This document shows positions 1 through 64,000 of a stretch of 64,000 nucleotides of DNA, piece after piece; position 1 is the first letter of the stretch, and the number at the start of each line of letters is the position of its first letter. The position numbers and the translations under genes were made by a program. This stretch comes from a virus. Location: the IMG/VR virus record IMGVR_UViG_3300023502_000001, positions 35,960 through 99,959 of that record. One strand, given 5' to 3'. The notes under the pieces are model-generated. The model was not told where the DNA came from and did not search any database. It saw only the letters and a list, made by a program, of their open reading frames with translations.

Positions 1-265
1 ACTATGCCCAACAATGTTATACGACCCGGATTCTTAGTATCAGAATTGTATAGCATTTGTTCACAATGGTTATAAAACCGTCTCAATTGGTCATAATCAG
101 CGTCTACTAGTTTTACCTCTTCCTGGACCCCGTTTACTTTAGGACCTTTCCATACGTAACTATTGATGTCGTTTGCTTTATCATTTAAAGCTTCTTTCAG
201 CTTATCTCCTAATACAGTCATAAATTATTCTTTAATAATATTCCATAATTCATCTTATTTTAATG

Positions 266-589
266 TTAATCTAATAATATTTGCCCATTTTCAATCAACG
301 GCTTTTCGTGAATAAACTTCAGGAAAATTATATTCGTTTCTTTATATGGAACAAAATCTTTACCATCGTACCACTTATCGATGCCTTCTTCTACATACCT
401 CACAGTAACGTATCCGACATCTCCTAATTCCATAGAACACTGATTCCAGTTTGGGAACCTTACACACATTATATCTTTATAATCCAGATTATCATATTCA
501 AATCTTTCAAAAACATAACTAGCATAGCCCATCCCGTCCTCATTTTTAGCAACAAATTTTACATGGTAAGTTACTTCTTTGGTTTCCAC
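266..589 (-). CDS. hypothetical protein
   Basis: 107-aa ORF in track within co-oriented minus-strand gene block. Confidence 0.5.
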   Translation of the reverse strand: METKEVTYHVKFVAKNEDGMGYASYVFERFEYDNLDYKDIMCVRFPNWNQCSMELGDVGYVTVRYVEEGIDKWYDGKDFVPYKETNIIFLKFIHEKPLIENGQILLD

Positions 590-743
590 ACATCGAATGT
601 ATTAATATCCTCAAACATCTTGCAACCGTAGGATGCAAAATCTCCTTGGAGCTTATCCATATTCTGGAGACATGGATAATTCTTACACCTAGTACAACTG
701 CGTTCAGGATGTTTATAGTGAAAACCATCTTTGTCCTTAAACA

Positions 744-1118
744 TTATTTCAGTAATAGGCATAACAATATTAATACACATGAACCAGCAGCTCCGTATTT
801 TATAACGTTCTGCTTTCTCTTTAAAGACTTATTAAGACCTTCAATAGATCTATTTTTATCTTCGATTATGTTTCCATAATATAGTAACTGAACTCTGCGA
901 ACAGAATCCGTTCTTTCCCAACTCTTATTTATTAGTTCCAGATTAGTTATTTTGGTTTTCAATAACGGAACAGTCTCAGAAAGTTTCTGATGTTCAGCGA
1001 ATATTAGGTTCGCTGTCTTTAGCTGTTCTCCCGTTATTGTAACGGTCGATGTATTCTGAGAAGAAGCACAAATTGACGCTATCAGAACTAGACATAATAG
1101 TAGATACTTTCTCATCAT
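744..1118 (-). CDS. secreted hypothetical protein
   Basis: 124-aa ORF; hydrophobic N-terminal signal-like segment MMRKYLLLCLVLIASICASSQ. Confidence 0.55.
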   Translation of the reverse strand: MMRKYLLLCLVLIASICASSQNTSTVTITGEQLKTANLIFAEHQKLSETVPLLKTKITNLELINKSWERTDSVRRVQLLYYGNIIEDKNRSIEGLNKSLKRKQNVIKYGAAGSCVLILLCLLLK

Positions 1119-1303
1119 ACTTCTTGTCTATATATTCAATCTTCTTCACAATGGAATCATTAACTATAAAGATACTATCTCTAATAATAGAATCTCGTAC
1201 AATTTCTTGCACGTCTACTATAGGTAAGTCAATGTGGCTCTTCCTAGAAGATAGTAAGTATATAATTAATAATCCCATTAGTATGATTGTAATATAACAG
1301 AGC

Positions 1304-1891
1304 TTAACCTTGTTCATTTAACTCAATGCCCATCGCCTTAGCCTTCTCTACAAGCTCGACGCATTTAGCAACATCTACGCTTCCGCTTTTAGCAGCATTG
1401 AATATTTCTTTTTCAGAACCGTTCAAATCCTCTATTTCTTTCTTGACTGCTTCTTTTTTATCAAAGCGGGCTTTCATCTGGTTATATCCTTTGATGATTC
1501 GTTCAGGGTTTTCTTTAATAAACCCTATTTCTTGTTTCAAGAATGCCTTAACCAGAGTCTTGTTAATTACACCTCTAGACTTAGTGTAGATAGTAGGACA
1601 CTTAGGATCATGTAAAGCCTTATTATAGGCGTTAGCTTTTCCTCTCTCCTTATCAAACTCGTCAGTTGGGTGACATACACTGATACCTACAGATACTACT
1701 CTGCAAACTTCTGCATAGTCCGGATCGTCTACACAAATATAGCCGTCTTCACTTGCCCATCCAACTGAAAGTTTGTAGTCATCTTCACTTTCTTCTGGAG
1801 ACTGACTCAAAGCACACGCTACAATCTTATGTTCCTTACCCTTGAAATCTACAAATGAGTCAATCATGTACTCAATCACATCCTGTTTCAT
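1304..1891 (-). CDS. hypothetical protein
   Basis: 195-aa ORF in track. Confidence 0.6.
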   Translation of the reverse strand: MKQDVIEYMIDSFVDFKGKEHKIVACALSQSPEESEDDYKLSVGWASEDGYICVDDPDYAEVCRVVSVGISVCHPTDEFDKERGKANAYNKALHDPKCPTIYTKSRGVINKTLVKAFLKQEIGFIKENPERIIKGYNQMKARFDKKEAVKKEIEDLNGSEKEIFNAAKSGSVDVAKCVELVEKAKAMGIELNEQG

Positions 1892-2121
1892 TTTCTACAA
1901 TTTTAAAACCGTTATTAATTAGATATTCTTCTGGAGCAAACTGTAATTCAAAGAACCTTCTTAGTGAATAATTCTTTTTCTTTACAGAAAGATTTTTCTT
2001 TTTTATAGTAATCGGTTTACTAGAAGAAAAGTATTTCTCCTCCATTAGAGCCGCTCCCCAACTCCAAATTTGATAAATCGAACTACAATAGATAAACTTA
2101 TCATGTGTATATACAATTTGC

Positions 2122-2595
2122 TTATCCTTCTCGTAAGTCTTCCGTAAGGTCATTGTAAAACACTTTAATAGTTTTGAAAATAAATGAATTTTTTCTTGAA
2201 TTATAGCAATCGTTCCAGCTTCTACTCTGATAATGAGTTAAAAGTTCAGAGGCTTTTACTCCTGTATAAACATTTTTGCAGAAGCTACTATCGTCCTCAC
2301 AGTCACAAGAGTTTATTGTATACTCTCCTATACCTATGGCATAATGCCAATGACTACCTATTATTTCGCTAAATTTACCTCCAAGAAAATAATCTTCATA
2401 GATTATAACTTTGAATTTAAATTTATCTCTACTAAGTAGCCTAGCTAAACAATATGCTATATAACAACAGCCTCCAGCATTAATGTCATACTCCTCATCC
2501 AGAAACTTACAAAGCTTATTAAGCCTTTCCGCTAGAATCTCCTGCACTTCCGGTGATTTCGAGTTTAATCTCTTCTTTTGCCTTTTTAAACTCAT
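2122..2595 (-). CDS. hypothetical protein (possible Cys/His peptidase-like)
   Basis: 157-aa ORF; conserved-looking Cys and His clusters (GGCCYIAYC ... HWHYAIG). Confidence 0.5.
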   Translation of the reverse strand: MSLKRQKKRLNSKSPEVQEILAERLNKLCKFLDEEYDINAGGCCYIAYCLARLLSRDKFKFKVIIYEDYFLGGKFSEIIGSHWHYAIGIGEYTINSCDCEDDSSFCKNVYTGVKASELLTHYQSRSWNDCYNSRKNSFIFKTIKVFYNDLTEDLREG

Positions 2596-2818
2596 CTAAG
2601 TACTGACCTAAAGTTATAATTTCATCTTTTCCGAATTTCTTTCTAGTTGCGTAGTTTATACAACGTTCTACAGCAGCCTCTAGTGAATAGCCATAGCCTT
2701 CCACTTTAAATTCTTTTCTCGGATTTTTCCCTCCAATATCATATAGCAGCTCCAAGTCGAAACGAGGAGAAGCATCATTGATAGGGGTTAGCCTATAAAA
2801 GGAGCCTTCAATTATCAT
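2519..2818 (-). CDS. hypothetical protein
   Basis: 99-aa ORF overlapping neighbours in operon-like arrangement. Confidence 0.45.
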   Translation of the reverse strand: MIIEGSFYRLTPINDASPRFDLELLYDIGGKNPRKEFKVEGYGYSLEAAVERCINYATRKKFGKDEIITLGQYLDEFKKAKEEIKLEITGSAGDSSGKA

Positions 2819-3185
2819 TTTCTATTTCTTTAATAAGATTTTCGATGAAGTCTGCTCTGTTCTGTATAGCTTCATATAGTTCATCTAGACTTTCAGCAAT
2901 ATAGATAGCACAATAAGTATATTGGTTTATACACGGGACACTAAACTTATTTACATTATCCTTGTTCCAAGAATATAAACACCCAGTGCAATCTGGGTCT
3001 CCAGCCTCATAACCGCATTCGTTGCATAAACAGCAATTTCTAAGACTCCCAAATCCAGTTATCCTAGATAACGCCTCATGCCAGTAATCATCGTCCTCAT
3101 GCGCATTGCTTTCAAGTTCCTCTCTTGTAATACTTCTATACTTTTTTACAAGACGTCTTGCAGCGTCTAAATTCTTTATTTGCAT
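2808..3185 (-). CDS. Cys-rich zinc-finger-like protein
   Basis: 125-aa ORF; CCLCNECGYEAGDPDCTGC cluster. Confidence 0.5.
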   Translation of the reverse strand: MQIKNLDAARRLVKKYRSITREELESNAHEDDDYWHEALSRITGFGSLRNCCLCNECGYEAGDPDCTGCLYSWNKDNVNKFSVPCINQYTYCAIYIAESLDELYEAIQNRADFIENLIKEIENDN

Positions 3186-3988
3186 ACATCTATTACTGTT
3201 AAGTTATTATTACTAGGCTGATATTCATAATCACAGTATGAATTAGTTATCGTAACATGGTCAAAATTGTTACACAACTTTTTCAAGCCTTCTATATTTA
3301 CAGCATGGCAAACTATAATCTCGAATCTATAGTTAGGATACTTTTCTTTAAGAACTTTAAGTTCTCCAAGGAATGTTCCTCCAGCATCGCACAAATCATC
3401 AATGAATACAAACGTAGAATAGTAACAATTTACATTTCTACCTATAGAGAATTCCTTGATTTTTCCAGTTTCTAAGTCTCTTGTCTTATTGAACACTAAA
3501 TGTCCCCATACCTTAGAGTACTCCCTGTATCTCTGATACGCTCCAGCATCAGGGAATACAACATTAGATTGTTGTGGTATATAGCTTCCATAATTCAATT
3601 CTTGACACCAACATCTAGAACCTAGAAGATTCTTTGCTCTGTTAGAGTGAGCCTCTAAAATACAGACTGAACGATAGTTCATTCCATTTAAGATATTGCA
3701 CACAATTTTCAGAGAAAATGGACGGTTAAAATCCATTACCCTATCCATACGCATAGACATTAGATAGGTAATAAATAAGTCCCACTCAATTTCTTGTCTG
3801 TCTAGAATATCGCCAACTTGAGCTAACAGAAACAATTCTTCGGCAGAAGTAATTCTACACATAACCTTTACCGAATCTTTCCTATCAAATTCGTCTGGAA
3901 AACTTATTTGAGGCTCTCCGTCAGGGAATGTAGTGAGGTCATACTTAATCTCACTTTCATCCCAATTAATTAAGTTTAATAATTTCAT
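3176..3988 (-). CDS. PRPP-synthetase-like pyrophosphokinase (Adps-like of NAD+ reconstitution pathway)
   Basis: 270 aa; Prs-like motifs FPDGE, VFPDAGAYQR and PRPP-binding loop FVFIDDLCDAGGTF; overlaps and is co-oriented with the NAMPT-like gene. Confidence 0.7.
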   Translation of the reverse strand: MKLLNLINWDESEIKYDLTTFPDGEPQISFPDEFDRKDSVKVMCRITSAEELFLLAQVGDILDRQEIEWDLFITYLMSMRMDRVMDFNRPFSLKIVCNILNGMNYRSVCILEAHSNRAKNLLGSRCWCQELNYGSYIPQQSNVVFPDAGAYQRYREYSKVWGHLVFNKTRDLETGKIKEFSIGRNVNCYYSTFVFIDDLCDAGGTFLGELKVLKEKYPNYRFEIIVCHAVNIEGLKKLCNNFDHVTITNSYCDYEYQPSNNNLTVIDVCK

Positions 3989-4457
3989 CTACGACATATT
4001 TTAAGATTTCATAACTTTCTTCTAAGCCCGCCCTATCGTCTAGTAGAATATTGTAATAAGGCTTTCTAGAGTTCGGAAATAGTCTACTGCTTGTAAAAGG
4101 AGGTATAATCATATCATTAATAAGATTTCCTATCCCCATTTGGACACACTCTACTTGTTTCTCTATAATTTTATTTTCGTTTTCCTCTGTAGAAAGTAAA
4201 ATCATTTCAAAACCTAACATAGTACAACGTCTCAGTAGATTAATAACACAACTATAATCTCCTCCAGTATTATGATAGTCGAAGATAGTGTTATCAAAGT
4301 CGAAAGCGACTATTAGCTTTCCGTATTTCTTATACTCTTCTAATAGTCGCTTCTTACAAGCCTCTTTTCCAAATGGATGGTTAAAACTTTCCATGTAATC
4401 CATTATTAATTCTTTGCCTGATATCCTGTAGAGAATACTCCTTTTTAAGGATACCAT
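3966..4457 (-). CDS. HAD-superfamily phosphatase
   Basis: 163 aa; HAD motif I IVAFDFDNTIF (DxDxT). Confidence 0.65.
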   Translation of the reverse strand: MVSLKRSILYRISGKELIMDYMESFNHPFGKEACKKRLLEEYKKYGKLIVAFDFDNTIFDYHNTGGDYSCVINLLRRCTMLGFEMILLSTEENENKIIEKQVECVQMGIGNLINDMIIPPFTSSRLFPNSRKPYYNILLDDRAGLEESYEILKYVVDEIIKLN

Positions 4458-5943
4458 CTTCGAACACAGCCTCTAAACAGCCTCCCTCTTCTACTTCAGG
4501 ACTTACTTGGTCTTCCGCGTAGTAGACACCGTTGACATCCTGATAAACGGCAATTAACCCTTTCAAAGAGTTCTTAGTCCCATCATCAGTTTTCGGATGT
4601 TTAAAGATTTCCTTCAATTCTCCATTGATTACACAAGCAGTAGCCTTAACTGCAAAGCCTAGACTATCTCTACTTGCATACTGATATGAGAATGAACCAA
4701 CACCAAGAACAAGATTACAAGCTGCCATATGAGCATTTTCAAGTCTCATGTAGATTTGTTTCTGACGCTCTAAAGTAATAGAATCGCCATATAACAAGCC
4801 TATCTTAGTACTCGGATAACGATAGTCCTTGGAAGTAGTATTCCAGCCGAATATCTTACCAAGCATATAGTATGCTCCGTAATATTGACCTTCTGATACT
4901 TCTACGTATTCTGCATCGTCATTAAACGGAGCATAACAGCAGTAGTATTTACCTTCCTTTATTCTTGTATTGAAATGAGGATTAGTTCTCAAACCACAAA
5001 TAATATCTACCGGGTCTCCACTATCGGGACGAATAACTACACGACCGTCACGAGCCATAATGTCTTTCTTCAACTTAGGAAGGAAGTTTTCAACAACATT
5101 CCAGAAATCCCAAGTATCGGACACTATAGAAACAAACCCAGTAGGATATAACTCATTAATAAGACGTTTATATGTTCCTAACTCGTCCTCTTCTCCTCCT
5201 GCACACATTACCGAATGTTCAGTAGCCGGAACAGTAGCAGCAATTAATTCACTATCCGAATTAGCTCCATAATACTCTTCAAGAGCTGCAATAGCAGGAA
5301 TAGTTTCACTTCCTACAAATGAAGTCATATGAGCCATACCAGAAATAACAGATGCTTCCAAACCAGCCATTCCTCTCATAGAGAAGTCATGACACAAGAA
5401 ATCCAGGTTTACATCCTCCGGAAATCCAGTGTGTACTGAGTGTCTTTTGAGTTCTTTCTTATAGAGTCTTGCTCTAGTGGCAGAGGTACAAGGCATCCAC
5501 AAAGTACAACTAATCAAAGTCTCTAGATAATTAGTTAACCAAAAGAACTCTGGTTTCGTATTAGTAATAGTCATCATAGGAACTCTAATAGGACATACTG
5601 AACCTTCTGGCAACGCTTTAATACGAATAGGGAGATATCCTAAATCATACAAAGCCTCAATATGTCTATATCCCACGGACTCAATTCCAACGAAGTTGTG
5701 GACTCTCCGATAAAACATTTCTATAGCTTTCTCTTTAGGCAATACAAAGAAATTCTTATTAAATTCGTCGATCAAATACTTTTTAATTAAATATTGGATT
5801 CCGAATACTACAGAACCTTCGGTAGCTTCTGGAAAGTACTTGTTACTTCTCGGAGTCCAGTTACTATAAACTTGTTCAGTACCTTCTGGGTACATCCTGT
5901 GATGGCCTAATTTGTAACCATCTGTTGCATTAATTATTTCCAT
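4381..5943 (-). CDS. nicotinamide phosphoribosyltransferase family protein (NadV/Namat-like)
   Basis: 520 aa; N-terminal ATDGYKLGHH resembles the NAMPT DSYK motif region; size matches NAMPT. Confidence 0.75.
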   Translation of the reverse strand: MEIINATDGYKLGHHRMYPEGTEQVYSNWTPRSNKYFPEATEGSVVFGIQYLIKKYLIDEFNKNFFVLPKEKAIEMFYRRVHNFVGIESVGYRHIEALYDLGYLPIRIKALPEGSVCPIRVPMMTITNTKPEFFWLTNYLETLISCTLWMPCTSATRARLYKKELKRHSVHTGFPEDVNLDFLCHDFSMRGMAGLEASVISGMAHMTSFVGSETIPAIAALEEYYGANSDSELIAATVPATEHSVMCAGGEEDELGTYKRLINELYPTGFVSIVSDTWDFWNVVENFLPKLKKDIMARDGRVVIRPDSGDPVDIICGLRTNPHFNTRIKEGKYYCCYAPFNDDAEYVEVSEGQYYGAYYMLGKIFGWNTTSKDYRYPSTKIGLLYGDSITLERQKQIYMRLENAHMAACNLVLGVGSFSYQYASRDSLGFAVKATACVINGELKEIFKHPKTDDGTKNSLKGLIAVYQDVNGVYYAEDQVSPEVEEGGCLEAVFEDGILKKEYSLQDIRQRINNGLHGKF

Positions 5944-5956
5944 TCTAAAAATTATT

Positions 5957-6463
5957 TTAATAACTGATTGTTAATAAACTCTTCATGTTTTTACCGACAG
6001 CTAAGTTCTTAAAACATTGAGTAATAAACTCTTTTGTCTCTGGATGAATCGCTCTAGGAGCGCTAATATATTTAATCCACCAGTTGTACTCTCCTTGGAA
6101 ACTATTTCCATTATATACCTTACCAGCGGCTAAATAATCACACACTAACTCTAATGCATATTCTCTAGGGATTTTCACTGGGACTCCACCAGAATCTAAT
6201 TGAGTTACCCAATATTCATAATGATGTGGATTTCTTCCTCTATGATGTAAATAGGACCTAGAATAGCCCAGAATTTCTTTCTCCTTATTTAATGGAGATG
6301 TGTTATCATCGTAAAATTTAACAGAGCGAGAAAATTCATACCATCCGAACTTAGATAAATCGTGCAAAATGCCCTGCCTGTATAGTCCTAATTGGAAGCA
6401 ATAGTATGCAACCCAGAACTTATGCCTTAGTATCCTTCTTAAATGCTTTAATATCCGAATCAT
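5957..6463 (-). CDS. hypothetical protein
   Basis: 168-aa ORF. Confidence 0.55.
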   Translation of the reverse strand: MIRILKHLRRILRHKFWVAYYCFQLGLYRQGILHDLSKFGWYEFSRSVKFYDDNTSPLNKEKEILGYSRSYLHHRGRNPHHYEYWVTQLDSGGVPVKIPREYALELVCDYLAAGKVYNGNSFQGEYNWWIKYISAPRAIHPETKEFITQCFKNLAVGKNMKSLLTISY

Positions 6464-6752
6464 ATAACGAATCTCCTAGGAAGTTAAGAATAGGGACATC
6501 TACTGTATAGTCTTCATTGTACACTGCAAATGCGTATACTACCCACGATGCTAGTGAGGCACCTAAACCAAGCGGAGGGATAATCAAACTAGCTACAACA
6601 ATAATAATAGTCCATCTAGGGATTTTTATTCTTGTAGCTTTAGAAGTTAACCAATTTACCTGGTAGGTGTAGTACAGACAGTAATATAGAAGTGCATAAA
6701 GTATAAGCCCTATGCCGTCGCATATTAAATACACAAATTTAAGATCTTCCAT
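6420..6752 (-). CDS. small membrane protein
   Basis: 110 aa with multiple hydrophobic helices. Confidence 0.5.
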   Translation of the reverse strand: MEDLKFVYLICDGIGLILYALLYYCLYYTYQVNWLTSKATRIKIPRWTIIIVVASLIIPPLGLGASLASWVVYAFAVYNEDYTVDVPILNFLGDSLYDSDIKAFKKDTKA

Positions 6753-7072
6753 ATCTTCTTTATAATTTTAGTCAGAACATTTCTACCTCTTAACGTATAC
6801 TTGTGAGTATATCCGTCATTTCTGTTAGGATTCCACAAAGCATGGATTGCATAGTATATATAACCTACCATATATAGTACTATATTTAAGACAGGAACAA
6901 ATCCCAGAACTATGATTAGTAATACTGCCCAGATTGGAACTTTAATGTCATACTCTTCGTCTATGTTAGCATAGTTGCTACTATACCCAGTCCAATAAAC
7001 CGTAACATGAGTATCTTTTAAGATAAGCACCGTGACGATTATCATCACAGTGCATATTATTAAGTACATCAT
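6725..7072 (-). CDS. membrane protein
   Basis: 115 aa, predicted TM helices. Confidence 0.5.
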   Translation of the reverse strand: MMYLIICTVMIIVTVLILKDTHVTVYWTGYSSNYANIDEEYDIKVPIWAVLLIIVLGFVPVLNIVLYMVGYIYYAIHALWNPNRNDGYTHKYTLRGRNVLTKIIKKIWKILNLCI

Positions 7073-7074
7073 AG

Positions 7075-7899
7075 TTATTTCCCAGCTACATCCTTAAATA
7101 AGGTAGGAACAGTACCATAAGTAGGCAGTTTTCCATCCCACTTCTCCACAAAATTCTGTTGTACAATCAATGCAGATAAGGAAGCTGCAATCTTTCTGTT
7201 ATACTCAGCTTCTGCGTCTCCCTTAATTTTCAGAGCCTGAGCTGCTCCCTCTGCTTGGGCTACAGCCTTTTTAGCATTAGCTTCTACAGATTTAACCTCA
7301 TTTTCTATCTTAAGAGCATCCTGCACCGCTTTATTTTTAGCATCAATAGCATCTACTAGTGTCTTAGGATATTGAAGACCAGAAGTTAGCTGCTCAAGTT
7401 GGAAGTTTTCGGCAAGTAATTCTTTGCTTAATCTATCTTCTATAGATTTCTCAAACTCTTCTCTTTTGCTAACTAATTCATCAGTAGTATAATTATTAAG
7501 TTGTATACGGAATGCGTTTTTAACATAGTTATATAATGTAGTATTTACGACATCAAGTATATTGTCTTTTCTGTATTTCTTAAATACCTCAGGTGACTTT
7601 CCATCAACTATCTTAAGAGATATAGTAGGGTCAACAGTAAATGACGAACCATCCTTAGCGTTAATAGAAAAAGCCTCATAGTCCACAGTAAGCACATAGG
7701 TTGGGTATTCATATACAGCTGTGGTAATTGGATTATACCAAACAGCCCCCGTGACCAATGAGATGTCATCTACTCCTTTACCATCACCGTAAAGATTTAC
7801 CTTGATTCCTTCATGTCCAGCGTCTACCCGCTCGTAGCCGCAACTTGACAAACCAAATACTAGAGTTAATACACACAGAAACTTAATTATTGTCTTCAT
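7075..7899 (-). CDS. SPFH/band-7 family lipoprotein
   Basis: 274 aa; lipoprotein signal ...LVFGLSSCG; C-terminal Ala/Glu/Lys-rich helix typical of prohibitin/stomatin-like proteins. Confidence 0.6.
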   Translation of the reverse strand: MKTIIKFLCVLTLVFGLSSCGYERVDAGHEGIKVNLYGDGKGVDDISLVTGAVWYNPITTAVYEYPTYVLTVDYEAFSINAKDGSSFTVDPTISLKIVDGKSPEVFKKYRKDNILDVVNTTLYNYVKNAFRIQLNNYTTDELVSKREEFEKSIEDRLSKELLAENFQLEQLTSGLQYPKTLVDAIDAKNKAVQDALKIENEVKSVEANAKKAVAQAEGAAQALKIKGDAEAEYNRKIAASLSALIVQQNFVEKWDGKLPTYGTVPTLFKDVAGK

Positions 7900-8095
7900 C
7901 TTTTTTATTTTTAAAATGTTTTTTGAAATGTTTAATAGTCCTATAGACTAGACTAGGAATTGCTATAAATAATAACAATAGTCCTCCAAGGTTTGCAACC
8001 CATAGGGACTGAGATAATAACCACAGTCCCATATTATAGGCTACAAAAACTAATACTATGGCAATAAATGCCTTAATTAGGTTTTTCTCGACCAT
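7883..8095 (-). CDS. small membrane protein
   Basis: 70 aa, two hydrophobic helices. Confidence 0.45.
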   Translation of the reverse strand: MVEKNLIKAFIAIVLVFVAYNMGLWLLSQSLWVANLGGLLLLFIAIPSLVYRTIKHFKKHFKNKKDEDNN

Positions 8096-8336
8096 AAAAT
8101 AATATATTCTCTATTGCTTTTCTTATTATACCACAGTAGTACACTATCCTCCGCAATATCTACATAAGGATCATAGTAGATATATGCAATGAATAGTAAG
8201 CATATAATTATAAACGCAATCATAAATCACCGAGTTTTTACAGAACCTGGTCTAGTGGTAGCAGCTTGAAAATCCTTCCCTTGCTTATCCCACCATGCTT
8301 GCTTTGATTTCAACCAAGCTACTCTTTTCTTGTACT

Positions 8337-9353
8337 TCATTGCTCAGAAACTATTACAATTCTGTTAAATTCATTATCTCCAAAATCAGTAGTAACTCCA
8401 CACCCCTTTACTGTAAGTTTGTCCTCTGGAGCACCATAGTTAACCAGAGCCTTCTTCATAGATTCCGCTCTAGCATTAGCTAATTTGTTGTTGAAGTCGA
8501 TAGGTCCCTCTTCAGAAGCATATCCCTCTATAACATATGACTTACCACTATTTGCTATGTAAGCTGCTAATTCAGACACAGCAACATTAGAAGTAGCGGA
8601 TATTTCAGAGGAGTTTTGTAAGAATTGGATTTTAGGAGTAAGTAATTCTACCTTAGTAATTTCTATGGTATCTACCTTAACTACCTCAACAGGTTTGCGA
8701 GCCATAAGTTCATTATTCTTCTCTCTCAATTCATTAATAGACGCATTTAAGCTTTCTATTTCCGAATCGTTATAAAGTTTCATAACTGGGAAATTCCCTT
8801 TGCTCGACTTAAATCTGTAAGTAGCTCCTACATAAACATTGACTTCTTGGTTTAATGGAGTAGTTTTAGGAAGTAGCATATATTCTGGGGTTATATTTAA
8901 CGCCCACGTATCAGTAATGTTGAAATTACATCTTACTGCACCACGCGCAGATACATTGTTATAGACGTACCCATAGGTATGATACCAACCGGCTCCTATA
9001 ATCAATACGGGTTCAAACAGACGTCTATTACCTTCATAGCCACATACCAGATTACTAAGATTGGTAGTAACATTAGCCGTAAGGTTGTGTGAATCAAAGA
9101 ATGTCTTATTTCCCTGATTCATACCCGCTACCATGTCTAATTCTAGGCCAAAGATGGGTGTAATTTCTTTACCTACAGCAATATTCACCAGAATATCATT
9201 AGGTTCAGTCCAACTTCTCTGATTGTCCCAGACTGTAGTTCCAACATTACCGGAAATATACCAATTGTCTTTCAAACTTCCGGTTTCTACAACTTGCGCA
9301 CTTGCAAACGCACACATTAAACACAAACAAATAATACTAAAAATTTTCTTCAT
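8337..9353 (-). CDS. OmpA-family outer-membrane protein
   Basis: 338 aa; signal peptide MKKIFSIICLCLMCAFASAQ; C-terminal OmpA-like peptidoglycan-binding motif NNKLANARAESMKKAL...NRIVIV. Confidence 0.65.
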   Translation of the reverse strand: MKKIFSIICLCLMCAFASAQVVETGSLKDNWYISGNVGTTVWDNQRSWTEPNDILVNIAVGKEITPIFGLELDMVAGMNQGNKTFFDSHNLTANVTTNLSNLVCGYEGNRRLFEPVLIIGAGWYHTYGYVYNNVSARGAVRCNFNITDTWALNITPEYMLLPKTTPLNQEVNVYVGATYRFKSSKGNFPVMKLYNDSEIESLNASINELREKNNELMARKPVEVVKVDTIEITKVELLTPKIQFLQNSSEISATSNVAVSELAAYIANSGKSYVIEGYASEEGPIDFNNKLANARAESMKKALVNYGAPEDKLTVKGCGVTTDFGDNEFNRIVIVSEQ

Positions 9354-9371
9354 AATTACATTAATTAAAAT

Positions 9372-9806
9372 TTAATCCCACCAAGTTCTCATACGCTCAA
9401 ACTTAAGTTTGTTGTACAAGTACCAGGATTTTTCTCTTCTCAAAGAATCTTGGAGAATAGGTTCGCTCCAATCGAGATCAGCAGCTTTAGGACGGAATCG
9501 TTTCCAATTCTTAATGTTTATGTGCCTATCTACAAATCCTTTAGACCTAGGTCTGAAATCACAGTGGTAGGCAGAATCTATCTCTAACACAATGTCCAAG
9601 AGTCCTAGTGCTAGTTTTAGATCCCTTTCAACAAATTCATTACCTTCAGCAATTCTGGATACTTTGAAATATTCATACATCCTGATTAAGGCTTGCTTCT
9701 CTAGTGAGAGCACGAAACTATAATCAAACGGATAGAACTTCATAGCCTCTTTAATGAGCTTCTTGTTCTTACTCTTTCTTAGTTTCATATTCTTGACTTG
9801 CTTCAA
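9372..9806 (-). CDS. hypothetical protein
   Basis: 144-aa ORF. Confidence 0.55.
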   Translation of the reverse strand: MKQVKNMKLRKSKNKKLIKEAMKFYPFDYSFVLSLEKQALIRMYEYFKVSRIAEGNEFVERDLKLALGLLDIVLEIDSAYHCDFRPRSKGFVDRHINIKNWKRFRPKAADLDWSEPILQDSLRREKSWYLYNKLKFERMRTWWD

Positions 9807-10227
9807 CTGCTAATTTATCTGCGAGATTATTCATCTGAGAAAAGAAATCAGAATTGGAGGTATGTCCTTTTACCCAACAAAAGTTTATACTAGGACAGAA
9901 TTTTTCTGCCTTTTCTAAAACCTTGTCATACAAATTCCATAGTTCCACATTCTTTTTCCTTTTCCATCCTTTAGTAGCACATCCTATAACGTACTGAGAA
10001 TCTGAATAGATAGTAAGAGATTTAAGTTGACTGCTTACTGCATTAAGGGCATATATTACTGCTAACAACTCACATTTGTTATTAGTAGTATTAGGAATCA
10101 TTTTGCTAAATTCATAGACTTTTTCTCCATCAATTACAAATACGACTCCTACCCCTCCAGTGTTTCTAGACGAACTAAAAGCTCCATCAGTGAAGACTTC
10201 TAGAACCTTATTGGATTTCTCCATCAC
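9769..10227 (-). CDS. rnhA: ribonuclease H
   Basis: 152 aa; RNase HI motifs TDGAF, NNKCELLAVIYAL, YSDSQYV, KGHTSNSDFFSQMNNLADKLA. Confidence 0.75.
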   Translation of the reverse strand: MMEKSNKVLEVFTDGAFSSSRNTGGVGVVFVIDGEKVYEFSKMIPNTTNNKCELLAVIYALNAVSSQLKSLTIYSDSQYVIGCATKGWKRKKNVELWNLYDKVLEKAEKFCPSINFCWVKGHTSNSDFFSQMNNLADKLAVEASQEYETKKE

Positions 10228-10612
10228 GAGAATTTACTCTCATGTTAGTTCCTAGTAATATTGCAATCTTTATCAAATCATCATAATTATCACAAATTAT
10301 ATTTTCTAGAATATAGTTTGCGTAATCCTTAATCTTAACTCTCTTACCTATAGCTCCGTATTTGTCATTTAACCATTTAATTTGAGGATTGAAATCCTCT
10401 AACCCATCGGATAAGTGTCTAAGAGCTTTCCTAATAGGAACTGGAAACCACATTTTCTCCCCTATCCAATCTAAATGACAATATCCAAAAGCAAAAGCTC
10501 TACTCAAATCTCTTTGAATAAACTCGTCTAACTCAAAGTTTCTCTCATGTCTGCCCATTTCCTCAAAATCGTCTCTTAAGTCTAGGCAAAATACTTCGTT
10601 AAACTCAATCAT
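10208..10612 (-). CDS. hypothetical protein
   Basis: 134-aa ORF. Confidence 0.55.
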   Translation of the reverse strand: MIEFNEVFCLDLRDDFEEMGRHERNFELDEFIQRDLSRAFAFGYCHLDWIGEKMWFPVPIRKALRHLSDGLEDFNPQIKWLNDKYGAIGKRVKIKDYANYILENIICDNYDDLIKIAILLGTNMRVNSRDGEIQ

Positions 10613-10994
10613 CGCTCCAAGATCCTATAATGCAGTCTAACTCTAGTATACCATATCTGTATATAGCCTTAAATGGTCCAGTAGCCATAAAAATCACAGG
10701 AGCTTTGCTAGTTTCCTTAACCTTCATAACACCCTTAAGTAACCTGCTAGCACAGTCTCTAAGTTCACTTATGTCAGGTATTTTATATATACTAGGTGCT
10801 ACAAACATCTTCCAGGAGGACTTATCTATACAATTCCCCTCATCGTCATAGCTTCTTTTGCTCTTTTCCCAATTCATAAATTCGCGAACTCTGTCGAAAT
10901 CAAAGTTCCTCATTATGTTCTCGTACTGAACATTTAGAGGAGGGGAATCACTGTAGTTGTTTGTTCTCTTCACTTTCATTTTTGTAACATTCAA
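10605..10994 (-). CDS. hypothetical protein
   Basis: 129-aa ORF. Confidence 0.55.
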   Translation of the reverse strand: MNVTKMKVKRTNNYSDSPPLNVQYENIMRNFDFDRVREFMNWEKSKRSYDDEGNCIDKSSWKMFVAPSIYKIPDISELRDCASRLLKGVMKVKETSKAPVIFMATGPFKAIYRYGILELDCIIGSWSDD

Positions 10995-11265
10995 TAAGAC
11001 GTTGCAGATTTGAGAGTCTGTCAGGTTTTACACTGACAATTAACCCTCCCTTCCGCAAATTATAACTTAGTTTAATTCCGCAATGACTTAAGACATCTAT
11101 GAAGTCTTTCAAAGCGTTTCCCTTTAAAACATTTCTGTAGACTAACTTCTGACCATCTTCATAACCTTTACGATAATATTCATTCGCAACATCAGAAATA
11201 AGCCATCGCTTAATAGGCGAAATCCTACTTAAGAGTTCATTGACTCTGGTTGCGATGAAATCCAT
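10948..11265 (-). CDS. hypothetical protein
   Basis: 105-aa ORF. Confidence 0.5.
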   Translation of the reverse strand: MDFIATRVNELLSRISPIKRWLISDVANEYYRKGYEDGQKLVYRNVLKGNALKDFIDVLSHCGIKLSYNLRKGGLIVSVKPDRLSNLQRLIECYKNESEENKQLQ

Positions 11266-11266
11266 A

Positions 11267-11428
11267 TTACTGATTGATTACGAGGCTATCAACGCCTACA
11301 GTATCTACACTTAATGTGTCCACAACTTCCTCAATGACTACAATAGAGTCATTCTCTGAGGTCTTAGTGTTTCCTGCACAAGCAGACATCAATGCAATCA
11401 TTCCGAAAAGCAATAGTACTTTCTTCAT
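11267..11428 (-). CDS. small lipoprotein
   Basis: hand-called 53-aa ORF MKKVLLLFGMIALMSAC... with lipobox; below ORF-track size cutoff. Confidence 0.4.
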   Translation of the reverse strand: MKKVLLLFGMIALMSACAGNTKTSENDSIVVIEEVVDTLSVDTVGVDSLVINQ

Positions 11429-11908
11429 TTCCATTAGTTTTTTAAAATTAATAACTTATCTATCAAAAAAAAGAGTGGTTCCAATATCTGTGCTTCACCA
11501 GATATTTTCCCCACTCCCAATACTCCGAAGAGCTTGTACCGTTATTAGGTTGGCCAACCTCCCTTTTCATCTTGTTGAGAATTTGGGATAATAGTCACCA
11601 AGTTTAAAGATTACTTGTAACTGAAGCAAAGCTGAAATCCCGTTAAGGACTTCGTAACTCCTCCAACAACGTGGTTGGCGAGCTATTTTAGTAGGAAGCT
11701 AACGCGCAGGCAAAGATAAAAGCAAAGTCTAAGACCTGACCGTACTAACAAAGACTAAGGCAAAGACTCTTATATATTATAAGAGTAATTTTTTTTTAAT
11801 TTTGCACAGTCAGCGAATGAGTTGTCAGAAATCCAGTGATTTCTAATAGCAATTATTTATATTCCTGTTAAGTATAAATTGTTAGCTTCCTACAGAAAAT
11901 CTTCTAAA

Positions 11909-12823
11909 TTACTTAGAAGAAGGATCGCCTTGTTTCTTAATCTCTTCGAAGATTCCTAGGAGATTCTTTGGCAAGGTAATTTTTAACTGTGAAATCCGCT
12001 CCTTTTCGGAGGTCTTCCAATTATTAAAGCGGCTTCTTAATTCTTGTATCTTAGAATTATATCTCTCATAATCAGCCTTAAATTCTGCAAGTCTTTCCTG
12101 ATATTCCTCTTCTCTAGTCATATCAATCTTATTTACAGTCTCTTTAAGTTCAGCTTTAAGAGCGTTTAATTCTTTCTCGTAGGAACGGTATATGTCTTGG
12201 AGAGACATAAACATATCATCTACCTTACTTACACTAATAGTAGGGTCTTGGTAATAGAGAATTAAATCTCTACCAGATCCTTCCTTATAGATAGGACAAT
12301 TCTCAGCGGCATGGACATCCTTTCTAGCCTTACTGAAAGCCCCTTTAGGATGGATATATTTACCATAAGTAGAAGCAAACGCTTCAAGTCTTAGATACTT
12401 GTTTCGCTTATTGCCGTCCCAAGAATCTATAACTTCCTTCTCTTCTGCTCTCCGCAGAGATTCCGGATACTCAGGTTGTTCGGGGATTTCTATGCCGTTT
12501 TCCTTAGCCCATTTCTCAATAGAAGTAGCGGCAAGATAAGAAATCATCTCCTCTTTCTTTTTGATAGCTTCTCGTACCCAAGCACAGAAACTATTCATTT
12601 CAGCACATTTTTCCAAATCGTTCTTAATGAAGCCTATGGAAGTTTGCCCTACAGTCATTAGCTGTTTTTCTCCACCTCCAATAGAGGCTACAGATACTTG
12701 GTAAAACTTCACACCATTTAGACGCTCTGTGGCAGCCTGAATCATTTCCTGCGCAATATTAGCATAATAGTTAGCAGATGTGGAAGTTAACCCTTCGTTT
12801 CCAAAAAATACACTTTCTTTCAT
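11909..12823 (-). CDS. hypothetical protein
   Basis: 304-aa ORF. Confidence 0.65.
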   Translation of the reverse strand: MKESVFFGNEGLTSTSANYYANIAQEMIQAATERLNGVKFYQVSVASIGGGEKQLMTVGQTSIGFIKNDLEKCAEMNSFCAWVREAIKKKEEMISYLAATSIEKWAKENGIEIPEQPEYPESLRRAEEKEVIDSWDGNKRNKYLRLEAFASTYGKYIHPKGAFSKARKDVHAAENCPIYKEGSGRDLILYYQDPTISVSKVDDMFMSLQDIYRSYEKELNALKAELKETVNKIDMTREEEYQERLAEFKADYERYNSKIQELRSRFNNWKTSEKERISQLKITLPKNLLGIFEEIKKQGDPSSK

Positions 12824-13000
12824 TTTGTTAATTTATCAATTACGTTTACTATAGACTGTTCTCCAGCTATAAAGCCAGACTTATGAGCATTTCTAATAAG
12901 TTTTTTCAAACTTTCTAGCTCTTCTTTTGATTTAAGAGTATTACTATTGTATATCTCTTCAAGTTCCTGTATATATCTTTCCATGACTAAAAATATTTAG

Positions 13001-13749
13001 TACCCGAAGTGGCATTACTCTGGAAGTATGCCGTACTTCCATATGTAGCCATAAGCATGGGTTATTTTATGATTGCAACAATCGGTGATATGTCTTTTGC
13101 AATTAACAGTTTTTGCTAGACCATTATCTACAAGCCATTGAGCTGCTTCTTCTCTTCCCCAGAAGTGCTATATATAATTGCCAGCCATATCAAATTGATC
13201 AATTTTCTTAGCAGACCCACCTCTGATTTTAATGTCATGAGCTTTCAATACTTTTCTTACAGTATCATCACTACATCCCACTTTCTCCGCAACTTTTTTG
13301 CAAGTATATCCCATATTGTACAGTTCGATTATCTCTTGATAATCATATAACTATGTTCCGTCACCACCCTTAGTAGCATTATAGCCTTTGGAGCCATAAG
13401 TTTCCAACTCTTTTATCCAATATACCTCTCTTTCTGAAAGTATGTTTTCGTCCTTTACATATTCTAATTCCTCTACTATAAAGTTTTCAACTCCATATTT
13501 ATTCATAGCATCATATAATGGACGTTTTTCACATCTTTCTTTTCGAGAATCCTTGCAGTGTTCCTAAAATCTTTCCTATATAGTAAAGAGGGTTTTACCA
13601 ACGTATCTTTTATTGTTGATAATATTTGTAATGCAATAGATATATCCCATATCATAAACTATTTATAACATTATTAATAATTGATTGAATTAGCTTTACC
13701 CAAAACACACCACGTGGAGGTTTCAATCTTGTGTTTCTACCCGAAGTGG
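13001..13749 (-). mobile_element. GIY-YIG homing-endonuclease cassette flanked by 12-nt direct repeats (tacccgaagtgg) derived from a tRNA 3' end
   Basis: direct repeats at 13001-13012 and 13738-13749; a 3'-fragment of a tRNA (T-arm GTGGGTTCGAGTCCCAC plus acceptor) at about 13735-13790; motif cacaccacgtggaggtt shared with the second cassette. Confidence 0.5.
13015..13650 (-). CDS. GIY-YIG homing endonuclease (TAG-recoded)
   Basis: hand translation of minus strand gives MGYIYCITNIINNKRYVGKT...KRFQEH...NKYG (GIY-YIG motifs), 211 aa, with 4 in-frame TAG codons. Paralogous to 25854..26429; invisible to standard-code ORF calling. Confidence 0.7.
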
Positions 13750-13791
13750 GACTCGAACCCACACGCCCGCAATGGGCATCAAATACATCTG

Positions 13792-13876
13792 TGACACAGA
13801 AGGGAATCGAACCCTCAATCCCATAAAGGGCAACGCATTTTAAGTGCGTTTCGTATACCAGTTCCGACACTGTGCC
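13792..13876 (-). tRNA. tRNA-Leu(TAA)
   Basis: hand fold: acceptor GGCACAG/CTGTGTC, anticodon stem ACGCA/TGCGT, loop CTTAAAA, long variable arm, T-loop GGTTCGATTCC. Confidence 0.65.
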
Positions 13877-13882
13877 ATCCTA

Positions 13883-14377
13883 TTATTTACCTATGTTCTT
13901 GCCACGGTAGTTATCAGTAAAAGCATGACAATTTGGACAGAGTAGTTGTAAATTCTCTATTCTCAAATCATCCTTAATACCATTTACATGATGTAATTCT
14001 AGAGCAATAGGTTTACCCATCCACTCTGTATTACCACAACATTCACATTTGTACTCTTTCACACATTCCTTTAACAATCTGTCTTTTAAATGATAGGTAC
14101 TTCTATAGGAAGAGTGCTCTATTAAAATAGATTCTAACGATTGTGCTTCCTTTATAGGTTTATATCTATCTCCTTGATTCCAAGCTTGTCCAGTCATGTG
14201 AGATGTATCTAAGTTAAGTTCACTAATCTTACGCTTTACAGTTTCATAGTTACTGCCAGCAGGTTTAAGTCCTAACTTTCTCATTACTTCTGCATGAGAT
14301 AGGCTAGTCTTTACTGCTTCAATGAATTGTTCGTCTGTCCATTTTCTCTTACTCATCCTTGTATATTTAATACACAA
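13883..14377 (-). CDS. HNH endonuclease
   Basis: 164 aa; C-terminal HNH motif ...LELHHVNGIKDD...LCPNCH. Confidence 0.7.
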   Translation of the reverse strand: MCIKYTRMSKRKWTDEQFIEAVKTSLSHAEVMRKLGLKPAGSNYETVKRKISELNLDTSHMTGQAWNQGDRYKPIKEAQSLESILIEHSSYRSTYHLKDRLLKECVKEYKCECCGNTEWMGKPIALELHHVNGIKDDLRIENLQLLCPNCHAFTDNYRGKNIGK

Positions 14378-14575
14378 AGATAGTAATTAAATTTGAGTCT
14401 ACCTAATTCATTAAGTTAAAATTTGTGAACGCCTGACGCGTCTACCAATTTCGCCATTCGGGCATAATGACAGCTATTCTCACGAACCACTGTCGAGAAT
14501 AATCCTAATTATTTATTTCTTACTAGATTAGTCTCTAAATTGTTAAATTCAAAGTTAAAATCCGTTAAGAAATGT

Positions 14576-14974
14576 TTATCTAGTTCGAACCACATTATAA
14601 ACCCAAGATATATCGGCATAATCTACATAGATTTGGGAATTTCCATTATTCTCAACTCTAAGTCTTAGAAATCCTTTATCATAGTCCTGGTCTAGGACTC
14701 TAAACTTCACCTGAGTTCCATTAGAATCATAGGGAGACTTGACTTGCTCTAAAACTTTGTATATTTGAGTTTCTTGGCTGTAAATTATAATTAGGTCATT
14801 GGATAGGTCAAATTTTATATTTATATCAACTGATTCCCAATCAGACCATTTTGTCCAACGCCCATTATCAACTACTCTTACAGCAAACTCGGTAGCCTTA
14901 AACCATTGGGTTTGAGCTTGGACTGCTCCTACACAGAACAGCCCAAACATAATTACAATAAGAATCCGTTTCAT
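14576..14974 (-). CDS. secreted hypothetical protein
   Basis: 132 aa; signal peptide MKRILIVIMFGLFCVGAVQA. Confidence 0.55.
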   Translation of the reverse strand: MKRILIVIMFGLFCVGAVQAQTQWFKATEFAVRVVDNGRWTKWSDWESVDINIKFDLSNDLIIIYSQETQIYKVLEQVKSPYDSNGTQVKFRVLDQDYDKGFLRLRVENNGNSQIYVDYADISWVYNVVRTR

Positions 14975-15345
14975 CCCAATTCAGCGAGGCGCTGTCTCAG
15001 TTCCTCCTCTGACAAGTTCTCCAACTTCTCAGATTGCTTCTTATCTAACAGATCCAGCAATTTAGCCTTCTCAGCAGCCTTTTGCTTGGCCTGGTCTCTG
15101 TCTGCCTTTTCTTTCAACTTGTCAGTAATGATGTCTTTCACAATGTTGAACTTTAATTCAAGTTCATCATTCTTAGGTGAATCATTACTAATAAAAGATT
15201 TTCTAGGACTCTTAGCTAGTTCTTCGTCATAGGAGACAGCTAATTTATCCAACACTGGCAGGCTCAAGTCCCACAAATCTTCAACACTCAGATTACCTTT
15301 ACTAGTTGCAAAGCGCAACTTCATTCTTGATGCTTGTTTAAACAT
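14971..15345 (-). CDS. hypothetical protein
   Basis: 124-aa ORF. Confidence 0.5.
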   Translation of the reverse strand: MFKQASRMKLRFATSKGNLSVEDLWDLSLPVLDKLAVSYDEELAKSPRKSFISNDSPKNDELELKFNIVKDIITDKLKEKADRDQAKQKAAEKAKLLDLLDKKQSEKLENLSEEELRQRLAELG

Positions 15346-15347
15346 AG

Positions 15348-17363
15348 TTAGAAAATGATTTTAAATGATTTATTATCTACTTTTACAATAACGTCGTTAC
15401 GAGATGTTGAAGAGAACCCAAGTCCACTTAACTGCTCGTCACTATATTCAGTTTTAGCCCTAGCTCCCAGAGCTTCAAATACTCTCTTATGGTCTCTCTC
15501 AAGGTCAGCTCTTAAGTACTCATTAAAGAACCCTCGAACCGGCTCAGGATTCTTACATCCATCAACCATAAAGAATAGGTGCTTATTACCTACAGAGTTT
15601 CCTTCCCAGTGGTTAGGAGAGAACATTATACAAGAAACCTTTTGGAATTTCATAGTATCTATTCCCCACTCGTTTACCGATTTGAAAGATGTAGTCCCTT
15701 CTGGAATAGAAGGAGTTAGGCTAATGTTGCCTTGTCTGTCTACTTCAATACGAGCAACATCAACGTAGTCACCGTGCGGAATCATCTTGCTATAATTAAA
15801 CTTATGGATCTCTCCGTTGATTTCAATTTCCATCTCGAAGCCTACGTCTATACTTTCTCTTCTAGCGAAGTTATGAACACGTACCCTATAGCTCCCAGTT
15901 CTTATTCTAGATGGGTCTGTCCAGATAATATTCTCAACAGCATCTCTAGTTTTACCACTTCCAGCATTCATGTCTACGTCTAGAACGCCACCACTGTACC
16001 CGTTCTTATGTCCAAAATAAATTTCACTACCACCAGGCTCAGTTACATGAAGATCCAAATCGTCGTAGTTAAACCAGTGTAGAGAACATCTTAGGAATCC
16101 ATTAACATTACCTCCTGCTGCTTTAACCTTTTCTTTGAATGAATCAGCTACAGAACCGTTGTAAACCCAAGCAAAGTTATTGTTCCACTTAAACAACTGA
16201 TTAGCGTCTGGATTCTCAGGAGCAGTTAAAGTAACAAAGTTAGGAATGTGCCTATTCTCTACCAAGATAGAGACATCCTTTGCTCCTGGCAATATATCAG
16301 TTACAAACTTCTGAGCGGATACTTCAGTAGCTTTAGTAAATTCCTTCGGGTTTACCATAGCAGTCTCCGTAAGAGCGTCAAACATTCCGCCTTTCATTCT
16401 AGCACGAGTATCTCTATTTACGAATAATACATCGTTTACAGAAATATCTTCTACATGTGCATGACGTCTAGGAAGGGCATCAGTTAGTCCAAGTTCCTCA
16501 ACTTTCTTTTGGGCGGCTTCTATTTGCTTCTTGGTAATAAGAGCAGTAGGTCTCTTGTAGTTAGCAGGAGCCATGATATTCTCATATGCTCTTACAGCCC
16601 TTTCCAGTTCTACTCCATTGCTTAGGTCAATCAGTAGAGTTCCCATAGCTGTATTTCTAATCTTAGCTATTGGAGATTTGAAGTTAAACCAACAATAGTT
16701 AGTGCGAACCTCTGGTGAGAGATTATCGGCCTCAAGCATAGTTCTTCTGAACTCTTGCAGAGTCTTTAGGAACTCCTCTCCGCGATAGAGATTATTATCC
16801 TCTATCAACTCAATTACGGTTTCTACCGCACTTAGTTTAAGCTCGGAAAGAGAGCGTTCAAAGACACCAGCTCTAGCTCTAACATCTCCGCGATAACCTG
16901 CGGCAGAATCGAAATGATGTACTCTCTTGTTGAATTTAAACTTGTTAGGAATAGTCACGTACAAGTGAGTCCAAGTTCTAGTAGTTCCATCAGGAAGAAG
17001 TTGCACATTATGGTCACAACCGTGAAACTCATTAACATCCTGAATGAATATATCTCCTATTCCAGCTTCCTTAACGAGCTTAGCTAAATCAGATGCGGTC
17101 TTTTCATAGCCAGGAGTGTGAACATCATCCCAGAAGGTTTTCACCTTGTAGGTTTGAGGGTCTATAGCGACTACCTTACCATAGTGACGTATGAAAGACT
17201 TACAAGCATTACAATTGTGATCTTGCCGAATTGTTTCGTCCTCAAAGGAGAGAAGATAACTCATCCACAAAAGGTCTTTGTCTACATTAACTACAAATAA
17301 ATTATCTGCAATCATAGCATTGAAAGCAGACTCTACATCTTTCTTGAAATCTTTAAAATTCAT
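15348..17363 (-). CDS. large hypothetical protein
   Basis: 671-aa uninterrupted ORF. Confidence 0.75.
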   Translation of the reverse strand: MNFKDFKKDVESAFNAMIADNLFVVNVDKDLLWMSYLLSFEDETIRQDHNCNACKSFIRHYGKVVAIDPQTYKVKTFWDDVHTPGYEKTASDLAKLVKEAGIGDIFIQDVNEFHGCDHNVQLLPDGTTRTWTHLYVTIPNKFKFNKRVHHFDSAAGYRGDVRARAGVFERSLSELKLSAVETVIELIEDNNLYRGEEFLKTLQEFRRTMLEADNLSPEVRTNYCWFNFKSPIAKIRNTAMGTLLIDLSNGVELERAVRAYENIMAPANYKRPTALITKKQIEAAQKKVEELGLTDALPRRHAHVEDISVNDVLFVNRDTRARMKGGMFDALTETAMVNPKEFTKATEVSAQKFVTDILPGAKDVSILVENRHIPNFVTLTAPENPDANQLFKWNNNFAWVYNGSVADSFKEKVKAAGGNVNGFLRCSLHWFNYDDLDLHVTEPGGSEIYFGHKNGYSGGVLDVDMNAGSGKTRDAVENIIWTDPSRIRTGSYRVRVHNFARRESIDVGFEMEIEINGEIHKFNYSKMIPHGDYVDVARIEVDRQGNISLTPSIPEGTTSFKSVNEWGIDTMKFQKVSCIMFSPNHWEGNSVGNKHLFFMVDGCKNPEPVRGFFNEYLRADLERDHKRVFEALGARAKTEYSDEQLSGLGFSSTSRNDVIVKVDNKSFKIIF

Positions 17364-17444
17364 AATCTTTATTCGTTAAATATTTGATTGCATAATATAA
17401 TAGTTAGACCAGTCATAACTGCGGTCTCAAAACCCATTACTTCC

Positions 17445-17711
17445 CTAGTTACTAATAGTATTGTTCCCATCAGAACTATTACTAGTAATCTTACTAATTC
17501 CTTTTTCCACCATTTCATGCTCTAGCTTCTTCAAAGTTTCTACACTCTCCTCATTGAACTTATCCACTCCCAGCTCACTAATCTTATATATAATAAGAAT
17601 TTGGTGAAATCTTAGATAAGGATATTGGTCAATGATTTGACTTAATCTAGTTAATATCTTGAAATTAGCTTTCTTTCTAAATTTGATAGCTTCTTCAATT
17701 TGAGCTTCCAT
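17445..17711 (-). CDS. hypothetical protein
   Basis: 88-aa ORF. Confidence 0.45.
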   Translation of the reverse strand: MEAQIEEAIKFRKKANFKILTRLSQIIDQYPYLRFHQILIIYKISELGVDKFNEESVETLKKLEHEMVEKGISKITSNSSDGNNTISN

Positions 17712-18189
17712 ATTTATTAAGTATATCTAATTCCAATTCCTTAACTTTACTTTCATACAAGGAATCCTCAGCGTAGCCAATTCTGTCTAGGAATTTGTAA
17801 TAATCCTCTTCTGGGTTATACTTACTAAGGATAAATTGCTTATAAGCGAACACGCAGCTTATCCAACTATCGAACTTGAAGTAAGACATTGTTCTGGAAT
17901 TATACAATCCGAACAGATTGTTATTGTCCTTACAAAGTTTCGATTTAAAATTGCCAGATTCCAGAACAGCCTGAGCTGTTATAATTGCTGGATTTGGAAA
18001 ATCGTAATGCTTCAAAGTATTGTACAATACTTCTTCGTTTACTTCATCCAATAAGTAGAATGGATGCTCTGGCAGCAATACCATTTCCTCCTGTTTCTGA
18101 TTGAAATGTATCAGATGATGCAAAGAATAACCAGTTGCAAATCCGGATACAATACTAATCATAAGGATAATTAAAACTTTCTTTTTCAT
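17695..18189 (-). CDS. peptidoglycan hydrolase, glucosaminidase (FlgJ-like) domain
   Basis: 164 aa; N-terminal TM/signal; motif AQAVLESGNFKS...NNLFGL resembles mannosyl-glycoprotein endo-beta-N-acetylglucosaminidase. Confidence 0.55.
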   Translation of the reverse strand: MKKKVLIILMISIVSGFATGYSLHHLIHFNQKQEEMVLLPEHPFYLLDEVNEEVLYNTLKHYDFPNPAIITAQAVLESGNFKSKLCKDNNNLFGLYNSRTMSYFKFDSWISCVFAYKQFILSKYNPEEDYYKFLDRIGYAEDSLYESKVKELELDILNKYGSSN

Positions 18190-18343
18190 AAAACTTCTTC
18201 TTCTATTAATCTAATATCCCAGTAATTTTGAGTTACCGCCCATTCTATAGCGTCTTTCTTCTCTAGAAAAAGAGGAGAGATCTTCTCATAGTTTATAGGG
18301 ACTTGCCCGTCATATGCCGTGGGAATTGAAATATAATATACTT

Positions 18344-18646
18344 TCATATCTCAATTGAATTAATAAATCTCGCATCATTAGCTAATTGATATACAGTAGT
18401 ATTTAGCTCTGGCACATAGACTATATAGTAGTAATCAAAGAATTGATTATTATCCTCAAATCCTATGATTACTCCTTTTCGTCCTCCATCTACAATGCAG
18501 TCTCTATACATATATTTTGCAATATCTTGACGGATTCCGTCATGATTTATTACAGCCTGCAATGCAGAAAGTCCGTAGTAAGATGTATTTACACCCCTTA
18601 TCTCATGTCCAAGCAAATCTTTATCAAAAGGAGAACTTACTATCAT
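18344..18646 (-). CDS. hypothetical protein
   Basis: 100-aa ORF. Confidence 0.5.
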   Translation of the reverse strand: MIVSSPFDKDLLGHEIRGVNTSYYGLSALQAVINHDGIRQDIAKYMYRDCIVDGGRKGVIIGFEDNNQFFDYYYIVYVPELNTTVYQLANDARFINSIEI

Positions 18647-18966
18647 AACAATACTTTAGTTAGGTCCTCTACAGTTAGATTAGCTATCTTCGATAATTCA
18701 CAGATTTGGTTTGAGAAATCTAGCCTTGTTTTAAGTTCTAAATCCCTCCATTGCCGTACCTCCTCTCGACTCTTTCTAAGTTCTTCTTGTAAGTAGGATA
18801 TAGCCGCCCTTGCTGACTTTAATTGCTCTGTAGAACAAACGACAAAGTGCTTAGCTCCCTTCTTATTTGTAGAAGGAAGAGCGGCCTCAGCCTCTTCAAT
18901 ACTATCGAACTGTCCTAAGATAAAAGGAATATTATTACATTCCTTAATTAAATAGTACTTACTCAT
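18643..18966 (-). CDS. hypothetical protein
   Basis: 107-aa ORF. Confidence 0.5.
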   Translation of the reverse strand: MSKYYLIKECNNIPFILGQFDSIEEAEAALPSTNKKGAKHFVVCSTEQLKSARAAISYLQEELRKSREEVRQWRDLELKTRLDFSNQICELSKIANLTVEDLTKVLL

Positions 18967-19183
18967 CTTTAATTCCTAGATAATCCTTTAATAATTGAAT
19001 GTTTCCTTCTCTCAAATGCCGAATAAAAGCCTCCCTTTCTCTCTCAAATAGCAGAATTTTACTCTCTAACAGGTCTATTCGTCTTTGTTGATTTTCCTCG
19101 TATTCTTCAATAGCGTCAGAAATTGCTTTAAGTATAGAAGATTCCTTCATAGCGCTACTCATTGTAGAACTCTTCGTCCCCAT
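18959..19183 (-). CDS. hypothetical protein
   Basis: 74-aa ORF. Confidence 0.45.
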   Translation of the reverse strand: MGTKSSTMSSAMKESSILKAISDAIEEYEENQQRRIDLLESKILLFEREREAFIRHLREGNIQLLKDYLGIKDE

Positions 19184-19580
19184 TATCGTCGCCTATAGGA
19201 TTCTCCCATCCATACTTTACAGCAGTAGCCTTAAACAAAGGCAACCCATACATAGCATAATTCTCTTCAGGATAATTCTCTAAGCCCTCTTCTAGAACTT
19301 GATTCCACCTTAGTACCACGTAGAACATTAGGCTAGCTGAAATGCCTCTCTGGTCTAGAGCCTTCTCAAAACCAAACTCCACGTCAGACTTAAGTTGCTC
19401 TAGGATATTCTCTCTAGTCCATTCCTTAGGCTCTGGATAAGGCTCATCACCATCGTACTTGAAGCCTATTTTTTCTAACTGCTCTTCTGTTAAAAACTTT
19501 GCTAATCTAGAACCGAAACGGTCATCGAGAACTACGGCATAGTCTTTGTAATTGTCTAAAATCTCATTTAACGTTTTCAT
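19155..19580 (-). CDS. hypothetical acidic protein
   Basis: 141-aa ORF. Confidence 0.55.
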   Translation of the reverse strand: MKTLNEILDNYKDYAVVLDDRFGSRLAKFLTEEQLEKIGFKYDGDEPYPEPKEWTRENILEQLKSDVEFGFEKALDQRGISASLMFYVVLRWNQVLEEGLENYPEENYAMYGLPLFKATAVKYGWENPIGDDNGDEEFYNE

Positions 19581-19583
19581 TTT

Positions 19584-19904
19584 TTACATATCTTTTAGGT
19601 AAATATTTTGAGGATATTCCCCGAATACTGATAGAGTTACAGCACAAATCCATACCCTGTCATTGTAATTCTTACTTTTGCATAAGTAAGTTGCTCCACA
19701 TTCATCCTCCTCAATTTTAGACAACGTTATCTTAGCTGCAGCTGGGTCAACCATCTGCAATCTAACAAACTTATTATCTAGAGAATCAAGAAGTTCATCT
19801 GCACCACCAACCATTGCTAGTTCCTCTGGTGTTCCGTCATAATCTGGCCACCAATAGAACCAGACTCCTCCAACCTTTACAAACTCAAATGTTTTTCTCA
19901 TCAA
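19584..19904 (-). CDS. hypothetical protein
   Basis: 106-aa ORF. Confidence 0.5.
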   Translation of the reverse strand: MMRKTFEFVKVGGVWFYWWPDYDGTPEELAMVGGADELLDSLDNKFVRLQMVDPAAAKITLSKIEEDECGATYLCKSKNYNDRVWICAVTLSVFGEYPQNIYLKDM

Positions 19905-19920
19905 TTATTAATTATATTAA

Positions 19921-19957
19921 ACAAAAAATACCCCAACAACTTTCGCTGCTGGGGTAC
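19921..19957 (-). terminator. rho-independent terminator-like hairpin
   Basis: minus-strand sense GTACCCCAGCAGCGAAAGTTGTTGGGGTA followed by TATTTTTTTGT, immediately after tRNA-Glu. Confidence 0.45.
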
Positions 19958-19961
19958 ATAG

Positions 19962-20033
19962 TAACGCCAACGGGATTCGAACCCGTATGGCAGGCGTGAA
20001 AAGCCTAAATCCTAACCATTAGATGATGGCGCT
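19962..20033 (-). tRNA. tRNA-Glu(TTC)
   Basis: hand fold: acceptor AGCGCCA/TGGCGTT, anticodon stem TAGGC/GCCTG, loop TTTTCAC. Confidence 0.6.
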
Positions 20034-20036
20034 ATC

Positions 20037-20711
20037 CTACTGCACAATCAAGCTATAAGCTTCTTGCAACAGTTTAATAGTTGGAACCATACGGTTATCA
20101 ACAACTATTATTTTATAAATGTTCAGAATTTCTTTGTAGGTTAAAGATGTACAAGTTAGAAATATCTGCACATCTTCGTTTACAGAACCATTTGACAATC
20201 CCAAATCTACTTTAATCATACTGGGTAATGTTCCAATCTGAGAAATATCCCAAGTAGATTTAGTTCTCCTGAAAACTTCCCGCTGTTTGGAGGTAAGTTG
20301 CTTTTCTTTCAATCTAGACTCGATAATAGTACCATCGAACGTTAACGAACCTCCATCGGTATTACTATTATTTAATGCTAGCTGAATCTTCTGAACTGCA
20401 GAGTCTTTAGGTTTTGGCTTAAGTTGTACTCCTTCCTTCAAGCCCTTAATAATCTGCAATGAAGGAATAAAGTCTTTTATTTGAGTTGCATTCCATACAA
20501 GAAATTTTCCAGGACTATCCTTAACAGTAACTATATACTTAGTCCCTCCGTTCAATGGAATAATCACTTGTAAGTCTGCATCACTCATTTTACTTAAATG
20601 GTCTGATACTCTAACTTTGACGTTTCCAATGACAAAGTAGCGAGAAACAGTTGTTTCCGCTTCGATAATCTCAGTAGCAGTTGCTACTAAATACTTTTCT
20701 AATCTAGTCAT
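20037..20711 (-). CDS. hypothetical protein
   Basis: 224-aa ORF. Confidence 0.6.
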   Translation of the reverse strand: MTRLEKYLVATATEIIEAETTVSRYFVIGNVKVRVSDHLSKMSDADLQVIIPLNGGTKYIVTVKDSPGKFLVWNATQIKDFIPSLQIIKGLKEGVQLKPKPKDSAVQKIQLALNNSNTDGGSLTFDGTIIESRLKEKQLTSKQREVFRRTKSTWDISQIGTLPSMIKVDLGLSNGSVNEDVQIFLTCTSLTYKEILNIYKIIVVDNRMVPTIKLLQEAYSLIVQ

Positions 20712-20739
20712 AAAAATTAATCTGATTTAATGGTTAAGA

Positions 20740-20811
20740 TCCCCCACTCGGATTCGAACCGAGGTCTCGAGATTACAAATCACGTGTTCTAACCAACTAA
20801 ACTACAGGGGA
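20740..20811 (-). tRNA. tRNA-Thr(TGT) (one mismatch in anticodon stem)
   Basis: acceptor TCCCCTG/TGGGGGA, loop TTTGTAA, T-loop GGTTCGAATCC. Confidence 0.5.
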
Positions 20812-20855
20812 ATAAATGCCGAGACTGGGGGATTCGAACCCCAACCTTCACAGTG

Positions 20856-20927
20856 CCGAGAGTACCAGACTCGAACTGGTGACCTTCGCATAGACAGTGC
20901 ACTATTCTACCACTGAACTAACCCTCG
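20856..20927 (-). tRNA. tRNA-like, reads as Asp(GTC) with imperfect anticodon stem; followed by a 3'-half tRNA remnant at 20822-20855
   Basis: acceptor CGAGGGT/ACTCTCG, D-arm GTTC..GAAT, loop CTGTCTA, T-arm ACCAGTTCGAGTCTGGT; downstream second T-arm TGGGGTTCGAATCCCCA without a 5' half. Confidence 0.4.
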
Positions 20928-20938
20928 GTGTAACTGGA

Positions 20939-21490
20939 TTACTCCAGACTAATTAAACCCTTCTCTAACATAATATGGTGATTCGGACATAACCATACTA
21001 AATTATTCTCGTTGTTAATCTCCTTAATAAGAGTGTCTTCGTCAAATTCTAATATTCCTTTAAGATGATGTACTTCAAGTATTGCATCAAATTCATGATT
21101 ATGACAATATTGACATACTTTCTCACGTTCGGAACTTTCTAATACTCTACGAGCATTAGTCCTTATTTCTTGACATTTAGATGATAAGTACTTCTGCCCA
21201 GATGTATAATAACCTAATGTTTTGTTACCAATTCCATTAAGTTCTTCCCAGCAACTACGACACATTTCTGAATCTTTATGCTTAGGTTTACCACATCTAG
21301 GACATATCTTGTTTTCATCGTGCTTTATCCTACCTCTATTATTGTAAGAAGCAGCACACGAATGACTACAAAACTGTTTCTTCCTCACATCTGCGACCCT
21401 CTGATTATCTAGTACTTCGATTACCTTACCACATTCCTTACAGTGGTTAGGATTCTCATAATACAATTTAAGAGATTGTTCTCGATTCAC
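20939..21490 (-). CDS. HNH endonuclease
   Basis: 183 aa; zinc-binding CxxC pairs and HNH motif ...EVHHLKG...NLVWLCPNHH. Confidence 0.7.
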   Translation of the reverse strand: MNREQSLKLYYENPNHCKECGKVIEVLDNQRVADVRKKQFCSHSCAASYNNRGRIKHDENKICPRCGKPKHKDSEMCRSCWEELNGIGNKTLGYYTSGQKYLSSKCQEIRTNARRVLESSEREKVCQYCHNHEFDAILEVHHLKGILEFDEDTLIKEINNENNLVWLCPNHHIMLEKGLISLE

Positions 21491-21627
21491 AGATAAGTTT
21501 AATTAATTTTAATGACAGTGTGATATGCAAGCCATTACACCACAGCCTCGAAAATGCAGGTATTTATCTCGTTACACCTGCGAGTCCGGCAATCCTTTCT
21601 TATATACCGCGTGAGCTGGCGGTTTTG

Positions 21628-21701
21628 TAGGGCTAATCAGACTTGAACTGATAACCTCCACATTATCAGTGTGGTGCTCTAACCAGTTGAGCTATAGCCC
21701 T
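21628..21701 (-). tRNA. tRNA-Ile(GAT)
   Basis: acceptor AGGGCTA/TAGCCCT, D-arm GCTCAACTGGTTAGAGC, anticodon stem CCACA/TGTGG, loop CTGATAA. Confidence 0.65.
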
Positions 21702-21707
21702 ATTATG

Positions 21708-22269
21708 TGGACCTAACGGGAGTCGAACCCGTGTCCAAACAACCCTCGTTACAAGGATAACGTGCGTCTCATTTTTATTATATCAGCTAGGGAGTTCTAG
21801 CATTTAGGTAGTTTTATAAGTCTTACAAGAGTCCATACTAAGTATTTCTCTAGATGCTTATCTACAAGCTACCAAACTATAGGGCTGACCGAAGTCAACG
21901 TTCCACCACTCCATTTACGTTGGAGAACGGGATGATACTTTAGAGATTCGTCACATCTCACGGAACACATCTTCCATCTGTTTTATGACATAGGAGATTC
22001 AGTCTTACTAACTCTTAGAGTGTTCTGATTAAGAGCATATTACTAGGATTAGAGCCTAGCTCTCCATTATATCAATATACTCAACCTCTTCTGTTTCTAG
22101 GTCTCTCCCGTAACCCGACTTAGTTAATAGTGTCTACCAACAAGCCAGCAGCTTAGGCTGCCATTCTTACTTCGCTATAAGCAGCATTTATTGTTTTTTC
22201 TTCGTTTAAAGAGATTGCGCTCTACACGTCCTTATAATTTGTAATCGCCTGTCAAATCCAAGTAGGCCC
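21708..22269 (-). ncRNA. ssrA: tmRNA (ssrA)-like
   Basis: 3' end GGACACGGGTTCGACTCCCGTTAGGTCCA closely parallels the E. coli tmRNA 3' end; 5' end GGGCCTACTTGGATTTGACAGGCG parallels GGGGCUGAUUCUGGAUUCGACGGG; acceptor GGGCCUA/UAGGUCC pairs with a G3-U70 (Ala identity); a possible tag ORF ends ...MAA-TAA. About 560 nt, longer than typical. Confidence 0.6.
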
Positions 22270-22309
22270 ATACCCAGTTTATCTTTAATTAGAAAACTGG
22301 AAAAAGAAA

Positions 22310-22561
22310 TTATAACATTATAGTTGTACCCTCAGGTAGTGTCCGTAACTTAGTATTAGTATAGTCTCTAGCACCCTTACTAAATATCTCAGGATAGTAA
22401 GAACAACTTCCTAATATAAATAGTGCAAGTCCACATCTTTGAATTATATCTCCGTTAGATACTGTTCCATCCTCAAACCATTCTATCACTTCTGCAAATT
22501 CCCCATCCTTTAGGTCTTTAAGTTGGATTATATCAGAGGCCCTATTTACTACTTTTGCCAT
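22310..22561 (-). CDS. hypothetical protein
   Basis: 83-aa ORF. Confidence 0.45.
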   Translation of the reverse strand: MAKVVNRASDIIQLKDLKDGEFAEVIEWFEDGTVSNGDIIQRCGLALFILGSCSYYPEIFSKGARDYTNTKLRTLPEGTTIML

Positions 22562-23123
22562 AAATACATTGTTTGATTATGTCTTTAGTAATTATTCCAC
22601 TATCACGAGTAAGAGAATCTAGTTTCTCTATATCAAACTCGTCTTTATGAAATTTGAATTGAATCCACGTTGGTTCACTTGGTCTGAAATCTAGATAAGT
22701 CTTACACTTGTCAGTTCCTAACACTTCATGCACCATAGCTAGAATACGCTCACCAGCAGCTTTGGTCTTTACAAAGCCAGAAACATCTGGATAGCCAGGA
22801 CCACGAGAGTTCCAATATTCTCCTTCTTCTGGACGTTCGTCAACTGGTTCCCAATTCCATGCAGGAATACCTTTTCTAGGATGTTCAATTCTGATTGCGC
22901 TTTCCATAACCCATTTAGATTTCGGGTCTGAGGGATTTTCTGGATGGCAGCCATATTTGACTATTCCCATTGGATTTTCGCTTCTAACTTCAAATTTTAA
23001 CTTGCAATGTCTACAAGTTCCAGATGTTAGACCTCCTCCAGAAACTCCACTACTTATAACAGAATCGCACCCACAATTAGGACAACCCCACAGCTCATAT
23101 TCGCTATATAATACTGATAACAT
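22542..23123 (-). CDS. hypothetical protein with N-terminal zinc-ribbon
   Basis: 193 aa; CPNCGC...CRHC. Confidence 0.55.
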   Translation of the reverse strand: MLSVLYSEYELWGCPNCGCDSVISSGVSGGGLTSGTCRHCKLKFEVRSENPMGIVKYGCHPENPSDPKSKWVMESAIRIEHPRKGIPAWNWEPVDERPEEGEYWNSRGPGYPDVSGFVKTKAAGERILAMVHEVLGTDKCKTYLDFRPSEPTWIQFKFHKDEFDIEKLDSLTRDSGIITKDIIKQCIYGKSSK

Positions 23124-23419
23124 TAGTTATTCAATTTAAATTCTACTTCTCTTAAAACAACATACGACTTGCCATCTTCTCCTTCTTGAACACATCCGTT
23201 AGCCTGCAAGAAGCTAATAATGAACTCCATAGGGATATGATAACTATCTGTAACAAGCATACCGTTACTTATATGGTAACGTTCTTTTCTTTCTAATCTA
23301 GTGGGATTACCGTTTAGAGTAATCTCACCAGAATATTCATTCTCTTTATCAGGTTTAATTCCCTTTATGTAAATAGAACTGCCTGATTCAGCTAAGTAGA
23401 CCTGTTGTATTACGCTCAT
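23123..23419 (-). CDS. hypothetical protein
   Basis: 98-aa ORF. Confidence 0.5.
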   Translation of the reverse strand: MSVIQQVYLAESGSSIYIKGIKPDKENEYSGEITLNGNPTRLERKERYHISNGMLVTDSYHIPMEFIISFLQANGCVQEGEDGKSYVVLREVEFKLNN

Positions 23420-23841
23420 AGTTCTGGAACATCTGAACGGTCATCATAATAGCCTTCATCCCCAACGAGCTGAGCCAAGCATCCGTGCATATACGGAACT
23501 AATTCCGGTCTTTCTCGATAAGTTCGGAATAAAAGCCAACTCATGCTCATAGAGTTTCCAGTATGTCCGTTATCAAAGAACTGAAGTTTGTCCTTAATAG
23601 CATCAACTAAGTCGTATAAGCTCTCATATTGCTTCAAGAAGTCTTGATACTGTTCATCACCGAAATCTTGGAAAAATTCCGAGAATGAAAGAGCTTGCTT
23701 TATACATAACATTTCATACTCAAACAAGTCATCCTCTTCGAAGGAATGGTCGGTTGCAGCTGAGAATAGACGATTAAATCGTTCGATTCTGTTTTGAAAC
23801 TCTACAGGGAGAGTTTCTTTGGTAAGATTTTCGTAATTCAT
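23416..23841 (-). CDS. hypothetical protein
   Basis: 141-aa ORF. Confidence 0.55.
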   Translation of the reverse strand: MNYENLTKETLPVEFQNRIERFNRLFSAATDHSFEEDDLFEYEMLCIKQALSFSEFFQDFGDEQYQDFLKQYESLYDLVDAIKDKLQFFDNGHTGNSMSMSWLLFRTYRERPELVPYMHGCLAQLVGDEGYYDDRSDVPEL

Positions 23842-23864
23842 AATCTAAAAATTAAGTATCTAAT

Positions 23865-23937
23865 TAATTACTAGTAGCGGGAGAGGGACTCGAACCCTCG
23901 ACCTTCAGGTTATGAGCCTGACTAGCTACCTCTGCTA
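23865..23937 (-). tRNA. tRNA-Met(CAT), initiator-like
   Basis: 5' CGCGGGG as in bacterial tRNA-fMet, 1-72 mismatch (C1/U72), anticodon stem TCAGG/CCTGA, loop CTCATAA. Confidence 0.6.
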
Positions 23938-23950
23938 ACACCCCGCGATA

Positions 23951-24136
23951 TTACAAATGCTTTTTAAATATTTCACAATGATTGTATTCACCTCCCCAAC
24001 GTATGGGATATTCTTCTTCCTTGGCTTTCTTATAGCCTTCGGCTTCCTTTTTATCCAGAAATATCTGACACTCAGTTTTATAGTTCTGAGGCGCATTAGC
24101 TGGATGATGGTTCACTACGACTACGTATACTTTCAT
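23951..24136 (-). CDS. hypothetical protein
   Basis: 61-aa ORF between tRNAs. Confidence 0.4.
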   Translation of the reverse strand: MKVYVVVVNHHPANAPQNYKTECQIFLDKKEAEGYKKAKEEEYPIRWGGEYNHCEIFKKHL

Positions 24137-24154
24137 AATTATTTAATTTTGTTG

Positions 24155-24227
24155 TGGACACGCAGGGACTCGAACCCTATCTTCCGGTGTGCAAAACCAG
24201 CGCTCTAGCCATTTGAGCTAACGGCCC
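24155..24227 (-). tRNA. tRNA-Ala(TGC)-like (weak acceptor stem but G3-U70 present)
   Basis: D-arm GCTCAAATGGCTAGAGC, anticodon stem CTGGT/ACCGG, loop TTTGCAC; acceptor GGGCCGT vs CGTGTCC pairs only 4/7. Confidence 0.45.
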
Positions 24228-24491
24228 ATGTTTGAGATTTTCTTTTTAATTGGTGACATAACTCATAAATTTCCACTGTTAGGATTCCATAACCTAACAT
24301 CACCAGATAAGTCTTTAATTAGTTATATTCTGGATACATAAGTTTGTAACTATATATCTTTTAACGGCAACCATCCGTTTAACAATTCTCAAGTTCAGCT
24401 TGCCTATTATAACTACGCAGGGACTGGCTTCGACTTATTAGCATAAATGCTAACAGACCCCGACTGGATTTTTACCTTGCCAGGTTAGTAT

Positions 24492-24689
24492 TTACTTAAT
24501 AATTACTTTCTTAGCGCTTTCTCTAGCTTTAGCTTGCCTAATCTTATAGTCTCTAACTACTTCCTTCATATGGGTATTAAATTCTTTCATATCCTCCCAT
24601 GATACAGGATTAGATAGTTTAGGCTTAGTAAATATGCTATAACTTTCTAGGCTTTTCATTTTCTTCTTTCTGTTTACGAGCCTTCTCAC
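24492..24689 (-). CDS. hypothetical basic protein
   Basis: 65-aa ORF. Confidence 0.4.
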   Translation of the reverse strand: MRRLVNRKKKMKSLESYSIFTKPKLSNPVSWEDMKEFNTHMKEVVRDYKIRQAKARESAKKVIIK

Positions 24690-24926
24690 ACGCTTTCCGT
24701 CTCATTACGTATGGACAATCACAGCACCCACTGGCAGGATTATACCAACAACAATAATCACATTGATGCATATCTAACAGCAAATTGTTTATTTCTCTTT
24801 GTTAATACTTTAATCGCTTCCCATATGTCTTTAATATCATTTGGAATTTTACCTTTCTTGTCCATCATATTCCTCTTTCTGCACTCTCTAGACACTTCCC
24901 TAAGAACTCGTCTTTTGATAGTGGAG

Positions 24927-25292
24927 TTAACCTTCCTTATTTTCATACAAATCTAATTTTTCAAATCTAACAAAATGTCCACCGCCTTGTTGAGGCGGAA
25001 GTATCAAGTTTGGGAAGCGACTACTCCATAGTGCTAATCCAAGAGGAGACGTGCTTGTGAAAAACTCTCCAAGTTCCGATATAGGTTTTTTCAGTTCTCT
25101 AAGTTTTTCCGAAATTTCCTTATACCTTTTACTCTTTTTATTAATCCCACTTCGCTGTGCCTCTAACTCAGCTATATTATCTAATATAGGTTTGACAATA
25201 GACTTGTAGTCTTCCTGAGTTATTAACAGCTTAACTTGACTTATACCATTTGCATAAGTAAGTTTAAACTTTCCAATAGGTTGTACTATCAT
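24927..25292 (-). CDS. hypothetical protein
   Basis: 121-aa ORF. Confidence 0.5.
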   Translation of the reverse strand: MIVQPIGKFKLTYANGISQVKLLITQEDYKSIVKPILDNIAELEAQRSGINKKSKRYKEISEKLRELKKPISELGEFFTSTSPLGLALWSSRFPNLILPPQQGGGHFVRFEKLDLYENKEG

Positions 25293-25452
25293 ATCTAATT
25301 AATTAAAAGTTGGTGGATGCTAGCCGTTTCTATTCCACCATTGCGTACTACAGTGCTAGCTACCGTCTAGACGACTCTCTTCCTCACATCGGTCTAGAGT
25401 TTGCTGGATTACTATTGCTTAGTTAAAAACTAAGGAGGGTTCAGCAAAAAGG

Positions 25453-25536
25453 CGTATGGTGCAGGATTCGAACCTGCGATGGGATTTCTCACGACGGGTT
25501 AACAGCCCGCTGCCGTCGGCCACTTGGCTAACCATA
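25453..25536 (-). tRNA. class-II-like tRNA with anomalous anticodon loop (reads GTT)
   Basis: acceptor GTATGGT/ACCATAC, discriminator G, anticodon stem GCGGG/CCCGT, loop CTGTTAA, 16-nt variable arm, T-arm GCAGGTTCGAATCCTGC; a class II tRNA with anticodon GTT is not canonical. Confidence 0.4.
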
Positions 25537-25780
25537 CATATTATTTCCTCCCAGACATCTGTAAGTACCCCATTGGTACTTACCTTTTAATGATATTTTT
25601 ACTCTTGTCCTCTGTATGGAGGAGGTATTGTTCCAGACACTAACCAAGTGTAGTTCTTAGAACTCTGTTCAAAATACCATTTAGCAGCTTTCTTTACAAC
25701 ATTAATTACTTTCTTCATAACATTAAAGTTTAAAATTGTTAATAATTAATCTAATAACAGAGCCACAAAAGGAGTTTAGT

Positions 25781-26529
25781 TGCGGAGGTAGGATTATTTC
25801 CAAATAAATTTATATGCAGTTTTCAATTTCCCTTTTACACATAAACTAATCTTCTAGCGAACACCTCCATTATAAGTTTTAGCATAGCCATTGTCTACTA
25901 ACCAGTGTGCAGCATCGGCTATACTGTTCCAAGTCCTGATAAAGTTATTATTTAAATCATACTGAGATATTGATACAGGTTGCTTGCAACTTCCCAAATA
26001 AAATTTGTTCTTTGGTATATTGTTTATATTTATTACTTTAGAAACTGTATCAACAGAACATTGCATTTTGGCGGAAACTTCAATCATTGTCATTCCGCTA
26101 GTATATAAAGATATTATTTCTTTATAATCGAATAAGATAGCTCCATCGCCTCCCATAGTAGCATTATAGCCATTTGAGTATGTGTCTAGCTTATCTATAA
26201 ATTGAATTTCATAAGAAGCTAATTCCTCATCATCACATTCATACAGCTACTCAACTATGAAATTCTCAACCCCGTACTTATTCATAGCATCATATAGCGG
26301 CCTCTTTTCACATCTTTCCTTCTTGCAATCATTACAATGTTCTTTAAATCTCTTAGTTACAGAATAAGTAGTTTTTCCAACATACTATTTTCCATTAATT
26401 AAATTTGTAATACAATAAATATATCCCATGTTCTATTCTTATTTAAAATTAAACATATTAGTAAGATTAGCGTTATCCAACTCACACCACGTGGAGGTTC
26501 TTACTTGCGAGTCTTGCGGAGGTAGGATT
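25781..26529 (-). mobile_element. GIY-YIG homing-endonuclease cassette flanked by 16-nt direct repeats (ttgcggaggtaggatt) matching the 3' end of the adjacent tRNA
   Basis: direct repeats at 25781-25796 and 26514-26529; shares cacaccacgtggaggtt with the cassette at 13.0-13.75 kb. Confidence 0.5.
25854..26429 (-). CDS. GIY-YIG homing endonuclease (TAG-recoded)
   Basis: track ORF 25854..26156 extends upstream through 2 in-frame TAGs to MGYIYCITNLINGKQYVGKT...KRFKEH...NKYG (GIY-YIG motifs); about 191 aa. Confidence 0.7.
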
Positions 26530-26593
26530 CGAACCGTTTATGACGATTTCTAGGTTATGAGCCTAGCGAGATGACCAACTTCTCTACTCCACT
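26514..26593 (-). tRNA. tRNA-Met/Ile2(CAT)-like, imperfect
   Basis: acceptor AGTGGAG/CTCCGCA (1-72 A/A mismatch), D-stem GAGA/TCTC, anticodon stem CTAGG/CCTAG, loop CTCATAA, weak T-stem. Confidence 0.4.
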
Positions 26594-26599
26594 ATATTG

Positions 26600-26673
26600 A
26601 CTCGGTGGTCAGATTCGAACTGACGAACTAAGGATTTGCAGTCCTAGCCATTAAACCACTCTGGTACACCGAG
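26600..26673 (-). tRNA. tRNA-Cys(GCA)
   Basis: acceptor CTCGGTG/CACCGAG, loop CTGCAAA, T-arm GTCAGTTCGAATCTGAC. Confidence 0.5.
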
Positions 26674-26677
26674 ATTG

Positions 26678-26758
26678 TTCCGATTAAAGGATTTGAACCC
26701 CTGACCTCCCGCTGATGTTTTGGATGCGGACGCTCTAACCAGACTGAGCTAAATCGGA
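26678..26758 (-). tRNA. tRNA-Trp(CCA)-like with expanded 13-nt anticodon loop
   Basis: good acceptor TCCGATT/AATCGGA, D-arm TAGCTCAGTCTGGTTAGAGC and T-arm, but anticodon stem TCCGC/GCGGG encloses ATCCAAAACATCA. Confidence 0.35.
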
Positions 26759-26764
26759 ATATTG

Positions 26765-26836
26765 AGTAGGTAATGAGAATCGAACTCACATCATCGGCAT
26801 GGCAAGCCGATGCACTAACCGTTGTGCTATACCTAC
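26765..26836 (-). tRNA. tRNA-Gly(GCC)
   Basis: acceptor GTAGGTA/TACCTAC, D GCAC/GTGC, anticodon stem TCGGC/GCCGA, loop TTGCCAT. Confidence 0.65.
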
Positions 26837-26841
26837 AAATG

Positions 26842-26916
26842 TGCAGATAGAGAGACTCGAACTCTCCCCTTCAGATTGGAAGTCTGACGTGCTCAAACCA
26901 TTAACACCACATCTGC
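26842..26916 (-). tRNA. tRNA-Gly(TCC)
   Basis: acceptor GCAGATG/TATCTGC, anticodon stem TCAGA/TCTGA, loop CTTCCAA. Confidence 0.55.
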
Positions 26917-26952
26917 ATTGAGGAGAGTTATGCGATACTCTCCTAAACGCTA

Positions 26953-27297
26953 CTACGAATGTAGTAATTCTTGGGCTTCAATTTCGCCAATTATTTTAGT
27001 AAGTGCGATCTTGAATGGATTTCCCTTGATTTTGTCGAAGAGATTGGCATCGCGTACCTCCTCAACTTTGTCTGGAACATTCAATTTTCTTTTACCGTTG
27101 TCTACGGTTTTCCATGTGATAACTGTGCAACGCTTCACGTCATAAACGCTGTCGTTGCGGTCAACGAACACCTTGAAGAAGTTTCTTTTGTGCTTTACTA
27201 CCTCAACTCTTTTAAAGTTTTTGATAGGTGCGTGCATTTTCAAGTCACATCTTCCATTAGCTAAGAAAATCAATTCTGCCATAATAATACTCTGCAT
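26953..27297 (-). CDS. hypothetical protein
   Basis: 114-aa ORF. Confidence 0.5.
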   Translation of the reverse strand: MQSIIMAELIFLANGRCDLKMHAPIKNFKRVEVVKHKRNFFKVFVDRNDSVYDVKRCTVITWKTVDNGKRKLNVPDKVEEVRDANLFDKIKGNPFKIALTKIIGEIEAQELLHS

Positions 27298-27419
27298 AGT
27301 CAGAGATTCAAAGTTAAACTATGTTAATTCCAGTCTTTCGTCTGGCACTCCACCTCGTTTTAACCAATAGCTACTGTCCTTCACTATCTGAGCTAAGCTC
27401 TAAACTGGGATAAAGGTAT

Positions 27420-27806
27420 TTATTCTATAAATATAAAAGAAGTTCCGTATCTGTCCAAGAATGATTCCAGATATTCAGTCATTTCATTGTTAGTTTCGAA
27501 ATACAGAACCTCATCACATTCATCGCTTAATTCAAAAACTATGTGAGGTTTAGTATATACTACCCCATTTTTAAAGAAGTCCTTCTTGGGGTCTAATTCT
27601 GCGATCATTTCTTCTTCAGAAAAACACTCTCCAAGATACAGACAATTGTACCAGTAGTCGTGGTGCCTCTTCCAGAAAAAGAAAACAGAGGAATCATACA
27701 CATAGTGTTCCCAATACCTATTAGTTCTAGTTTTATAAGCTAAAACTCTCCTAACCAAATTTCCATTAATATACGTATCCATAATTAATCCCAATATTCT
27801 GGACAA
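27420..27806 (-). CDS. hypothetical protein
   Basis: 128-aa ORF. Confidence 0.55.
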   Translation of the reverse strand: MSRILGLIMDTYINGNLVRRVLAYKTRTNRYWEHYVYDSSVFFFWKRHHDYWYNCLYLGECFSEEEMIAELDPKKDFFKNGVVYTKPHIVFELSDECDEVLYFETNNEMTEYLESFLDRYGTSFIFIE

Positions 27807-28258
27807 TTATCCACTGTTAATAATCCTTTTTCGCATAGACCTCCGTCATAAAATATACATGACGAGCAAGAAAGATTATCTCTGGATTCATATTCCTGAA
27901 TACCCTCCTGAATATCTTTCTTAGCTTTGTATCTATCTTTTCTATTCTCTTTCTTGTATTCGTATTGCATCATTTTACTTCTATAAGGAGAAGTACAATT
28001 TTTTAGCATTTTAGCATACTTAGAACCATCTAGAAAATCTGTAATTGATTCGCAAACTCTCAATGCTTTATTCCTAAAAATAGGAACATTGTATTTTACA
28101 GTAGCTTTAATTCCATTAACAGGAATATAGAACCTTCCGCAAGAATCATAGACCTTTTTAGCCCTAGAAATCCACTTTCTTTTAGAAAGTTCTCTTCTTA
28201 ATTCTCTATCCATAAGCAATAAGATTAGTGTAGAATCTAGAGTGGGATTCGAACCCAC
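27785..28258 (-). CDS. hypothetical protein
   Basis: 157-aa ORF. Confidence 0.55.
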   Translation of the reverse strand: MGSNPTLDSTLILLLMDRELRRELSKRKWISRAKKVYDSCGRFYIPVNGIKATVKYNVPIFRNKALRVCESITDFLDGSKYAKMLKNCTSPYRSKMMQYEYKKENRKDRYKAKKDIQEGIQEYESRDNLSCSSCIFYDGGLCEKGLLTVDNCPEYWD

Positions 28259-28298
28259 GAAACACGGTTTTGCAGACCGTTCCCTTAGACCGCTCGGG
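28225..28298 (-). tRNA. tRNA-Cys(GCA)-like, second copy with 3-bp D-stem
   Basis: acceptor GTCTAGA/TCTAGAT, anticodon stem ACGGT/ACCGT, loop CTGCAAA, T-arm GTGGGTTCGAATCCCAC. Confidence 0.45.
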
Positions 28299-28343
28299 CA
28301 TCTAGACGTGATGGGAGACTAGCTTCTAATTCTTCCCGTGTCA

Positions 28344-28502
28344 TTAGTACGAATCCTCTGAATTTTTAATTAGGTTGCGAGCTTTGTCCATTCCGGACTC
28401 GTAGGCCTCCACAACATACTGTATAGCAGTTTTTGAATCAACTTGATTCATGGAATTGCTATTTTCTACCAATTCTTGAACAATTTCACTTAATTCTCTC
28501 AT
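28344..28502 (-). CDS. small hypothetical protein
   Basis: track ORF 28344..28589 trimmed to internal Met (MRELSEIV...) because its N-terminal 29 codons overlap tRNA-Leu(TAG). Confidence 0.4.
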   Translation of the reverse strand: MRELSEIVQELVENSNSMNQVDSKTAIQYVVEAYESGMDKARNLIKNSEDSY

Positions 28503-28522
28503 ATTTTTAGTAAATAAAAGTG

Positions 28523-28603
28523 TAGGGTAGGAGAGACTCGAACTCTCACGCCCGAAGGCACTAGATCCTAAGTCTAGCGCGTCTACCATTCCGCCACTAC
28601 CCC
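28523..28603 (-). tRNA. tRNA-Leu(TAG)
   Basis: acceptor GGGGTAG/CTACCCT, anticodon stem CTAGA/TCTAG, loop CTTAGGA, long variable arm TGCCTTCGGGCG. Confidence 0.65.
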
Positions 28604-28608
28604 AACAA

Positions 28609-29070
28609 TTACAGCTCCATACTTTTTATTTTAGGAGCCATATTAATCATTTCCTCGTAATAATTACGTATTTTATCAAAAGTTTCATCAGAAATCATCT
28701 CGCATTTACGCACTGAATTACTATAATATGGGTCTTTAGGAAAAACCCAATATACATTCACTGCCCTTTGCTTAGAATAACTAATCCTAATTTCATTAGA
28801 ACTTATATAGACTTCATAACAATCCTCATTCACAGTGGTATGATTACCAAACTCTTTAGATAATCTGAAATACATAAAGGATTGACCGTTAAAGTCTATT
28901 CTAAAGCACTTGCCTACATAACTTTTTAGAATTCTTTCATTTTCCTCATCTTCTGCCCTTTTGGCATCCTTCCTTTTCTGCTCTTCTCCATCTAGGTATT
29001 CACAATACTCCTGTAATGAACAACCAGGATGATTCTTAGCATAGATTTTCATGGGATTTTCATTCCACAT
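28609..29070 (-). CDS. hypothetical protein
   Basis: 153-aa ORF. Confidence 0.55.
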   Translation of the reverse strand: MWNENPMKIYAKNHPGCSLQEYCEYLDGEEQKRKDAKRAEDEENERILKSYVGKCFRIDFNGQSFMYFRLSKEFGNHTTVNEDCYEVYISSNEIRISYSKQRAVNVYWVFPKDPYYSNSVRKCEMISDETFDKIRNYYEEMINMAPKIKSMEL

Positions 29071-29071
29071 A

Positions 29072-29494
29072 TCACACCATTTTAAGTTTTCCGTATACGT
29101 TGAATTCTGTAATAGGAATCCAGTTCACAATTTCGTTGCTATCTACCGGCTTTCCTCCATTAATTGTGCAAACAGTAATATGAGGTTTAGCATTAGCACA
29201 AGGTAATGTTGAATCTCCTATAGCAATCTTGAAAGCTATAGCTTTATTAGAGATACCTATTCCCTGTACTACCATTCTGTAATTATCACTGTAATTGCTC
29301 ATAATACGATCCATTAAGGCATTGTATACTTCTGAATCATTCTGATTCTTATGGAGTAAAGTACAATGATCTAAATACAAAGTACTTCCTCTTTGGAAGA
29401 CTAAGTCACATATAATAGGATTATCAATGATAACACGTAAAAGTGCATTTCTATCTTCCTCAGATAAAAATAATCCAAAATACTGATATTTCAT
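29072..29494 (-). CDS. hypothetical protein
   Basis: 140-aa ORF. Confidence 0.55.
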   Translation of the reverse strand: MKYQYFGLFLSEEDRNALLRVIIDNPIICDLVFQRGSTLYLDHCTLLHKNQNDSEVYNALMDRIMSNYSDNYRMVVQGIGISNKAIAFKIAIGDSTLPCANAKPHITVCTINGGKPVDSNEIVNWIPITEFNVYGKLKMV

Positions 29495-29514
29495 ATTTTT
29501 TCATTTTAGGTTTG

Positions 29515-29588
29515 TGGGCCTGGCCGGGCTTGAACCGACGACCTACTGATTATGAGTCAGGTGCTCTAACCAACTGAGCTACAGGCCC
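29515..29588 (-). tRNA. tRNA-Met or Ile2 (CAT)
   Basis: acceptor GGGCCTG/CAGGCCC, anticodon stem CCTGA/TCAGT, loop CTCATAA, T-loop GGTTCAAGCCC (resembles both elongator Met and Ile-lysidine tRNAs). Confidence 0.65.
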
Positions 29589-29600
29589 TAAATAAGTTTC

Positions 29601-29879
29601 TTATTCTCTTTCTAATAAGTCTTCCTCATAAACGTATTCTACTAATAGTTCATCATTTCCAAATACCATGATTTGTAGTACTACGAGTTTACGTGAAGAG
29701 TCCTTAGTTAGTCTAGGAAAGTCAGAAAGTACATATTCCGCTCTTGGCGACCTAGCATGGAATCTAGTAAAATTACTTCTAGGATGAGATTTCTGAATTA
29801 TTCCAGTGCTAGGTGTATTTAGAGATACTTTACTAGTTATCTCCCCAATATTGAAAGAAGTTACGTTAAGCATAAGCAC
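29601..29879 (-). CDS. hypothetical protein
   Basis: 92-aa ORF. Confidence 0.45.
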   Translation of the reverse strand: MLMLNVTSFNIGEITSKVSLNTPSTGIIQKSHPRSNFTRFHARSPRAEYVLSDFPRLTKDSSRKLVVLQIMVFGNDELLVEYVYEEDLLERE

Positions 29880-30075
29880 TTATTGATTGACATTTAAATA
29901 TTATAGTTTTACCAATAATATCATCAGGCTTTATATTAAACTTAGAAAACTCCTCAACCAGCTCATTCATATCTTCTACAGAATATGTCTCTCCAATAAC
30001 TCTCATATTATCTAGAGAAGTTTGGAAGTTCTTCAGTAGCTCTGTAAGTAAACAGCTATTAATTATTACTTTCAT
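29866..30075 (-). CDS. hypothetical protein
   Basis: 69-aa ORF. Confidence 0.45.
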   Translation of the reverse strand: MKVIINSCLLTELLKNFQTSLDNMRVIGETYSVEDMNELVEEFSKFNIKPDDIIGKTIIFKCQSISAYA

Positions 30076-30394
30076 TTTACTATGATTTGCTCTTCAGGTT
30101 TTAACTTAGCTGGAGCATCAGAATGTAATTTACCACATCTTACACACCAACAAACTCCAAATGAATTTTCTCTCACTTTACATCTGCCTTTCTCACAGAT
30201 TTTAACTACTTTTCTATAATTCTTCTTATCCATAATTATATAATTTAGAAATACAGCCTTACTACCCTTATGTTCCTAGTTATTCTTTAGCTAGCTTTAG
30301 ATTATTACTAGGTAATACCTCAACGGATTTATTCAGCTGACTTTACCGCCTCTTGGTATGCAAGGCTAGGTCTCCCTAGCGAAGCTGTATTTAG

Positions 30395-30466
30395 TTGGGC
30401 TACCAGGATTCGAACCTGGACTCTCAGAACCAAAATCTGATGTGACTACCATTACACCATAGCCCA
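30395..30466 (-). tRNA. tRNA-Gln(TTG)
   Basis: acceptor TGGGCTA/TAGCCCA, D GTGTAATGGTAGTCAC, anticodon stem TCAGA/TCTGA, loop TTTTGGT; strongly resembles the CUA suppressor tRNA. Confidence 0.6.
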
Positions 30467-30530
30467 ATTTTGACTTAGCTATTCTCACGAACCATTAAGT
30501 CCTTATTTACCATGAAAAACACACAATATG

Positions 30531-30607
30531 TGGGACGAGGCAGGATCGAACTGCCGCTATCGTCCTGGATTTTCAGTCCAGCGCTCTACCTACTGAGCTA
30601 TCGTCCC
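30531..30607 (-). tRNA. tRNA-Phe(GAA)
   Basis: acceptor GGGACGA/TCGTCCC, anticodon stem CTGGA/TCCAG, loop CTGAAAA. Confidence 0.6.
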
Positions 30608-30613
30608 ATGTAA

Positions 30614-30853
30614 TTAGATACTCAAATCTAACACATTTTTGTTCCACCAGTTAGTTAAATCTTGCAAAGAAAATTTAAATACAGTTTCAAAGTCCTCAAC
30701 GGAGACAACTTCTTCTCCTATAGCTACAGCCCACATCCAACAAGCTTTTGTTTCTTCCAAAGAAATGGGTTCTTCTGTAAGCCACGTATCATCTAATAAC
30801 ATATCCATAAATGGCTCATGTAATGATGCGAATATTCTAATTTTATCTTCCAT
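30614..30853 (-). CDS. hypothetical acidic protein
   Basis: 79-aa ORF. Confidence 0.45.
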   Translation of the reverse strand: MEDKIRIFASLHEPFMDMLLDDTWLTEEPISLEETKACWMWAVAIGEEVVSVEDFETVFKFSLQDLTNWWNKNVLDLSI

Positions 30854-30869
30854 ACTATTATTTATTTAG

Positions 30870-30954
30870 CGGGGGCAGCTGGATTCGAACCAGCGGGACC
30901 CGTAGGCCCTCCGTCTTAGCAGGACGGTGGTTTAAGCCACTCACCCATACCTCC
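30870..30954 (-). tRNA. tRNA-Ser(GCT)
   Basis: acceptor GGAGGTA/TGCCCCC (A3/C70 mismatch), anticodon stem CCGTC/GACGG, loop CTGCTAA, long variable arm. Confidence 0.55.
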
Positions 30955-31015
30955 AGATTGCAAAGGGGCTTTTGTTATACTTTACTAGAGAATTGTAAAG
31001 CCCCTTTGCTGTGAA

Positions 31016-32980
31016 TTACTTCACTTCTTCAAACTCAGTTGTTTTGCTCTCAATCTGATTCTTTCCCAATACACTCTTAACGGTGTCAGCGAAAGGAATT
31101 GAGCGGAGCAGATCGAATGCAGGATTCAGACTTTCAGCCGTTTTAGCCATGAAATTACCAGCGGTATTCTCGTTACCATAAACAGTAACCTGTCCAAGGT
31201 GAACGTGTTCAAACATCTTAGCAGATGCTTCAGCAATACCAGACAACTGGTCAACTGTCTTGTACTGAACTACCATTTCTGGAGTCAAGCCAGATTCAAT
31301 CATCTTCTGGACTGCCAAGGCAGGAGCCATTTCAATAGCCTGAACTTTATCAGCCTCAGCCATTAATGATGCTCTCTTACCTTCTGCTTCAGCAAGCAGT
31401 TTCTTTCTTGTACCTTCAGCTTCTGCTTCAAGTTGCAACTTCGTTGCATCAGCTTTAGCTTCTGCTTCTTTCAGAATTTCAGCAGCCTTAGCTTCTGCTT
31501 TAAGAATTGCTTCTTGCTTTACAGCTTCTGCATCAATGATAGCCTTCTCCTTAGCTTTCTCAGCCGGAATAATGATTGCAGCTTTCAGCTTAGCTTCTTC
31601 AGCCTTAGCTTTAGCTTCATTAACTTCCACCTGGCGTTCTTGCTCCGTTTTAGCAACCGCCATCTGAGCTTCAACCTTAGAAGTGCCAGCTACTTTCTCA
31701 GCTTCAGCCTTAGCTTTCTCGGCTTCTCCCTTGGCTTTAGAGACTTCAATTGTAGCATTTTGCTCTGCTACTCCTGCAATCTTATCAGCTTCGGCTGCCT
31801 TTACACGCTTGTCTGATTCATACTTGGCAACTGCAGCTTCCTGCTCGTTGACAGCTTTCTCGGTTTCAGCTACCTGCTTTTGTTTAGCTTGAGCAATACG
31901 AGTCTGCTTTTCAGCTTCTGCTTCTGCTTTCTTAGCATCAGCTTGAGCTTTAGCTTTAGCTACGTTAGCTTCAGCTATAGACTCAGATTCGGCTCTGCTA
32001 GAATCAGCTTCTGATTGTGCTTTAGCCAAAGCAGCGATTCTCTCTGCTTCTGCCTTTGCTTTCTCAGATTCTGCTGTAGTATTAGCTCTTGCGATGTTAG
32101 CAACCTGTTCTGCTCTTTGGTTAGCAACACCAGATTGTTTGTTCTTTTCAGCCTCGGCAAGTCTAATTTCCTTCTCCTGATTGATTTCGGCAACCTTTAC
32201 TTCCTGCTCTTGCTTGGTTTGCGCAACAGTAGTTTCACGTTCCTTTTCAGCATCAGCTACAGCAATTTCACGCTGTTTGTTGGTTTCTGCAATCTGAATA
32301 TCTCCCTTCTTTTTCTCTTCTGCAATGTCAGCTTGTGCCTGAGCGAGAGCTTTAGTTGCAGCTTTCTGTCCAAGATTCTTGATATAGTTTGCATCGTCAG
32401 AAATATCGGCATTGTTAATGTTGATAATACTGAAACCTACCTTGTTAAGTTCGCTTTCAATATTTTCCTTAGCCTTACCGATAAACTTGATTCTGTCAGC
32501 ATTAATTTCCTCAATCGTCATTGTAGCCATCAAGCTTCTCACTTCACCAATGAGAATATCTTTGATTTGGTCTGAGATTTCAGAAGTTTTAGCTGTTAAG
32601 AATCTGCTTGCAGCATTTTGCATTAGCACCTGAGTAGTTCCAATACCAGTAGTTAATGTTACAGGAATATTTACCTTAATCATTTGACTAGATACACCTG
32701 ATACATTTACCTGAATCTGGATTGGTTTCAGCGACATCTTAGCCCAGTCTTGGATTACCGGCATCACGAATGTGCCACCTCCATGAATAATTTTAGAAGG
32801 CAAGATAACTTCTTCCGACTTTCCAGTCTTTTCATTAATTACCTTCTTCTTACCAGCCTTACCAAACACAACCAAGATTTCATCACTGGCACACTTGCGA
32901 TATCGCGACAAAAGTCCGATAAAAGTTAGTACTACCAATAATACAATAACACCTGCTACAATAAGAGTTTCTGTTGTCAT
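31016..32980 (-). CDS. flotillin-like SPFH-domain protein
   Basis: 654 aa; N-terminal TM helix, SPFH/band-7 region, then about 350 aa of Ala/Glu/Lys-rich coiled-coil repeats typical of flotillins (FloT/YuaG-like). Confidence 0.7.
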   Translation of the reverse strand: MTTETLIVAGVIVLLVVLTFIGLLSRYRKCASDEILVVFGKAGKKKVINEKTGKSEEVILPSKIIHGGGTFVMPVIQDWAKMSLKPIQIQVNVSGVSSQMIKVNIPVTLTTGIGTTQVLMQNAASRFLTAKTSEISDQIKDILIGEVRSLMATMTIEEINADRIKFIGKAKENIESELNKVGFSIININNADISDDANYIKNLGQKAATKALAQAQADIAEEKKKGDIQIAETNKQREIAVADAEKERETTVAQTKQEQEVKVAEINQEKEIRLAEAEKNKQSGVANQRAEQVANIARANTTAESEKAKAEAERIAALAKAQSEADSSRAESESIAEANVAKAKAQADAKKAEAEAEKQTRIAQAKQKQVAETEKAVNEQEAAVAKYESDKRVKAAEADKIAGVAEQNATIEVSKAKGEAEKAKAEAEKVAGTSKVEAQMAVAKTEQERQVEVNEAKAKAEEAKLKAAIIIPAEKAKEKAIIDAEAVKQEAILKAEAKAAEILKEAEAKADATKLQLEAEAEGTRKKLLAEAEGKRASLMAEADKVQAIEMAPALAVQKMIESGLTPEMVVQYKTVDQLSGIAEASAKMFEHVHLGQVTVYGNENTAGNFMAKTAESLNPAFDLLRSIPFADTVKSVLGKNQIESKTTEFEEVK

Positions 32981-32994
32981 CTTTTAAATTTTTT

Positions 32995-33519
32995 TTAATT
33001 AAAATAGTATTTTCCATCCTCAAATTTTGAAATTCTCACCCTTTCCCCTCCCTTCAAAGGTTTGTTGTCCTCTGGATAGGCGGGAAGTTCCTGCAACATC
33101 CCATTTATCTCTATTAGCAAGATAGAATGAGAATTAGGAAGATCATTAGGGATTGAGATAAATCCAACTCTTCCGACTAAGGCTTCGCCTTCTTCTGGAA
33201 TAACTTGATGCTGGAGTTTTAAACAAAGTTTATATAAGTAGTAAAGTATAACCACAAAAAGAATACCGCACACTAGTGCGATTAGATAGTCGTACCATTC
33301 TACAGAATGAGATATAGACTGCTTAATGCAAAGCCATCCACTTGCTCCCATTACAAAATGTACTAGTCCTTTAAAAGAGACAATATCACTCACATCCATG
33401 TCCAATTCTCCATCTAAATCTACATCCAAGTCAGTGTCGCCACCAAACCAAGAGAGTATGAACTGAACAATAAAAATGCCATACGAAATGGCTGCTAAGA
33501 GATAATAAGTTTCGCTCAT
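32995..33519 (-). CDS. NfeD-like membrane protein (flotillin partner)
   Basis: 174 aa; N-terminal TM helices plus C-terminal soluble domain; sits immediately upstream of the flotillin gene as in yuaF-floT operons. Confidence 0.55.
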   Translation of the reverse strand: MSETYYLLAAISYGIFIVQFILSWFGGDTDLDVDLDGELDMDVSDIVSFKGLVHFVMGASGWLCIKQSISHSVEWYDYLIALVCGILFVVILYYLYKLCLKLQHQVIPEEGEALVGRVGFISIPNDLPNSHSILLIEINGMLQELPAYPEDNKPLKGGERVRISKFEDGKYYFN

Positions 33520-33734
33520 TGTAATTTACATAACCCTCCTTGAGTCGTATTATGAAGTACGTAATACACTCTCCCAGGAACGGAGACTCTATAGACATTC
33601 ATGTGACTATTAGGGTCGGTATATACCTTTATAACCGAAAAATGATTTCGGTCTTCCCTAGAAGTAAACGAACAACAGACTGCCGTAACTATTGCTACAA
33701 CAGCCATCATACAAATTAATCTAATTCTCTTCAT
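33516..33734 (-). CDS. small secreted protein
   Basis: 72 aa with signal-like N-terminus. Confidence 0.45.
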   Translation of the reverse strand: MKRIRLICMMAVVAIVTAVCCSFTSREDRNHFSVIKVYTDPNSHMNVYRVSVPGRVYYVLHNTTQGGLCKLQ

Positions 33735-33757
33735 AAGTTTTTAGTTATTGATATTTG

Positions 33758-33829
33758 CATAGGATAAAAGGGTCGAACTCTTACTTTCAGTTTTGGAGAC
33801 TGACGTGCTAACCATTAACACTAATCCTA
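33758..33829 (-). tRNA. tRNA-Trp(CCA)
   Basis: acceptor ATAGGAT/ATCCTAT, D GTGT..GCAC, anticodon stem TCAGT/ACTGA, loop CTCCAAA. Confidence 0.6.
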
Positions 33830-33835
33830 TAGATT

Positions 33836-33927
33836 GAGGAGGCAGTGGGACTCCAACCCACACATCGCTGTTACACGATTACTGGCAGTTTTCAAGACTG
33901 CTGCCTTAGCAATTAGGCTTATACCTC
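33836..33927 (-). tRNA. tRNA-Ser(TGA)
   Basis: acceptor GGAGGTA/TGCCTCC, anticodon stem GCAGT/ACTGC, loop CTTGAAA, long variable arm. Confidence 0.6.
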
Positions 33928-33929
33928 CA

Positions 33930-34322
33930 TTATAATGAAACCTTATATTTATCCCAATCACTGGTTAATGTCAAGGCTCCTTTAACATTTATTTCACTTG
34001 AGGGAATCTCATACATGTCCCCAGTTATAACTACTACAAATACTACATCACAAGTAGAATTATCAAAATGTCTAATCTTAGAATCTCCAGATGAACCTCC
34101 GCAATTCTTCAACAAGACTTCATAATTTCCACTCTTTACCTAATGTTGAGTAGTTTTAACTGATACTCTCTTCAAACCCTCTTTATCTACTACAATGTCA
34201 TATTTCTATGTATCATTCAAGGGAATTAGGACCGGAATGCAATGAGCAGTATAGTATGCTATAGCTCTTCCTAGTCCTAAATTCCCTTGATGAGATTTAT
34301 ACTAACTTTCCCAAGCGTTCAT
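33930..34322 (-). CDS. hypothetical protein (TAG-recoded)
   Basis: track ORF 33930..34115 extends upstream through 3 in-frame TAGs to MNAWES(Q)YKSH...; about 131 aa; fills a standard-code ORF gap. Confidence 0.5.
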
Positions 34323-34483
34323 TTTTACAAAATTTGTATTAGATTTTCATCTTTACGATTACATTAAACCTGACTCTGCCACCCTTCCAAAAGCTAGTCT
34401 TACGACTAGCCAAGAATCATACAAAGAAGCACTAATACACAGAATATAGCTAGAATACACCAGCCTATAGCCTGGACTGCTCC

Positions 34484-34963
34484 TCAGCCAAATATACAAA
34501 TCATTGAAGCTATGAAGAACACTGCTCCTCCTACTACACTTATCCAACCTCCAGCATCCTCATCGTTTTTAGATAGTTTGCCTCGACCAGTTAGAAGCAT
34601 AAATAAGGATATTCCTAATAGGAGTATGCCTACTATAACTCCAGCTATTTCTTTGTAAAGAAGTTTCCATACTACAATAGTTATTGCTGTCTGCCCTAGA
34701 CTAGAATCTGCTATTCTTATAGCGGAATCTTCTACTGCTTTCAAGGTTTCATTAACTGCTACGCCAATTTCCTTGCCAAGATTTGCATACTCAGAAACTT
34801 CCTTGATTTCGCCTTTTACAGCTTTCTCTGTAGTAAGTTTCTCAATTTGGGTCTTAGTTTCTCCAGGCAACTTATCATAATCTTCTTGCGAGATAGTTAT
34901 CTGAGAAAAAGCTGCTACGCTCATCCAGAGCATAGCAAGCATAAGTATAAAGAATTTCTTCAT
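34484..34963 (-). CDS. membrane protein
   Basis: 159 aa; signal peptide plus C-terminal TM helices. Confidence 0.55.
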   Translation of the reverse strand: MKKFFILMLAMLWMSVAAFSQITISQEDYDKLPGETKTQIEKLTTEKAVKGEIKEVSEYANLGKEIGVAVNETLKAVEDSAIRIADSSLGQTAITIVVWKLLYKEIAGVIVGILLLGISLFMLLTGRGKLSKNDEDAGGWISVVGGAVFFIASMICIFG

Positions 34964-35280
34964 TTTTTGTCTTTGATTCTTAGTTGTTCAACTGGAATGA
35001 AAAGTCTGTCTGCAATTTCTTCTAGAGTAAGCTCTACTACTGGTTTTCCTTCCCAGACAAGTTGTCTATCTCCAATCTCTAGTTTACGAGCATCACGTGG
35101 ATGTGTACGGTCGTACACCCTAGTTATCCTCCACATTTCTACATCCTCTACTGGGCACCAGTGATCTACTCCACAAAGGCACAGACCGCTTGTACTTCCA
35201 ACTACAAGACATAACTCACCACAGTACTCTACCAACATTCCAGACTTAATGTCTTCTTTTCTCAAGTATTTCTTATTCAT
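34960..35280 (-). CDS. hypothetical protein
   Basis: 106-aa ORF. Confidence 0.5.
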   Translation of the reverse strand: MNKKYLRKEDIKSGMLVEYCGELCLVVGSTSGLCLCGVDHWCPVEDVEMWRITRVYDRTHPRDARKLEIGDRQLVWEGKPVVELTLEEIADRLFIPVEQLRIKDKK

Positions 35281-35292
35281 TTTTTTAGAATT

Positions 35293-35853
35293 TTAGTCTA
35301 ACCATTCAAATTCTTCACCCTTGAAATGTCTTGCAAAACAAGCATCGAACACTAGCTTTCCAAACTGGGTTGATACGTATTTGGCAATTTCTTCAGATTT
35401 GCACGCTAGCATCCCGACACTGGAAGCGGCACCGCCGACGCCATCGTCAGAATGGAAATAGCTGAGACCCGCATTGCCGCCATAAAACGCGAGGCCGCCC
35501 ACCAACGCGAATTTCTCGCCCTGATAACGGAAGTGTCCAATGACCTCTGCATCTTTCGGCACTGATTTCATTCTAAAGAACCGAACCCAAGGATACCATA
35601 CAGTTCCAGTCAGCAGATTGAACTTGTGCTTTTCGTTCAGCGCATCCAGAATTGTTTGCAACTTAGCTAGAGCCTTTACAGATTCAGTGTAATGGATTTC
35701 ACTATTAAATAAGTACCCAAGATAGTCTCTAGCGTCCTCATAGGTCTTTATTCGTCCCATAATATTCTCTGGAACAATTTCAACATTACCTGTTTTGGCA
35801 TTGTAGATAGGCTTGTAGCCATCTGGACATTCAATTTCAATAGTTCTTTTCAT
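35293..35853 (-). CDS. hypothetical protein
   Basis: 186-aa ORF. Confidence 0.6.
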   Translation of the reverse strand: MKRTIEIECPDGYKPIYNAKTGNVEIVPENIMGRIKTYEDARDYLGYLFNSEIHYTESVKALAKLQTILDALNEKHKFNLLTGTVWYPWVRFFRMKSVPKDAEVIGHFRYQGEKFALVGGLAFYGGNAGLSYFHSDDGVGGAASSVGMLACKSEEIAKYVSTQFGKLVFDACFARHFKGEEFEWLD

Positions 35854-35883
35854 TTGTTATAATATTTAATAAAACATGGTTTG

Positions 35884-35958
35884 GGTGTTATAGCGGATTC
35901 GAACCGCTGACCTCTACAGCCACAATGTAGCGTTCTGACCAACTGAACTAATAACACC
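35884..35958 (-). tRNA. tRNA-His(GTG)
   Basis: extra G-1 pairing with discriminator C, acceptor GTGTTAT/ATAACAC, anticodon stem CTACA/TGTAG, loop TTGTGGC. Confidence 0.65.
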
Positions 35959-35964
35959 ATCAAA

Positions 35965-36420
35965 TTATTCGAATAGCGGCAGCAACTTCTTTCCTAGTAT
36001 CTTCACCGCTTTCTGTACATCAGCTACAGTTCTAAAATAAACAACACCTGGATATTTTACGTTTTGATGCATAACGACGTACACTCCTTTTATATCAGTT
36101 TCCGTCTTTCCAGATAGAGAAGAACCCCTTCCAAGGAAATAACCGCTGTTACTCTCTGTTTTATTCCAACCATTGTTTAAGTAATTAGCTACTATTTGTA
36201 GACAAATTAGAGACTTAGTTTGCTCTGATATCCCTAAAGGTAAAAATAGCACATCCCAATCCTTTTCAGATTCTAATATTTCTCCAAGAGAAGGGACTAG
36301 AACTTCTTCACTAAAAGCGGTAAGAGCTAATTTTTTCAAGTCTTCATTGCCACTCTCATACCATTTACGTGCTTGTTCTAAAGTTACTTCAAGGCAAGCT
36401 TTTGTTTTAATTCCGTTCAT
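35965..36420 (-). CDS. hypothetical protein
   Basis: 151-aa ORF. Confidence 0.55.
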   Translation of the reverse strand: MNGIKTKACLEVTLEQARKWYESGNEDLKKLALTAFSEEVLVPSLGEILESEKDWDVLFLPLGISEQTKSLICLQIVANYLNNGWNKTESNSGYFLGRGSSLSGKTETDIKGVYVVMHQNVKYPGVVYFRTVADVQKAVKILGKKLLPLFE

Positions 36421-36421
36421 C

Positions 36422-36667
36422 TTATTTATTAGTTTTTAATGGACACCAATCGGGAATGCAAACCTTTTCGTAAGGTCTTAACATTCCTTCAATTAGTTTA
36501 TTCTTAGACTCTTTACAGAGTGCTTTCTCGTCATCATCATTGAACCAGTCATTAGGATCTGGGTCAGGAGCAATTAAACAGTGTGGACACTCTCTACACT
36601 GTTTAATTTCTTTTTGGAATATTACACTAGTACCAGATTTCTGGCAAGTATCCTTCTCCATACTCAT
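36422..36667 (-). CDS. Cys-rich small protein
   Basis: 81 aa; CQKSG...CRECPHC...CIPDWCP. Confidence 0.45.
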   Translation of the reverse strand: MSMEKDTCQKSGTSVIFQKEIKQCRECPHCLIAPDPDPNDWFNDDDEKALCKESKNKLIEGMLRPYEKVCIPDWCPLKTNK

Positions 36668-36906
36668 AAGTTGTCATTTTTTATGTCTTTAAATTCTTTA
36701 ATTATAGATTTTATTTCAATCCTTCTAATTCTTCCAATCCCAAATGCAAATATTATTACTGTAAGAGCAAATAAGGTATTTACAACAGGAATGAGAGTTA
36801 CTGCTAGCCTGGCTGCAGTGGGTTCTTTCAATCTTCGTGACATATAGCTAGCATCCACAAGAGAGCTTATTGCCCATATCAAAAATGACCAAAAAAGTAC
36901 TGCCAT
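36664..36906 (-). CDS. small membrane protein
   Basis: 80 aa, two TM helices. Confidence 0.45.
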   Translation of the reverse strand: MAVLFWSFLIWAISSLVDASYMSRRLKEPTAARLAVTLIPVVNTLFALTVIIFAFGIGRIRRIEIKSIIKEFKDIKNDNL

Positions 36907-36907
36907 A

Positions 36908-37231
36908 TTAGTTAGTTATTTGCTCCCACATTTCTAGTGTCAGTTCTTTTACCACTATACCATTCAGTTCGCACGGTTTGTATTGATTTCCATTCTCTTC
37001 TACCATTATTAACCACTCGTGTCCATATTGAGTACTGTAGTCTCTGATGATTTCTTTAATGGTTTCAATACCAAAGGGAGTAAGAATCTTCTGTCCTTCT
37101 TTATAGAGATATCTTTTGTTGATATCATTCATATCTTTACTGTTAGTAAAGTGAGAATTTGGATTCGAAGTTATTACTACATGCTCTCCCATAATACACA
37201 CGTAGTAATCTTTTCTGTAAAAAAAGTACAT
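36908..37231 (-). CDS. hypothetical protein
   Basis: 107-aa ORF. Confidence 0.5.
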   Translation of the reverse strand: MYFFYRKDYYVCIMGEHVVITSNPNSHFTNSKDMNDINKRYLYKEGQKILTPFGIETIKEIIRDYSTQYGHEWLIMVEENGNQYKPCELNGIVVKELTLEMWEQITN

Positions 37232-37255
37232 TTTTTTTGTTTTTTAAAGTTAATG

Positions 37256-37339
37256 TGGGATTGGGAGGACTCGAACCTCCAGTCTCAAAAGAGAGCAGAT
37301 TTACAGTCTGCGCGGCTACCAATTACCGGTTACAATCCC
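37256..37339 (-). tRNA. tRNA-Tyr(GTA)
   Basis: acceptor GGGATTG/CAATCCC, anticodon stem GCAGA/TCTGC, loop CTGTAAA, variable arm TCTCTTTTGAGA. Confidence 0.6.
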
Positions 37340-37448
37340 TTTAATTACTCACAGACAGATTCATAATAATCTATCCAATAGTCAGCTTGGTCATCTTCGA
37401 AGATTTCTTTAAGTTCTTCGTCAGATAATCCTTCATACTTATCTTCCA

Positions 37449-37820
37449 TTATATCTTTCTTCTATTAAATAGTTTAAAATATTCACTGGAATACACATTA
37501 CATAGGTCCTTGTATCTTCTCGGCATAGGATAATCAAAATCGTCAAATGCTGATTCCTTAATGAACCTATCATAAAGAGCCATGTTTGCTGTGGTAACAG
37601 CTGTGTTACAATTATGCTTCTTTCCCCATTCAACAATATTATTCATTATACTGTTGAAGTATGATGTATCATCATCTACTTGGAGATAGATTTCTACTCT
37701 GCAAATTGCAGGATTTTTGAATCCTTGTCTTCCCTGCCTTAATTCTACTTTAGACACGTACTTAAGGTCTAGTAAATCTGCAATTCTTTCTTTAGCTATA
37801 ATTCTAGAAATTCTTATCAT
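37449..37820 (-). CDS. hypothetical protein
   Basis: 123-aa ORF. Confidence 0.5.
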   Translation of the reverse strand: MIRISRIIAKERIADLLDLKYVSKVELRQGRQGFKNPAICRVEIYLQVDDDTSYFNSIMNNIVEWGKKHNCNTAVTTANMALYDRFIKESAFDDFDYPMPRRYKDLCNVYSSEYFKLFNRRKI

Positions 37821-37945
37821 CTTTGTTATATTTAATACGAAAACATTCTTTTATAGCTCCGCAGATTATTGCTACAACTGGTATAGCGCAAATCAATATA
37901 ATGCTAATTTCTCCTCCGTCCATATTCTTAAAATTTAAATACTAG

Positions 37946-38029
37946 TGGGATAGGTAGGATTCGAACCTACTAAGCCTAAAGGCAACGGATTTACAGTCCG
38001 TCCCAACTCACCATCGTTGGCGCTATCCC
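37946..38029 (-). tRNA. tRNA-Tyr(GTA)-like, second copy (C8 instead of U8)
   Basis: acceptor GGGATAG/CTATCCC, anticodon stem ACGGA/TCCGT, loop CTGTAAA, variable arm GCCTTTAGGC. Confidence 0.5.
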
Positions 38030-38250
38030 GTAAAGCAATTAACAGATTTGTTCTAATTAACATAACTACTACAATTCTTCCTCTTAGCATCCTAAGTCCT
38101 CTAGTAGCTAATAGCCGCAATGCGTGGTAACAATTTTAAGGAAATTTACCTCTGTTAATTGGAGTAATCAGGGATTCTTTCTAGATAGGCACCCTATAGT
38201 TCTTATATCGTAAGACTATACTATTCTAGCGAATGATGATTACTTCTTTT

Positions 38251-38323
38251 GTCTGGATAGCAAGGTTCGAACTTGCGATCTCTGCATCCCAAATGCAGCG
38301 TGTTACCAACTCCACCATACCCA
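38251..38323 (-). tRNA. tRNA-Pro(TGG)
   Basis: acceptor CTGGGTA/TATCCAG, anticodon stem CTGCA/TGCAG, loop TTTGGGA. Confidence 0.6.
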
Positions 38324-38391
38324 GATATAAGCACCTGTTTCACAACAGATACTTACTACAAAAAAAAAGAAATTTAAGAAAACTATTAAAG

Positions 38392-38465
38392 TGACCCCGC
38401 TGCGACTCGAACGCAGGACCCCCAAATTAAAAGTTTGGTGCTCTAGCCAGCTGAGCTACGAGGTC
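38392..38465 (-). tRNA. tRNA-Lys(TTT)
   Basis: acceptor GACCTCG/CGGGGTC, D GCTCAGCTGGCTAGAGC, anticodon stem CCAAA/TTTGG, loop CTTTTAA. Confidence 0.65.
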
Positions 38466-38673
38466 ATTCTTTCTTAAGAAGAACTATCTTATTAGATATA
38501 GTGCATAAGAGTAATGCTACCGCAAGCCAAGAGGCAGCAGAAAGCGCTAAAGATAGCACCAAATCTAATAGCGTGAAGATATAGACTTTTTCTTTTTTGT
38601 ATTGGTTTCTCTCATATACATAAAGCAGAAACCACGATGACAACACTCCCAAAAGGTAAATAAATAATACCAT
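38464..38673 (-). CDS. small membrane protein
   Basis: 69 aa, two TM helices. Confidence 0.4.
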   Translation of the reverse strand: MVLFIYLLGVLSSWFLLYVYERNQYKKEKVYIFTLLDLVLSLALSAASWLAVALLLCTISNKIVLLKKE

Positions 38674-38696
38674 ATCTTTATTTTTTTAATTGTTAG

Positions 38697-38770
38697 TATC
38701 CCGTGAAGGATTCGAACCTTCGACCCACAGCTTAGAAGGCTGTTGCTCTATCCAACTGAGCTAACGGGAC
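38697..38770 (-). tRNA. tRNA-Arg(TCT)
   Basis: acceptor GTCCCGT/ACGGGAT, D GCTCAGTTGGATAGAGC, anticodon stem ACAGC/GCTGT, loop CTTCTAA. Confidence 0.65.
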
Positions 38771-38822
38771 ATCGTGTTCGCTATTATATACAGCGAACTA
38801 CGTTCTTCTTAGTTAATAATTG

Positions 38823-39782
38823 TTAAATATGTTCTTCTGCTATTAACGCATTTCCGCATGTGATTCTGTCTGAATCTTCTTCCTTGGATGGGACAAATAC
38901 TATTACATCCCAGCCTTCTTCCAATAATGGCTGTTCAAACATGCGGTAAACATTGTAGTCAGAATAACCAGTAACTTCAAACCCGTTCTCGATGGCCGAT
39001 GCTGTCTCATGTATTGGAGTTATTTTAACAATGAATTTATCCTTGTCAAATAAACTTGTCAATTCCTTTGCATCGAGTATAGTTTGTGCGGTTACTGGAA
39101 AGTTTAAAGTATACTTTCTGCCCTTAGGCATAGGTAACTTGTCAGCAATTTTGGATATTGCAGATAATGAAAGACTCCTAGAGTCAAATAACTCTAGCCT
39201 CTGCTTATCACTTGTGGAGTTGATGGATAACTGAAGACCTGCTTCTCCTCCATACAAGTCATTCTTAATACTACACCAAACATGAAGAAAATTCTCCAGT
39301 TTTGTATTAGCTCTCGGAAGCATAGTAGATACTACTGGATGTACTGTGTCAGCTCGTAACCCGCATCTTCTTACTACTCCTTTAAGGGCTATTCCAAATG
39401 CTAACACGTCTTGGTTCCAAGTCGGTTCTCCCATTCTTGCAAAGTGTACATTAAATCTTTCGGTGTATCGCACACTTTCGTTCTCTATAATAGTTCGGAT
39501 TTGTCTTTCCATGTCTTCAATAGAAGCATTTCCATAAAATCCGAACTTTGGGACGTCGCAGAATTTGCAGTTCATAGGGCAACCTTTCTGAGTTGAGATT
39601 GTCGCAACCCACTTCTTACTTAGGTTAACCTCAGTATTAGCCACTCCGTTAATCTCCTTAGTTAAACCCAAGAAGTTTGCCTTGATATTGTTCTCTTTAC
39701 CATAGTCTCCTACGGTTAAGAACTCTAATTTATGCTCAGTGTCAACATAAATCTTTCCTGTGTGAGTTAATATTGTTTTCAT
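38823..39782 (-). CDS. radical SAM enzyme, RlmN/Cfr-like RNA methyltransferase family (putative)
   Basis: 319 aa; CxxxCxxC cluster GCPMNCKFCDV plus MGEP motif (FARMGEPTWN) reminiscent of RlmN GMGEPL. Confidence 0.55.
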   Translation of the reverse strand: MKTILTHTGKIYVDTEHKLEFLTVGDYGKENNIKANFLGLTKEINGVANTEVNLSKKWVATISTQKGCPMNCKFCDVPKFGFYGNASIEDMERQIRTIIENESVRYTERFNVHFARMGEPTWNQDVLAFGIALKGVVRRCGLRADTVHPVVSTMLPRANTKLENFLHVWCSIKNDLYGGEAGLQLSINSTSDKQRLELFDSRSLSLSAISKIADKLPMPKGRKYTLNFPVTAQTILDAKELTSLFDKDKFIVKITPIHETASAIENGFEVTGYSDYNVYRMFEQPLLEEGWDVIVFVPSKEEDSDRITCGNALIAEEHI

Positions 39783-40059
39783 TAATCCTCAATCATTTTC
39801 CACATGATAATTATTACTATAAATACTGCTATGTACATGGCACAATTCTCCAGTCTAATCTCCCTCTAGTTATACGAAATTTGTCAGCTTCTGACCAGCT
39901 TCGGAAAGGTCTAATAACCTTTCCATAGCCGTCCAATAGATAGTATTTCATAATCTATAAGTTCTCCATTTATGTGAATTGTACACAACGCTATATCTCC
40001 AACAATTATCATAGTTTCCACCATGATTATATTATTGTTAATCTCTGTGGTTCTTCTTA

Positions 40060-40299
40060 CTATTGCCATAGTTCAAATACTGTTTTTGTGAGTGGGTAAT
40101 TTCCTTGCCATTTTGTTGCATATCTAAATATGCTTGAATTGTCCATACGACGCCAAGTAGATCGGAATAGCGGGAACAAAATCGCCATAACGATGAGTGC
40201 AAACACCAGAACTACAAAGGTTAATCCTTTTAGTATAAATTCTAGTAACCATACAGGCAAAGTTATTGCCCATCTAACAACTGTTAACAACTCGTTCAT
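40060..40299 (-). CDS. small membrane protein
   Basis: 79-aa ORF with TM helices. Confidence 0.45.
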   Translation of the reverse strand: MNELLTVVRWAITLPVWLLEFILKGLTFVVLVFALIVMAILFPLFRSTWRRMDNSSIFRYATKWQGNYPLTKTVFELWQ

Positions 40300-40532
40300 T
40301 TTTCTACAATTATTAAGGTGTTATGGATTTTCATTTCCTCTTCTGAAATCGGAATTAATTCTCCAAATACTCTTATGTACTTTTGTTTATTAACTACTAA
40401 AGATGTTGTAATCTCAGTAATAGTCTCGATATTGTCATTATGCCAATTCTCGATATACTGAGCATGGATTCTTCTAGATAACTCATAGTTATCAGAGGAT
40501 GCTAATCTGTTAATCTTAAATCTCTTTCTCAT
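40296..40532 (-). CDS. hypothetical protein
   Basis: 78-aa ORF. Confidence 0.45.
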   Translation of the reverse strand: MRKRFKINRLASSDNYELSRRIHAQYIENWHNDNIETITEITTSLVVNKQKYIRVFGELIPISEEEMKIHNTLIIVEK

Positions 40533-40612
40533 GGTAAATTTTCTTAATGTTAATCCTGACTACCTATTTCTAGGTAGTTTCGTCTTAATTTTCAAAGACT
40601 CATCAGAGGATT

Positions 40613-41410
40613 TTATCTGAAGAAGGCTACTATAGTAACATCTTCCTCTTTGTTACAATACATGTTCCAGGCCTTATTGATTACTTCAATCTTTTCTACA
40701 TTCCTGCTGGTTGCAGCAATCATGTTTCTAGCCTGCTTGTACATCGGTTTCCCAGAAGATGCCAGCATTTCAAAGAATGTTGAAACTGTTTTAACTGGAT
40801 GTTCTAGCGAAATGATTAATAGGGCTGATACGGCTCCTATAATAGATGCTCCACATATTCCTTTCAACCCATTCTTAACGGCAGTACTACCAATGTATGA
40901 GCAACAATCATATATAAGACGGTTGTCAAGGTAAATTGTCAGTAGATCTTCCGGAGTGTGTTTCTTCCTTAGTTTACTGTAAGACCCTTCGTCCAATGAC
41001 TTTAATTGGTCTTTTAGCAACATGTGCTTGCCAACAATTGCAGCCTTTACTAAGGAATCTGTTACTCCAGCTATGCCAAATACATCTCCCATAGACCTAC
41101 TCTTACCTTGGTCTATTGTAGTCCATGTTTTTCTCGGCACACCTGTAATGAGAATAGTATCAAAGGGTGTGTTAGCTTTTATACACGCTAACAGTCTGTG
41201 ATGGCCGTCAGACACGTCTCCATTCTCATCTAGTATTATGGATTCTCCATTTAATTCCCACTTTCCAGATGCCATCAGGTTGGCGTATTCAGTTACCCTA
41301 CTTCTATTAATAGTTCTATTACCTTTAGATTTCCCATAAAGTCTTTCTGCGTCTTCAGGGTAAATTCTAACCGTTTTACATTTGATTGCTGAGTTTGTTA
41401 AGTTTTCCAT
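40613..41410 (-). CDS. ParB-like nuclease domain protein
   Basis: 265 aa; ParB/Srx N-terminal-domain signature ...ILDENGDVSDGHHRLLA. Confidence 0.55.
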   Translation of the reverse strand: MENLTNSAIKCKTVRIYPEDAERLYGKSKGNRTINRSRVTEYANLMASGKWELNGESIILDENGDVSDGHHRLLACIKANTPFDTILITGVPRKTWTTIDQGKSRSMGDVFGIAGVTDSLVKAAIVGKHMLLKDQLKSLDEGSYSKLRKKHTPEDLLTIYLDNRLIYDCCSYIGSTAVKNGLKGICGASIIGAVSALLIISLEHPVKTVSTFFEMLASSGKPMYKQARNMIAATSRNVEKIEVINKAWNMYCNKEEDVTIVAFFR

Positions 41411-41962
41411 AATCTAAATTTTTTTTGCATTTTACACCTAAAACTTATATTTATAGCATTATACGGCATCAATTGACAAAGGCTTTAAATCCTTTTCGTT
41501 CATCTTTGAACTAATCAATCGAATTTACGATATAGTTTTGCTTTTCAATAAGAAACTGGTGCCCTCAATGTCTTGGGAAGTTATTGAGTTTTTTAAATGT
41601 CAGTCTTCCAACCTGACCGTGTAGTGATACTTAGTAGGCAAAACACTAAGCGGAACTACCTTGAACCTGCCAGACCTCTCCTATTTAGTTACCACATGTT
41701 TCGGCTTTCAATATCCATGTGCAATCTTTTTGCCAATCTTTATAGCGTTGGCGTTATTTGCATTCTCTAATAGATATTATATTAGTCTTTGCAATAGTAC
41801 ATAAGGGTTTACCATTAGAATTAAGTGGCTGTATGAACCGCTCATCTTCATGGTACTCATTACAGTATACATAGTCTTTACCGTAACGATAGTTAAATTC
41901 AATCTTATATTTCATATGCTAATTAAATGATGAAACTATTAGAGCTATCATTACGATAGTTC

Positions 41963-42454
41963 CTACTCGTTTATCAGAGAGTTGCTAAAAATGCAGAGCA
42001 GGCAGTCAATTAGTTCTCCGAAACCTATTCCCTGATGATCGTTCTTCAGTTCGTCTGGAATCCAGTACAAAGCCTTTATCAGTTGCTGTATTTGAAGAGC
42101 ATCGAAAGTTATGTCCCCGGCACTCTCTGCTTCTTCCAATATCTCTATGAAAGCCTCCATAGCAAAACAGCTAGCGTGAGAAAAGTGGTGAATGTTTCCA
42201 TTCTTCTTCTTAAACAAAACGCCACGTTCGTCCGAGCCTATCACTCTGTCCTTGTTGCGGAACAACATTTCCATACAGGCATCGATTCTCATTCGTAATG
42301 CTTTGATGCACACCTCTCGCCATGCCATAACTACTTCATGCGGGCTGTAGCACTTGGCCTGCGACGTTGGATCTTCAACTGCTTTGAAAGGAATAGTAAA
42401 CGACATTACGAATTCTGCGCGCTTGTTTACATGATCTAATGCTAATGTATTCAT
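41963..42454 (-). CDS. hypothetical protein
   Basis: 163-aa ORF. Confidence 0.55.
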   Translation of the reverse strand: MNTLALDHVNKRAEFVMSFTIPFKAVEDPTSQAKCYSPHEVVMAWREVCIKALRMRIDACMEMLFRNKDRVIGSDERGVLFKKKNGNIHHFSHASCFAMEAFIEILEEAESAGDITFDALQIQQLIKALYWIPDELKNDHQGIGFGELIDCLLCIFSNSLINE

Positions 42455-42623
42455 ATTATAAAAGTTTATAAGTTACTAAAAAAGTGCTGGTTTCTGTTTC
42501 ACTTCTAAGCCAGCAAAGGACGAAGGGAGATGGGCTTACCATTCCAATTCTCTTTTTACATTCTCAACCTTATAAAGAGTAATTAGGTTAGCTAGTTTTA
42601 ATTCACCAAGCTTGGAATTGTTG

Positions 42624-42848
42624 CTACTCGAGCAAGGAGTTCATCCCAGCAGTATAAGCTCCCCATATTTCTTTGTAGATATTGCTACTTGAATCTGGGT
42701 CTTCTTCTAACATTTTAGCTAGTAATTCTCTCATTGCTTTTGTGAACTTTTCAATACGTTTCAGTCTTTCTTCCATGGTAATTTTTCTTTTAATTGTTTT
42801 TGAACTATTAGTTTCAGCTTTAGTAAGCTTACTTATCTCCCAAACCAC
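42624..42848 (-). CDS. hypothetical protein
   Basis: 74-aa ORF. Confidence 0.4.
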   Translation of the reverse strand: MVWEISKLTKAETNSSKTIKRKITMEERLKRIEKFTKAMRELLAKMLEEDPDSSSNIYKEIWGAYTAGMNSLLE

Positions 42849-43136
42849 GTAACGGTTGTTCTTATCTTGGGAGTAGGAGACCTAAGTCTCCCAGTATGCA
42901 CAATTGTTTCTCAACAACCTGCACCACTATGTACGATAAAAGAAGATGAATTATCCTGTGCCTACAATCATTTAAGATTGTCTTCGATTGTTAGTACAAT
43001 CTCACAATACTTTGCCTTATCTCACGATAAGACACCTCTATTCATAAGAGATGCTCTGCATTAGTCTCAGGGCGTACCCATTATAATCTTTAACTGCAAC
43101 AGAGTCTACAAGTAGTTGTAGTCCTCAAATACCAAG

Positions 43137-43207
43137 TTCCCCATTCTGGACTCGAACCAGAATCTCCTTCTTTAGAGGAAGGCGCAATAGCATTATACTA
43201 ATGGGGA
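43137..43207 (-). tRNA. atypical tRNA-like gene (anticodon loop CTAAAGA, reads AAA), possible pseudogene
   Basis: acceptor TCCCCAT/ATGGGGA and T-arm TCTGGTTCGAGTCCAGA are good; D-arm weak; A34 is unusual. Confidence 0.3.
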
Positions 43208-43929
43208 AATCCTATCTTGACAACTAGTATAAGATAGGAGATTATTTAGTATGTTTTCCAGACATACAACGTTATCAACGTTCACTAAATTCTGAGGTAG
43301 CTAATCTCAAAACTTGCGAATAGATTCGAGATGGAAAATGACGCCTTATGAGCGTCTCTCTTACTATCTAGCCTATATCTATCTGATGGCTTACTTCAGG
43401 CAACTTCCAATATTGCATACGAATACTTATAGGTGATATACTTTGGTCTACCAGCATATCAGTGGTACTTTGTAATATTGCCATAAGTGACCATTCATAT
43501 GGCTCAATCCTCTTGTAATAGTGTTCAAGTTTGCGAATATACACATTACAATCGTAGCAGTTATTTTCGGATATTGGGTTCTTCTGCGTAACCCGCTTTT
43601 TGTTACCTTTTTATAGGCAAATGTTAGAGTAAATAATCATTGTAGTATGTGTTATAAAACTCATCCTACTGGCGATTTTTTGAGAACTGGAGAAAGTCGG
43701 AAAATCGGCTGTCTTTTGCGTGGACAATTTCTCTCAGCCCTTACCATATTTTCACGTGCAACAATAGTCCCAATCTACATTAGAACCACATTACTTAATA
43801 TAATACTAAAATAAAATAACTACGACGAATTGATTTTGAAGTTTTTGTTTTGTTTTGTTGTTTTCTCCGTTAACCAATGGTCCGATGATGGAGTTCATGT
43901 GGGTATCTTATTTTGAAACCCATAATACC

Positions 43930-44130
43930 TTAGGGTTCATCTATAAAGACTATTCTTACTATCTTCGGAATATCTTCTTCTGACTTTTGATAAGTCATAA
44001 TCCAAGCCCAAGAAGTTTTGCAATAAACTCTATCGGCTTTGAAATTTAACTTTTCATCTGTCTCTGGGTCATAGATGGCTCCCCAGTGATACAAACATTT
44101 TTTAGTCTTGAACTTTTCTCTTGTGTTCAT
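43930..44130 (-). CDS. hypothetical protein
   Basis: 66-aa ORF. Confidence 0.4.
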   Translation of the reverse strand: MNTREKFKTKKCLYHWGAIYDPETDEKLNFKADRVYCKTSWAWIMTYQKSEEDIPKIVRIVFIDEP

Positions 44131-44181
44131 AACTACAAAGACTATTTGTATTTAAAAGAAAGGGGATTTCTCCCCAATCTT

Positions 44182-44676
44182 TTACTCGTAATCCTCAACC
44201 TCAAGTTTGTAAGTTTTCTTTACGTAAGCCGGAGTTGTATCCGACTTCGGAATGTCCTCTGTGCTGATACTTTTGATTGAAAATACTACTTTGTGGTCTA
44301 TACACCAAACAAGGAAATTTGCATTTTCCAACGGTGTACTACCAACAGCCGGAGCGTTTTCGTCGATTTCCACACCTGCAAAGTGTTTTGCGCCGATAGA
44401 TGCACCGTTATCAGTTGTGAAAGTAATAGGAATAAAACGGGCTTGTCCTTCTCTTTGTTGGGTCTGTATGGTTAGTTCTACTTTGTTCATGGCAGCAAGG
44501 GAGAACTTGTCCCCCTTTTTCAAGCCAATCACAACCGAACGTTCATCACCATTTAAGCCTAAGTCTTTTACTACGCTTTTCGCGCGTTCTTCTATACTCA
44601 CATTCTGATTTTTCAATTCTTCTAAGTTCATAACTGTAAATTTTAAAGGTTTATACTTGTTTTTTGTTTTTAACAC
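44182..44676 (-). CDS. hypothetical protein
   Basis: 164-aa ORF, last gene of minus-strand block. Confidence 0.55.
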   Translation of the reverse strand: MLKTKNKYKPLKFTVMNLEELKNQNVSIEERAKSVVKDLGLNGDERSVVIGLKKGDKFSLAAMNKVELTIQTQQREGQARFIPITFTTDNGASIGAKHFAGVEIDENAPAVGSTPLENANFLVWCIDHKVVFSIKSISTEDIPKSDTTPAYVKKTYKLEVEDYE

Positions 44677-45053
44677 ACTAAAGCTGAATTATCATAAAAG
44701 TCGTAATAACTTACCTCTCTTAAAACTTCTGCCAATGTGTAATCATACTCGTTTAATAAATCTTTTTCGTACATAGTTATTTTATTTTTAGTTTTATATC
44801 AATATACAGGGGGGGACTAAGGGGGTTGTGGACCGTAACTACACTCACTCTTATAATTTTCGGAATATAGGTCAGTACCTTCTCTATAAAAATCCGGACT
44901 TTATTTTAACCCCAGGGGGCTATTTATATAAAGTACCGGTACTTGTTTGCCAGTAACTAAATGAAATATGTATAATATTGGAATTAGAATTTTTTAACTT
45001 TGCGTTTAACTTTTGAGAGTTTATTGTTGTATATAACTAAAAAGAAAACAATT

Positions 45054-45461
45054 ATGATTACAGACTTAGAAACTTTGTTAAATTAGGATGAGTTTAAAGA
45101 ACTCGTTAAAGCAATTAATTAGAATCAAGAGTTTTATTGTTCAAAAAAAGGACTCACCATTAAATCAGAGTCTACTGATGATTCTCTATTCTTATTAATA
45201 TCCTATGATAGATAGGAAGAAGAAAGTTGTTTAGCGAACAAGGAAGCAGATACATTCCAAAAATATCTAGAATCTTTAGATGATGATTTATTTGTAGGAG
45301 TATGTGAATATTTGGGAGAAGATAATATTCATAGAATACAAGCATGTTTAGAGAGTGGTAAACTAGAAACAGTAAGAAGTGGGATTGCTAAGTTTAGAGA
45401 AGCTCTATCAAAATTAGTTAATCAACAAATTGAATATTTAAAATCATTGCTAAATGTATGA
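45054..45461 (+). CDS. hypothetical protein (TAG-recoded)
   Basis: hand-called ORF MITDLETLLN(Q)DEFKELVKAIN(Q)NQEF... with 3 in-frame TAG, ends TGA; first gene of plus-strand block. Confidence 0.45.
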
Positions 45462-45594
45462 ACAAATAGCTCAAATAAGAATACTTCTTGCTAACTTGAA
45501 TACTACTATGCAAGCATTATTCCAAGAAAATGAATAGCTAAAGAAAGAACTAGAGAGACTAACAGAAGAAAACAAATCTCTAAAGGAGAAATAA
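45454..45594 (+). CDS. small coiled-coil protein (TAG-recoded)
   Basis: about 46 aa with heptad-like LKKELERLTEENKSLKEK, 1 in-frame TAG. Confidence 0.3.
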
Positions 45595-45598
45595 ATAC

Positions 45599-45670
45599 TG
45601 CCCTATGGTGTAATGGTCAGCACAGATGACTCTAAATCATTTAGTCTGGGTTCGAATCCTAGTAGGGCAA
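45599..45670 (+). tRNA. suppressor tRNA, anticodon CTA (reads TAG), Gln-derived
   Basis: hand fold: acceptor TGCCCTA/TAGGGCA, discriminator A, D-arm GTGTAATGGTCAGCAC, anticodon stem GATGA/TCATT, loop CTCTAAA (C34 T35 A36), T-arm CTGGGTTCGAATCCTAG; near-identical architecture to tRNA-Gln(TTG) at 30395..30466. Confidence 0.75.
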
Positions 45671-45687
45671 CTCCAAAATTAATAGCT

Positions 45688-45915
45688 ATGATAAAATTAA
45701 ATGAGAATTATGCAGTAACTCCAACTGGAGCTAAAACCCTCATTATTGAAGAGGGAGATGATTGGAATAAAGTTTGTGATAAGGTAGTTGGATGTAGGTT
45801 CGATTACATATTTATACCTCAAGAATTTGAGAATCAAGCCTGCTACTTTCTTCCACAAATAACAGTTCAAGGAAAGCAGATAGGTAAAATATGTACTTAT
45901 AAAGTAGTAAAATGA
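45688..45915 (+). CDS. hypothetical protein
   Basis: track ORF 45613..45915 trimmed to Met at 45688 (MIKLNENYAV...) because the upstream part overlaps the suppressor tRNA. Confidence 0.5.
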   Translation: MIKLNENYAVTPTGAKTLIIEEGDDWNKVCDKVVGCRFDYIFIPQEFENQACYFLPQITVQGKQIGKICTYKVVK

Positions 45916-46226
45916 AGCAATGCGCAGTTGTATTGAATGGTAATGATGTTATCAAGGTTTCCAACTTAAAAAGGAAATATGATAAAATAAAGAATAACCC
46001 TAATATGAAAATATTAGAGGAATGTGATATGGATATGTTAGATGAAAAATACAGCTACTGGAATAGAACTTTAAATAGAAATCCAGAAGAAGAGAAAAAA
46101 GAGGAGTCTAAATTACACCACTTTAGAAATCCCAAAACAGGGTGGTTAATAACTAGCATCTATCCAGACTTGGAAGATTGTAAGAATTATATAAAAGACT
46201 GGAGGGATTATGAAAGAATTGATTGA
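45912..46226 (+). CDS. hypothetical protein
   Basis: 104-aa ORF. Confidence 0.55.
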   Translation: MKQCAVVLNGNDVIKVSNLKRKYDKIKNNPNMKILEECDMDMLDEKYSYWNRTLNRNPEEEKKEESKLHHFRNPKTGWLITSIYPDLEDCKNYIKDWRDYERID

Positions 46227-46391
46227 GAGGTATCACGAACTTACTAATCCGAAGGTAGAATCTTTAGCAAGGGTTACATTAGTACTTATTGAAACCATTA
46301 TTGAAGATATTGAAGAGAACGGAAGACAGAATGAACAATGGTTTCTGGATTACTTAGATAGACTAAATGAACTAAGTGTAACGCATTAAAT

Positions 46392-46631
46392 ATGTGGGAT
46401 AGGGAATTTAAGTTTGAAGTCCTAATTAATGGACAATTATTAAATATGGTAAAGGCTAGTTATTTGGAAAGCATTTTAAAAAGCCTTCCGGAAAATAAAT
46501 CCTTACTAATTGATATATGGAATGTAGTTGATAACTCCGTTAGAAATATAATCAAGAACGGACTATATAAAGATACCACAGTAGAAAAAGCTATAATTGA
46601 TAATACATTTAAAGGATATGATAGACTTTAA
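46392..46631 (+). CDS. hypothetical protein
   Basis: 79-aa ORF. Confidence 0.5.
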   Translation: MWDREFKFEVLINGQLLNMVKASYLESILKSLPENKSLLIDIWNVVDNSVRNIIKNGLYKDTTVEKAIIDNTFKGYDRL

Positions 46632-46824
46632 AAAGACATTAACAAATTTACATGATGAATTTCCAGAATTTGATTTGGATACATTATTCAAAATACTAGA
46701 TGCTATAGTAGAAACTTATACTCCTACAATAAATATTCCAAGTAATATTAGACAACCATCGGATAAACCTTGGTGGAATGATATAAATAGAATCACTTGT
46801 ACTTATAATGCGAAAGTTAAATAA
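46597..46824 (+). CDS. hypothetical protein
   Basis: 75-aa ORF. Confidence 0.45.
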   Translation: MIIHLKDMIDFKKTLTNLHDEFPEFDLDTLFKILDAIVETYTPTINIPSNIRQPSDKPWWNDINRITCTYNAKVK

Positions 46825-47118
46825 AAATAGGCGAACCTAATCTCTAGGCTCGCCTATTTTGTTATATGATATAATACCAATCAGTTCTCTCCATAACTCC
46901 TTTTTCTCGGAGCTATTTATTATCCAAATGATAATCCCCATTTCTAAAGTTCAATTCCTATTTATTATAATCCCAATAAAAATATCCCTTCCAGCCTGGA
47001 AGTAGTAGAGTACGACCAGTAGCTGCATGTAAAGTTGCTTTGTTATAGTCCATGTTACTTTTTAAATATAAATAGTAAATACAGATATATTCTCAATACA
47101 ATCTCTTTAATGCACTTA

Positions 47119-47470
47119 ATAATGTTTTTCATCGTTTCTTAGTTTTAATAAATCCATAATTTCCTTTCTTTAATCTAGTAGTAGGAATCCATCCATTATC
47201 TAATATAGACCTATGCCCTCCTGGTTTGTGTATCTTAGCTCCGTCTTCGTGTTTCCATTTAGAAGCATTTCTAGCAAAATTAGCTCGCTTCTTCTAAAGA
47301 GGAGTAGCTTTAGGATTATTTAATACCTTTGTAGCGTGCTCTTGCACTGATTCTCCTGCAGCTTTAGCCGAGGCTGTAAATTTGCCTCTGTTCTCTTTCT
47401 TAATATGAATGCCTGATCCATTCTTGAAAATAGGACATCCAAATGTTGTAATTTTTCTACTGTTAGACAT
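47119..47470 (-). CDS. basic hypothetical protein (TAG-recoded)
   Basis: hand-called 117-aa minus-strand ORF MSNSRKITTFGCPIFKNGSG...KATPL(Q)KKRANF..., one in-frame TAG; fills ORF gap. Confidence 0.45.
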
Positions 47471-47584
47471 TTTTAATATAATGTATTATTTATTGATTTG
47501 TGTCTTACAAAGAATATTAATATACTTGAAAAGTATCAAATAAATATAGATAAATGTGATAAATGATTAAATGAATTATGACTA

Positions 47585-48499
47585 ATGGACAAAAGTAAAA
47601 TTACAAAACAAAATGGGAACATAGCTTTCGAGGAGGAGGCTCATATTTATTATGATGTTACAGAGCCTGAACAGAAATTTATATCTGTGACGACTTTAAT
47701 ACATTCTTTCACCCAACCCTTTGACAAAGAGTTCTGGTCAGCCTATAAAGCATTAGAGAAACTTCTGTCTAAAGAAGATTGGGCTATTGAGAAAAAGTCA
47801 TTACTGAATACTAAGAAATTTGACAAAGTTCTACTTGAGCTTCATAACATTACAGAAGACGAGTTTAATAAGGAACAACAAGCTATCTTAGATGCATGGG
47901 ATTTAGAGAATAGGAACTCTTGCGAAAGAGGAACTAAGATTCATGCAGATTTAGAAAACTCTTTTTACAAAAAGAAAAAGAACATAGACCTTAGTAAATA
48001 TCAAATAGGTGGCAAGTTTGAGTGTGTAAAAGACCATAATGAATTAGATTTAGAGAATGGGGTATATCCTGAGTATTTAATATCTAGAGTATCAGAAGAT
48101 GGGAAACTTAGAATAGCTGGACAAATCGACTTGCTAGTTAAAAGAGGTAACAAGATAATTATAGGAGACTGGAAAACCAATAAGAAGATAGAAACTAAGA
48201 GTTTCTTTAATTCTAAAACTAAATCATCAGTTAAGATGAAATATCCTCTAAATAATTTAGATGATGTTAATTATTGGCATTATGCACTTCAATTAAGTAC
48301 TTACGCCTGGATGATACAAAAAAAGAATCCGGAGTTTGAGATTGAAGATTTAGTATTGGTTCACTTTGATCACAGTGATAATATGACAGTATATCATCTA
48401 CCTTACCTAAAAGATGAAGTAATTAGAATGCTGTTGTTTTATAAAAAAGAATCTGTACTAGCTGAAAACAAAAGAAAACGTCAACGTATTGAATATTAA
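47585..48499 (+). CDS. PD-(D/E)XK nuclease-family protein (putative)
   Basis: 304 aa; ...GQIDLLVKRGNKIIIGDWKT resembles the D...(D/E)xK core of RecB/YqaJ-like nucleases. Confidence 0.5.
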   Translation: MDKSKITKQNGNIAFEEEAHIYYDVTEPEQKFISVTTLIHSFTQPFDKEFWSAYKALEKLLSKEDWAIEKKSLLNTKKFDKVLLELHNITEDEFNKEQQAILDAWDLENRNSCERGTKIHADLENSFYKKKKNIDLSKYQIGGKFECVKDHNELDLENGVYPEYLISRVSEDGKLRIAGQIDLLVKRGNKIIIGDWKTNKKIETKSFFNSKTKSSVKMKYPLNNLDDVNYWHYALQLSTYAWMIQKKNPEFEIEDLVLVHFDHSDNMTVYHLPYLKDEVIRMLLFYKKESVLAENKRKRQRIEY

Positions 48500-48501
48500 T
48501 T

Positions 48502-48717
48502 ATGACATTAGAAGAAATTGAAGAACGGTGGAAAATATGTAGACGATGTCCTATATGCGACCAAGATAATGGATTATGTAATGGAAATTTATATCTAAAT
48601 CCAAAAAATAATGATATAAGTATAGGACCAAAAGAAGGTTATATAAAAGGATGCGGATGTCTACTAGAGAAGAAGATTCCAAACGAGAAAAAACATTGTC
48701 CTGCAGGGAAATGGTAA
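48502..48717 (+). CDS. zinc-ribbon protein
   Basis: 71 aa; CRRCPIC ... CGC ... HCPAGKW. Confidence 0.5.
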   Translation: MTLEEIEERWKICRRCPICDQDNGLCNGNLYLNPKNNDISIGPKEGYIKGCGCLLEKKIPNEKKHCPAGKW

Positions 48718-49034
48718 TGTACGGAACTCCCGTACTGTATAGACCTGATAAGGCTTACGTACTTACTTATCAGGAAACAAAAGAAGAAAATAAAGAAGAT
48801 ATGACAGAAAAATGGATTAAGGCAATATTTACTAAGCCTCTAACAATATTAAAGAGTATATATTTTAATATATTTGGAATAAATCAAGATTTAGCAACCA
48901 AGAGATTAAAGATTTGTAATACTTGTCCTCACAAGTTATATACTTCTGTTGGAGAAGTATGTGAGGAATGTGGTTGTATATTAGAGAATAAAACTAGAAT
49001 AGAAGATGAACATTGTGATTTATGTAAATGGTAA
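48711..49034 (+). CDS. zinc-ribbon protein
   Basis: track ORF 48651..49034 trimmed to Met after the upstream stop; CNTCPH...CEECGC...HCDLCKW. Confidence 0.45.
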   Translation: MVMYGTPVLYRPDKAYVLTYQETKEENKEDMTEKWIKAIFTKPLTILKSIYFNIFGINQDLATKRLKICNTCPHKLYTSVGEVCEECGCILENKTRIEDEHCDLCKW

Positions 49035-49042
49035 AATGAATT

Positions 49043-49768
49043 ATGGAAAATTTAAGAACAGAATTAAACAGTAACGAGAAACTAGCCTTATCTTTGACCG
49101 GAATGGAAGGAACAGGAGAACACTTTATTTTAAATGGTGAAGCTGCAGATAAGACATTACTTAGAGAGAAACAAGAAAGATTTAATACAGCGGTAGATGA
49201 AATAGAAGATAAATTCTCAAAACATAATAAGGCTTTAGAGGATTACGCTAATTCATTATCAGAAGATATGAATGGTGTAGAGATTATGCCTATGTATGGA
49301 TATGCTCTTATCAAGCCGTTTGAACAGAACCCATTCCAAAAAATTAAGACTACTAAATCAGGATTAATTACAGACTTAGGAGGGTTTGCTCCAACATACA
49401 AGTCTAACGAGACTGGAGAAATTGAGGAAGAACAACAGTTTATCAAGGTAGGTACTGTAGTAGAGGTAGGTCACAAGTGTGAGTTCTTAAAGCCTGGTGA
49501 TATTGTATTCTATACTATAGCTAGTGAATGTATGGTTCCATTTTACAAACTAGGATTCGTAGTAGTTAATGAGAATAGAATCATGGCTGTAGTTAATGAG
49601 AAACTAACTGAAAGAAGAGACCAAATTAAGCAATCTCAAGATTGTATAAATGTAGATATAGATAAGATCCCAAAAGAGCTTGGAGATAGCTTACCTGAGA
49701 GAATAAAGAATTGGATGGAATACAAAAAGATAGGAATTAATTTACTTAGAGAAGATGGAAACAATTGA
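49043..49768 (+). CDS. hypothetical protein
   Basis: 241-aa ORF. Confidence 0.6.
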   Translation: MENLRTELNSNEKLALSLTGMEGTGEHFILNGEAADKTLLREKQERFNTAVDEIEDKFSKHNKALEDYANSLSEDMNGVEIMPMYGYALIKPFEQNPFQKIKTTKSGLITDLGGFAPTYKSNETGEIEEEQQFIKVGTVVEVGHKCEFLKPGDIVFYTIASECMVPFYKLGFVVVNENRIMAVVNEKLTERRDQIKQSQDCINVDIDKIPKELGDSLPERIKNWMEYKKIGINLLREDGNN

Positions 49769-49979
49769 TGAGAAAGTTTATTTCAAACCTGGGGATTGTG
49801 TTACTTTACGGTAGTGTAAGGTAATGCATTCTCCAGTAATGCTTGTTCTGAGAAGAGAATCAGCATTATTTAAAGATAACCAGGGATTGCGCGGACTTAG
49901 ATGTAGATGGTTTACTGATTCTGGACTGATGCAAGAAGCAGTATTTAATACAAAAGACTTAATTAAAGTAGAAGAATAA

Positions 49980-51193
49980 TGGCGAAAATACAATTTGATC
50001 CAGAGTTAATGTAGCATATCAAGACTATATATGGAGACGCAGAGTTAGACGGAAGAACTTTACAACAGTTGCATTAGACTTGGCAAAGTAATCCGAACTC
50101 TATTAGAAATACTGCATAGTAGAAGAAAAGAAGTGCTGTGCCAGCTATACAACAAAAACCTATATTAGGATTAAAGCTGTCTACTCCTACTATTCCTAAA
50201 AAAATAAATGCACCTTAGCAACAAATTCAAAACGACGACTTAAGAGGAGTCTAGGGGTTTGGTACGGCATTTAGAGAAGCCAGAAAGAGAGGACTAACTC
50301 AATTCAAATGGGGGAAAGGAGTGTATGGAACATAGTTAGCTAATGGAAAGAAAGCAACAGTAGAGGTAGGAACTCCAGTAATGAATAATCCCTATGTTAC
50401 ATATAGTCAAGACGGAAAAAGAGCTACTACGTACCAAAATCAAGTAGACTAGGAAACTGGAGAGCATACTGGAACTATCCAAGAACAATGGATAAAGCCG
50501 CCTACAACTAATATGTATGGGCAGAAACTAACTCCAGAATAGCTCAAAAATTAGAGAAGTTGGGAACATATACCAAAGGCAACTGCTAGATAGCAACGAG
50601 TTAAATATCAACAAGGAGGAGCAATGGCTAATTAGGAAGAATTACAAAAAGCATTTATGGCATACTTAATACAGGATGCCGCAGCACAAGGAATACAATT
50701 ACAATCTGAGTAGGATTTAGAACAATATGCTCAGCAATTAGGAGAAGACGGAATTAAAGCCAAATACCAGGAATTTATGCAAAAAATGCAAGGTGGGGTT
50801 ATGGCTAGATTAGGAGCTAAGCTTGAGTACTATAAAAAATTAAAAGGAGTTTGCCCAGAAGGGGAAGAGCTTGTTTATTTTAAACAAGGAGGGAGAATAT
50901 GTAAAGCCTGCCAGAAAGCTTAGAAAGGTGCCAAGGTAAAAGGTAACGAGGTAGACAAATTTAAGAAAGGAAGAGCACAGTATAAGAAAGATATGAAATC
51001 AGCGAAAGATGAAGCTTCTAGAGATTCTATATCTATTAATAAGTATAATGATTAGGAAACCATGTCTAATAAAGGACATAAAGGAAACTTCCAAAAGGGA
51101 AAATGGGTTCCTGATAGAAAGCAATATACTAAAAAGGATGCTTGTGGCTCTAAAATGAAAGTAAGCAAGTGTGGCTCTAAAATGAAGAAGTAA
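49980..51193 (+). CDS. Gln-rich hypothetical protein (TAG-recoded)
   Basis: about 404 codons open when TAG is sense (about 17 in-frame TAGs), terminated by TAA; MAKIQFDPELM(Q)HIKTIYGD... Confidence 0.6.
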
Positions 51194-51226
51194 GAAAAGA
51201 TTGTCGAATGTTAATGATTAATGATT

Positions 51227-51817
51227 ATGAATGTATTTAACTATAACACTTTAACTAAATAGTTAGAAATAAATGAACCAGAGATTCTTCTAGTTAAAGA
51301 GTTCAAAGCTTTACTACAAAGAGATAAATCTGTGGAAAAGGATAGAGCAATTAGAGAACTATCATACATTTATTTAGCTATTGATTGGAAGAGTCCGTAT
51401 AGCTAGTACTCTGAATATGAAAGGCACGATGAAGCAATTAATGATTCTGGATTAACAGAATCAGAATTTAATGATCCGATATTTAGGGAAGCATGTAGAA
51501 AATATAGAGCATTATAGGACTCAAATAAATCAATTAAATTATTAGAAGCTGCTAGAAGAGCTGCTGACTAGTTTATTGATTACTTCGATACTATTGTAGA
51601 CTTAAATGAACGTGACACTAATGGAAAGCCAGTATTCTCTGCTGAGAAAGTAATGAAGGAAATGGCTAGCCTTCATAAAGTTCACGAAGAATTAATTACA
51701 TTAGAAGATGAGGTTAAAAAAGAACTTACTGAATAGTCTACCGTTAGAGGAGGGGCTACAGATGGTTTTGATCCCGGAGAATTTTAATTATGCCAAGAAA
51801 GAAAAAGATATTACCTG
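51227..51817 (+). CDS. hypothetical protein, possible terminase small subunit by position (TAG-recoded)
   Basis: about 196 codons, 4 in-frame TAGs, ends TGA; directly precedes the terminase large subunit. Confidence 0.45.
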
Positions 51818-54150
51818 ATGAACTATAGACTATAGTAGATTAGGTAAGAGAAAAAGAACATAAAGAAGATGCTGTAGAGGCAAGAGAGCTAGTATAGAAA
51901 ATAAGAGAAGAAAGGGTCAAAAGTGCAGACTATTGGGATGTCAAGAAAGGAGACAAGATAGATGTTTTTGACCCTACTTTGTCTTATGAGATAACTGGCT
52001 ATAGACCTATTGATGAAACGCATGGTTTGGACTTTAATCCCGAATGGTTCACCGAAACCAGAGAAGTATACAGAAAGACTGGGAAGTATTGTCCCTACTT
52101 AAAAGACAGTAAGAGATACAATGAATTTTGGAAAGAGTAGTACAGAAGATGTAAATATGGAATGACAGTTAATGGTTATACTATTACTGGAGATAACTAT
52201 TTCTTCTTAAATTTCTATTAGCTTCCTATTATTGATGATAATAAAGCATCCGGTGAAGGAACTAATAGTGACTTCCCTATATTCTTTGCATCCCATTACA
52301 TGTTCTTCCATTACTTACAAATGGCTAGAGTACTACATAGACATGCAGCTTTAATGAAGGCTCGTTCAATCGGATTCTCAGAAATAAATGCCTCACTATC
52401 CGCTCGTATGTATTCTGTAATTAGAAGAAGTAGAGTAATGATTACTTGCTTTAATGATACCTTCCTTAAAGGTACATTTAGTAAGTTTGATAATGCTCTA
52501 ACATTTTTAAATACTTGCACAGGTGGAGGATTCTTTAAGCTTCGTCTAATTGACCAGGATTTAAGAAAGAAGTCTGGTAAGTAGGTTAAAGTAAACGGAT
52601 AGTTTGAAGATGTTGGATTTAAATCAGAAGTAGTAGGAATAAATGGAGCTAAACCATCTAATATTCGTGGAGACCGTGTTGACTTATTAATATATGATGA
52701 AGCAGGGTCTTGGCCAGGATTAGATACTGCTGTGGTACAAGGACAAGAACTTTGTGAAGTCTAGGGTAAGCCTCGTGGAACAATGTTGTTTGGAGGTACT
52801 GGTGGTGATATGGGTGCTCCATTAGCAGGTCTTAAAAAGATTTACTATAATCCAAAAGCTTACAAAGTTCTTCCCTTTAGACATAATTATACTCAAGATG
52901 GGACTACTATTGAGAGTGGATTCTTTATTCCATATTTTGTACAGTCTTTGAACTCCGAATACATGGATCATAGAGGTGTATGTAATACCGTAGAATATAA
53001 GAAGTATCTGTAGGAAGAAAGAGATAATCTATTAGCAGTACCCGATGACTATTTAAAGAAGTGTGCTGAACGTTGTTGGAATGCAGAAGAGGCCTTCAAT
53101 CTAGAAGGTGTTAACAAGTTTAACAAAATTCTTATTTCTGATCAATTAGCTAATATAAGACTAAAGAAAATAGGTCCCAGACCAGAATGTGGTTATATAG
53201 ATTACTTCTATAAAAATAATAAACACACTGCTGATAACATTGATGGATTTAAGTGGATTCCTAATACTAAGGGAAAGGTAAAGATTCTGGAACATCCAGT
53301 ATGGTCTGACCTATATAAGGAGTAGATGGATAAACTTAGATAGGAAGCAGAGGAAAGAGGAGAGGAATTTGAAGCACCTGTATATAAAGAAATGCATAAT
53401 CTTTATATTGCAGGAATAGACGGTATTGATATAGGAGCTAATTAGACCTCAAAGGAAACTAAAGATCCTTCTGACTTCTGTATAACTATTAAGAGAAGGG
53501 CATTTGGTATGAGTGAGCCATAGTATGTAGCAATGTATAAGGACAGACCTGGAGACATTCGAGAGGCTTACAAAATAGCTATGTGTTTACTTAGATACTA
53601 CAACTGTAAGGTAAATATAGAAGCAACCCGTGTTGGTATGATTACCTGGGCTAGAGAAAAGAAATGTTTGAATTACTTTATGAAACGTCCTAGAGCTACT
53701 CTTACTGATGTTAAAAATGGAACTACTAAATAGTATGGAACTCCAGCTACTAAAACTATTATAGAACAACACACTGATCTAACTGCTGCGTTTGTGGAAG
53801 ATTATTGTCATACTATATGGTTTGAAGAAATGTTGGAATAGCTTACTGGATATAATGACGAGAATAAAGGTAAGTTCGATATTATAGCAGCTATGGGTAT
53901 GACAGAATTAGCAGATGAAGAGTTGTCTGGAAGATAGCCTATAGTTGTGGAAAAAGAAGTTGAATTGTTCAGGGATTTTGGTTATTATTACGATGAGAGA
54001 GGAATAAAAAGATTTGGAGTTATACCAACTAGCGAAACTCCAGAATTAAATATGCAAGACGACGAATACGATGACCCATACAGAATTGAAACAAGTGATC
54101 CTAGAGTATATGAGAGACTTATACCAAATGGAATATATAGGCGGACTTGA
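51790..54150 (+). CDS. terL: terminase large subunit (TAG-recoded)
   Basis: about 786 codons in one frame joining track ORFs 52300..52584, 52783..53013, 53533..53733 and 53947..54150 through in-frame TAGs; ATPase-like RGDRVDLLIYDEAGSW and nuclease-like LYIAGIDGIDIG / DIIAAMGM segments. Confidence 0.6.
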
Positions 54151-54347
54151 GATTGAGGATTTGAATCCAGTTGGTTACAAAATATCTTTTAACTTTGACA
54201 GGTCTGAGATGCCATTAGTAATCATAGCTGATTTACCCGATGATGAATTTCTGCCTTTTATTAAAGAAGAATTAAGAAGTAGGAAGTTATAGAGAGTTAA
54301 GTATTATAACGCCACTAAGCTTCCTCCAGAACAACATAATACATGTT

Positions 54348-56519
54348 ATGAAAGAGAAAGAATTGATAGACAAAACAAACGAGGCTATTGCGGAACTTGT
54401 GTATGATAAATATGAGCTTTAGAAAGCTTATAATTATTATAATGGTAAAAGAGATCCAGAATAGTTTCGCTATCTTGAAGAGAATTTTGGAATAGGCAGT
54501 CCTACATCAGTAGAATTTACACCACTACTTAAGAAGCATGTAGATGCTTTAGTAGGGGAATATCTAGGAACTCCAATACTCCCGAAAGTCTCTTGCAAAG
54601 ATTCAGATACTATCAGTAATATAACCAGAGAAAAATAGCTAGAGATAACTAAAGGAATAGTTAAGTTTTTAAAAGATCACTTAAGTAATGCTATCTTAAG
54701 CTTTATTGACGGAAAAGATATTACTGATAAAGCTGTAAAGACTCAGCTAGATAAGGTTATATAGGATATTGATTAGTCATTCATTTCTCAGTATGAAATT
54801 GCTGCGCAGAACATTATTCACTACCTAATGCAATCTAGGGAAACTGATCTTATTACTAAGTTGCGGTAGTTATTAACTGACTTACTAATTACTGGATACA
54901 CATTCTTTAGAGTAAAGTCTTCTTTCTCCGGAACTAATGTGGAGATAGAGGTTCTTAACCCGTTAAATACGTTTGTTGATAGAAATCCAGAATCTCCATA
55001 TGTCAAGAAATCATATAGAGTTGTTATTAGAAAATGGATGAGTAAAAGCCAAATACTAGCTAAGTATGGTAAAGAAATATCTAGAGAAGACTTAAAGAGG
55101 TTAAAAGATGAATGGAGAGCAGATGATTCTGCTGCTGTATACAGAAGAGTTTATGGAGATGTTTGTACAGTGGTTAATGAAGATCAAAATCATGAGACCA
55201 TTCCTGGGTATCCAGATAATGAATATAGTGCTCATAGATTTTAGTTAATTCCGGTCTACGATGTAGAGTGGATAGAGACTGATGATGATTTCAAAATGCA
55301 GAGATACAATACTATAAGGATAGGAGAGGAAATCTATATTCTTAGAGGATTAGACAAGACTGCAATGAGGTCTAAAGACGATCCTAACTCTTGTTCATTA
55401 TCAGTAAATGGAGTTTATTTTCTAAATCGTTCTCAGTAGCCATATTCTTTAATACTTAAGTGTGCACATCTACAGGATAGATATGACTTACTTAACTACT
55501 ACAGAGACAACTTGATAGCTAATAGTGGAACCTCAGGAGTTATTATGGATATGTCATTACTTCCTACTAACTTAGGAGTGCATTGGCCAGAAAGAGTATA
55601 GAAATGGTTAGCTTATAAAAAGGGTGGTATTATGTGGATTGATTCCACTTAGGAAGGAAGAAATGATGGAGCGCAGGCACCTAACTAGATATACAATGGA
55701 TTTGATGATACCCTTAAAGCGTAGGCTGTATAGGCTATTGAGTTAGCTATTCAATCAGTAGAATAGACTACATCATCTATAACTGGAGTATTTAGGGAAA
55801 GACTTAATGGAATAGAGACTCATGATGCTGTAACTAATATTAAGCAAGGAGTAGCTAATTCTTATATAGTAACTAAACACTACTTCCAACAAATGGATTT
55901 AATAACTTGTGAGATATTGTTGGATAGTCTTAATCAGGCTAAAGTAACTTACAAGAAAGGATTAACTGGAACCATTATATTAGGAGACAAGTATTAGCAG
56001 ATATTTACTGCACTTCCTGAATATTTCACAATGACTGATTTTGATATTCATATAACCTCTAGCACTGAAGTTATGGAAGATCTATAGACTATTAAAGCTA
56101 TGATTCCAGAGTTCCTTAAGAGTTAGTAGATGGATGCTGGTATAGTTTTTGAAGCATTAACAGCTAAGAGTTTAACAGACTTAAAGTATAAGGTTAAGAA
56201 AGCTATGTAGGTTTAGAAGGAAGAGAACAATCAATTACAATAGTTGTAGCAGAAGTTGGAGGAAACTTCATAGCAAGCACAACAATTACAATAGGAATTA
56301 GAAAAAGCTTAGTAGAAAATAGAGAGGTTAGATGAACAAAAACTTGGACTAGAGCAATAGAAAATGCAACTCGAATACAAGGTTAATTGGCTTAAAGCCC
56401 AATCAGATTCTACTTATAAAGATAGACAAATGGATATTGAAGAGAAGAGAACTGAAATAGAATTAGCATAGCTTCATGATGGAAATCCATATAACGATAA
56501 AATAAGACAAATACATTAA
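54348..56519 (+). CDS. portal protein (putative, by size and position; TAG-recoded)
   Basis: about 723 codons in the frame of track ORF 54939..55244, many in-frame TAGs, ends TAA; follows terL. Confidence 0.45.
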
Positions 56520-56520
56520 T

Positions 56521-57390
56521 ATGGCTACAGCAGGTACAATAGTATATAATAAAGATTAGCAACAAATATATCCAGTTTCTCATGCAGAGGTGGTAATTAG
56601 TAATGCTTCTGGAAGTAAGTCAGACGTGGAAGACAACCTTATAAAATTATGGAAAAAGGTCTCAGAATTAAGTGGAGACTAGGAAGCAGCTAGTAATATC
56701 ATGGTAGTAGTTACTTATTGTAAAACAAATACCAGAGATGAATCTGAAGTAAGAAAGTTATCATCATGGAGTGATATTTTTGAACTACCAGACTCAGAAA
56801 GACCATATGTTTGGAAGAAAACTTTATATACATATAAAGGAGACACAGCTAAACTTAATGAGATTTACGAAATTGTTGCTACAGATATTGCTGAAAAAAT
56901 TCAGAATATCTATATTGCAAGATCAACTGGGGTTGCTCCAGTTATTACTTATCCAATACTAACGGATGGATATGGAGATCCTATATTAGACTCTGAAGGA
57001 AATACTTAGGAAGATTTGACTGCTTTTGATAAAAAATTACCAGAAGGCTGGTCAGAAACTCCAGTTAGTATTGGTCCAGCTACTCCATATGTATTTATAT
57101 CAACACGTAAGAGAGTAGAAGGATTATGGAAAAGATATTCTGAACCAGCTCAATACGGTAGGTGGGCATTCGACAGTTAGTTAGAGTTACGATATACTAT
57201 TACTTCTGGAGATAAACCAGCTGTTAATACTACAAGTGATGATCCAGGAAGTTAGTGGTCTAGTGATACTCCAGATAGTTTTACTGGAAAAATGTGGATG
57301 ATTACTGCAACATCAGTAAATGGAGTATTGAATAGTGATGAAAACAACGTTAGATGGCATGGTCCTCATTTGATGTCAATTATACAATAA
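56521..57390 (+). CDS. virion-associated hypothetical protein (TAG-recoded)
   Basis: about 289 codons incl. track ORF 56701..57009; stop overlaps next start (TAATG). Confidence 0.5.
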
Positions 57391-58121
57391 TGGAATTTAG
57401 TATTGATATACATACCCAGATTACTGGGGAAATAACTATTGAAGACTTCTCTAAGGAATATGGATAGTATATTGATGAAGATTTAGAAGTAGTAACCTCT
57501 TACGACTCTTATAAGTACAGTGAGAGTGCTACTCTAAATACTATCATCAAGGTAAGTATAGGAGATGCCACATTAATAGATGTCCTTTTAAATGACCATA
57601 CAGAAGATTTAGATTCCTGTACATTTAAAGTAAAAGAGGACGGATATTATGTGGTAGATCATATAATACTTCCTAATATGAAGTGGTATGAAAATTCATC
57701 TGATGAATATAAGGAATACTACGAAACTATCTATGTTACAGATGGGGAGAAACTATATAAAGAAGTAGAAGGAGAGTTAGAAGAGTGTACAGTAAAGGAA
57801 ATTCTAGAAAGAAACATAGAAGGCACTACTATCAAGAAATGTAAGGTCGATGTATTCTTTACTGGGAATTTACAATAGTGCTATATTAATTATTGTAAAA
57901 AATTATTTGATGGTCTCCTAAATAAATGTGTTACCAATGAACATGAGGCAGATATTTTTGCTAGAGATTTTATTTGGATGACTCTCAACATTATAGATTA
58001 TTTAATAGGCTTTAAACAATTCATGGAAGCCGAAAGATTGCTAGCAATGTTCCGCACTTGTGGAGGATTCTGTAACACTCGCTATCATGGACATAAACAT
58101 ATAAGTTGTGGATGCTCTTAA
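57390..58121 (+). CDS. hypothetical protein (TAG-recoded)
   Basis: about 243 codons incl. track ORF 57651..57878; C-terminal Cys/His-rich tail. Confidence 0.5.
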
Positions 58122-58276
58122 AAGAAAGGCTATTAAAAGGTACGAAGAGTTTCTTGGAAGAATTAAGAAAGGATATAGACCAGATTATCAAGATATTTTG
58201 AATTTAATCTGTTTTATTAATCTACCTGTAAAACTAGATAATCACGAATTTATTAAATAGCAACTATTAAATCATA

Positions 58277-59866
58277 ATGATACAGCCTATTTACACTTCG
58301 GTAAGCAATGCTGATATAAAGCCTTGTGGAAAGAAAGGACATTTAATAAAAAGTGAGCCTATACCACTTCTAAGAGATAATTACTTAGGAGAATATAGAA
58401 CAGAACTAGAAAGAGCTAAGGTTAGAAAAAACTTAGGAATTGCTGATGAGTAGAGTCTTCTTTGGGGAAATATTAGTGGAACCATAGAGGCTTAGAAAGA
58501 CTTGGTTTAGTATATTGAACAAAAATGGACATATACTAGCGATGTTGCAGAAAATATTAACACCGTAAAAGATGCATTAGACTATGCATTATTTTTTATT
58601 AGTTAGTATGAGGCTAATACTGAGGAAATAGAAGAGATAAAGGTTGATATAAGTAATATTAGGACTAGTATTTAGGTATTAGGAGAAGATCTGAAAAGAG
58701 AGATTGATACTAATAGGGAAGGACTAAATAACTTATCTTAGGATATAATCGAAATTAATTAGGCAATATCAGACCTCAACACTGCTATAGAAAATATAGA
58801 TGTTGATAAGAACATTCTTAATTGGATTAAAAACAACCTTTAGAACTCTAAGACTGTAGAGATAAAGGAGGATAATACTATAGAAGTCATTCTTTCTAAG
58901 TAGGATAATAATGCTATTCATTTAATCGAATAGGAATTACCTCCTACAGAAGAAGGAGAGGAGCCTTCTACTATAACCCTTCCAGGAATTTATGTAAAGA
59001 ATCTAGAACCTTAGTTAGAAGAAGCTTAGAAATCTATAGGAGAAGTATAGAAAGCTCAAGAAGAGACTAATGAAAAGGTTAGCACTAATAGCGAGAGTAT
59101 TACAAATATCTAGACTAGTCTAGAAACTATAGCTACCTATTAGACAGAACTTCCTGATGATACAACTTCTACTGTTATAGAAGGTACTACCGTTGAAAAA
59201 TTAAAAGGGAAACCATTTAATGAAATCATAGATACTTTACTATTCCCAACAGTAGTTAGAGATTTAATATATCCATAGTTGTATTATAGCTTTGCTTCCC
59301 AAATTGTGGAAGTAGGAACTGCGCTACTAACTCCAACCTTAACTTTCGTAAAAAATGATGCAGGAGAAGAAACTGACAGAGAAGAAGTCATTACTTATAA
59401 CGGTTCTCCTATAGAGTCTGTTACATATGATTCTATTGGGATTTATACTCATTCTGGTACAGTGAATTATGCTGCTGGAGAATACTTAGTAAACAATAAG
59501 GGAGAAGTTACAGATAAAAGGGTGGAAGCTGGTTCTATATCAGCAACTGCACAAGTAACAGCTACTTATCCTTGGTATTCTGGAAATACTGATGGATTGA
59601 TAAAATAGTCCCTAGTTCCATTTAATTAGGCTTCTGGCACTATTACATTCTCATTAAGTGGTAAGGCTATTATAAAATTACCAGGAAGTAATACTCAGCT
59701 AAATTCCTTCACAGTAGATGGAGGATTGGGATATTTGAATGTCGATTTAAATGGTTGGGAAGCTTCTACTGAACAAATAAATGGATTCCCATATAAAGTA
59801 TGGACTAAGAAGGATACCTACTCTTCAGCACTGCCTCACCAAATTAACTTTATTCTATCACAGTAA
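58277..59866 (+). CDS. tail fibre-like protein (coiled-coil N-terminus; TAG-recoded)
   Basis: about 529 codons incl. track ORF 59279..59608; extended Q/E/L-rich heptad region then beta-rich C-terminus. Confidence 0.5.
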
Positions 59867-61734
59867 TGGCATTTAAATATACAGGTGATGCTACCCTAGG
59901 TGTTGGTTTAACCGTAGAAACTCCGAAGCCTCTGGATAATAGAACAGTAGTTGATAACCTAGAGGAGCTATATTCTATTCCAGAGAAATATGCTTATCAG
60001 GGCATGACCGTATCTAATATAGATAACGGAAATATTTATATGCTTATTGATAAGTCCAAGATTAAATATAAAGAAGGATGGAAAGCATCTTATGAGTCTA
60101 TCCAGATAATAGCTTGTACAGAAGCTGAATATAAAGAATGGTCTGCTAATACTACAGAAAACTTTAAACCAATAGATGAGAGTAAAACATATCTTCATGC
60201 TGAAACATATTATTATATATATGAGGACAGCCTAGATGATAATTAGTTTTATCTATCAGCAGAATGGGGTAAGAAAATAGAAGAGTAGTTAAAGTAGAAA
60301 GCTCTTAATACTACAGTTGTATAGATTAGAAATGATCTAGACCAGACTATTTAGAATCTTTCTAAGTATGCAACATTAGAAGAATTAACTGCCAACTATG
60401 CTCCTAAGACAGACCTAGATTTGGAAGATCCAGAATCCCTTTTATCTAAAGCTTTATCTAATCACTATACTAAGTAGGAAACAGATGATATATTTGTTAC
60501 TAAGGAAAGTCTTAGAGGAGAAGGAATGGAAGGAGATGATTTCGTCTTTGTTACTAAAAAACAATATGACGAAGACTAGTAGGCTATCCAGAGTGAATTA
60601 GATAAGACTTTAAAAGTAGATGGGGATGGTTCTCTAGAAAGTATTACTGTAGGATAGATAAAATCTCCAGTAATTGAAGGAGAGGATTAGTTAGTAGTAG
60701 ATGTTAAATCAGACGGATTGTTTGTTGGAGAAGATCAATTTGCTATGATGTCTGATGTTCCAAATTTAGTTACATTAACTGAAGAGGAATATTTAAAACT
60801 GGTAGAAGATGGTACTCTAGAACCTGACACATACTATTATGTGTATGACGTGACAAATGACGCTAAAGTCTATATTACTAAAGAGTATCTAGATTAGAAT
60901 TACCATACTACTCATTAGTATTAGTCATGGGTAGCTACCAACTACTACTCAAAATCTCAGATTGATGAGATCGTTGCTGGTTTACAGAAACTTGGGAGCT
61001 ACGTCACTACAGAAGATATTAAAGCATATTACACTAGTCAATAGGTAGATGAAAAGTTTCTTACAAAAGAGAATGCTCAATCTACATACGCTACCTAGCA
61101 GTCGTTAACTGAGCTGTCTGGATAGATAGCAGAAGAGTATGTAACAAAGGATAGTTTGAGAGGAGATTCTCCCGAGACTGGTGATGATGACTTTATATTT
61201 GTTACTTAGAATAAATATCAATAGGATTAGACTGCTGCTTCCCAAGAATTTAATACTAAGCTATTAAAATCAGAATAGATAGAAACTTCTGACATTACTA
61301 TTTAGAAAATTGTAGAAAAAGAAGTACAATAGGGAACAACTGAAGAAAGTCCAGGAGATATAGTAATAGAGCAAACTATTGAAAGCTCTGTTAATCTTAC
61401 TACTAAAGATAATAGGTTATTAGCATCAGGTAAACAAGTTGCTCTTATTGAAGAAGTTCCAAAATTAGTATGTTTACCTTAGACTGATTATGATAACCTA
61501 GTTGAAAATAATAAGACAGAGAACGATACTTATTACTGTACTTACGGAGAAAAAGATATATAGGATACAGGATATGTTAGAAGCGAATATCTTACTGAAA
61601 AGTACTATACTAAAGCAGAGGTAGAAGCTTTGATACAGGAAGCTGTAAGCGAATTATAGAAAAAGATAGATGCAATATAGCCTGGTTCGGGCAGTGCATC
61701 AGTAGATGAATCAAATGAACAATTAATATTTTAA
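59866..61734 (+). CDS. tail fibre-like protein with two tandem repeats of about 120 aa (TAG-recoded)
   Basis: about 622 codons incl. track ORF 59866..60246; repeated blocks KESLRGEGMEGDDFVFVTKKQYDEDQ... and KDSLRGDSPETGDDDFIFVTQNKYQQDQ... Confidence 0.5.
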
Positions 61735-61739
61735 ACAAG

Positions 61740-61949
61740 ATGGGAACAATTTATATTGACGGACAGTTTAAAAGCTCTGCTAAGCCTGTAAAAGTTGTTG
61801 GTGGCAGTGTAGGAGGGTCTGGAGTAGATCCTGATACTCTCAAGAACTATGCTACTAAAGCAGAACTTCAGAAAGCTGTTGAGGACTTAACTGCTTCCAT
61901 AGAAGGAATAGATCATGATGTAGTTGAAGAAACTTTAATAATATAGTAA
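61740..61949 (+). CDS. small hypothetical protein
   Basis: track ORF 61740..61946 reads through TAG to TAA. Confidence 0.4.
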
Positions 61950-61950
61950 T

Positions 61951-63771
61951 ATGGCAGCTATCAAATCTATAAAGGTAGGAGAAATTACATACGACTTAAA
62001 GGCTACTTATGATGGTTCTGGCAACAATATTGCCGAGACCTATGCTAAATCTAGTGCTATTCCGACTAAAGTATCATAGTTAAGTAATGATAAAAACTAC
62101 CTAACAGAACATTAGGACATTAGTGGTTTAGCAACTAAAGAATAGATAGACGAAAAAGTAGACAAGGAATTAGGAAAAGGTCTTTCTGAAGCTAATTATA
62201 CTGAATTAGAAAAATAGAAGCTTTAGGGTGTAGAAGATGGTGCAAATAATTATGAACACCCAACTACAGCAGGATACAAACATATTCCCTCTGGAGGAGC
62301 AGCAGGATAGATTTTAACTTATTCTAATGATGGTACTGCCCAATGGGCAGATTCTAGCACTAAGTTAGATTAGCAATTCTAGGCACTTAATGAGGCTTGG
62401 GAAGAACTTCAGAAAGCTTAGCAAAATTTAGATAGCTAGGTAACAGCTATGACTAGTAACGCAGATCTTTACTCCTATGGAGTAGAATGGGATATAACTG
62501 TATCTTCTCCGGTTCTCACCAGAATTGGAAACCCGTTACTGCATAAATCACTTCCTATTCAATCTGCTTATAGAGGATGCGTAGCCAATGAAGCTAATAT
62601 AAACTATTTCTTACATCCAGATAATTGGGCTTATAAGGAAGACGGTACTACTCCCTCTGTGCTTGATGGTAGTGAAGGAACTGTTAGGGTTAACACTCCT
62701 AAGTTCTATGGTAAGTCTGGTTCCAATGGAAATAAAAGATGGGTAAGAGAATCAACTGTTAAGATAGACGACTCTTGGGTTGAAATACCGGAATTGTTAA
62801 TTGATGCATATAGAAGCACAGTTGATACTACAGTATCTGCAACTCCAAAGGCTGTATCAGTAGTTAATACTACTACAGCATTTAGAGGAGGTGGAAATAG
62901 AGCATAGTTCGACGAGTACTTGACTACTGAGCTGGAGACTAAAGATATTTTCAGAAGCGACTTAGGAAAACCAAGAACGAATATTTCCAGAGCCACAATG
63001 AGAACTTATGCTACAAACGCAGGTTCTGAATTACTATGTTACGAATATTACAAGTGGATATTCTACTGGAATTATGTAATAGAATATGCTAACTTTAACT
63101 CTTAGGCTACATATGAGGCAGAGCTTACTGCTGATGGCTATCATTAGGGAGGTCTTGGACCCGGAGTTACGGATTGGAGTAATTCTGCCACAAGTTGGTC
63201 TGGATATAACGGAACTTATCCTCTTACTCCATGCGGTCACTGTAACGATATTGGTAACTTCACAGGAGTTAAAGATTTAGTTATCCCAGGATGCACTGCA
63301 ACAGATGGGACTAGTATAGTAGCTACTCATACCTTTAAAGTACCACGTTGGAGAGGCTTTGATAATCCATTTGGAGACATTTGGACAAACCTAGATGGAG
63401 TAGTTATTCAAAGAACTGCAGCGAATGAAATAAGTAGTGTATATACTACCACAGATAAAGCGGAGTTTACTGACGTAATTGGCAACAAGACTATAGCCGG
63501 ATACGAGGTAGCACAAGATGGATACATTAAAGAGTTTGATTTAGGAAAGACAGCGGAGATTATACCATCTTCTTGTACTGGAGCTTCAATTACTACTTAT
63601 ATGTGTGACTACCACTATTGTAACGCTAGCTCTACAGCGCTTCGCACGCTGCTGGTGGGCAGCAGCGCGATTAGTGGCGGCTTTGCGGGTCTCGGCTATT
63701 TCTATTCTAACTTTGGCGTCGGCGCTGCCAATTCCAATGTCGGGTTCAGAACTCTAAATAGAGTATCTTAA
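61951..63771 (+). CDS. tail fibre protein, DGR target (C-terminal variable region; TAG-recoded)
   Basis: about 606 codons incl. track ORF 62449..62907; collar-like motif YEHPTTAGYKHIPSGGAAGQILTYSNDGTAQWA; C-terminal 99 bp form the VR of a DGR. Confidence 0.65.
63649..63747 (+). repeat. DGR variable repeat (VR)
   Basis: 99-bp match to 63852..63950 with 21 mismatches, every one opposite an A in the downstream copy. Confidence 0.75.
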
Positions 63772-63851
63772 GATATAAAAATATAAAAAATCAGTTTAGA
63801 TAATAAACTGTAGGATATTACTTCTAAAAACCGTTGATTGGCAAAAAAGAA

Positions 63852-63950
63852 CTGCTAGTAGGCAGCAACGCGAATAATGGCAGCAATGCAGGTCTCAGCT
63901 ATTTCAATTCTAACAATGACGTCAGCAATGCCAATTCCAATGTCGAGTTA
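63852..63950 (+). repeat. DGR template repeat (TR)
   Basis: non-coding copy downstream of the target gene; adenines at all 21 variable positions; would encode an Asn-rich (AAY) peptide, as is typical of TRs. Confidence 0.75.
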
Positions 63951-64000
63951 TTATATATTTAGAAACAATTTTAATTTTTACCTTATTTAGTTTGCTAAGT

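Follow-up and report, generated by a model that had tools for sequence, protein, structure and literature searches.

Late-gene recoding of TAG to Gln, together with suppressor tRNAs, has been described for the Zeta group of crAss-like phages (PMC7886860; PMC12386605), for which the family name 'Echekviridae' was proposed (Babkin et al., 2025, PMC12386605). That TAG is translated as Q was proven by proteomics in two crAss-like phages (Peters et al., 2022, PMC9523058). In the reports on code-15 crAss-like phages of ~105 kb and Lak megaphages (bioRxiv 10.1101/2021.08.26.457843; PMC9523058), early genes keep the standard code, structural and lysis genes are recoded as a contiguous unit, and the phage supplies a CUA suppressor tRNA. 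The system nearest to the DNA analysed here is that of the amber-recoded Zeta phages, especially the ctoVY1/cthgQ11/3717_85572 subgroup (PMC12386605).

The window, i.e., the whole 64-kb stretch analysed, represents about a third of a ~185-kb genome. It comes from a large crAss-like phage, most probably a member of the Zeta group; the genomes of relatives measure ~180-190 kb. This assignment was made by matching the feature profile to Table 1 of PMC12386605, the named genomes being compared by description. The Zeta profile (145-192 kb, large tRNA block, mobile endonucleases or inteins, often a DGR) was found in the window and its relatives. In tblastn searches with TerL, the closest named matches were crAss-like phages (~26% identity over ~80% of TerL), and two unannotated 'Bacteriophage sp.' records matched at 44-46% identity; megablast against the 'phages' collection gave no match. 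An identical TAG=Q TerL occurs in 255 public contigs, and the public gene calls for the ~185 kb contigs use code 15. An earlier note on this DNA had implied that the recoding was new, but both the lineage and its late-gene TAG-to-Gln recoding had been published (Yutin 2021; Babkin 2025).

TAG as a sense codon in the late block

Under code 11, ORF calling from 49.98 to 63.77 kb yielded only fragments, none longer than 152 aa. When TAG was read as sense, the share of 49.76-63.77 kb covered by stop-free frames 200 aa or longer rose about 20-fold, from 4.5% to 90.8%. The control reassignments stayed flat, with 4.5% for TGA and 11.3% for TAA, indicating that TAG alone restored the frames. Nine large plus-strand genes (orf404 to the tail fibre gene, without orf69; Table 1) contained 128 in-frame TAGs in 4402 codons and not a single in-frame TAA or TGA, and every one of them terminated at TAA or TGA. 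Because the two off-frames of these genes held 407 TAA and 246 TGA, chance could be ruled out for this pattern. The TAG-as-sense observation was thereby confirmed for the 49.76-63.77 kb block.

Table 1. Features of the 64-kb window and their coordinates (TAG, number of in-frame TAG codons)
Feature	Position	Strand	Codons	TAG	Evidence and remarks
GIY-YIG homing endonuclease	13015..13650	-		4	PF01541 1.3e-11 (TAG=Q translation); within the standard-code leftward block, adjoins tRNA-Leu
GIY-YIG homing endonuclease, paralog of 13015..13650	25794..26429	-		3	PF01541 3e-10; between tRNA genes
tRNA-Gln(UUG)	30394..30466	-			ARAGORN
PD-(D/E)XK endonuclease	33930..34322	-		3	PF11645 6e-10; adjoins tRNA-Ser
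Sup-cta1, second suppressor tRNA, anticodon CUA	43136..43207	-			ARAGORN; Rfam tRNA 56.5 bits; last tRNA of the leftward block
orf135	45054..45461	+	135	3	Upstream of Sup-cta2
Sup-cta2, suppressor tRNA, anticodon CUA	45599..45671	+			ARAGORN; Rfam tRNA 66.3 bits; Gln(UUG)-like body; close to where the rightward gene block begins
Standard-code-compatible gene stretch	45676..49768	+		0	Two small minus-strand genes embedded
PD-(D/E)XK-type exonuclease	47585-48499	+		0	PHROG match
GroES-like protein	49043-49768	+		0	PHROG match
orf74	49755..49979	+	74	1	First recoded late gene; TAG at codon 20; overlaps both neighbours
orf404	49979..51193	+	404	15	Q/K-rich
orf188	51221..51787	+	188	5	phrog_16390 1.4e-10 (family without assigned function)
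Terminase large subunit (TerL)	51790..54150	+	786	16	phrog_6681 8.3e-63 (residues 89-712)
Portal protein	54348..56519	+	723	28	phrog_6547 5.6e-49; phrog_156 5.5e-13
orf289 and orf255	56521..58121	+	289; 255	5; 2	Structural-block genes
orf529 and orf622	58277..61734	+	529; 622	18; 26	Tail/fibre candidates; orf529 weakly to phrog_788 (tail protein), 2.4e-4
orf69	61740..61949	+		1	TAG is the final sense codon, stop immediately after
Tail (fibre) protein	61951..63771	+	606	13	phrog_5302 7.8e-79; 3' end holds the DGR variable repeat
DGR variable repeat (VR)	63649-63746				98 nt
DGR template repeat (TR)	63852-63949

All the factual points that the earlier note had read from the letters were reproduced: the fragmented standard-code track, the long frames that appear once TAG is translated, the many in-frame TAGs with TAA or TGA as the only ends, and the 135-codon frame with three TAGs at 45054-45461. 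The fragments at 52300, 52783, 53533 and 53947, which it had placed in a single terL frame, lie 510, 993, 1743 and 2157 nt from 51790, all multiples of three. Its codon counts agreed with ours except for 196 (here 188) and 243 (here 255); these differences reflect start-codon choice, and the public calls likewise give 243 or 255. Inside the interval that it covered, 45054-63771, the stretch 45676-49768 is free of TAG. The true start of the recoded block, orf74, had been overlooked (it is shorter than our 80-aa ORF filter, and a 74-aa gene is publicly called in the relatives L063, L065 and L066), and three TAG-bearing minus-strand genes lie outside that interval. The block is 'invisible' to code-11 callers only, as public calls already use code 15.

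The description as a morphogenesis block was also upheld, since TAG=Q translations matched TerL, portal and tail families, including the two frames proposed for checking (51790..54150 and 61951..63771), and the matches ran across most TAG sites. Family searches with orf404 gave no match. Going by position alone, orf188 is possibly the small terminase or a packaging partner. The products of orf529 and orf622 are probable tail or fibre proteins. No lysis genes were identified within the window.

The tail gene is the target of a diversity-generating retroelement. All 18 mismatches between VR and TR fall at TR adenines, and in the relative L061 the TR is identical while the VR differs. In L061 and L064, an RVT_1 gene starts ~376 nt past the tail gene, at a position that falls beyond the end of the window.

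Decoding of TAG and the suppressor tRNAs

The residue encoded by TAG was estimated from codon alignments with 60 related genomes (at most 54 distinct ones for any one gene). Non-TAG codons aligned to the TAG columns of the window were chiefly CAA (973) and CAG (302). In alignments for which TAG had first been masked as X, Q made up 57% of the non-TAG residues, followed by E (12.5%), and was the plurality residue at 73 of 123 columns. Q or TAG prevailed at 13 of the 16 TerL columns, and the portal and orf188 columns were mainly Q in relatives. In poorly conserved proteins (orf289, orf135) other residues appeared, and the overall share of Gln was 57% rather than 100%. Conversely, relatives carried TAG in 33% of cases at Q columns of the window and in no more than 2% at columns of any other residue. 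The Gln content of late genes was 5.5% with TAG counted and 2.6% without, compared with 2.9% in early genes; about half of the late-gene Gln codons are TAG. Because the masked columns are 57% Q and the codons of relatives there are mainly TAG or CAA/CAG, TAG was assigned to Gln. Nor did residues align only when TAG was taken as a stop, since relatives have Gln codons at these columns. These results, together with the TAG-only frame restoration, support code 15 in the morphogenesis block of this crAss-like phage, as the earlier note had claimed.

That note had also described the suppressor tRNA as Gln-like; the Gln ancestry stood, but two CUA tRNAs were found rather than one, both at the junction of two divergent gene blocks. 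Sup-cta2 is closest to the tRNA-Gln(UUG) of the window (73% identity), with which it has in common U1:A72, G2:C71, the D-arm, the T-arm and A73, so that this tRNA is its apparent parent type. Across the clade Sup-cta2 is conserved, with copies in about 50 of 60 relatives; it was 100% identical in most of those with at least 88% TerL identity, and 98.6% identical in four. For Sup-cta1, the ortholog in L052 has the anticodon CUG and differs from the CUA variant of L014 at position 36 and at four stem positions, and the variants of this family show compensatory changes in the acceptor and anticodon stems. By its sequence, Sup-cta1 derives from tRNA-Gln(CUG). Neither RF2 nor Gln-tRNA synthetase was found among the 20 larger early/middle ORFs scanned in the window; such accessory code-switch factors are optional, and only a minority of the phages described so far have them.

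In Escherichia coli, supE (glnV) is a tRNA-Gln changed from CUG to CUA and supB (glnU) one changed from UUG to UUA, both nonsense suppressors; one anticodon change (G36 to A) is enough to make a Gln tRNA suppress amber or ochre codons while it continues to insert Gln. Exactly this CUG/CUA/UUA series is seen in the Sup-cta1 family. Unlike supE and supB, which are weak chromosomal mutations, the suppressors here are phage genes, needed for about half of the late Gln codons.

Other readings of the TAGs were weighed against these data. It is very unlikely that TAG encodes another or an additional residue (such as Glu, Lys, Tyr or pyrrolysine), or that differently charged CUA tRNAs make its meaning ambiguous. 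ARAGORN labels both CUA tRNAs 'Pyl', from the anticodon alone, E is the second replacement at TAG columns, and the body of Sup-cta1 is unlike the phage tRNA-Gln(UUG), with at most 64% identity to any tRNA of the window. However, the substitution profile peaks sharply at Q and exchange with TAG is limited to Q columns; CAA, the top replacement codon, is two mutations away from TAG; and the Sup-cta1 family contains a CUG (Gln) ortholog. Pyrrolysine-pathway genes gave no match among the ORFs scanned in the window, and the proteomics of related phages (PMC9523058) found Q. Nothing but the code-11 fragmentation would speak for assembly or sequencing errors, or for pseudogenes of a defective phage, an explanation whose probability is negligible. 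It was refuted because the late frames are broken by TAG alone, never by TAA or TGA, many TAG positions are conserved among relatives, and these TAG-containing genes are also found in 60 IMG/VR loci and hundreds of independent assemblies.

A separate observation concerns the anticodon of the Gln-type tRNA linked to RAGATH-14, i.e., the Sup-cta1 family, which varies among CUA, UUA and CUG in near-identical relatives. Some of these relatives carry the ochre-type UUA variant while their conserved late genes lack TAA recoding. We consider it a long shot that the RAGATH-14 RNA, the Gln(CUG)-derived tRNA and a pair of small genes form a swappable cassette whose toggling anticodon makes it a tunable stop-suppression module. 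If so, the cassette would set which stops are suppressed, ochre included, so as to time the code switch or to sabotage the host, and RAGATH-14 might have a part in the expression or processing of Sup-cta1. The literature searched contained no report of this anticodon polymorphism or of a RAGATH-14 function.

Code boundary and possible role of recoding

The early genes of the window (early and late being assigned from gene content and strand), namely the leftward accessory/tRNA block and the rightward genes of the first ~4 kb, have no internal TAG, with the exception of orf135 and three homing-type endonuclease genes. The genes at 45.7-49.8 kb were TAG-free in nearly all relatives (44 of 44 for the exonuclease), and each gene from 49979 on contained TAG in all relatives, save one relative of orf404. 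The boundary between the two codes, near 49.76 kb, is a conserved feature of the clade. Within the window, recoding is limited to the late structural and packaging genes, orf135 and the three endonuclease genes; the remaining genes hold no internal TAG, so a host with the unmodified standard code could translate them. Located amid TAG-free genes, orf135 misfits a simple early/late split. Homologous ORFs were found in 40 distinct relatives, 26 of them with TAG, and a 135-aa gene is among the public calls for the locus. Its protein is poorly conserved, and no Gln was seen in relatives at its three TAG columns.

Following Borges et al. (bioRxiv 10.1101/2021.08.26.457843), who put forward a temporal switch, and Yutin et al. 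(PMC7886860), we propose the following mechanism. To judge from their ancestry, both CUA tRNAs would be charged with Gln by the host glutaminyl-tRNA synthetase and would insert it at UAG. Early in infection, host RF1 would halt ribosomes at UAG, so that late proteins and homing endonucleases would not be made; as suppressor tRNAs build up, UAG would be read as Gln and late proteins produced. In this model, recoding would serve as a translational timer, and it might also protect the phage against the host or sabotage the latter. Taken as a whole, this explanation (TAG as Gln in the late genes, orf135 and the three endonucleases, Gln-derived CUA tRNAs and a putative timer) appears to us very probable. 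It is also favoured by the backup stops of TAG-terminated early ORFs, for which the figures are given below.

Two other views of its purpose were considered. If code 15 were constitutive, without temporal role, the TAG-free genes would be a historical or compositional accident. The location of the suppressor tRNAs at the divergent junction would permit very early expression, orf135 with its three TAGs opens the rightward block, and eight of nine TAG-terminated early ORFs have a backup TAA or TGA at most eight codons on (41% in controls; one-sided p = 0.012), indicating that read-through is tolerated. However, the TAG-free state of 45.7-49.8 kb holds in relatives down to ~50-70% protein identity, while adjacent same-strand genes keep 1-5 TAG per 100 codons. 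Off-frame TAG is equally common in early (~2.7) and late genes (3.0 per 100 codons per frame), so the in-frame depletion points to selection on the frame rather than to base composition. A constitutive code seems improbable. Somewhat less improbable, yet still unlikely, is that the suppressor tRNAs serve chiefly to damage the host, by stop read-through and impaired defence proteins, with late recoding as a secondary development fixed later. A host-damage role was proposed by Yutin et al. (PMC7886860) and Babkin et al. (PMC12386605), and many Zeta phages have a CTA tRNA without any recoding (PMC12386605, Table 1); the UUA variant of Sup-cta1 without TAA recoding is likewise not explained by decoding alone. 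On the other hand, with half of the late Gln codons being TAG, at least one CUA tRNA is indispensable for virions, and the 100% identity of Sup-cta2 in most close relatives is consistent with decoding. Host damage and decoding are not mutually exclusive.

Compared with known systems, the window has in common with the code-15 ~105-kb crAss-like and Lak phages the standard-code early genes, structural genes recoded in one contiguous block and a phage-encoded CUA tRNA. The lineage is a different one, with a TerL only ~26% identical to that of cultured or curated crAss-like phages and a genome about twice the size of the ~105-kb ones. Some Lak and Agate phages encode RF2, whereas none was seen among the window ORFs scanned. 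Recoded homing endonucleases inside early regions also occur in the systems of Borges et al. and Peters et al., there for TGA. The agreement with the ctoVY1/cthgQ11/3717_85572 subgroup is much closer in genome size (relatives of the window 178-193 kb, subgroup 182-189 kb), tRNA number (27 versus 24-27) and GC content (about 35% versus 34.5-34.8%). Both lineages have a DGR with an RT of ~406-414 aa that diversifies the tail fibre C-terminus, a tRNA block with interspersed homing endonucleases and, in some relatives, TerL inteins. The table of PMC12386605 gives one 'CTA' anticodon and lists no two Gln-derived CUA tRNAs, UUA variants or RAGATH-14 neighbour. In the recoding itself, nothing substantive sets the window apart from the amber-recoded Zeta phages, and it has in common with the subgroup a CTA suppressor tRNA and an amber suppression confined to TerL and the structural genes.

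Reading of the late block through TAG

Between 49.98 and 63.77 kb, where the earlier note had reported only fragments under the standard code, the longest code-11 pieces on the plus strand did not exceed 152 aa. The share of 49980-64000 lying in stop-free frames of at least 200 aa was 4.5% under code 11 and 90.8% with TAG read as sense. Because the controls with TGA or TAA as sense stayed at 4.5% and 11.3%, the gain was both large and specific to TAG. Nine plus-strand genes were obtained in this way, with 404, 188, 786, 723, 289, 255, 529, 622 and 606 codons and 15, 5, 16, 28, 5, 2, 18, 26 and 13 in-frame TAGs, respectively, all terminated by TAA or TGA. Seven of these lengths were identical to those proposed before, while the other two (196 and 243) became 188 and 255 through the choice of start codon. 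Four standard-code fragments (52300, 52783, 53533 and 53947) ascribed to one terL frame were indeed in phase with 51790. The coding frame of the nine genes (4402 codons) held 128 TAG, 0 TAA and 0 TGA, against 407 TAA and 246 TGA in the two off-frames of the same codons; chance is therefore excluded. Sequencing error was also considered as the source of the TAGs and was rejected.

The TAG=Q translations matched the terminase, portal and tail families, as the earlier note had expected, and the PHROG alignments crossed most TAG positions. PHROGs were needed for the late-gene families, Pfam being insufficient: the Pfam search matched the portal only below threshold and gave nothing for the terminase large subunit (TerL), the 404-codon gene (orf404) and the tail protein. 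By tblastn, the named phages nearest to TerL were crAss-like (~26% identity over ~80% of TerL); the nearest TerL in the annotated phage collection was 44% identical, and megablast of the 13.8-kb block against that collection gave no match. Unless genes are called here with table 15 or with software that handles several codes (for example Mgcod), TerL, the portal and all tail genes are lost from the annotation. In some relatives TerL carries an insertion with intein/homing-endonuclease domains (PF05204, PF05203, PF14528). The TerL match spans 2.7-3.5 kb instead of 2.36 kb in three related loci (L033, L052, L059), and one such protein (P0003) has 1131 aa; the TerL of the window is without the insertion.

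The TAG-recoded 606-aa tail protein is targeted at its C-terminus by a diversity-generating retroelement (DGR). All 18 mismatches of the 98-nt VR/TR pair fall on template adenines, and the related locus L061 has an identical TR and a different VR. The RVT_1 (RT) gene lies just past the window end, starting at 22358 in L061 and 22355 in L064. DGRs are known in Zeta crAss-like phages (PMC12386605).

Features of the window and their coordinates
Feature	Position	Strand	Remark
Terminase large subunit	51790-54150	+	phrog_6681, 8.3e-63, residues 89-712 (TAG=Q translation)
Portal	54348-56519	+	phrog_6547, 5.6e-49, and phrog_156 (TAG=Q translation)
Tail protein (606-codon gene)	61951-63771	+	phrog_5302, 7.8e-79 (TAG=Q translation)	
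DGR variable repeat (VR)	63649-63746		3' end of 606-codon tail gene
DGR template repeat (TR)	63852-63949		
74-codon ORF	49755-49979		one TAG
135-codon ORF (orf135)	45054-45461		3 TAGs; exception to TAG-free surroundings
GIY-YIG endonuclease, paralog pair member	13015-13650	-	needs TAG read-through
GIY-YIG endonuclease, paralog pair member	25794-26429	-	needs TAG read-through
PD-(D/E)XK endonuclease	33930-34322	-	needs TAG read-through
Sup-cta1, tRNA with anticodon CUA	43136-43207	-	
Sup-cta2, tRNA with anticodon CUA	45599-45671	+	
RAGATH-14 (RF03145)	43236-43408	-	full-length; 166.3 bits vs gathering score 149.1, E 8e-32
25 standard tRNAs	13791-38770	-	
Auxiliary genes	3176-5943, 7075-9353, 31016-32980, 38823-39782	-	
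Terminator-like hairpin	46824-46860	-	17-bp perfect stem, then T-rich tail

Amino acid assignment and suppressor tRNAs

Codons were aligned gene by gene in 60 related IMG/VR loci (TerL 68-98% identical by tblastn, mostly on 178-193 kb contigs), and DNA was used because database homologs may already be code-15 translations. The relatives' codons at the TAG columns of the window were TAG (2391), CAA (973), CAG (302), GAA (198) and then others. CAA is two mutations away from TAG, which argues for amino-acid conservation and not mutational proximity. When the alignment was repeated with TAG masked as X, Q made up 57% of the non-TAG residues at these columns, followed by E with 12.5%, and was the plurality at 73 of the 123 columns. 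At Q columns of the window TAG was found in 33% of relatives, compared with at most 2% at the columns of every other residue. The Gln content of the late proteins was 5.5% counting TAG and 2.6% without it, with TAG making up 52% of their Gln codons. Because the relatives' codons, the masked residues and the Gln content all point to Q, the reading of TAG as Gln in these genes is well supported by the alignments; code 15, as claimed earlier, was borne out by the codons and residues of relatives at the TAG columns. Peptide proof of TAG as Q comes from other crAss-like phages (PMC9523058). Pyrrolysine at TAG was rejected, the 'Pyl' label of ARAGORN being derived solely from the anticodon.

Two of the 27 tRNA genes in the window have the anticodon CUA, with good Rfam tRNA scores (66 and 56 bits). 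Sup-cta2 had 73% identity with the tRNA-Gln(UUG) encoded by the phage itself, sharing U1:A72, G2:C71, the D and T arms and A73. It was found in ~50 of the 60 relatives and was 100% identical in most of those with TerL identity of at least 88%. The body of Sup-cta1 is unlike that of Sup-cta2; its ortholog in the related locus L052 (116-186) has the Gln anticodon CUG, and comparison with a CUA variant shows differences at position 36 and at four sites in the stems. The likeness of Sup-cta2 to Gln(UUG) and the CUG ortholog of Sup-cta1 thus mark both, as judged from sequence, as Gln-derived amber suppressors, analogous to the Gln-type suppressor supE of E. coli. The Gln-like character ascribed to the suppressor tRNA in the earlier note therefore stood, with two CUA tRNAs in place of one. 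Small ORFs and endonuclease genes with TAG are scattered among the standard tRNAs, which cover 18 amino acids, without tRNA-Ala and tRNA-Val, with two or three copies each for Met, Cys, Gly, Tyr, Leu and Ser.

Code boundary and proposed timing

The leftward block (1-44.6 kb), which holds accessory genes and 26 tRNAs, was standard-code, and TAG terminated ~11 of its 78 ORFs. In 8 of 9 TAG-terminated early genes, TAA or TGA lay at most 8 codons downstream, which held for 41% of controls (p = 0.012). At 45676-49768 the rightward genes, among them those for an exonuclease and a GroES-like protein, had 0 in-frame TAG in the window and relatives alike. The genes from 49979 on carried TAG in all relatives, except one relative for orf404. 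The recoded block abuts the TAG-free genes, since the 74-codon ORF fills what looked like a 211-nt gap ahead of orf404. The code boundary is cleanly conserved among relatives. Strand-composition bias as the cause of the TAG-free genes was rejected, because off-frame TAG was equally frequent in the early and late gene sets; the TAG asymmetry is therefore frame-specific and selected. Exceptions to this layout were the three minus-strand endonuclease genes, which need TAG read-through, and orf135, whose in-frame TAGs claimed earlier were recovered.

In the recoded genes TAG is Gln. The phage itself supplies two Gln-type CUA tRNAs, and its remaining genes are kept free of internal TAG. After Yutin et al. 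and Borges et al., standard-code genes would be translated first, RF1 at UAG would at first block the late genes and endonucleases, and accumulating suppressor tRNAs would lift this block. An analogous recoded homing endonuclease was described by Borges et al. (bioRxiv 10.1101/2021.08.26.457843). Host sabotage has also been proposed as a possible role of the suppressor tRNAs (PMC7886860, PMC12386605). No RF2 or aaRS was found among the ORFs scanned in the window (~1/3 of the genome).

The leftward accessory genes include a NAMPT-like nicotinamide/nicotinate phosphoribosyltransferase (PF04095, PF18127) adjoining a weak PRTase-CE match, two SPFH/Band-7 proteins, an OmpA-like beta-barrel protein and a weak radical-SAM match. 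The terminator-like hairpin adjoins a pair of small genes on the minus strand that are nested within the rightward TAG-free block. A sigma-70 scan of 42.9-50.1 kb gave 29 sites versus 32.2 in shuffles and was uninformative on transcription units, because neither crAss-like phages nor Bacteroidota rely on this type of promoter.

The RAGATH-14-linked tRNA and known Zeta phages

RAGATH-14 sits 28 nt 5' of Sup-cta1 on the same strand, and across the ~185 kb clade the two are again neighbours, at 29-83 nt. A general tie to suppressor tRNAs was rejected, as copies in 60-100 kb viral contigs had no tRNA within 400 nt; a general tie to recoding was likewise rejected, there being no local TAG effect around those copies. 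The literature search returned no paper and no published function for RAGATH-14, a function being described for RAGATH-18 only. Among related loci, the anticodon of the linked tRNA was CUA (n=22), ochre-type UUA (n=9; L007, L015, L016, L018, L021, L044, L049, L054, L056) or CUG (L052), and the anticodon loop was defective in L010, L011 and L026. TerL of L044 is 100% identical to that of the window. The anticodon thus varies among near-identical phages, with the acceptor and anticodon stems kept via compensatory changes.

TAA recoding in the UUA carriers was rejected, because their TerL, portal, orf188, orf255, orf529 and orf622 were without in-frame TAA, which leaves the role of an ochre-type tRNA unexplained in a phage with mostly TAA-ended genes. 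The few TAA in orf289, orf404 and the 606-codon tail gene were either common to the CTA and TTA groups or located where alignments end. For orf289 (56521-57390), alignments to relatives covered only ~80% of the query, and the 28 in-frame TAA codons of its orthologs (24 loci, CTA-type and TTA-type alike) are probably a gene-boundary or domain-swap artefact.

Window 43044-44671 was 79-81% identical to 1258-3003 of the related locus L065, against 98% in the flanking 19 kb. This divergent segment of ~1.7 kb, with Sup-cta1, RAGATH-14 and two small minus-strand genes, sits at the divergent junction, where GC skew turns. The drop from 98% to ~80% identity suggests recombinational cassette exchange at this junction. 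That the cassette is a tunable suppressor linked to RAGATH-14 seems improbable.

The exact TAG=Q TerL is already public (255 contigs; 90% cluster of 2365 members), and in ENA the same code-15 genes are called on contigs of 184-190 kb (135, 404, 186, 786, 723, 289, 255/243, 529, 622, 69 and 606 aa), one such contig being ERZ28636857 scaffold_19 with 184,530 bp. The recoding observation is confirmed and its interpretation supported; the finding is correct and already known, the recoding, tRNAs and DGR of the lineage having been published. No new principle is added by the recoding of the window, and only the RAGATH-14-linked cassette, with its tRNA of variable anticodon, and the ochre-type variant of relatives are possibly worth further work. 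Genomes of the Zeta group, as defined by Yutin et al. 2021, measure 145-192 kb and are rich in introns, inteins and tRNAs, suppressors among them; their recoding of TAG or TGA concerns mainly late genes (PMC7886860). The 43 Zeta genomes of Babkin et al. 2025 include ctoVY1, cthgQ11 and 3717_85572, of 182-189 kb and ~34.6% GC. These three carry 24-27 tRNAs, including a CTA tRNA, show amber suppression and have a DGR whose 414-aa RT acts on a tail fibre; Prevotella, Phocaeicola and Lachnospira are the hosts predicted for this subgroup (PMC12386605). Compared by described features, their profile is that of the window and its relatives. The window is one more well-resolved case from an abundant lineage of gut phages that read TAG as Gln in their late genes.

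Follow-up and report, generated by a model that had tools for sequence, protein, structure and literature searches.

A diversity-generating retroelement with one template repeat and two variable repeats in an amber-recoded crAss-like gut phage

[quoted passage not shown] These DGRs have a GxxxSQ motif and mostly lack Avd, the RTs of ctoVY1, cthgQ11 and 3717_85572 are 414 aa long, and AF3 models of the targets show a C-lectin tip. Phocaeicola, Prevotella or Lachnospira are the hosts predicted there for the group. Distal second variable repeats (VRs) near counter-defence genes are known from four Bacteroidota prophage species; the LoVEphage/BI-TP1 group is temperate, and neither a fold nor a function is given for the second target in the published note (PMC12629997). 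Neither an Avd-less DGR in a zeta crAss-like phage with amber recoding nor a distal second VR in a Bacteroidota phage is therefore new to the literature, and the system reported here is, in its DGR identity and its two targets, of a kind already published for such phages. It adds a well-documented and clearly active example and no new principle. The 64,000-nucleotide stretch of viral DNA analysed here (the window) very probably belongs to a crAss-like gut phage of ~185 kb with an amber-recoded genome and an active DGR, most like the zeta group by its published description.

A repeat search of the window returned a 98-nt direct repeat at an offset of 203, 82% identical between its copies, one of which lies in a gene for a tail protein:

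61951 to 63771, plus strand: DGR target gene 1, tail (fibre) protein; 606 codons, of which 13 are in-frame TAG read as sense (the last one at 63145)
63649 to 63746, plus strand: VR1, variable repeat; the last ~33 variable-region codons of the tail protein, LLVGSSAISGGFAGLGYFYSNFGVGAANSNVGF
63852 to 63949, plus strand: TR, template repeat; non-coding, with 30 adenines and, when read in frame with the VR, ten AAY codons

Counted base by base, the two copies differ at 18 of the 98 positions; a 99th position (63747 C, 63950 A) would bring the count to 19. At each mismatch TR carries A and VR1 carries G, T or C, and not one falls on a non-A position of TR. With 30 adenines in 98 nt (31 in 99), the hypergeometric probability of 18 out of 18 mismatches on A is 4.2e-12. 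The original prediction of a repeat pair with A at each mismatch of the downstream copy is borne out, as is its Asn-rich template peptide, TR read in the VR1 frame giving LLVGSNANNGSNAGLSYFNSNNDVSNANSNVE with ten AAY Asn codons. Its measurements need correction: the repeat is 98 nt long (99 with 63747/63950) and ends at 63746 and 63949, and the 21 mismatches given previously come down to 18 or 19, because positions 63748 and 63749 had been counted although they fall beyond the homologous stretch and do not correspond to TR adenines. Nor is VR1 the last 99 bp of the gene, since seven more codons and the stop follow it, up to 63771. An ordinary degenerate, tandem-like duplication that became A-biased by chance, or by AT pressure on its non-coding copy, would at first sight suit an AT-rich genome (35.8% GC) in which TR (45% GC) exceeds the coding copy (57% GC) in its A content. 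However, AT pressure would have introduced T as well as A, and chance is met by a probability of the order of 4e-12.

When the 68 non-A positions of TR alone were used to scan the entire window on either strand, at a threshold of 70%, exactly three sites matched, namely TR itself, VR1 and a minus-strand copy at 35411-35508, which lies within a second gene:

35293 to 35853, minus strand: DGR target gene 2; 186 aa, no TAG, in the standard-code block and adjoining tRNA-His
35413 to 35504, minus strand: VR2, second variable repeat of the same TR, 28.3 kb from it on the opposite strand

VR2 agrees with TR at 64 of the 68 non-A positions, and between TR indices 4 and 95 it shows 21 mismatches, all of them at TR adenines (21/21, as against 18/18 in VR1). 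A third copy that obeys the A-only rule 28 kb away and on the other strand is difficult to reconcile with a tandem-like duplication. Both VRs lie within a coding gene and contain AAY codons: VR1 ends seven codons before the stop, and VR2 occupies codons 117-147 of 186, followed by about 39 constant residues. By hhalign the two targets are unrelated scaffolds which share just the 37-residue VR segment.

The RT gene lies beyond the window. We located it in a sibling set of five IMG/VR contigs selected by an exact match to the last 54-58 nt of the window (54-mer 63942-63995); in the four of the five that reach upstream of this 54-mer, identity to the window is 96-99% in that part.

63950 to 64000, plus strand: start of the TR-to-RT spacer, where the 54-mer 63942-63995 is exact in five contigs
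window-equivalent 64093 (TTG) or 64123 (GTG) to about 65367, plus strand, beyond the window: RT ORF, transferred from contig L004

In all five sibling contigs an RT ORF follows directly after TR (Pfam RVT_1, 8e-20; PHROG reverse transcriptase, 7e-110). There it starts about 93-123 nt past the window end and, counting from the GTG, encodes a protein of 414 aa. Aligned with BPP-1 Brt, this protein shows 35% identity (E 4e-49), IGNYLSQ falling on IGSLTSQ and YADD on YMDD. The RT adjoining TR in these contigs is thus of the DGR clade (GxxxSQ and YxDD), and it is 55-57% identical to the RTs of crAss-like phages. Other types of RT scored far below their cut-offs: 111 bits against 300 for the group II intron model TIGR04416, 72 against 235 for Retron St85 and 59.5 against 200 for Drt3a. 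Within the window, the sole open-frame [YF]xDD is at ~3406 on the minus strand, with no further RT motif in its context. The earlier reading that no RT lies between the VR and the window end, and that one would be found just beyond position 64000, therefore fits the sibling contigs. Given their 96-99% identity upstream and their identity over the last 58 nt, the same RT is presumably present in this very genome. The presence of RT next to TR also speaks against a mere duplication.

Avd had likewise been expected just beyond 64000, and this expectation failed: none of 43 small ORFs matched PF05635 in Pfam (40 from the window and 3 from 13 kb downstream in contig L003), and the 104-nt gap between VR1 and TR leaves no room for it. 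The BPP-1 RT requires Avd. Thus either an unrecognised accessory exists here or the RT works alone. Nor is Avd universal among DGRs, most of those in zeta crAss-like phages reportedly lacking it (PMC12386605). Downstream of the RT gene lies a small conserved ORF, with a 48% identical counterpart in cr7_1, that is a candidate for a substitute accessory.

The missing Avd would also suit a fossil DGR, in which VR and TR are the footprint of a now inactive retroelement and genomes differ only through the alleles they have inherited; so would the in-frame TAG codons of the RT gene, which are stops under the standard code, and the decayed TR-VR pairs reported for some zeta crAss-like genomes (PMC12386605). 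Against it, the RT ORF with its four in-frame TAG is intact when TAG is read as Gln, as it is throughout the late genes. TAG occurs in frame at 129 of 4463 late codons, versus none of the 4686 codons of the TAG-free block, and is aligned with Gln in homologues. The late genes, target 1 and RT included, do read TAG as sense, almost certainly as Gln, a recoding that the original prediction had overlooked, as it had VR2. Two suppressor tRNAs were predicted by ARAGORN:

43136 to 43207, minus strand: suppressor tRNA, anticodon CTA, reading TAG
45599 to 45671, plus strand: second suppressor tRNA, anticodon CTA

Since both target gene 1 and the RT gene contain TAG sense codons, their translation needs tRNA(CTA). 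Under the standard code target gene 1 is broken by its 13 in-frame TAG and becomes a single 606-codon ORF only when TAG is sense; its C-terminal 207 codons (63148-63768) are TAG-free. The TAG-to-Gln translation of target 1 agrees with a 606-aa database protein (P0271) at all but 16 residues, 11 of them inside the VR. The sibling contigs reach up to 183-194 kb, and TerL is 26% identical to that of Crassvirales and 44% to that of an unclassified 117-kb gut phage. The zeta group (proposed Echekviridae, related to Crassvirales) is delimited by a genome of 145-192 kb with a crAss-like TerL and portal. Measured against its published description (PMC12386605), the phage shows the amber suppression with tRNA(CTA), the many tRNAs and the DGR with a 414-aa RT of the subgroup ctoVY1, cthgQ11 and 3717_85572.

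The product of target gene 1 matches PHROG 5302 'tail protein' (7.8e-79). Homologues of its C-terminal 295 aa include crAssphage gp54 and crAss-like tail proteins that carry the annotation 'similar to sulfatase, major tropism determinant'. We found no C-type-lectin fold for it in Pfam or NCBIfam, no sequence match in the PDB and no match to BPP-1 Mtd by hhalign. An AF2 model from a shallow alignment (pLDDT 29.5) was unusable for assigning a fold. VR1 is presumed to form the receptor-binding tip of the tail-fibre protein. Among GenBank phages, 61000-64000 had no near-identical match. Differences between the siblings cluster at 60200-60700 and have a recombinational look.

The case for activity rests on variation, studied here by comparing assembled genomes and not reads of one population. 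Among five genomes, 20 of the 25 variable columns in the 120 nt around VR1 (63640-63760) are TR adenines, and the rest of target gene 1 has 22 variable columns in 1707. The sibling genomes thus differ by ~1% over the rest of this gene while their VRs are almost entirely different, which inherited alleles of a fossil DGR would hardly produce. The 34 distinct VR2 sequences of the siblings carry all four bases at the AAY adenines and, of the 62 non-A positions between indices 4 and 95, have 61-62 in common with TR. In the proteins the picture is the same, entropy exceeding 2.8 bits only at the 10 TR Asn codons in VR1 (118 homologous proteins) and 3 bits only at the ten TR Asn codons in VR2 (120 homologous proteins), so that hypervariability is confined to the TR Asn codons, plus TAT and GAC. 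The variation at TR-adenine positions that the original prediction called for is therefore seen between sibling genomes in both DNA and protein; the few non-adenine changes in VR1 are T>G at 63653 in two contigs and at 63684 in one.

TR is identical in four sibling contigs apart from one T>C, at index 7, in contig 059915, and in that contig both VR1 and VR2 carry C at the corresponding position. A conserved TR, VRs hypervariable at its adenines and a flow from TR to VR, here seen among assembled genomes, are what an active DGR produces. The constancy of TR while the coding copies vary is the opposite of neutral decay of a non-coding sequence; together with the A-only mismatches, the third copy and the codon-confined hypervariability it refutes the A-biased duplication, to which we attach a negligible probability. 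Within one genome, VR1 and VR2 differ from each other at 12-17 positions and have therefore been diversified independently. This dissimilarity, the transfer of a TR point variant to both VRs of contig 059915 and the zero non-A mismatches of the window's own VR1/TR pair all count against a fossil, which we regard as improbable. Exchange between allelic cassettes by recombination or gene conversion, maintained by diversifying selection and with the RT taking no part in the variation, could be invoked because phage tail-fibre tips commonly recombine and because of the clustered sibling differences in the 60200-60700 block. It would leave unexplained why the variable columns coincide with TR adenines, why the non-adenine columns are invariant across 34-118 sequences and why two unrelated scaffolds with a common 37-residue segment vary at the same codons; we consider it very improbable. 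We hence retain an active DGR as the source of the variation.

Template adenines fall into two classes. Those in AAY codons are replaced by all four bases, while an A before G becomes almost only G, a bias that holds even at synonymous sites. A rule by which every adenine copies the previous base was rejected, as it is broken by the second adenines of AAY and fits only A before G. An explanation of the fixed A>G by protein-level selection alone was rejected too, three such sites being synonymous. Context-dependent A-misincorporation has been measured for the BPP-1 enzyme, and the A-before-G bias seen here goes in the same direction as its context rules (PMC12875486). Because of the two adenine classes, AAY and A before G, our data suggest that the templates are written to randomise some codons and to regenerate structural glycines.

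The 3′ end of the repeats offers candidate signals for target recognition:

63739 to 63747, plus strand: VR1 3′ boundary, candidate IMH/IMH* pair; GTCGGGTTC, with the counterpart GTCGAGTTA in TR
63748 to 63768, plus strand: short hairpin directly 3′ of VR1; AGAACTCT-AAAT-AGAGTATCT, DNA fold

The G at 63743 (TR index 94, A) is fixed in 5/5 VR1 and 34/34 VR2, and the homology stops 3-4 nt further on. The VRs are fixed as GTCGGG and TR as GTCGAG, and by analogy with BPP-1 the GTCGGG boundary is a candidate IMH. BPP-1 carries a target-recognition stem-loop at the place that matches the VR1 hairpin. In DNA folding of a 101-nt stretch this hairpin gave z = -2.0, with 6 of 200 shuffles folding equally well. 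It was rejected as a recognition signal common to both VRs; its role is uncertain since nothing comparable follows VR2. Around TR, promoter and terminator consensus sequences were matched on the minus strand alone, and we attach no weight to these matches.

We have assembled these data into a model of how the element would work. One transcript would cover the non-coding TR (63852-63949), the spacer and the RT gene downstream, and the RT would copy the TR RNA into cDNA, faithfully except opposite adenines. This putative cDNA would then replace a homologous VR, with information passing one way from TR to VR. Recipients would be two genes, one contributing the C-terminal ~33 codons of the tail fibre (VR1) and the other a 186-aa protein in a presumably early block (VR2). 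The randomised codons would be the ten Asn codons (AAY) and one TAT; AAY codons cannot mutate to stop. Adenines before G would almost always give G and so restore the structural glycines. As the RT and target 1 hold TAG sense codons, both become translatable only once tRNA(CTA) acts, which ties DGR activity to the code switch; diversification is thus probably a late-infection event.

The second target raises a question of its own. Its family is widespread but unannotated and comprises 208 clusters at 50% identity (PHROG 11581), and its confident predicted structure found no matching fold in the PDB, lectin-fold structures included. In two unrelated groups of Bacteroides phages its homologues have as neighbours genes for recombination, replication, methyltransferases and other functions of the counter-defence type. 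Members of the family turn up repeatedly as distal DGR targets, within non-structural modules, in several lineages of gut phages. One may speculate, though we hold this to be rather doubtful, that target 2 is not a virion receptor-binding protein and is a new non-lectin scaffold diversified for intracellular use, for example as a binder or decoy against host defence proteins. Its place in a TAG-free, presumably early block is compatible with an intracellular reading, as are the neighbourhood of the homologues in the two unrelated Bacteroides phage groups, a confident model without PDB match and the limitation of the resemblance to target 1 to the 37-residue VR segment. The locus also provides a clean natural data set: a TR that stays constant, two VRs diversified independently of each other, and variants by the hundred.

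How does this DGR compare with those already described? The prototype, that of BPP-1 (mtd-avd-TR-brt), shares with it the A-specific mismatches, the AAY-rich template, the VR at the 3′ end of a tail-fibre gene, the TR just upstream of an RT (35% identical, with the same motifs), the divergence of VR and TR at the 3′ end of the repeat and the small hairpin after VR1. It differs in having Avd, which we found neither between target and TR nor elsewhere, in a long G/C run instead of the short 3′ boundary element seen here, in one target instead of two, in having no recoded RT and target, and in Mtd, to which target 1 has no detectable sequence similarity.

The DGRs of crAss-like Intestiviridae and Suoliviridae (crAssphage LMMB, PMC7290462; cr7_1, NC_055895) have RTs that are 55-57% identical to the one found here. 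The C-terminal domain of target 1 shares 58% identity with the tail protein of cr7_1 and ~31% with the LMMB tail-collar fibre. The cr7_1 TR, whose own pair has 26 A-only mismatches, is visibly homologous to the window TR, and cr7_1 has the same small ORF after the RT (48% identical). The order target-TR-RT with A-only mismatches is found both in cr7_1 and in Bacteroides phage Versailles. On the other hand, the genomes of LMMB and cr7_1 are ~100 kb, and the TerL of the window phage is only ~26% identical to theirs.

The zeta group, by its description (PMC12386605), resembles the phage in several respects: genomes of 182-189 kb there and sibling contigs of 183-194 kb here; ~27 tRNAs, tRNA(CTA), amber recoding and ~35% GC; the order tail-fibre target, TR, RT without Avd; and an RT with GxxxSQ and in-frame amber codons, 414 aa from GTG. 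As far as it was accessible, that description gives one tail-fibre VR per cassette and no remote VR in a small non-structural protein. For the latter the counterpart is in the double-VR Bacteroidota phages, which are smaller (58-72 kb) and use the standard code. There the second VR is also distant from the RT cassette and lies among replication, recombination or counter-defence genes. In LoVEphage/BI-TP1 there are three VR-like segment copies per genome, shown as segment copies alone, and in Bacteroides phage Versailles (ON453897) the second target is 34% identical to the 186-aa protein of the window and again has only A mismatches to its TR.

A repeat search over 62000-64000 returned one long direct repeat only, 98 nt in length with an offset of 203 and 82% identity, which links the near-terminal part of a tail protein gene to a downstream copy across a gap of 104 nt:

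63649-63746, variable repeat within the gene (VR1)
63852-63949, template repeat (TR)

Counted base by base, the copies differ at 18 of 98 positions; in every case the TR carries an A and the gene a G, T or C, and not a single non-A position differs. Given that the TR contains 30 A residues in 98 positions, the probability of all 18 mismatches coinciding with an A is 4e-12, which confirms the adenine-specific pair of the original prediction. The 21 mismatches initially counted have to be reduced, since only these 18 and a 19th of the A type at position 99, just past the repeat, hold, while the differences at 63748 and 63749 fall outside the homology and do not concern adenines. Similarly, VR1 is near-terminal but not the very end of the gene, its peptide LLVGSSAISGGFAGLGYFYSNFGVGAANSNVGF being followed by RTLNRVS and a stop codon. 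Translated in the VR1 frame the TR reads LLVGSNANNGSNAGLSYFNSNNDVSNANSNVE, with ten Asn positions, in agreement with the Asn-rich peptide that it was expected to specify.

Under the standard code the VR area is a patchwork of short ORFs. Reading through TAG turns the plus strand from 49967 to 63771 into a series of long ORFs that include, according to PHROG matches, the large terminase, the portal and the VR1-bearing gene. Nine ORFs of this late block contain 129 in-frame TAG per 4463 codons, exceeding CAA and CAG combined, compared to 0 per 4686 codons in 16 long ORFs outside it. Homologues have Gln where these TAG codons align, and a 606-aa database protein is identical to the TAG-to-Gln translation save for 16 residues, 11 of them within the VR. 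TAG is almost certainly a sense codon for Gln throughout the late structural block. Target 1 is therefore one gene. The window has 27 tRNA genes, two with the anticodon CTA:

61951-63771, plus strand, DGR target gene 1, tail protein; 606 codons with 13 TAG; PHROG 5302 'tail protein' (8e-79)
43136-43207, minus strand, suppressor tRNA with anticodon CTA
45599-45671, plus strand, suppressor tRNA with anticodon CTA

Homology to the tail proteins of numerous crAss-like phages extends over the C-terminal 295 residues of target 1; gp54 of the prototype crAssphage is also a homologue, and several of the tail proteins carry the annotation 'similar to sulfatase, major tropism determinant'. No C-type-lectin fold was matched in family searches or when target 1 was compared to Mtd, and the structure model obtained from a shallow alignment reached a pLDDT of only 29.5. 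Upstream of this gene, differences between siblings cluster at 60200-60700 (26-27 differences, where other stretches have roughly 1 per 100 nt) and 58800-59000 (window-equivalent; sibling loci L002, L004 and L005), within ORFs of 629 and 532 codons that have no PHROG match. This looks like recombinational mosaicism not related to the TR.

No reverse transcriptase motif lies within the window. Five IMG/VR contigs, 115-186 kb long, contain an exact copy of the 54-mer 63942-63995; four of them reach upstream of it and are there 96-99% identical to the window. All five have an ORF directly after the TR, so that the reverse transcriptase (RT) forecast just beyond 64000 is present in the sibling contigs containing the window's end:

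~64093 (TTG) or 64123 (GTG) to ~65367, window-equivalent, RT gene, transferred from sibling contigs (5271-6515 in sibling locus L004)

The ORF matches Pfam RVT_1 (8e-20) and PHROG 'Reverse transcriptase' (7e-110); its identity to the RTs of crAss-like phages is 55-57%. It shares 35% identity with the BPP-1 enzyme Brt (E 4e-49), IGNYLSQ aligning to IGSLTSQ and YADD to YMDD; the IGNYLSQ-type motif is a hallmark of DGRs. With group II intron, retron and Drt models it scores far under their cut-offs. The Avd protein that was also anticipated did not materialize: PF05635 matched none of 43 small ORFs (40 in the window, 3 in the 13 kb downstream), and the VR1-TR gap measures only 104 nt. From the GTG start the RT has 414 aa and four in-frame TAG, so the enzyme can be made only after the amber suppressor becomes active. 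Mutagenic retrohoming would then be restricted to the part of the infection in which the code is switched, presumably a late one.

The 3′ end of the RT gene is overlapped by a 125-aa ORF (L004:6430-6810, window-equivalent ~65282-65662; PHROG 11557, 'unknown function') which keeps its post-RT position in cr7_1 (48% identity, 2e-29) and Bacteroides phage Versailles (30%, 2e-6). Its product is acidic and unlike Avd in appearance; the ORF may encode an accessory factor or just be the structural gene that comes next. Among the products of the TAG-free, standard-code block are an RNase H (Pfam 2e-25), a PD-(D/E)XK endonuclease (6e-10), at least two HNH endonucleases and a radical-SAM-like protein (1.9e-5, under the cut-off). 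Action of the RNase H on RNA:cDNA hybrids is conceivable, though nothing ties it to the DGR. The ORFs behind these matches are:

9769-10224, minus strand, standard-code block ORF
33930-34322, minus strand, standard-code block ORF
38823-39788, minus strand, standard-code block ORF

When both strands of the whole window were scanned with the 68 non-A template positions only (threshold 70%), three sites passed: VR1, the TR and a minus-strand copy lying in a second gene:

35411-35508, minus strand, VR2 copy, third site of the scan
35853..35293, minus strand, DGR target gene 2; 186 codons, directly after tRNA-His

Over TR index 4-95, VR2 has 21 mismatches, all on TR adenines, and the reading frame is the same. 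Among 34 distinct sibling VR2 sequences, 61-62 of the 62 non-A positions in this interval match the TR while the adenines vary, and in 120 target 2 homologues hypervariability coincides exactly with the ten TR-Asn codons. In any one genome, 12-17 positions distinguish VR1 from VR2, which must therefore have diversified independently. The VRs invariably carry GTCGGG where the TR has GTCGAG, and these motifs are a plausible candidate for an IMH-like boundary. Small hairpins occur at 63748-63768 (+), abutting the end of VR1, and at 63792-63810 (+), both in the stretch that separates VR1 from the TR; no equivalent of the VR1 hairpin is found 3′ of VR2.

Target 2 contains no TAG, which has a probability of 0.004 at the late-block rate, and we consequently place it in the standard-code gene set. 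It has no Pfam or NCBIfam match and falls into PHROG 11581, 'unknown function', within a family of 175-215-aa proteins forming 208 clusters at 50% identity. A model built from 99 diverse members is confident (pLDDT 93.7, pTM 0.86) and the predicted fold is unrecognised; against tail-protein family profiles only 37 residues, the VR segment, can be aligned (probability 94.7%). Across tRNA-His lies a 151-aa ORF (35965-36420, minus strand; no Pfam or PHROG match) whose N-terminus, ..LEVTLEQARKWYESGNEDLKKLALTAFSEE.., looks similar on visual inspection to the alternative one, ..VTLDKAKEWYNSGNAALKEVALQAFTEEEL.., of some target 2 family members (P0151, P0165). This would suggest domain shuffling in the family.

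The evidence for activity comes from comparisons among assembled genomes. The TR is the same in all sibling contigs save for one T>C in contig 059915, while VR1 is different in every one. Of the 25 columns that vary within 120 nt around VR1, 20 coincide with TR adenines; the other 1707 nt of the gene contain 22 varying columns. In 118 full-length target 1 homologues, entropy exceeds 2.8 bits (11-15 residue types) only at the ten TR-Asn positions; the TAT and GAC codons vary less strongly. Between assembled genomes, VR variation thus does occur at TR-adenine positions as proposed. In addition, the C of the 059915 TR recurs at the matching position of both VR1 and VR2. A constant TR, variable VRs, adenine-only variation and a co-transferred TR variant together show, at the level of sequence comparison, that transfer from TR to VR is one-way and adenine-mutagenic, and we hold the DGR interpretation with high confidence. 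A few VR1 differences from the TR do not involve A (T>G in two siblings at 63653, Leu to Arg, and in one at 63684; window-equivalent, loci L001 and L004), and could reflect either ordinary point mutation or a low level of misincorporation at bases other than A.

Scored in 34 VR2 and 5 VR1 sequences, the template adenines fall into two classes. At adenines of AAY codons and TAT all four bases are seen. Adenines before G (CTA|G, GTA|G, four AGC codons, GCA|G, GAG) and the A of GAC are read as G in 85-100% of sequences and otherwise as A, with C once and T never at the nine positions together. Most of these A>G changes restore glycines conserved in both target families, but selection at the protein level cannot be the whole cause, because three of the sites are synonymous third positions. 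The error profile of the BPP-1 RT is reported to depend chiefly on which base lies 3′ of the template adenine; C misincorporation, giving A>G, is commonest, and G misincorporation amounts to 0.08% in NAG contexts (PMC12875486). The proposed slippage model, by which the template base just before is copied a second time (PMC12875486), explains the direction observed here but not the near-complete conversion, which is stronger than the average misincorporation of ~30% for that enzyme (PMC12875486).

The phage, whose TerL is ~26% identical to Crassvirales TerL, fits the available portion of the published description of the zeta crAss-like ctoVY1/cthgQ11/3717_85572 group: 182-189-kb genomes, 24-27 tRNAs, tRNA(CTA), amber suppression and a DGR with a 414-aa RT (PMC12386605). 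That portion describes one tail-fibre VR per cassette and does not mention a distal VR (PMC12386605). What we add is a further target, distal to the cassette, in an unannotated protein whose predicted fold is unrecognised, RT translation gated by the code switch, and two classes of template adenine. Among related systems, cr7_1 (Suoliviridae) has the same order of target, TR and RT without Avd, with a visibly homologous TR and 26 adenine-only mismatches. In Versailles the TR lies between the tail protein and the RT, with adenine-only differences both to the tail protein's end and to a target 2 homologue located between NinB-/SbcC-type recombination genes and a replisome organiser. BI-TP1 (LoVEphage group) carries its target 2 homologue amid methyltransferases, a Holliday-junction resolvase and a PAPS reductase, and records of this group have three VR-segment copies each. 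The record of BPP-1, the prototype DGR phage (NC_005357), annotates a 'variable region 2' in bbp36 (33229-33558), amid early, recombination and replication genes, and this annotation curiously parallels the distal second targets. A distal second DGR target is already known as a phenomenon (PMC12629997), and the element in the window is an active DGR of known kind, in a phage group for which such cassettes have already been described.
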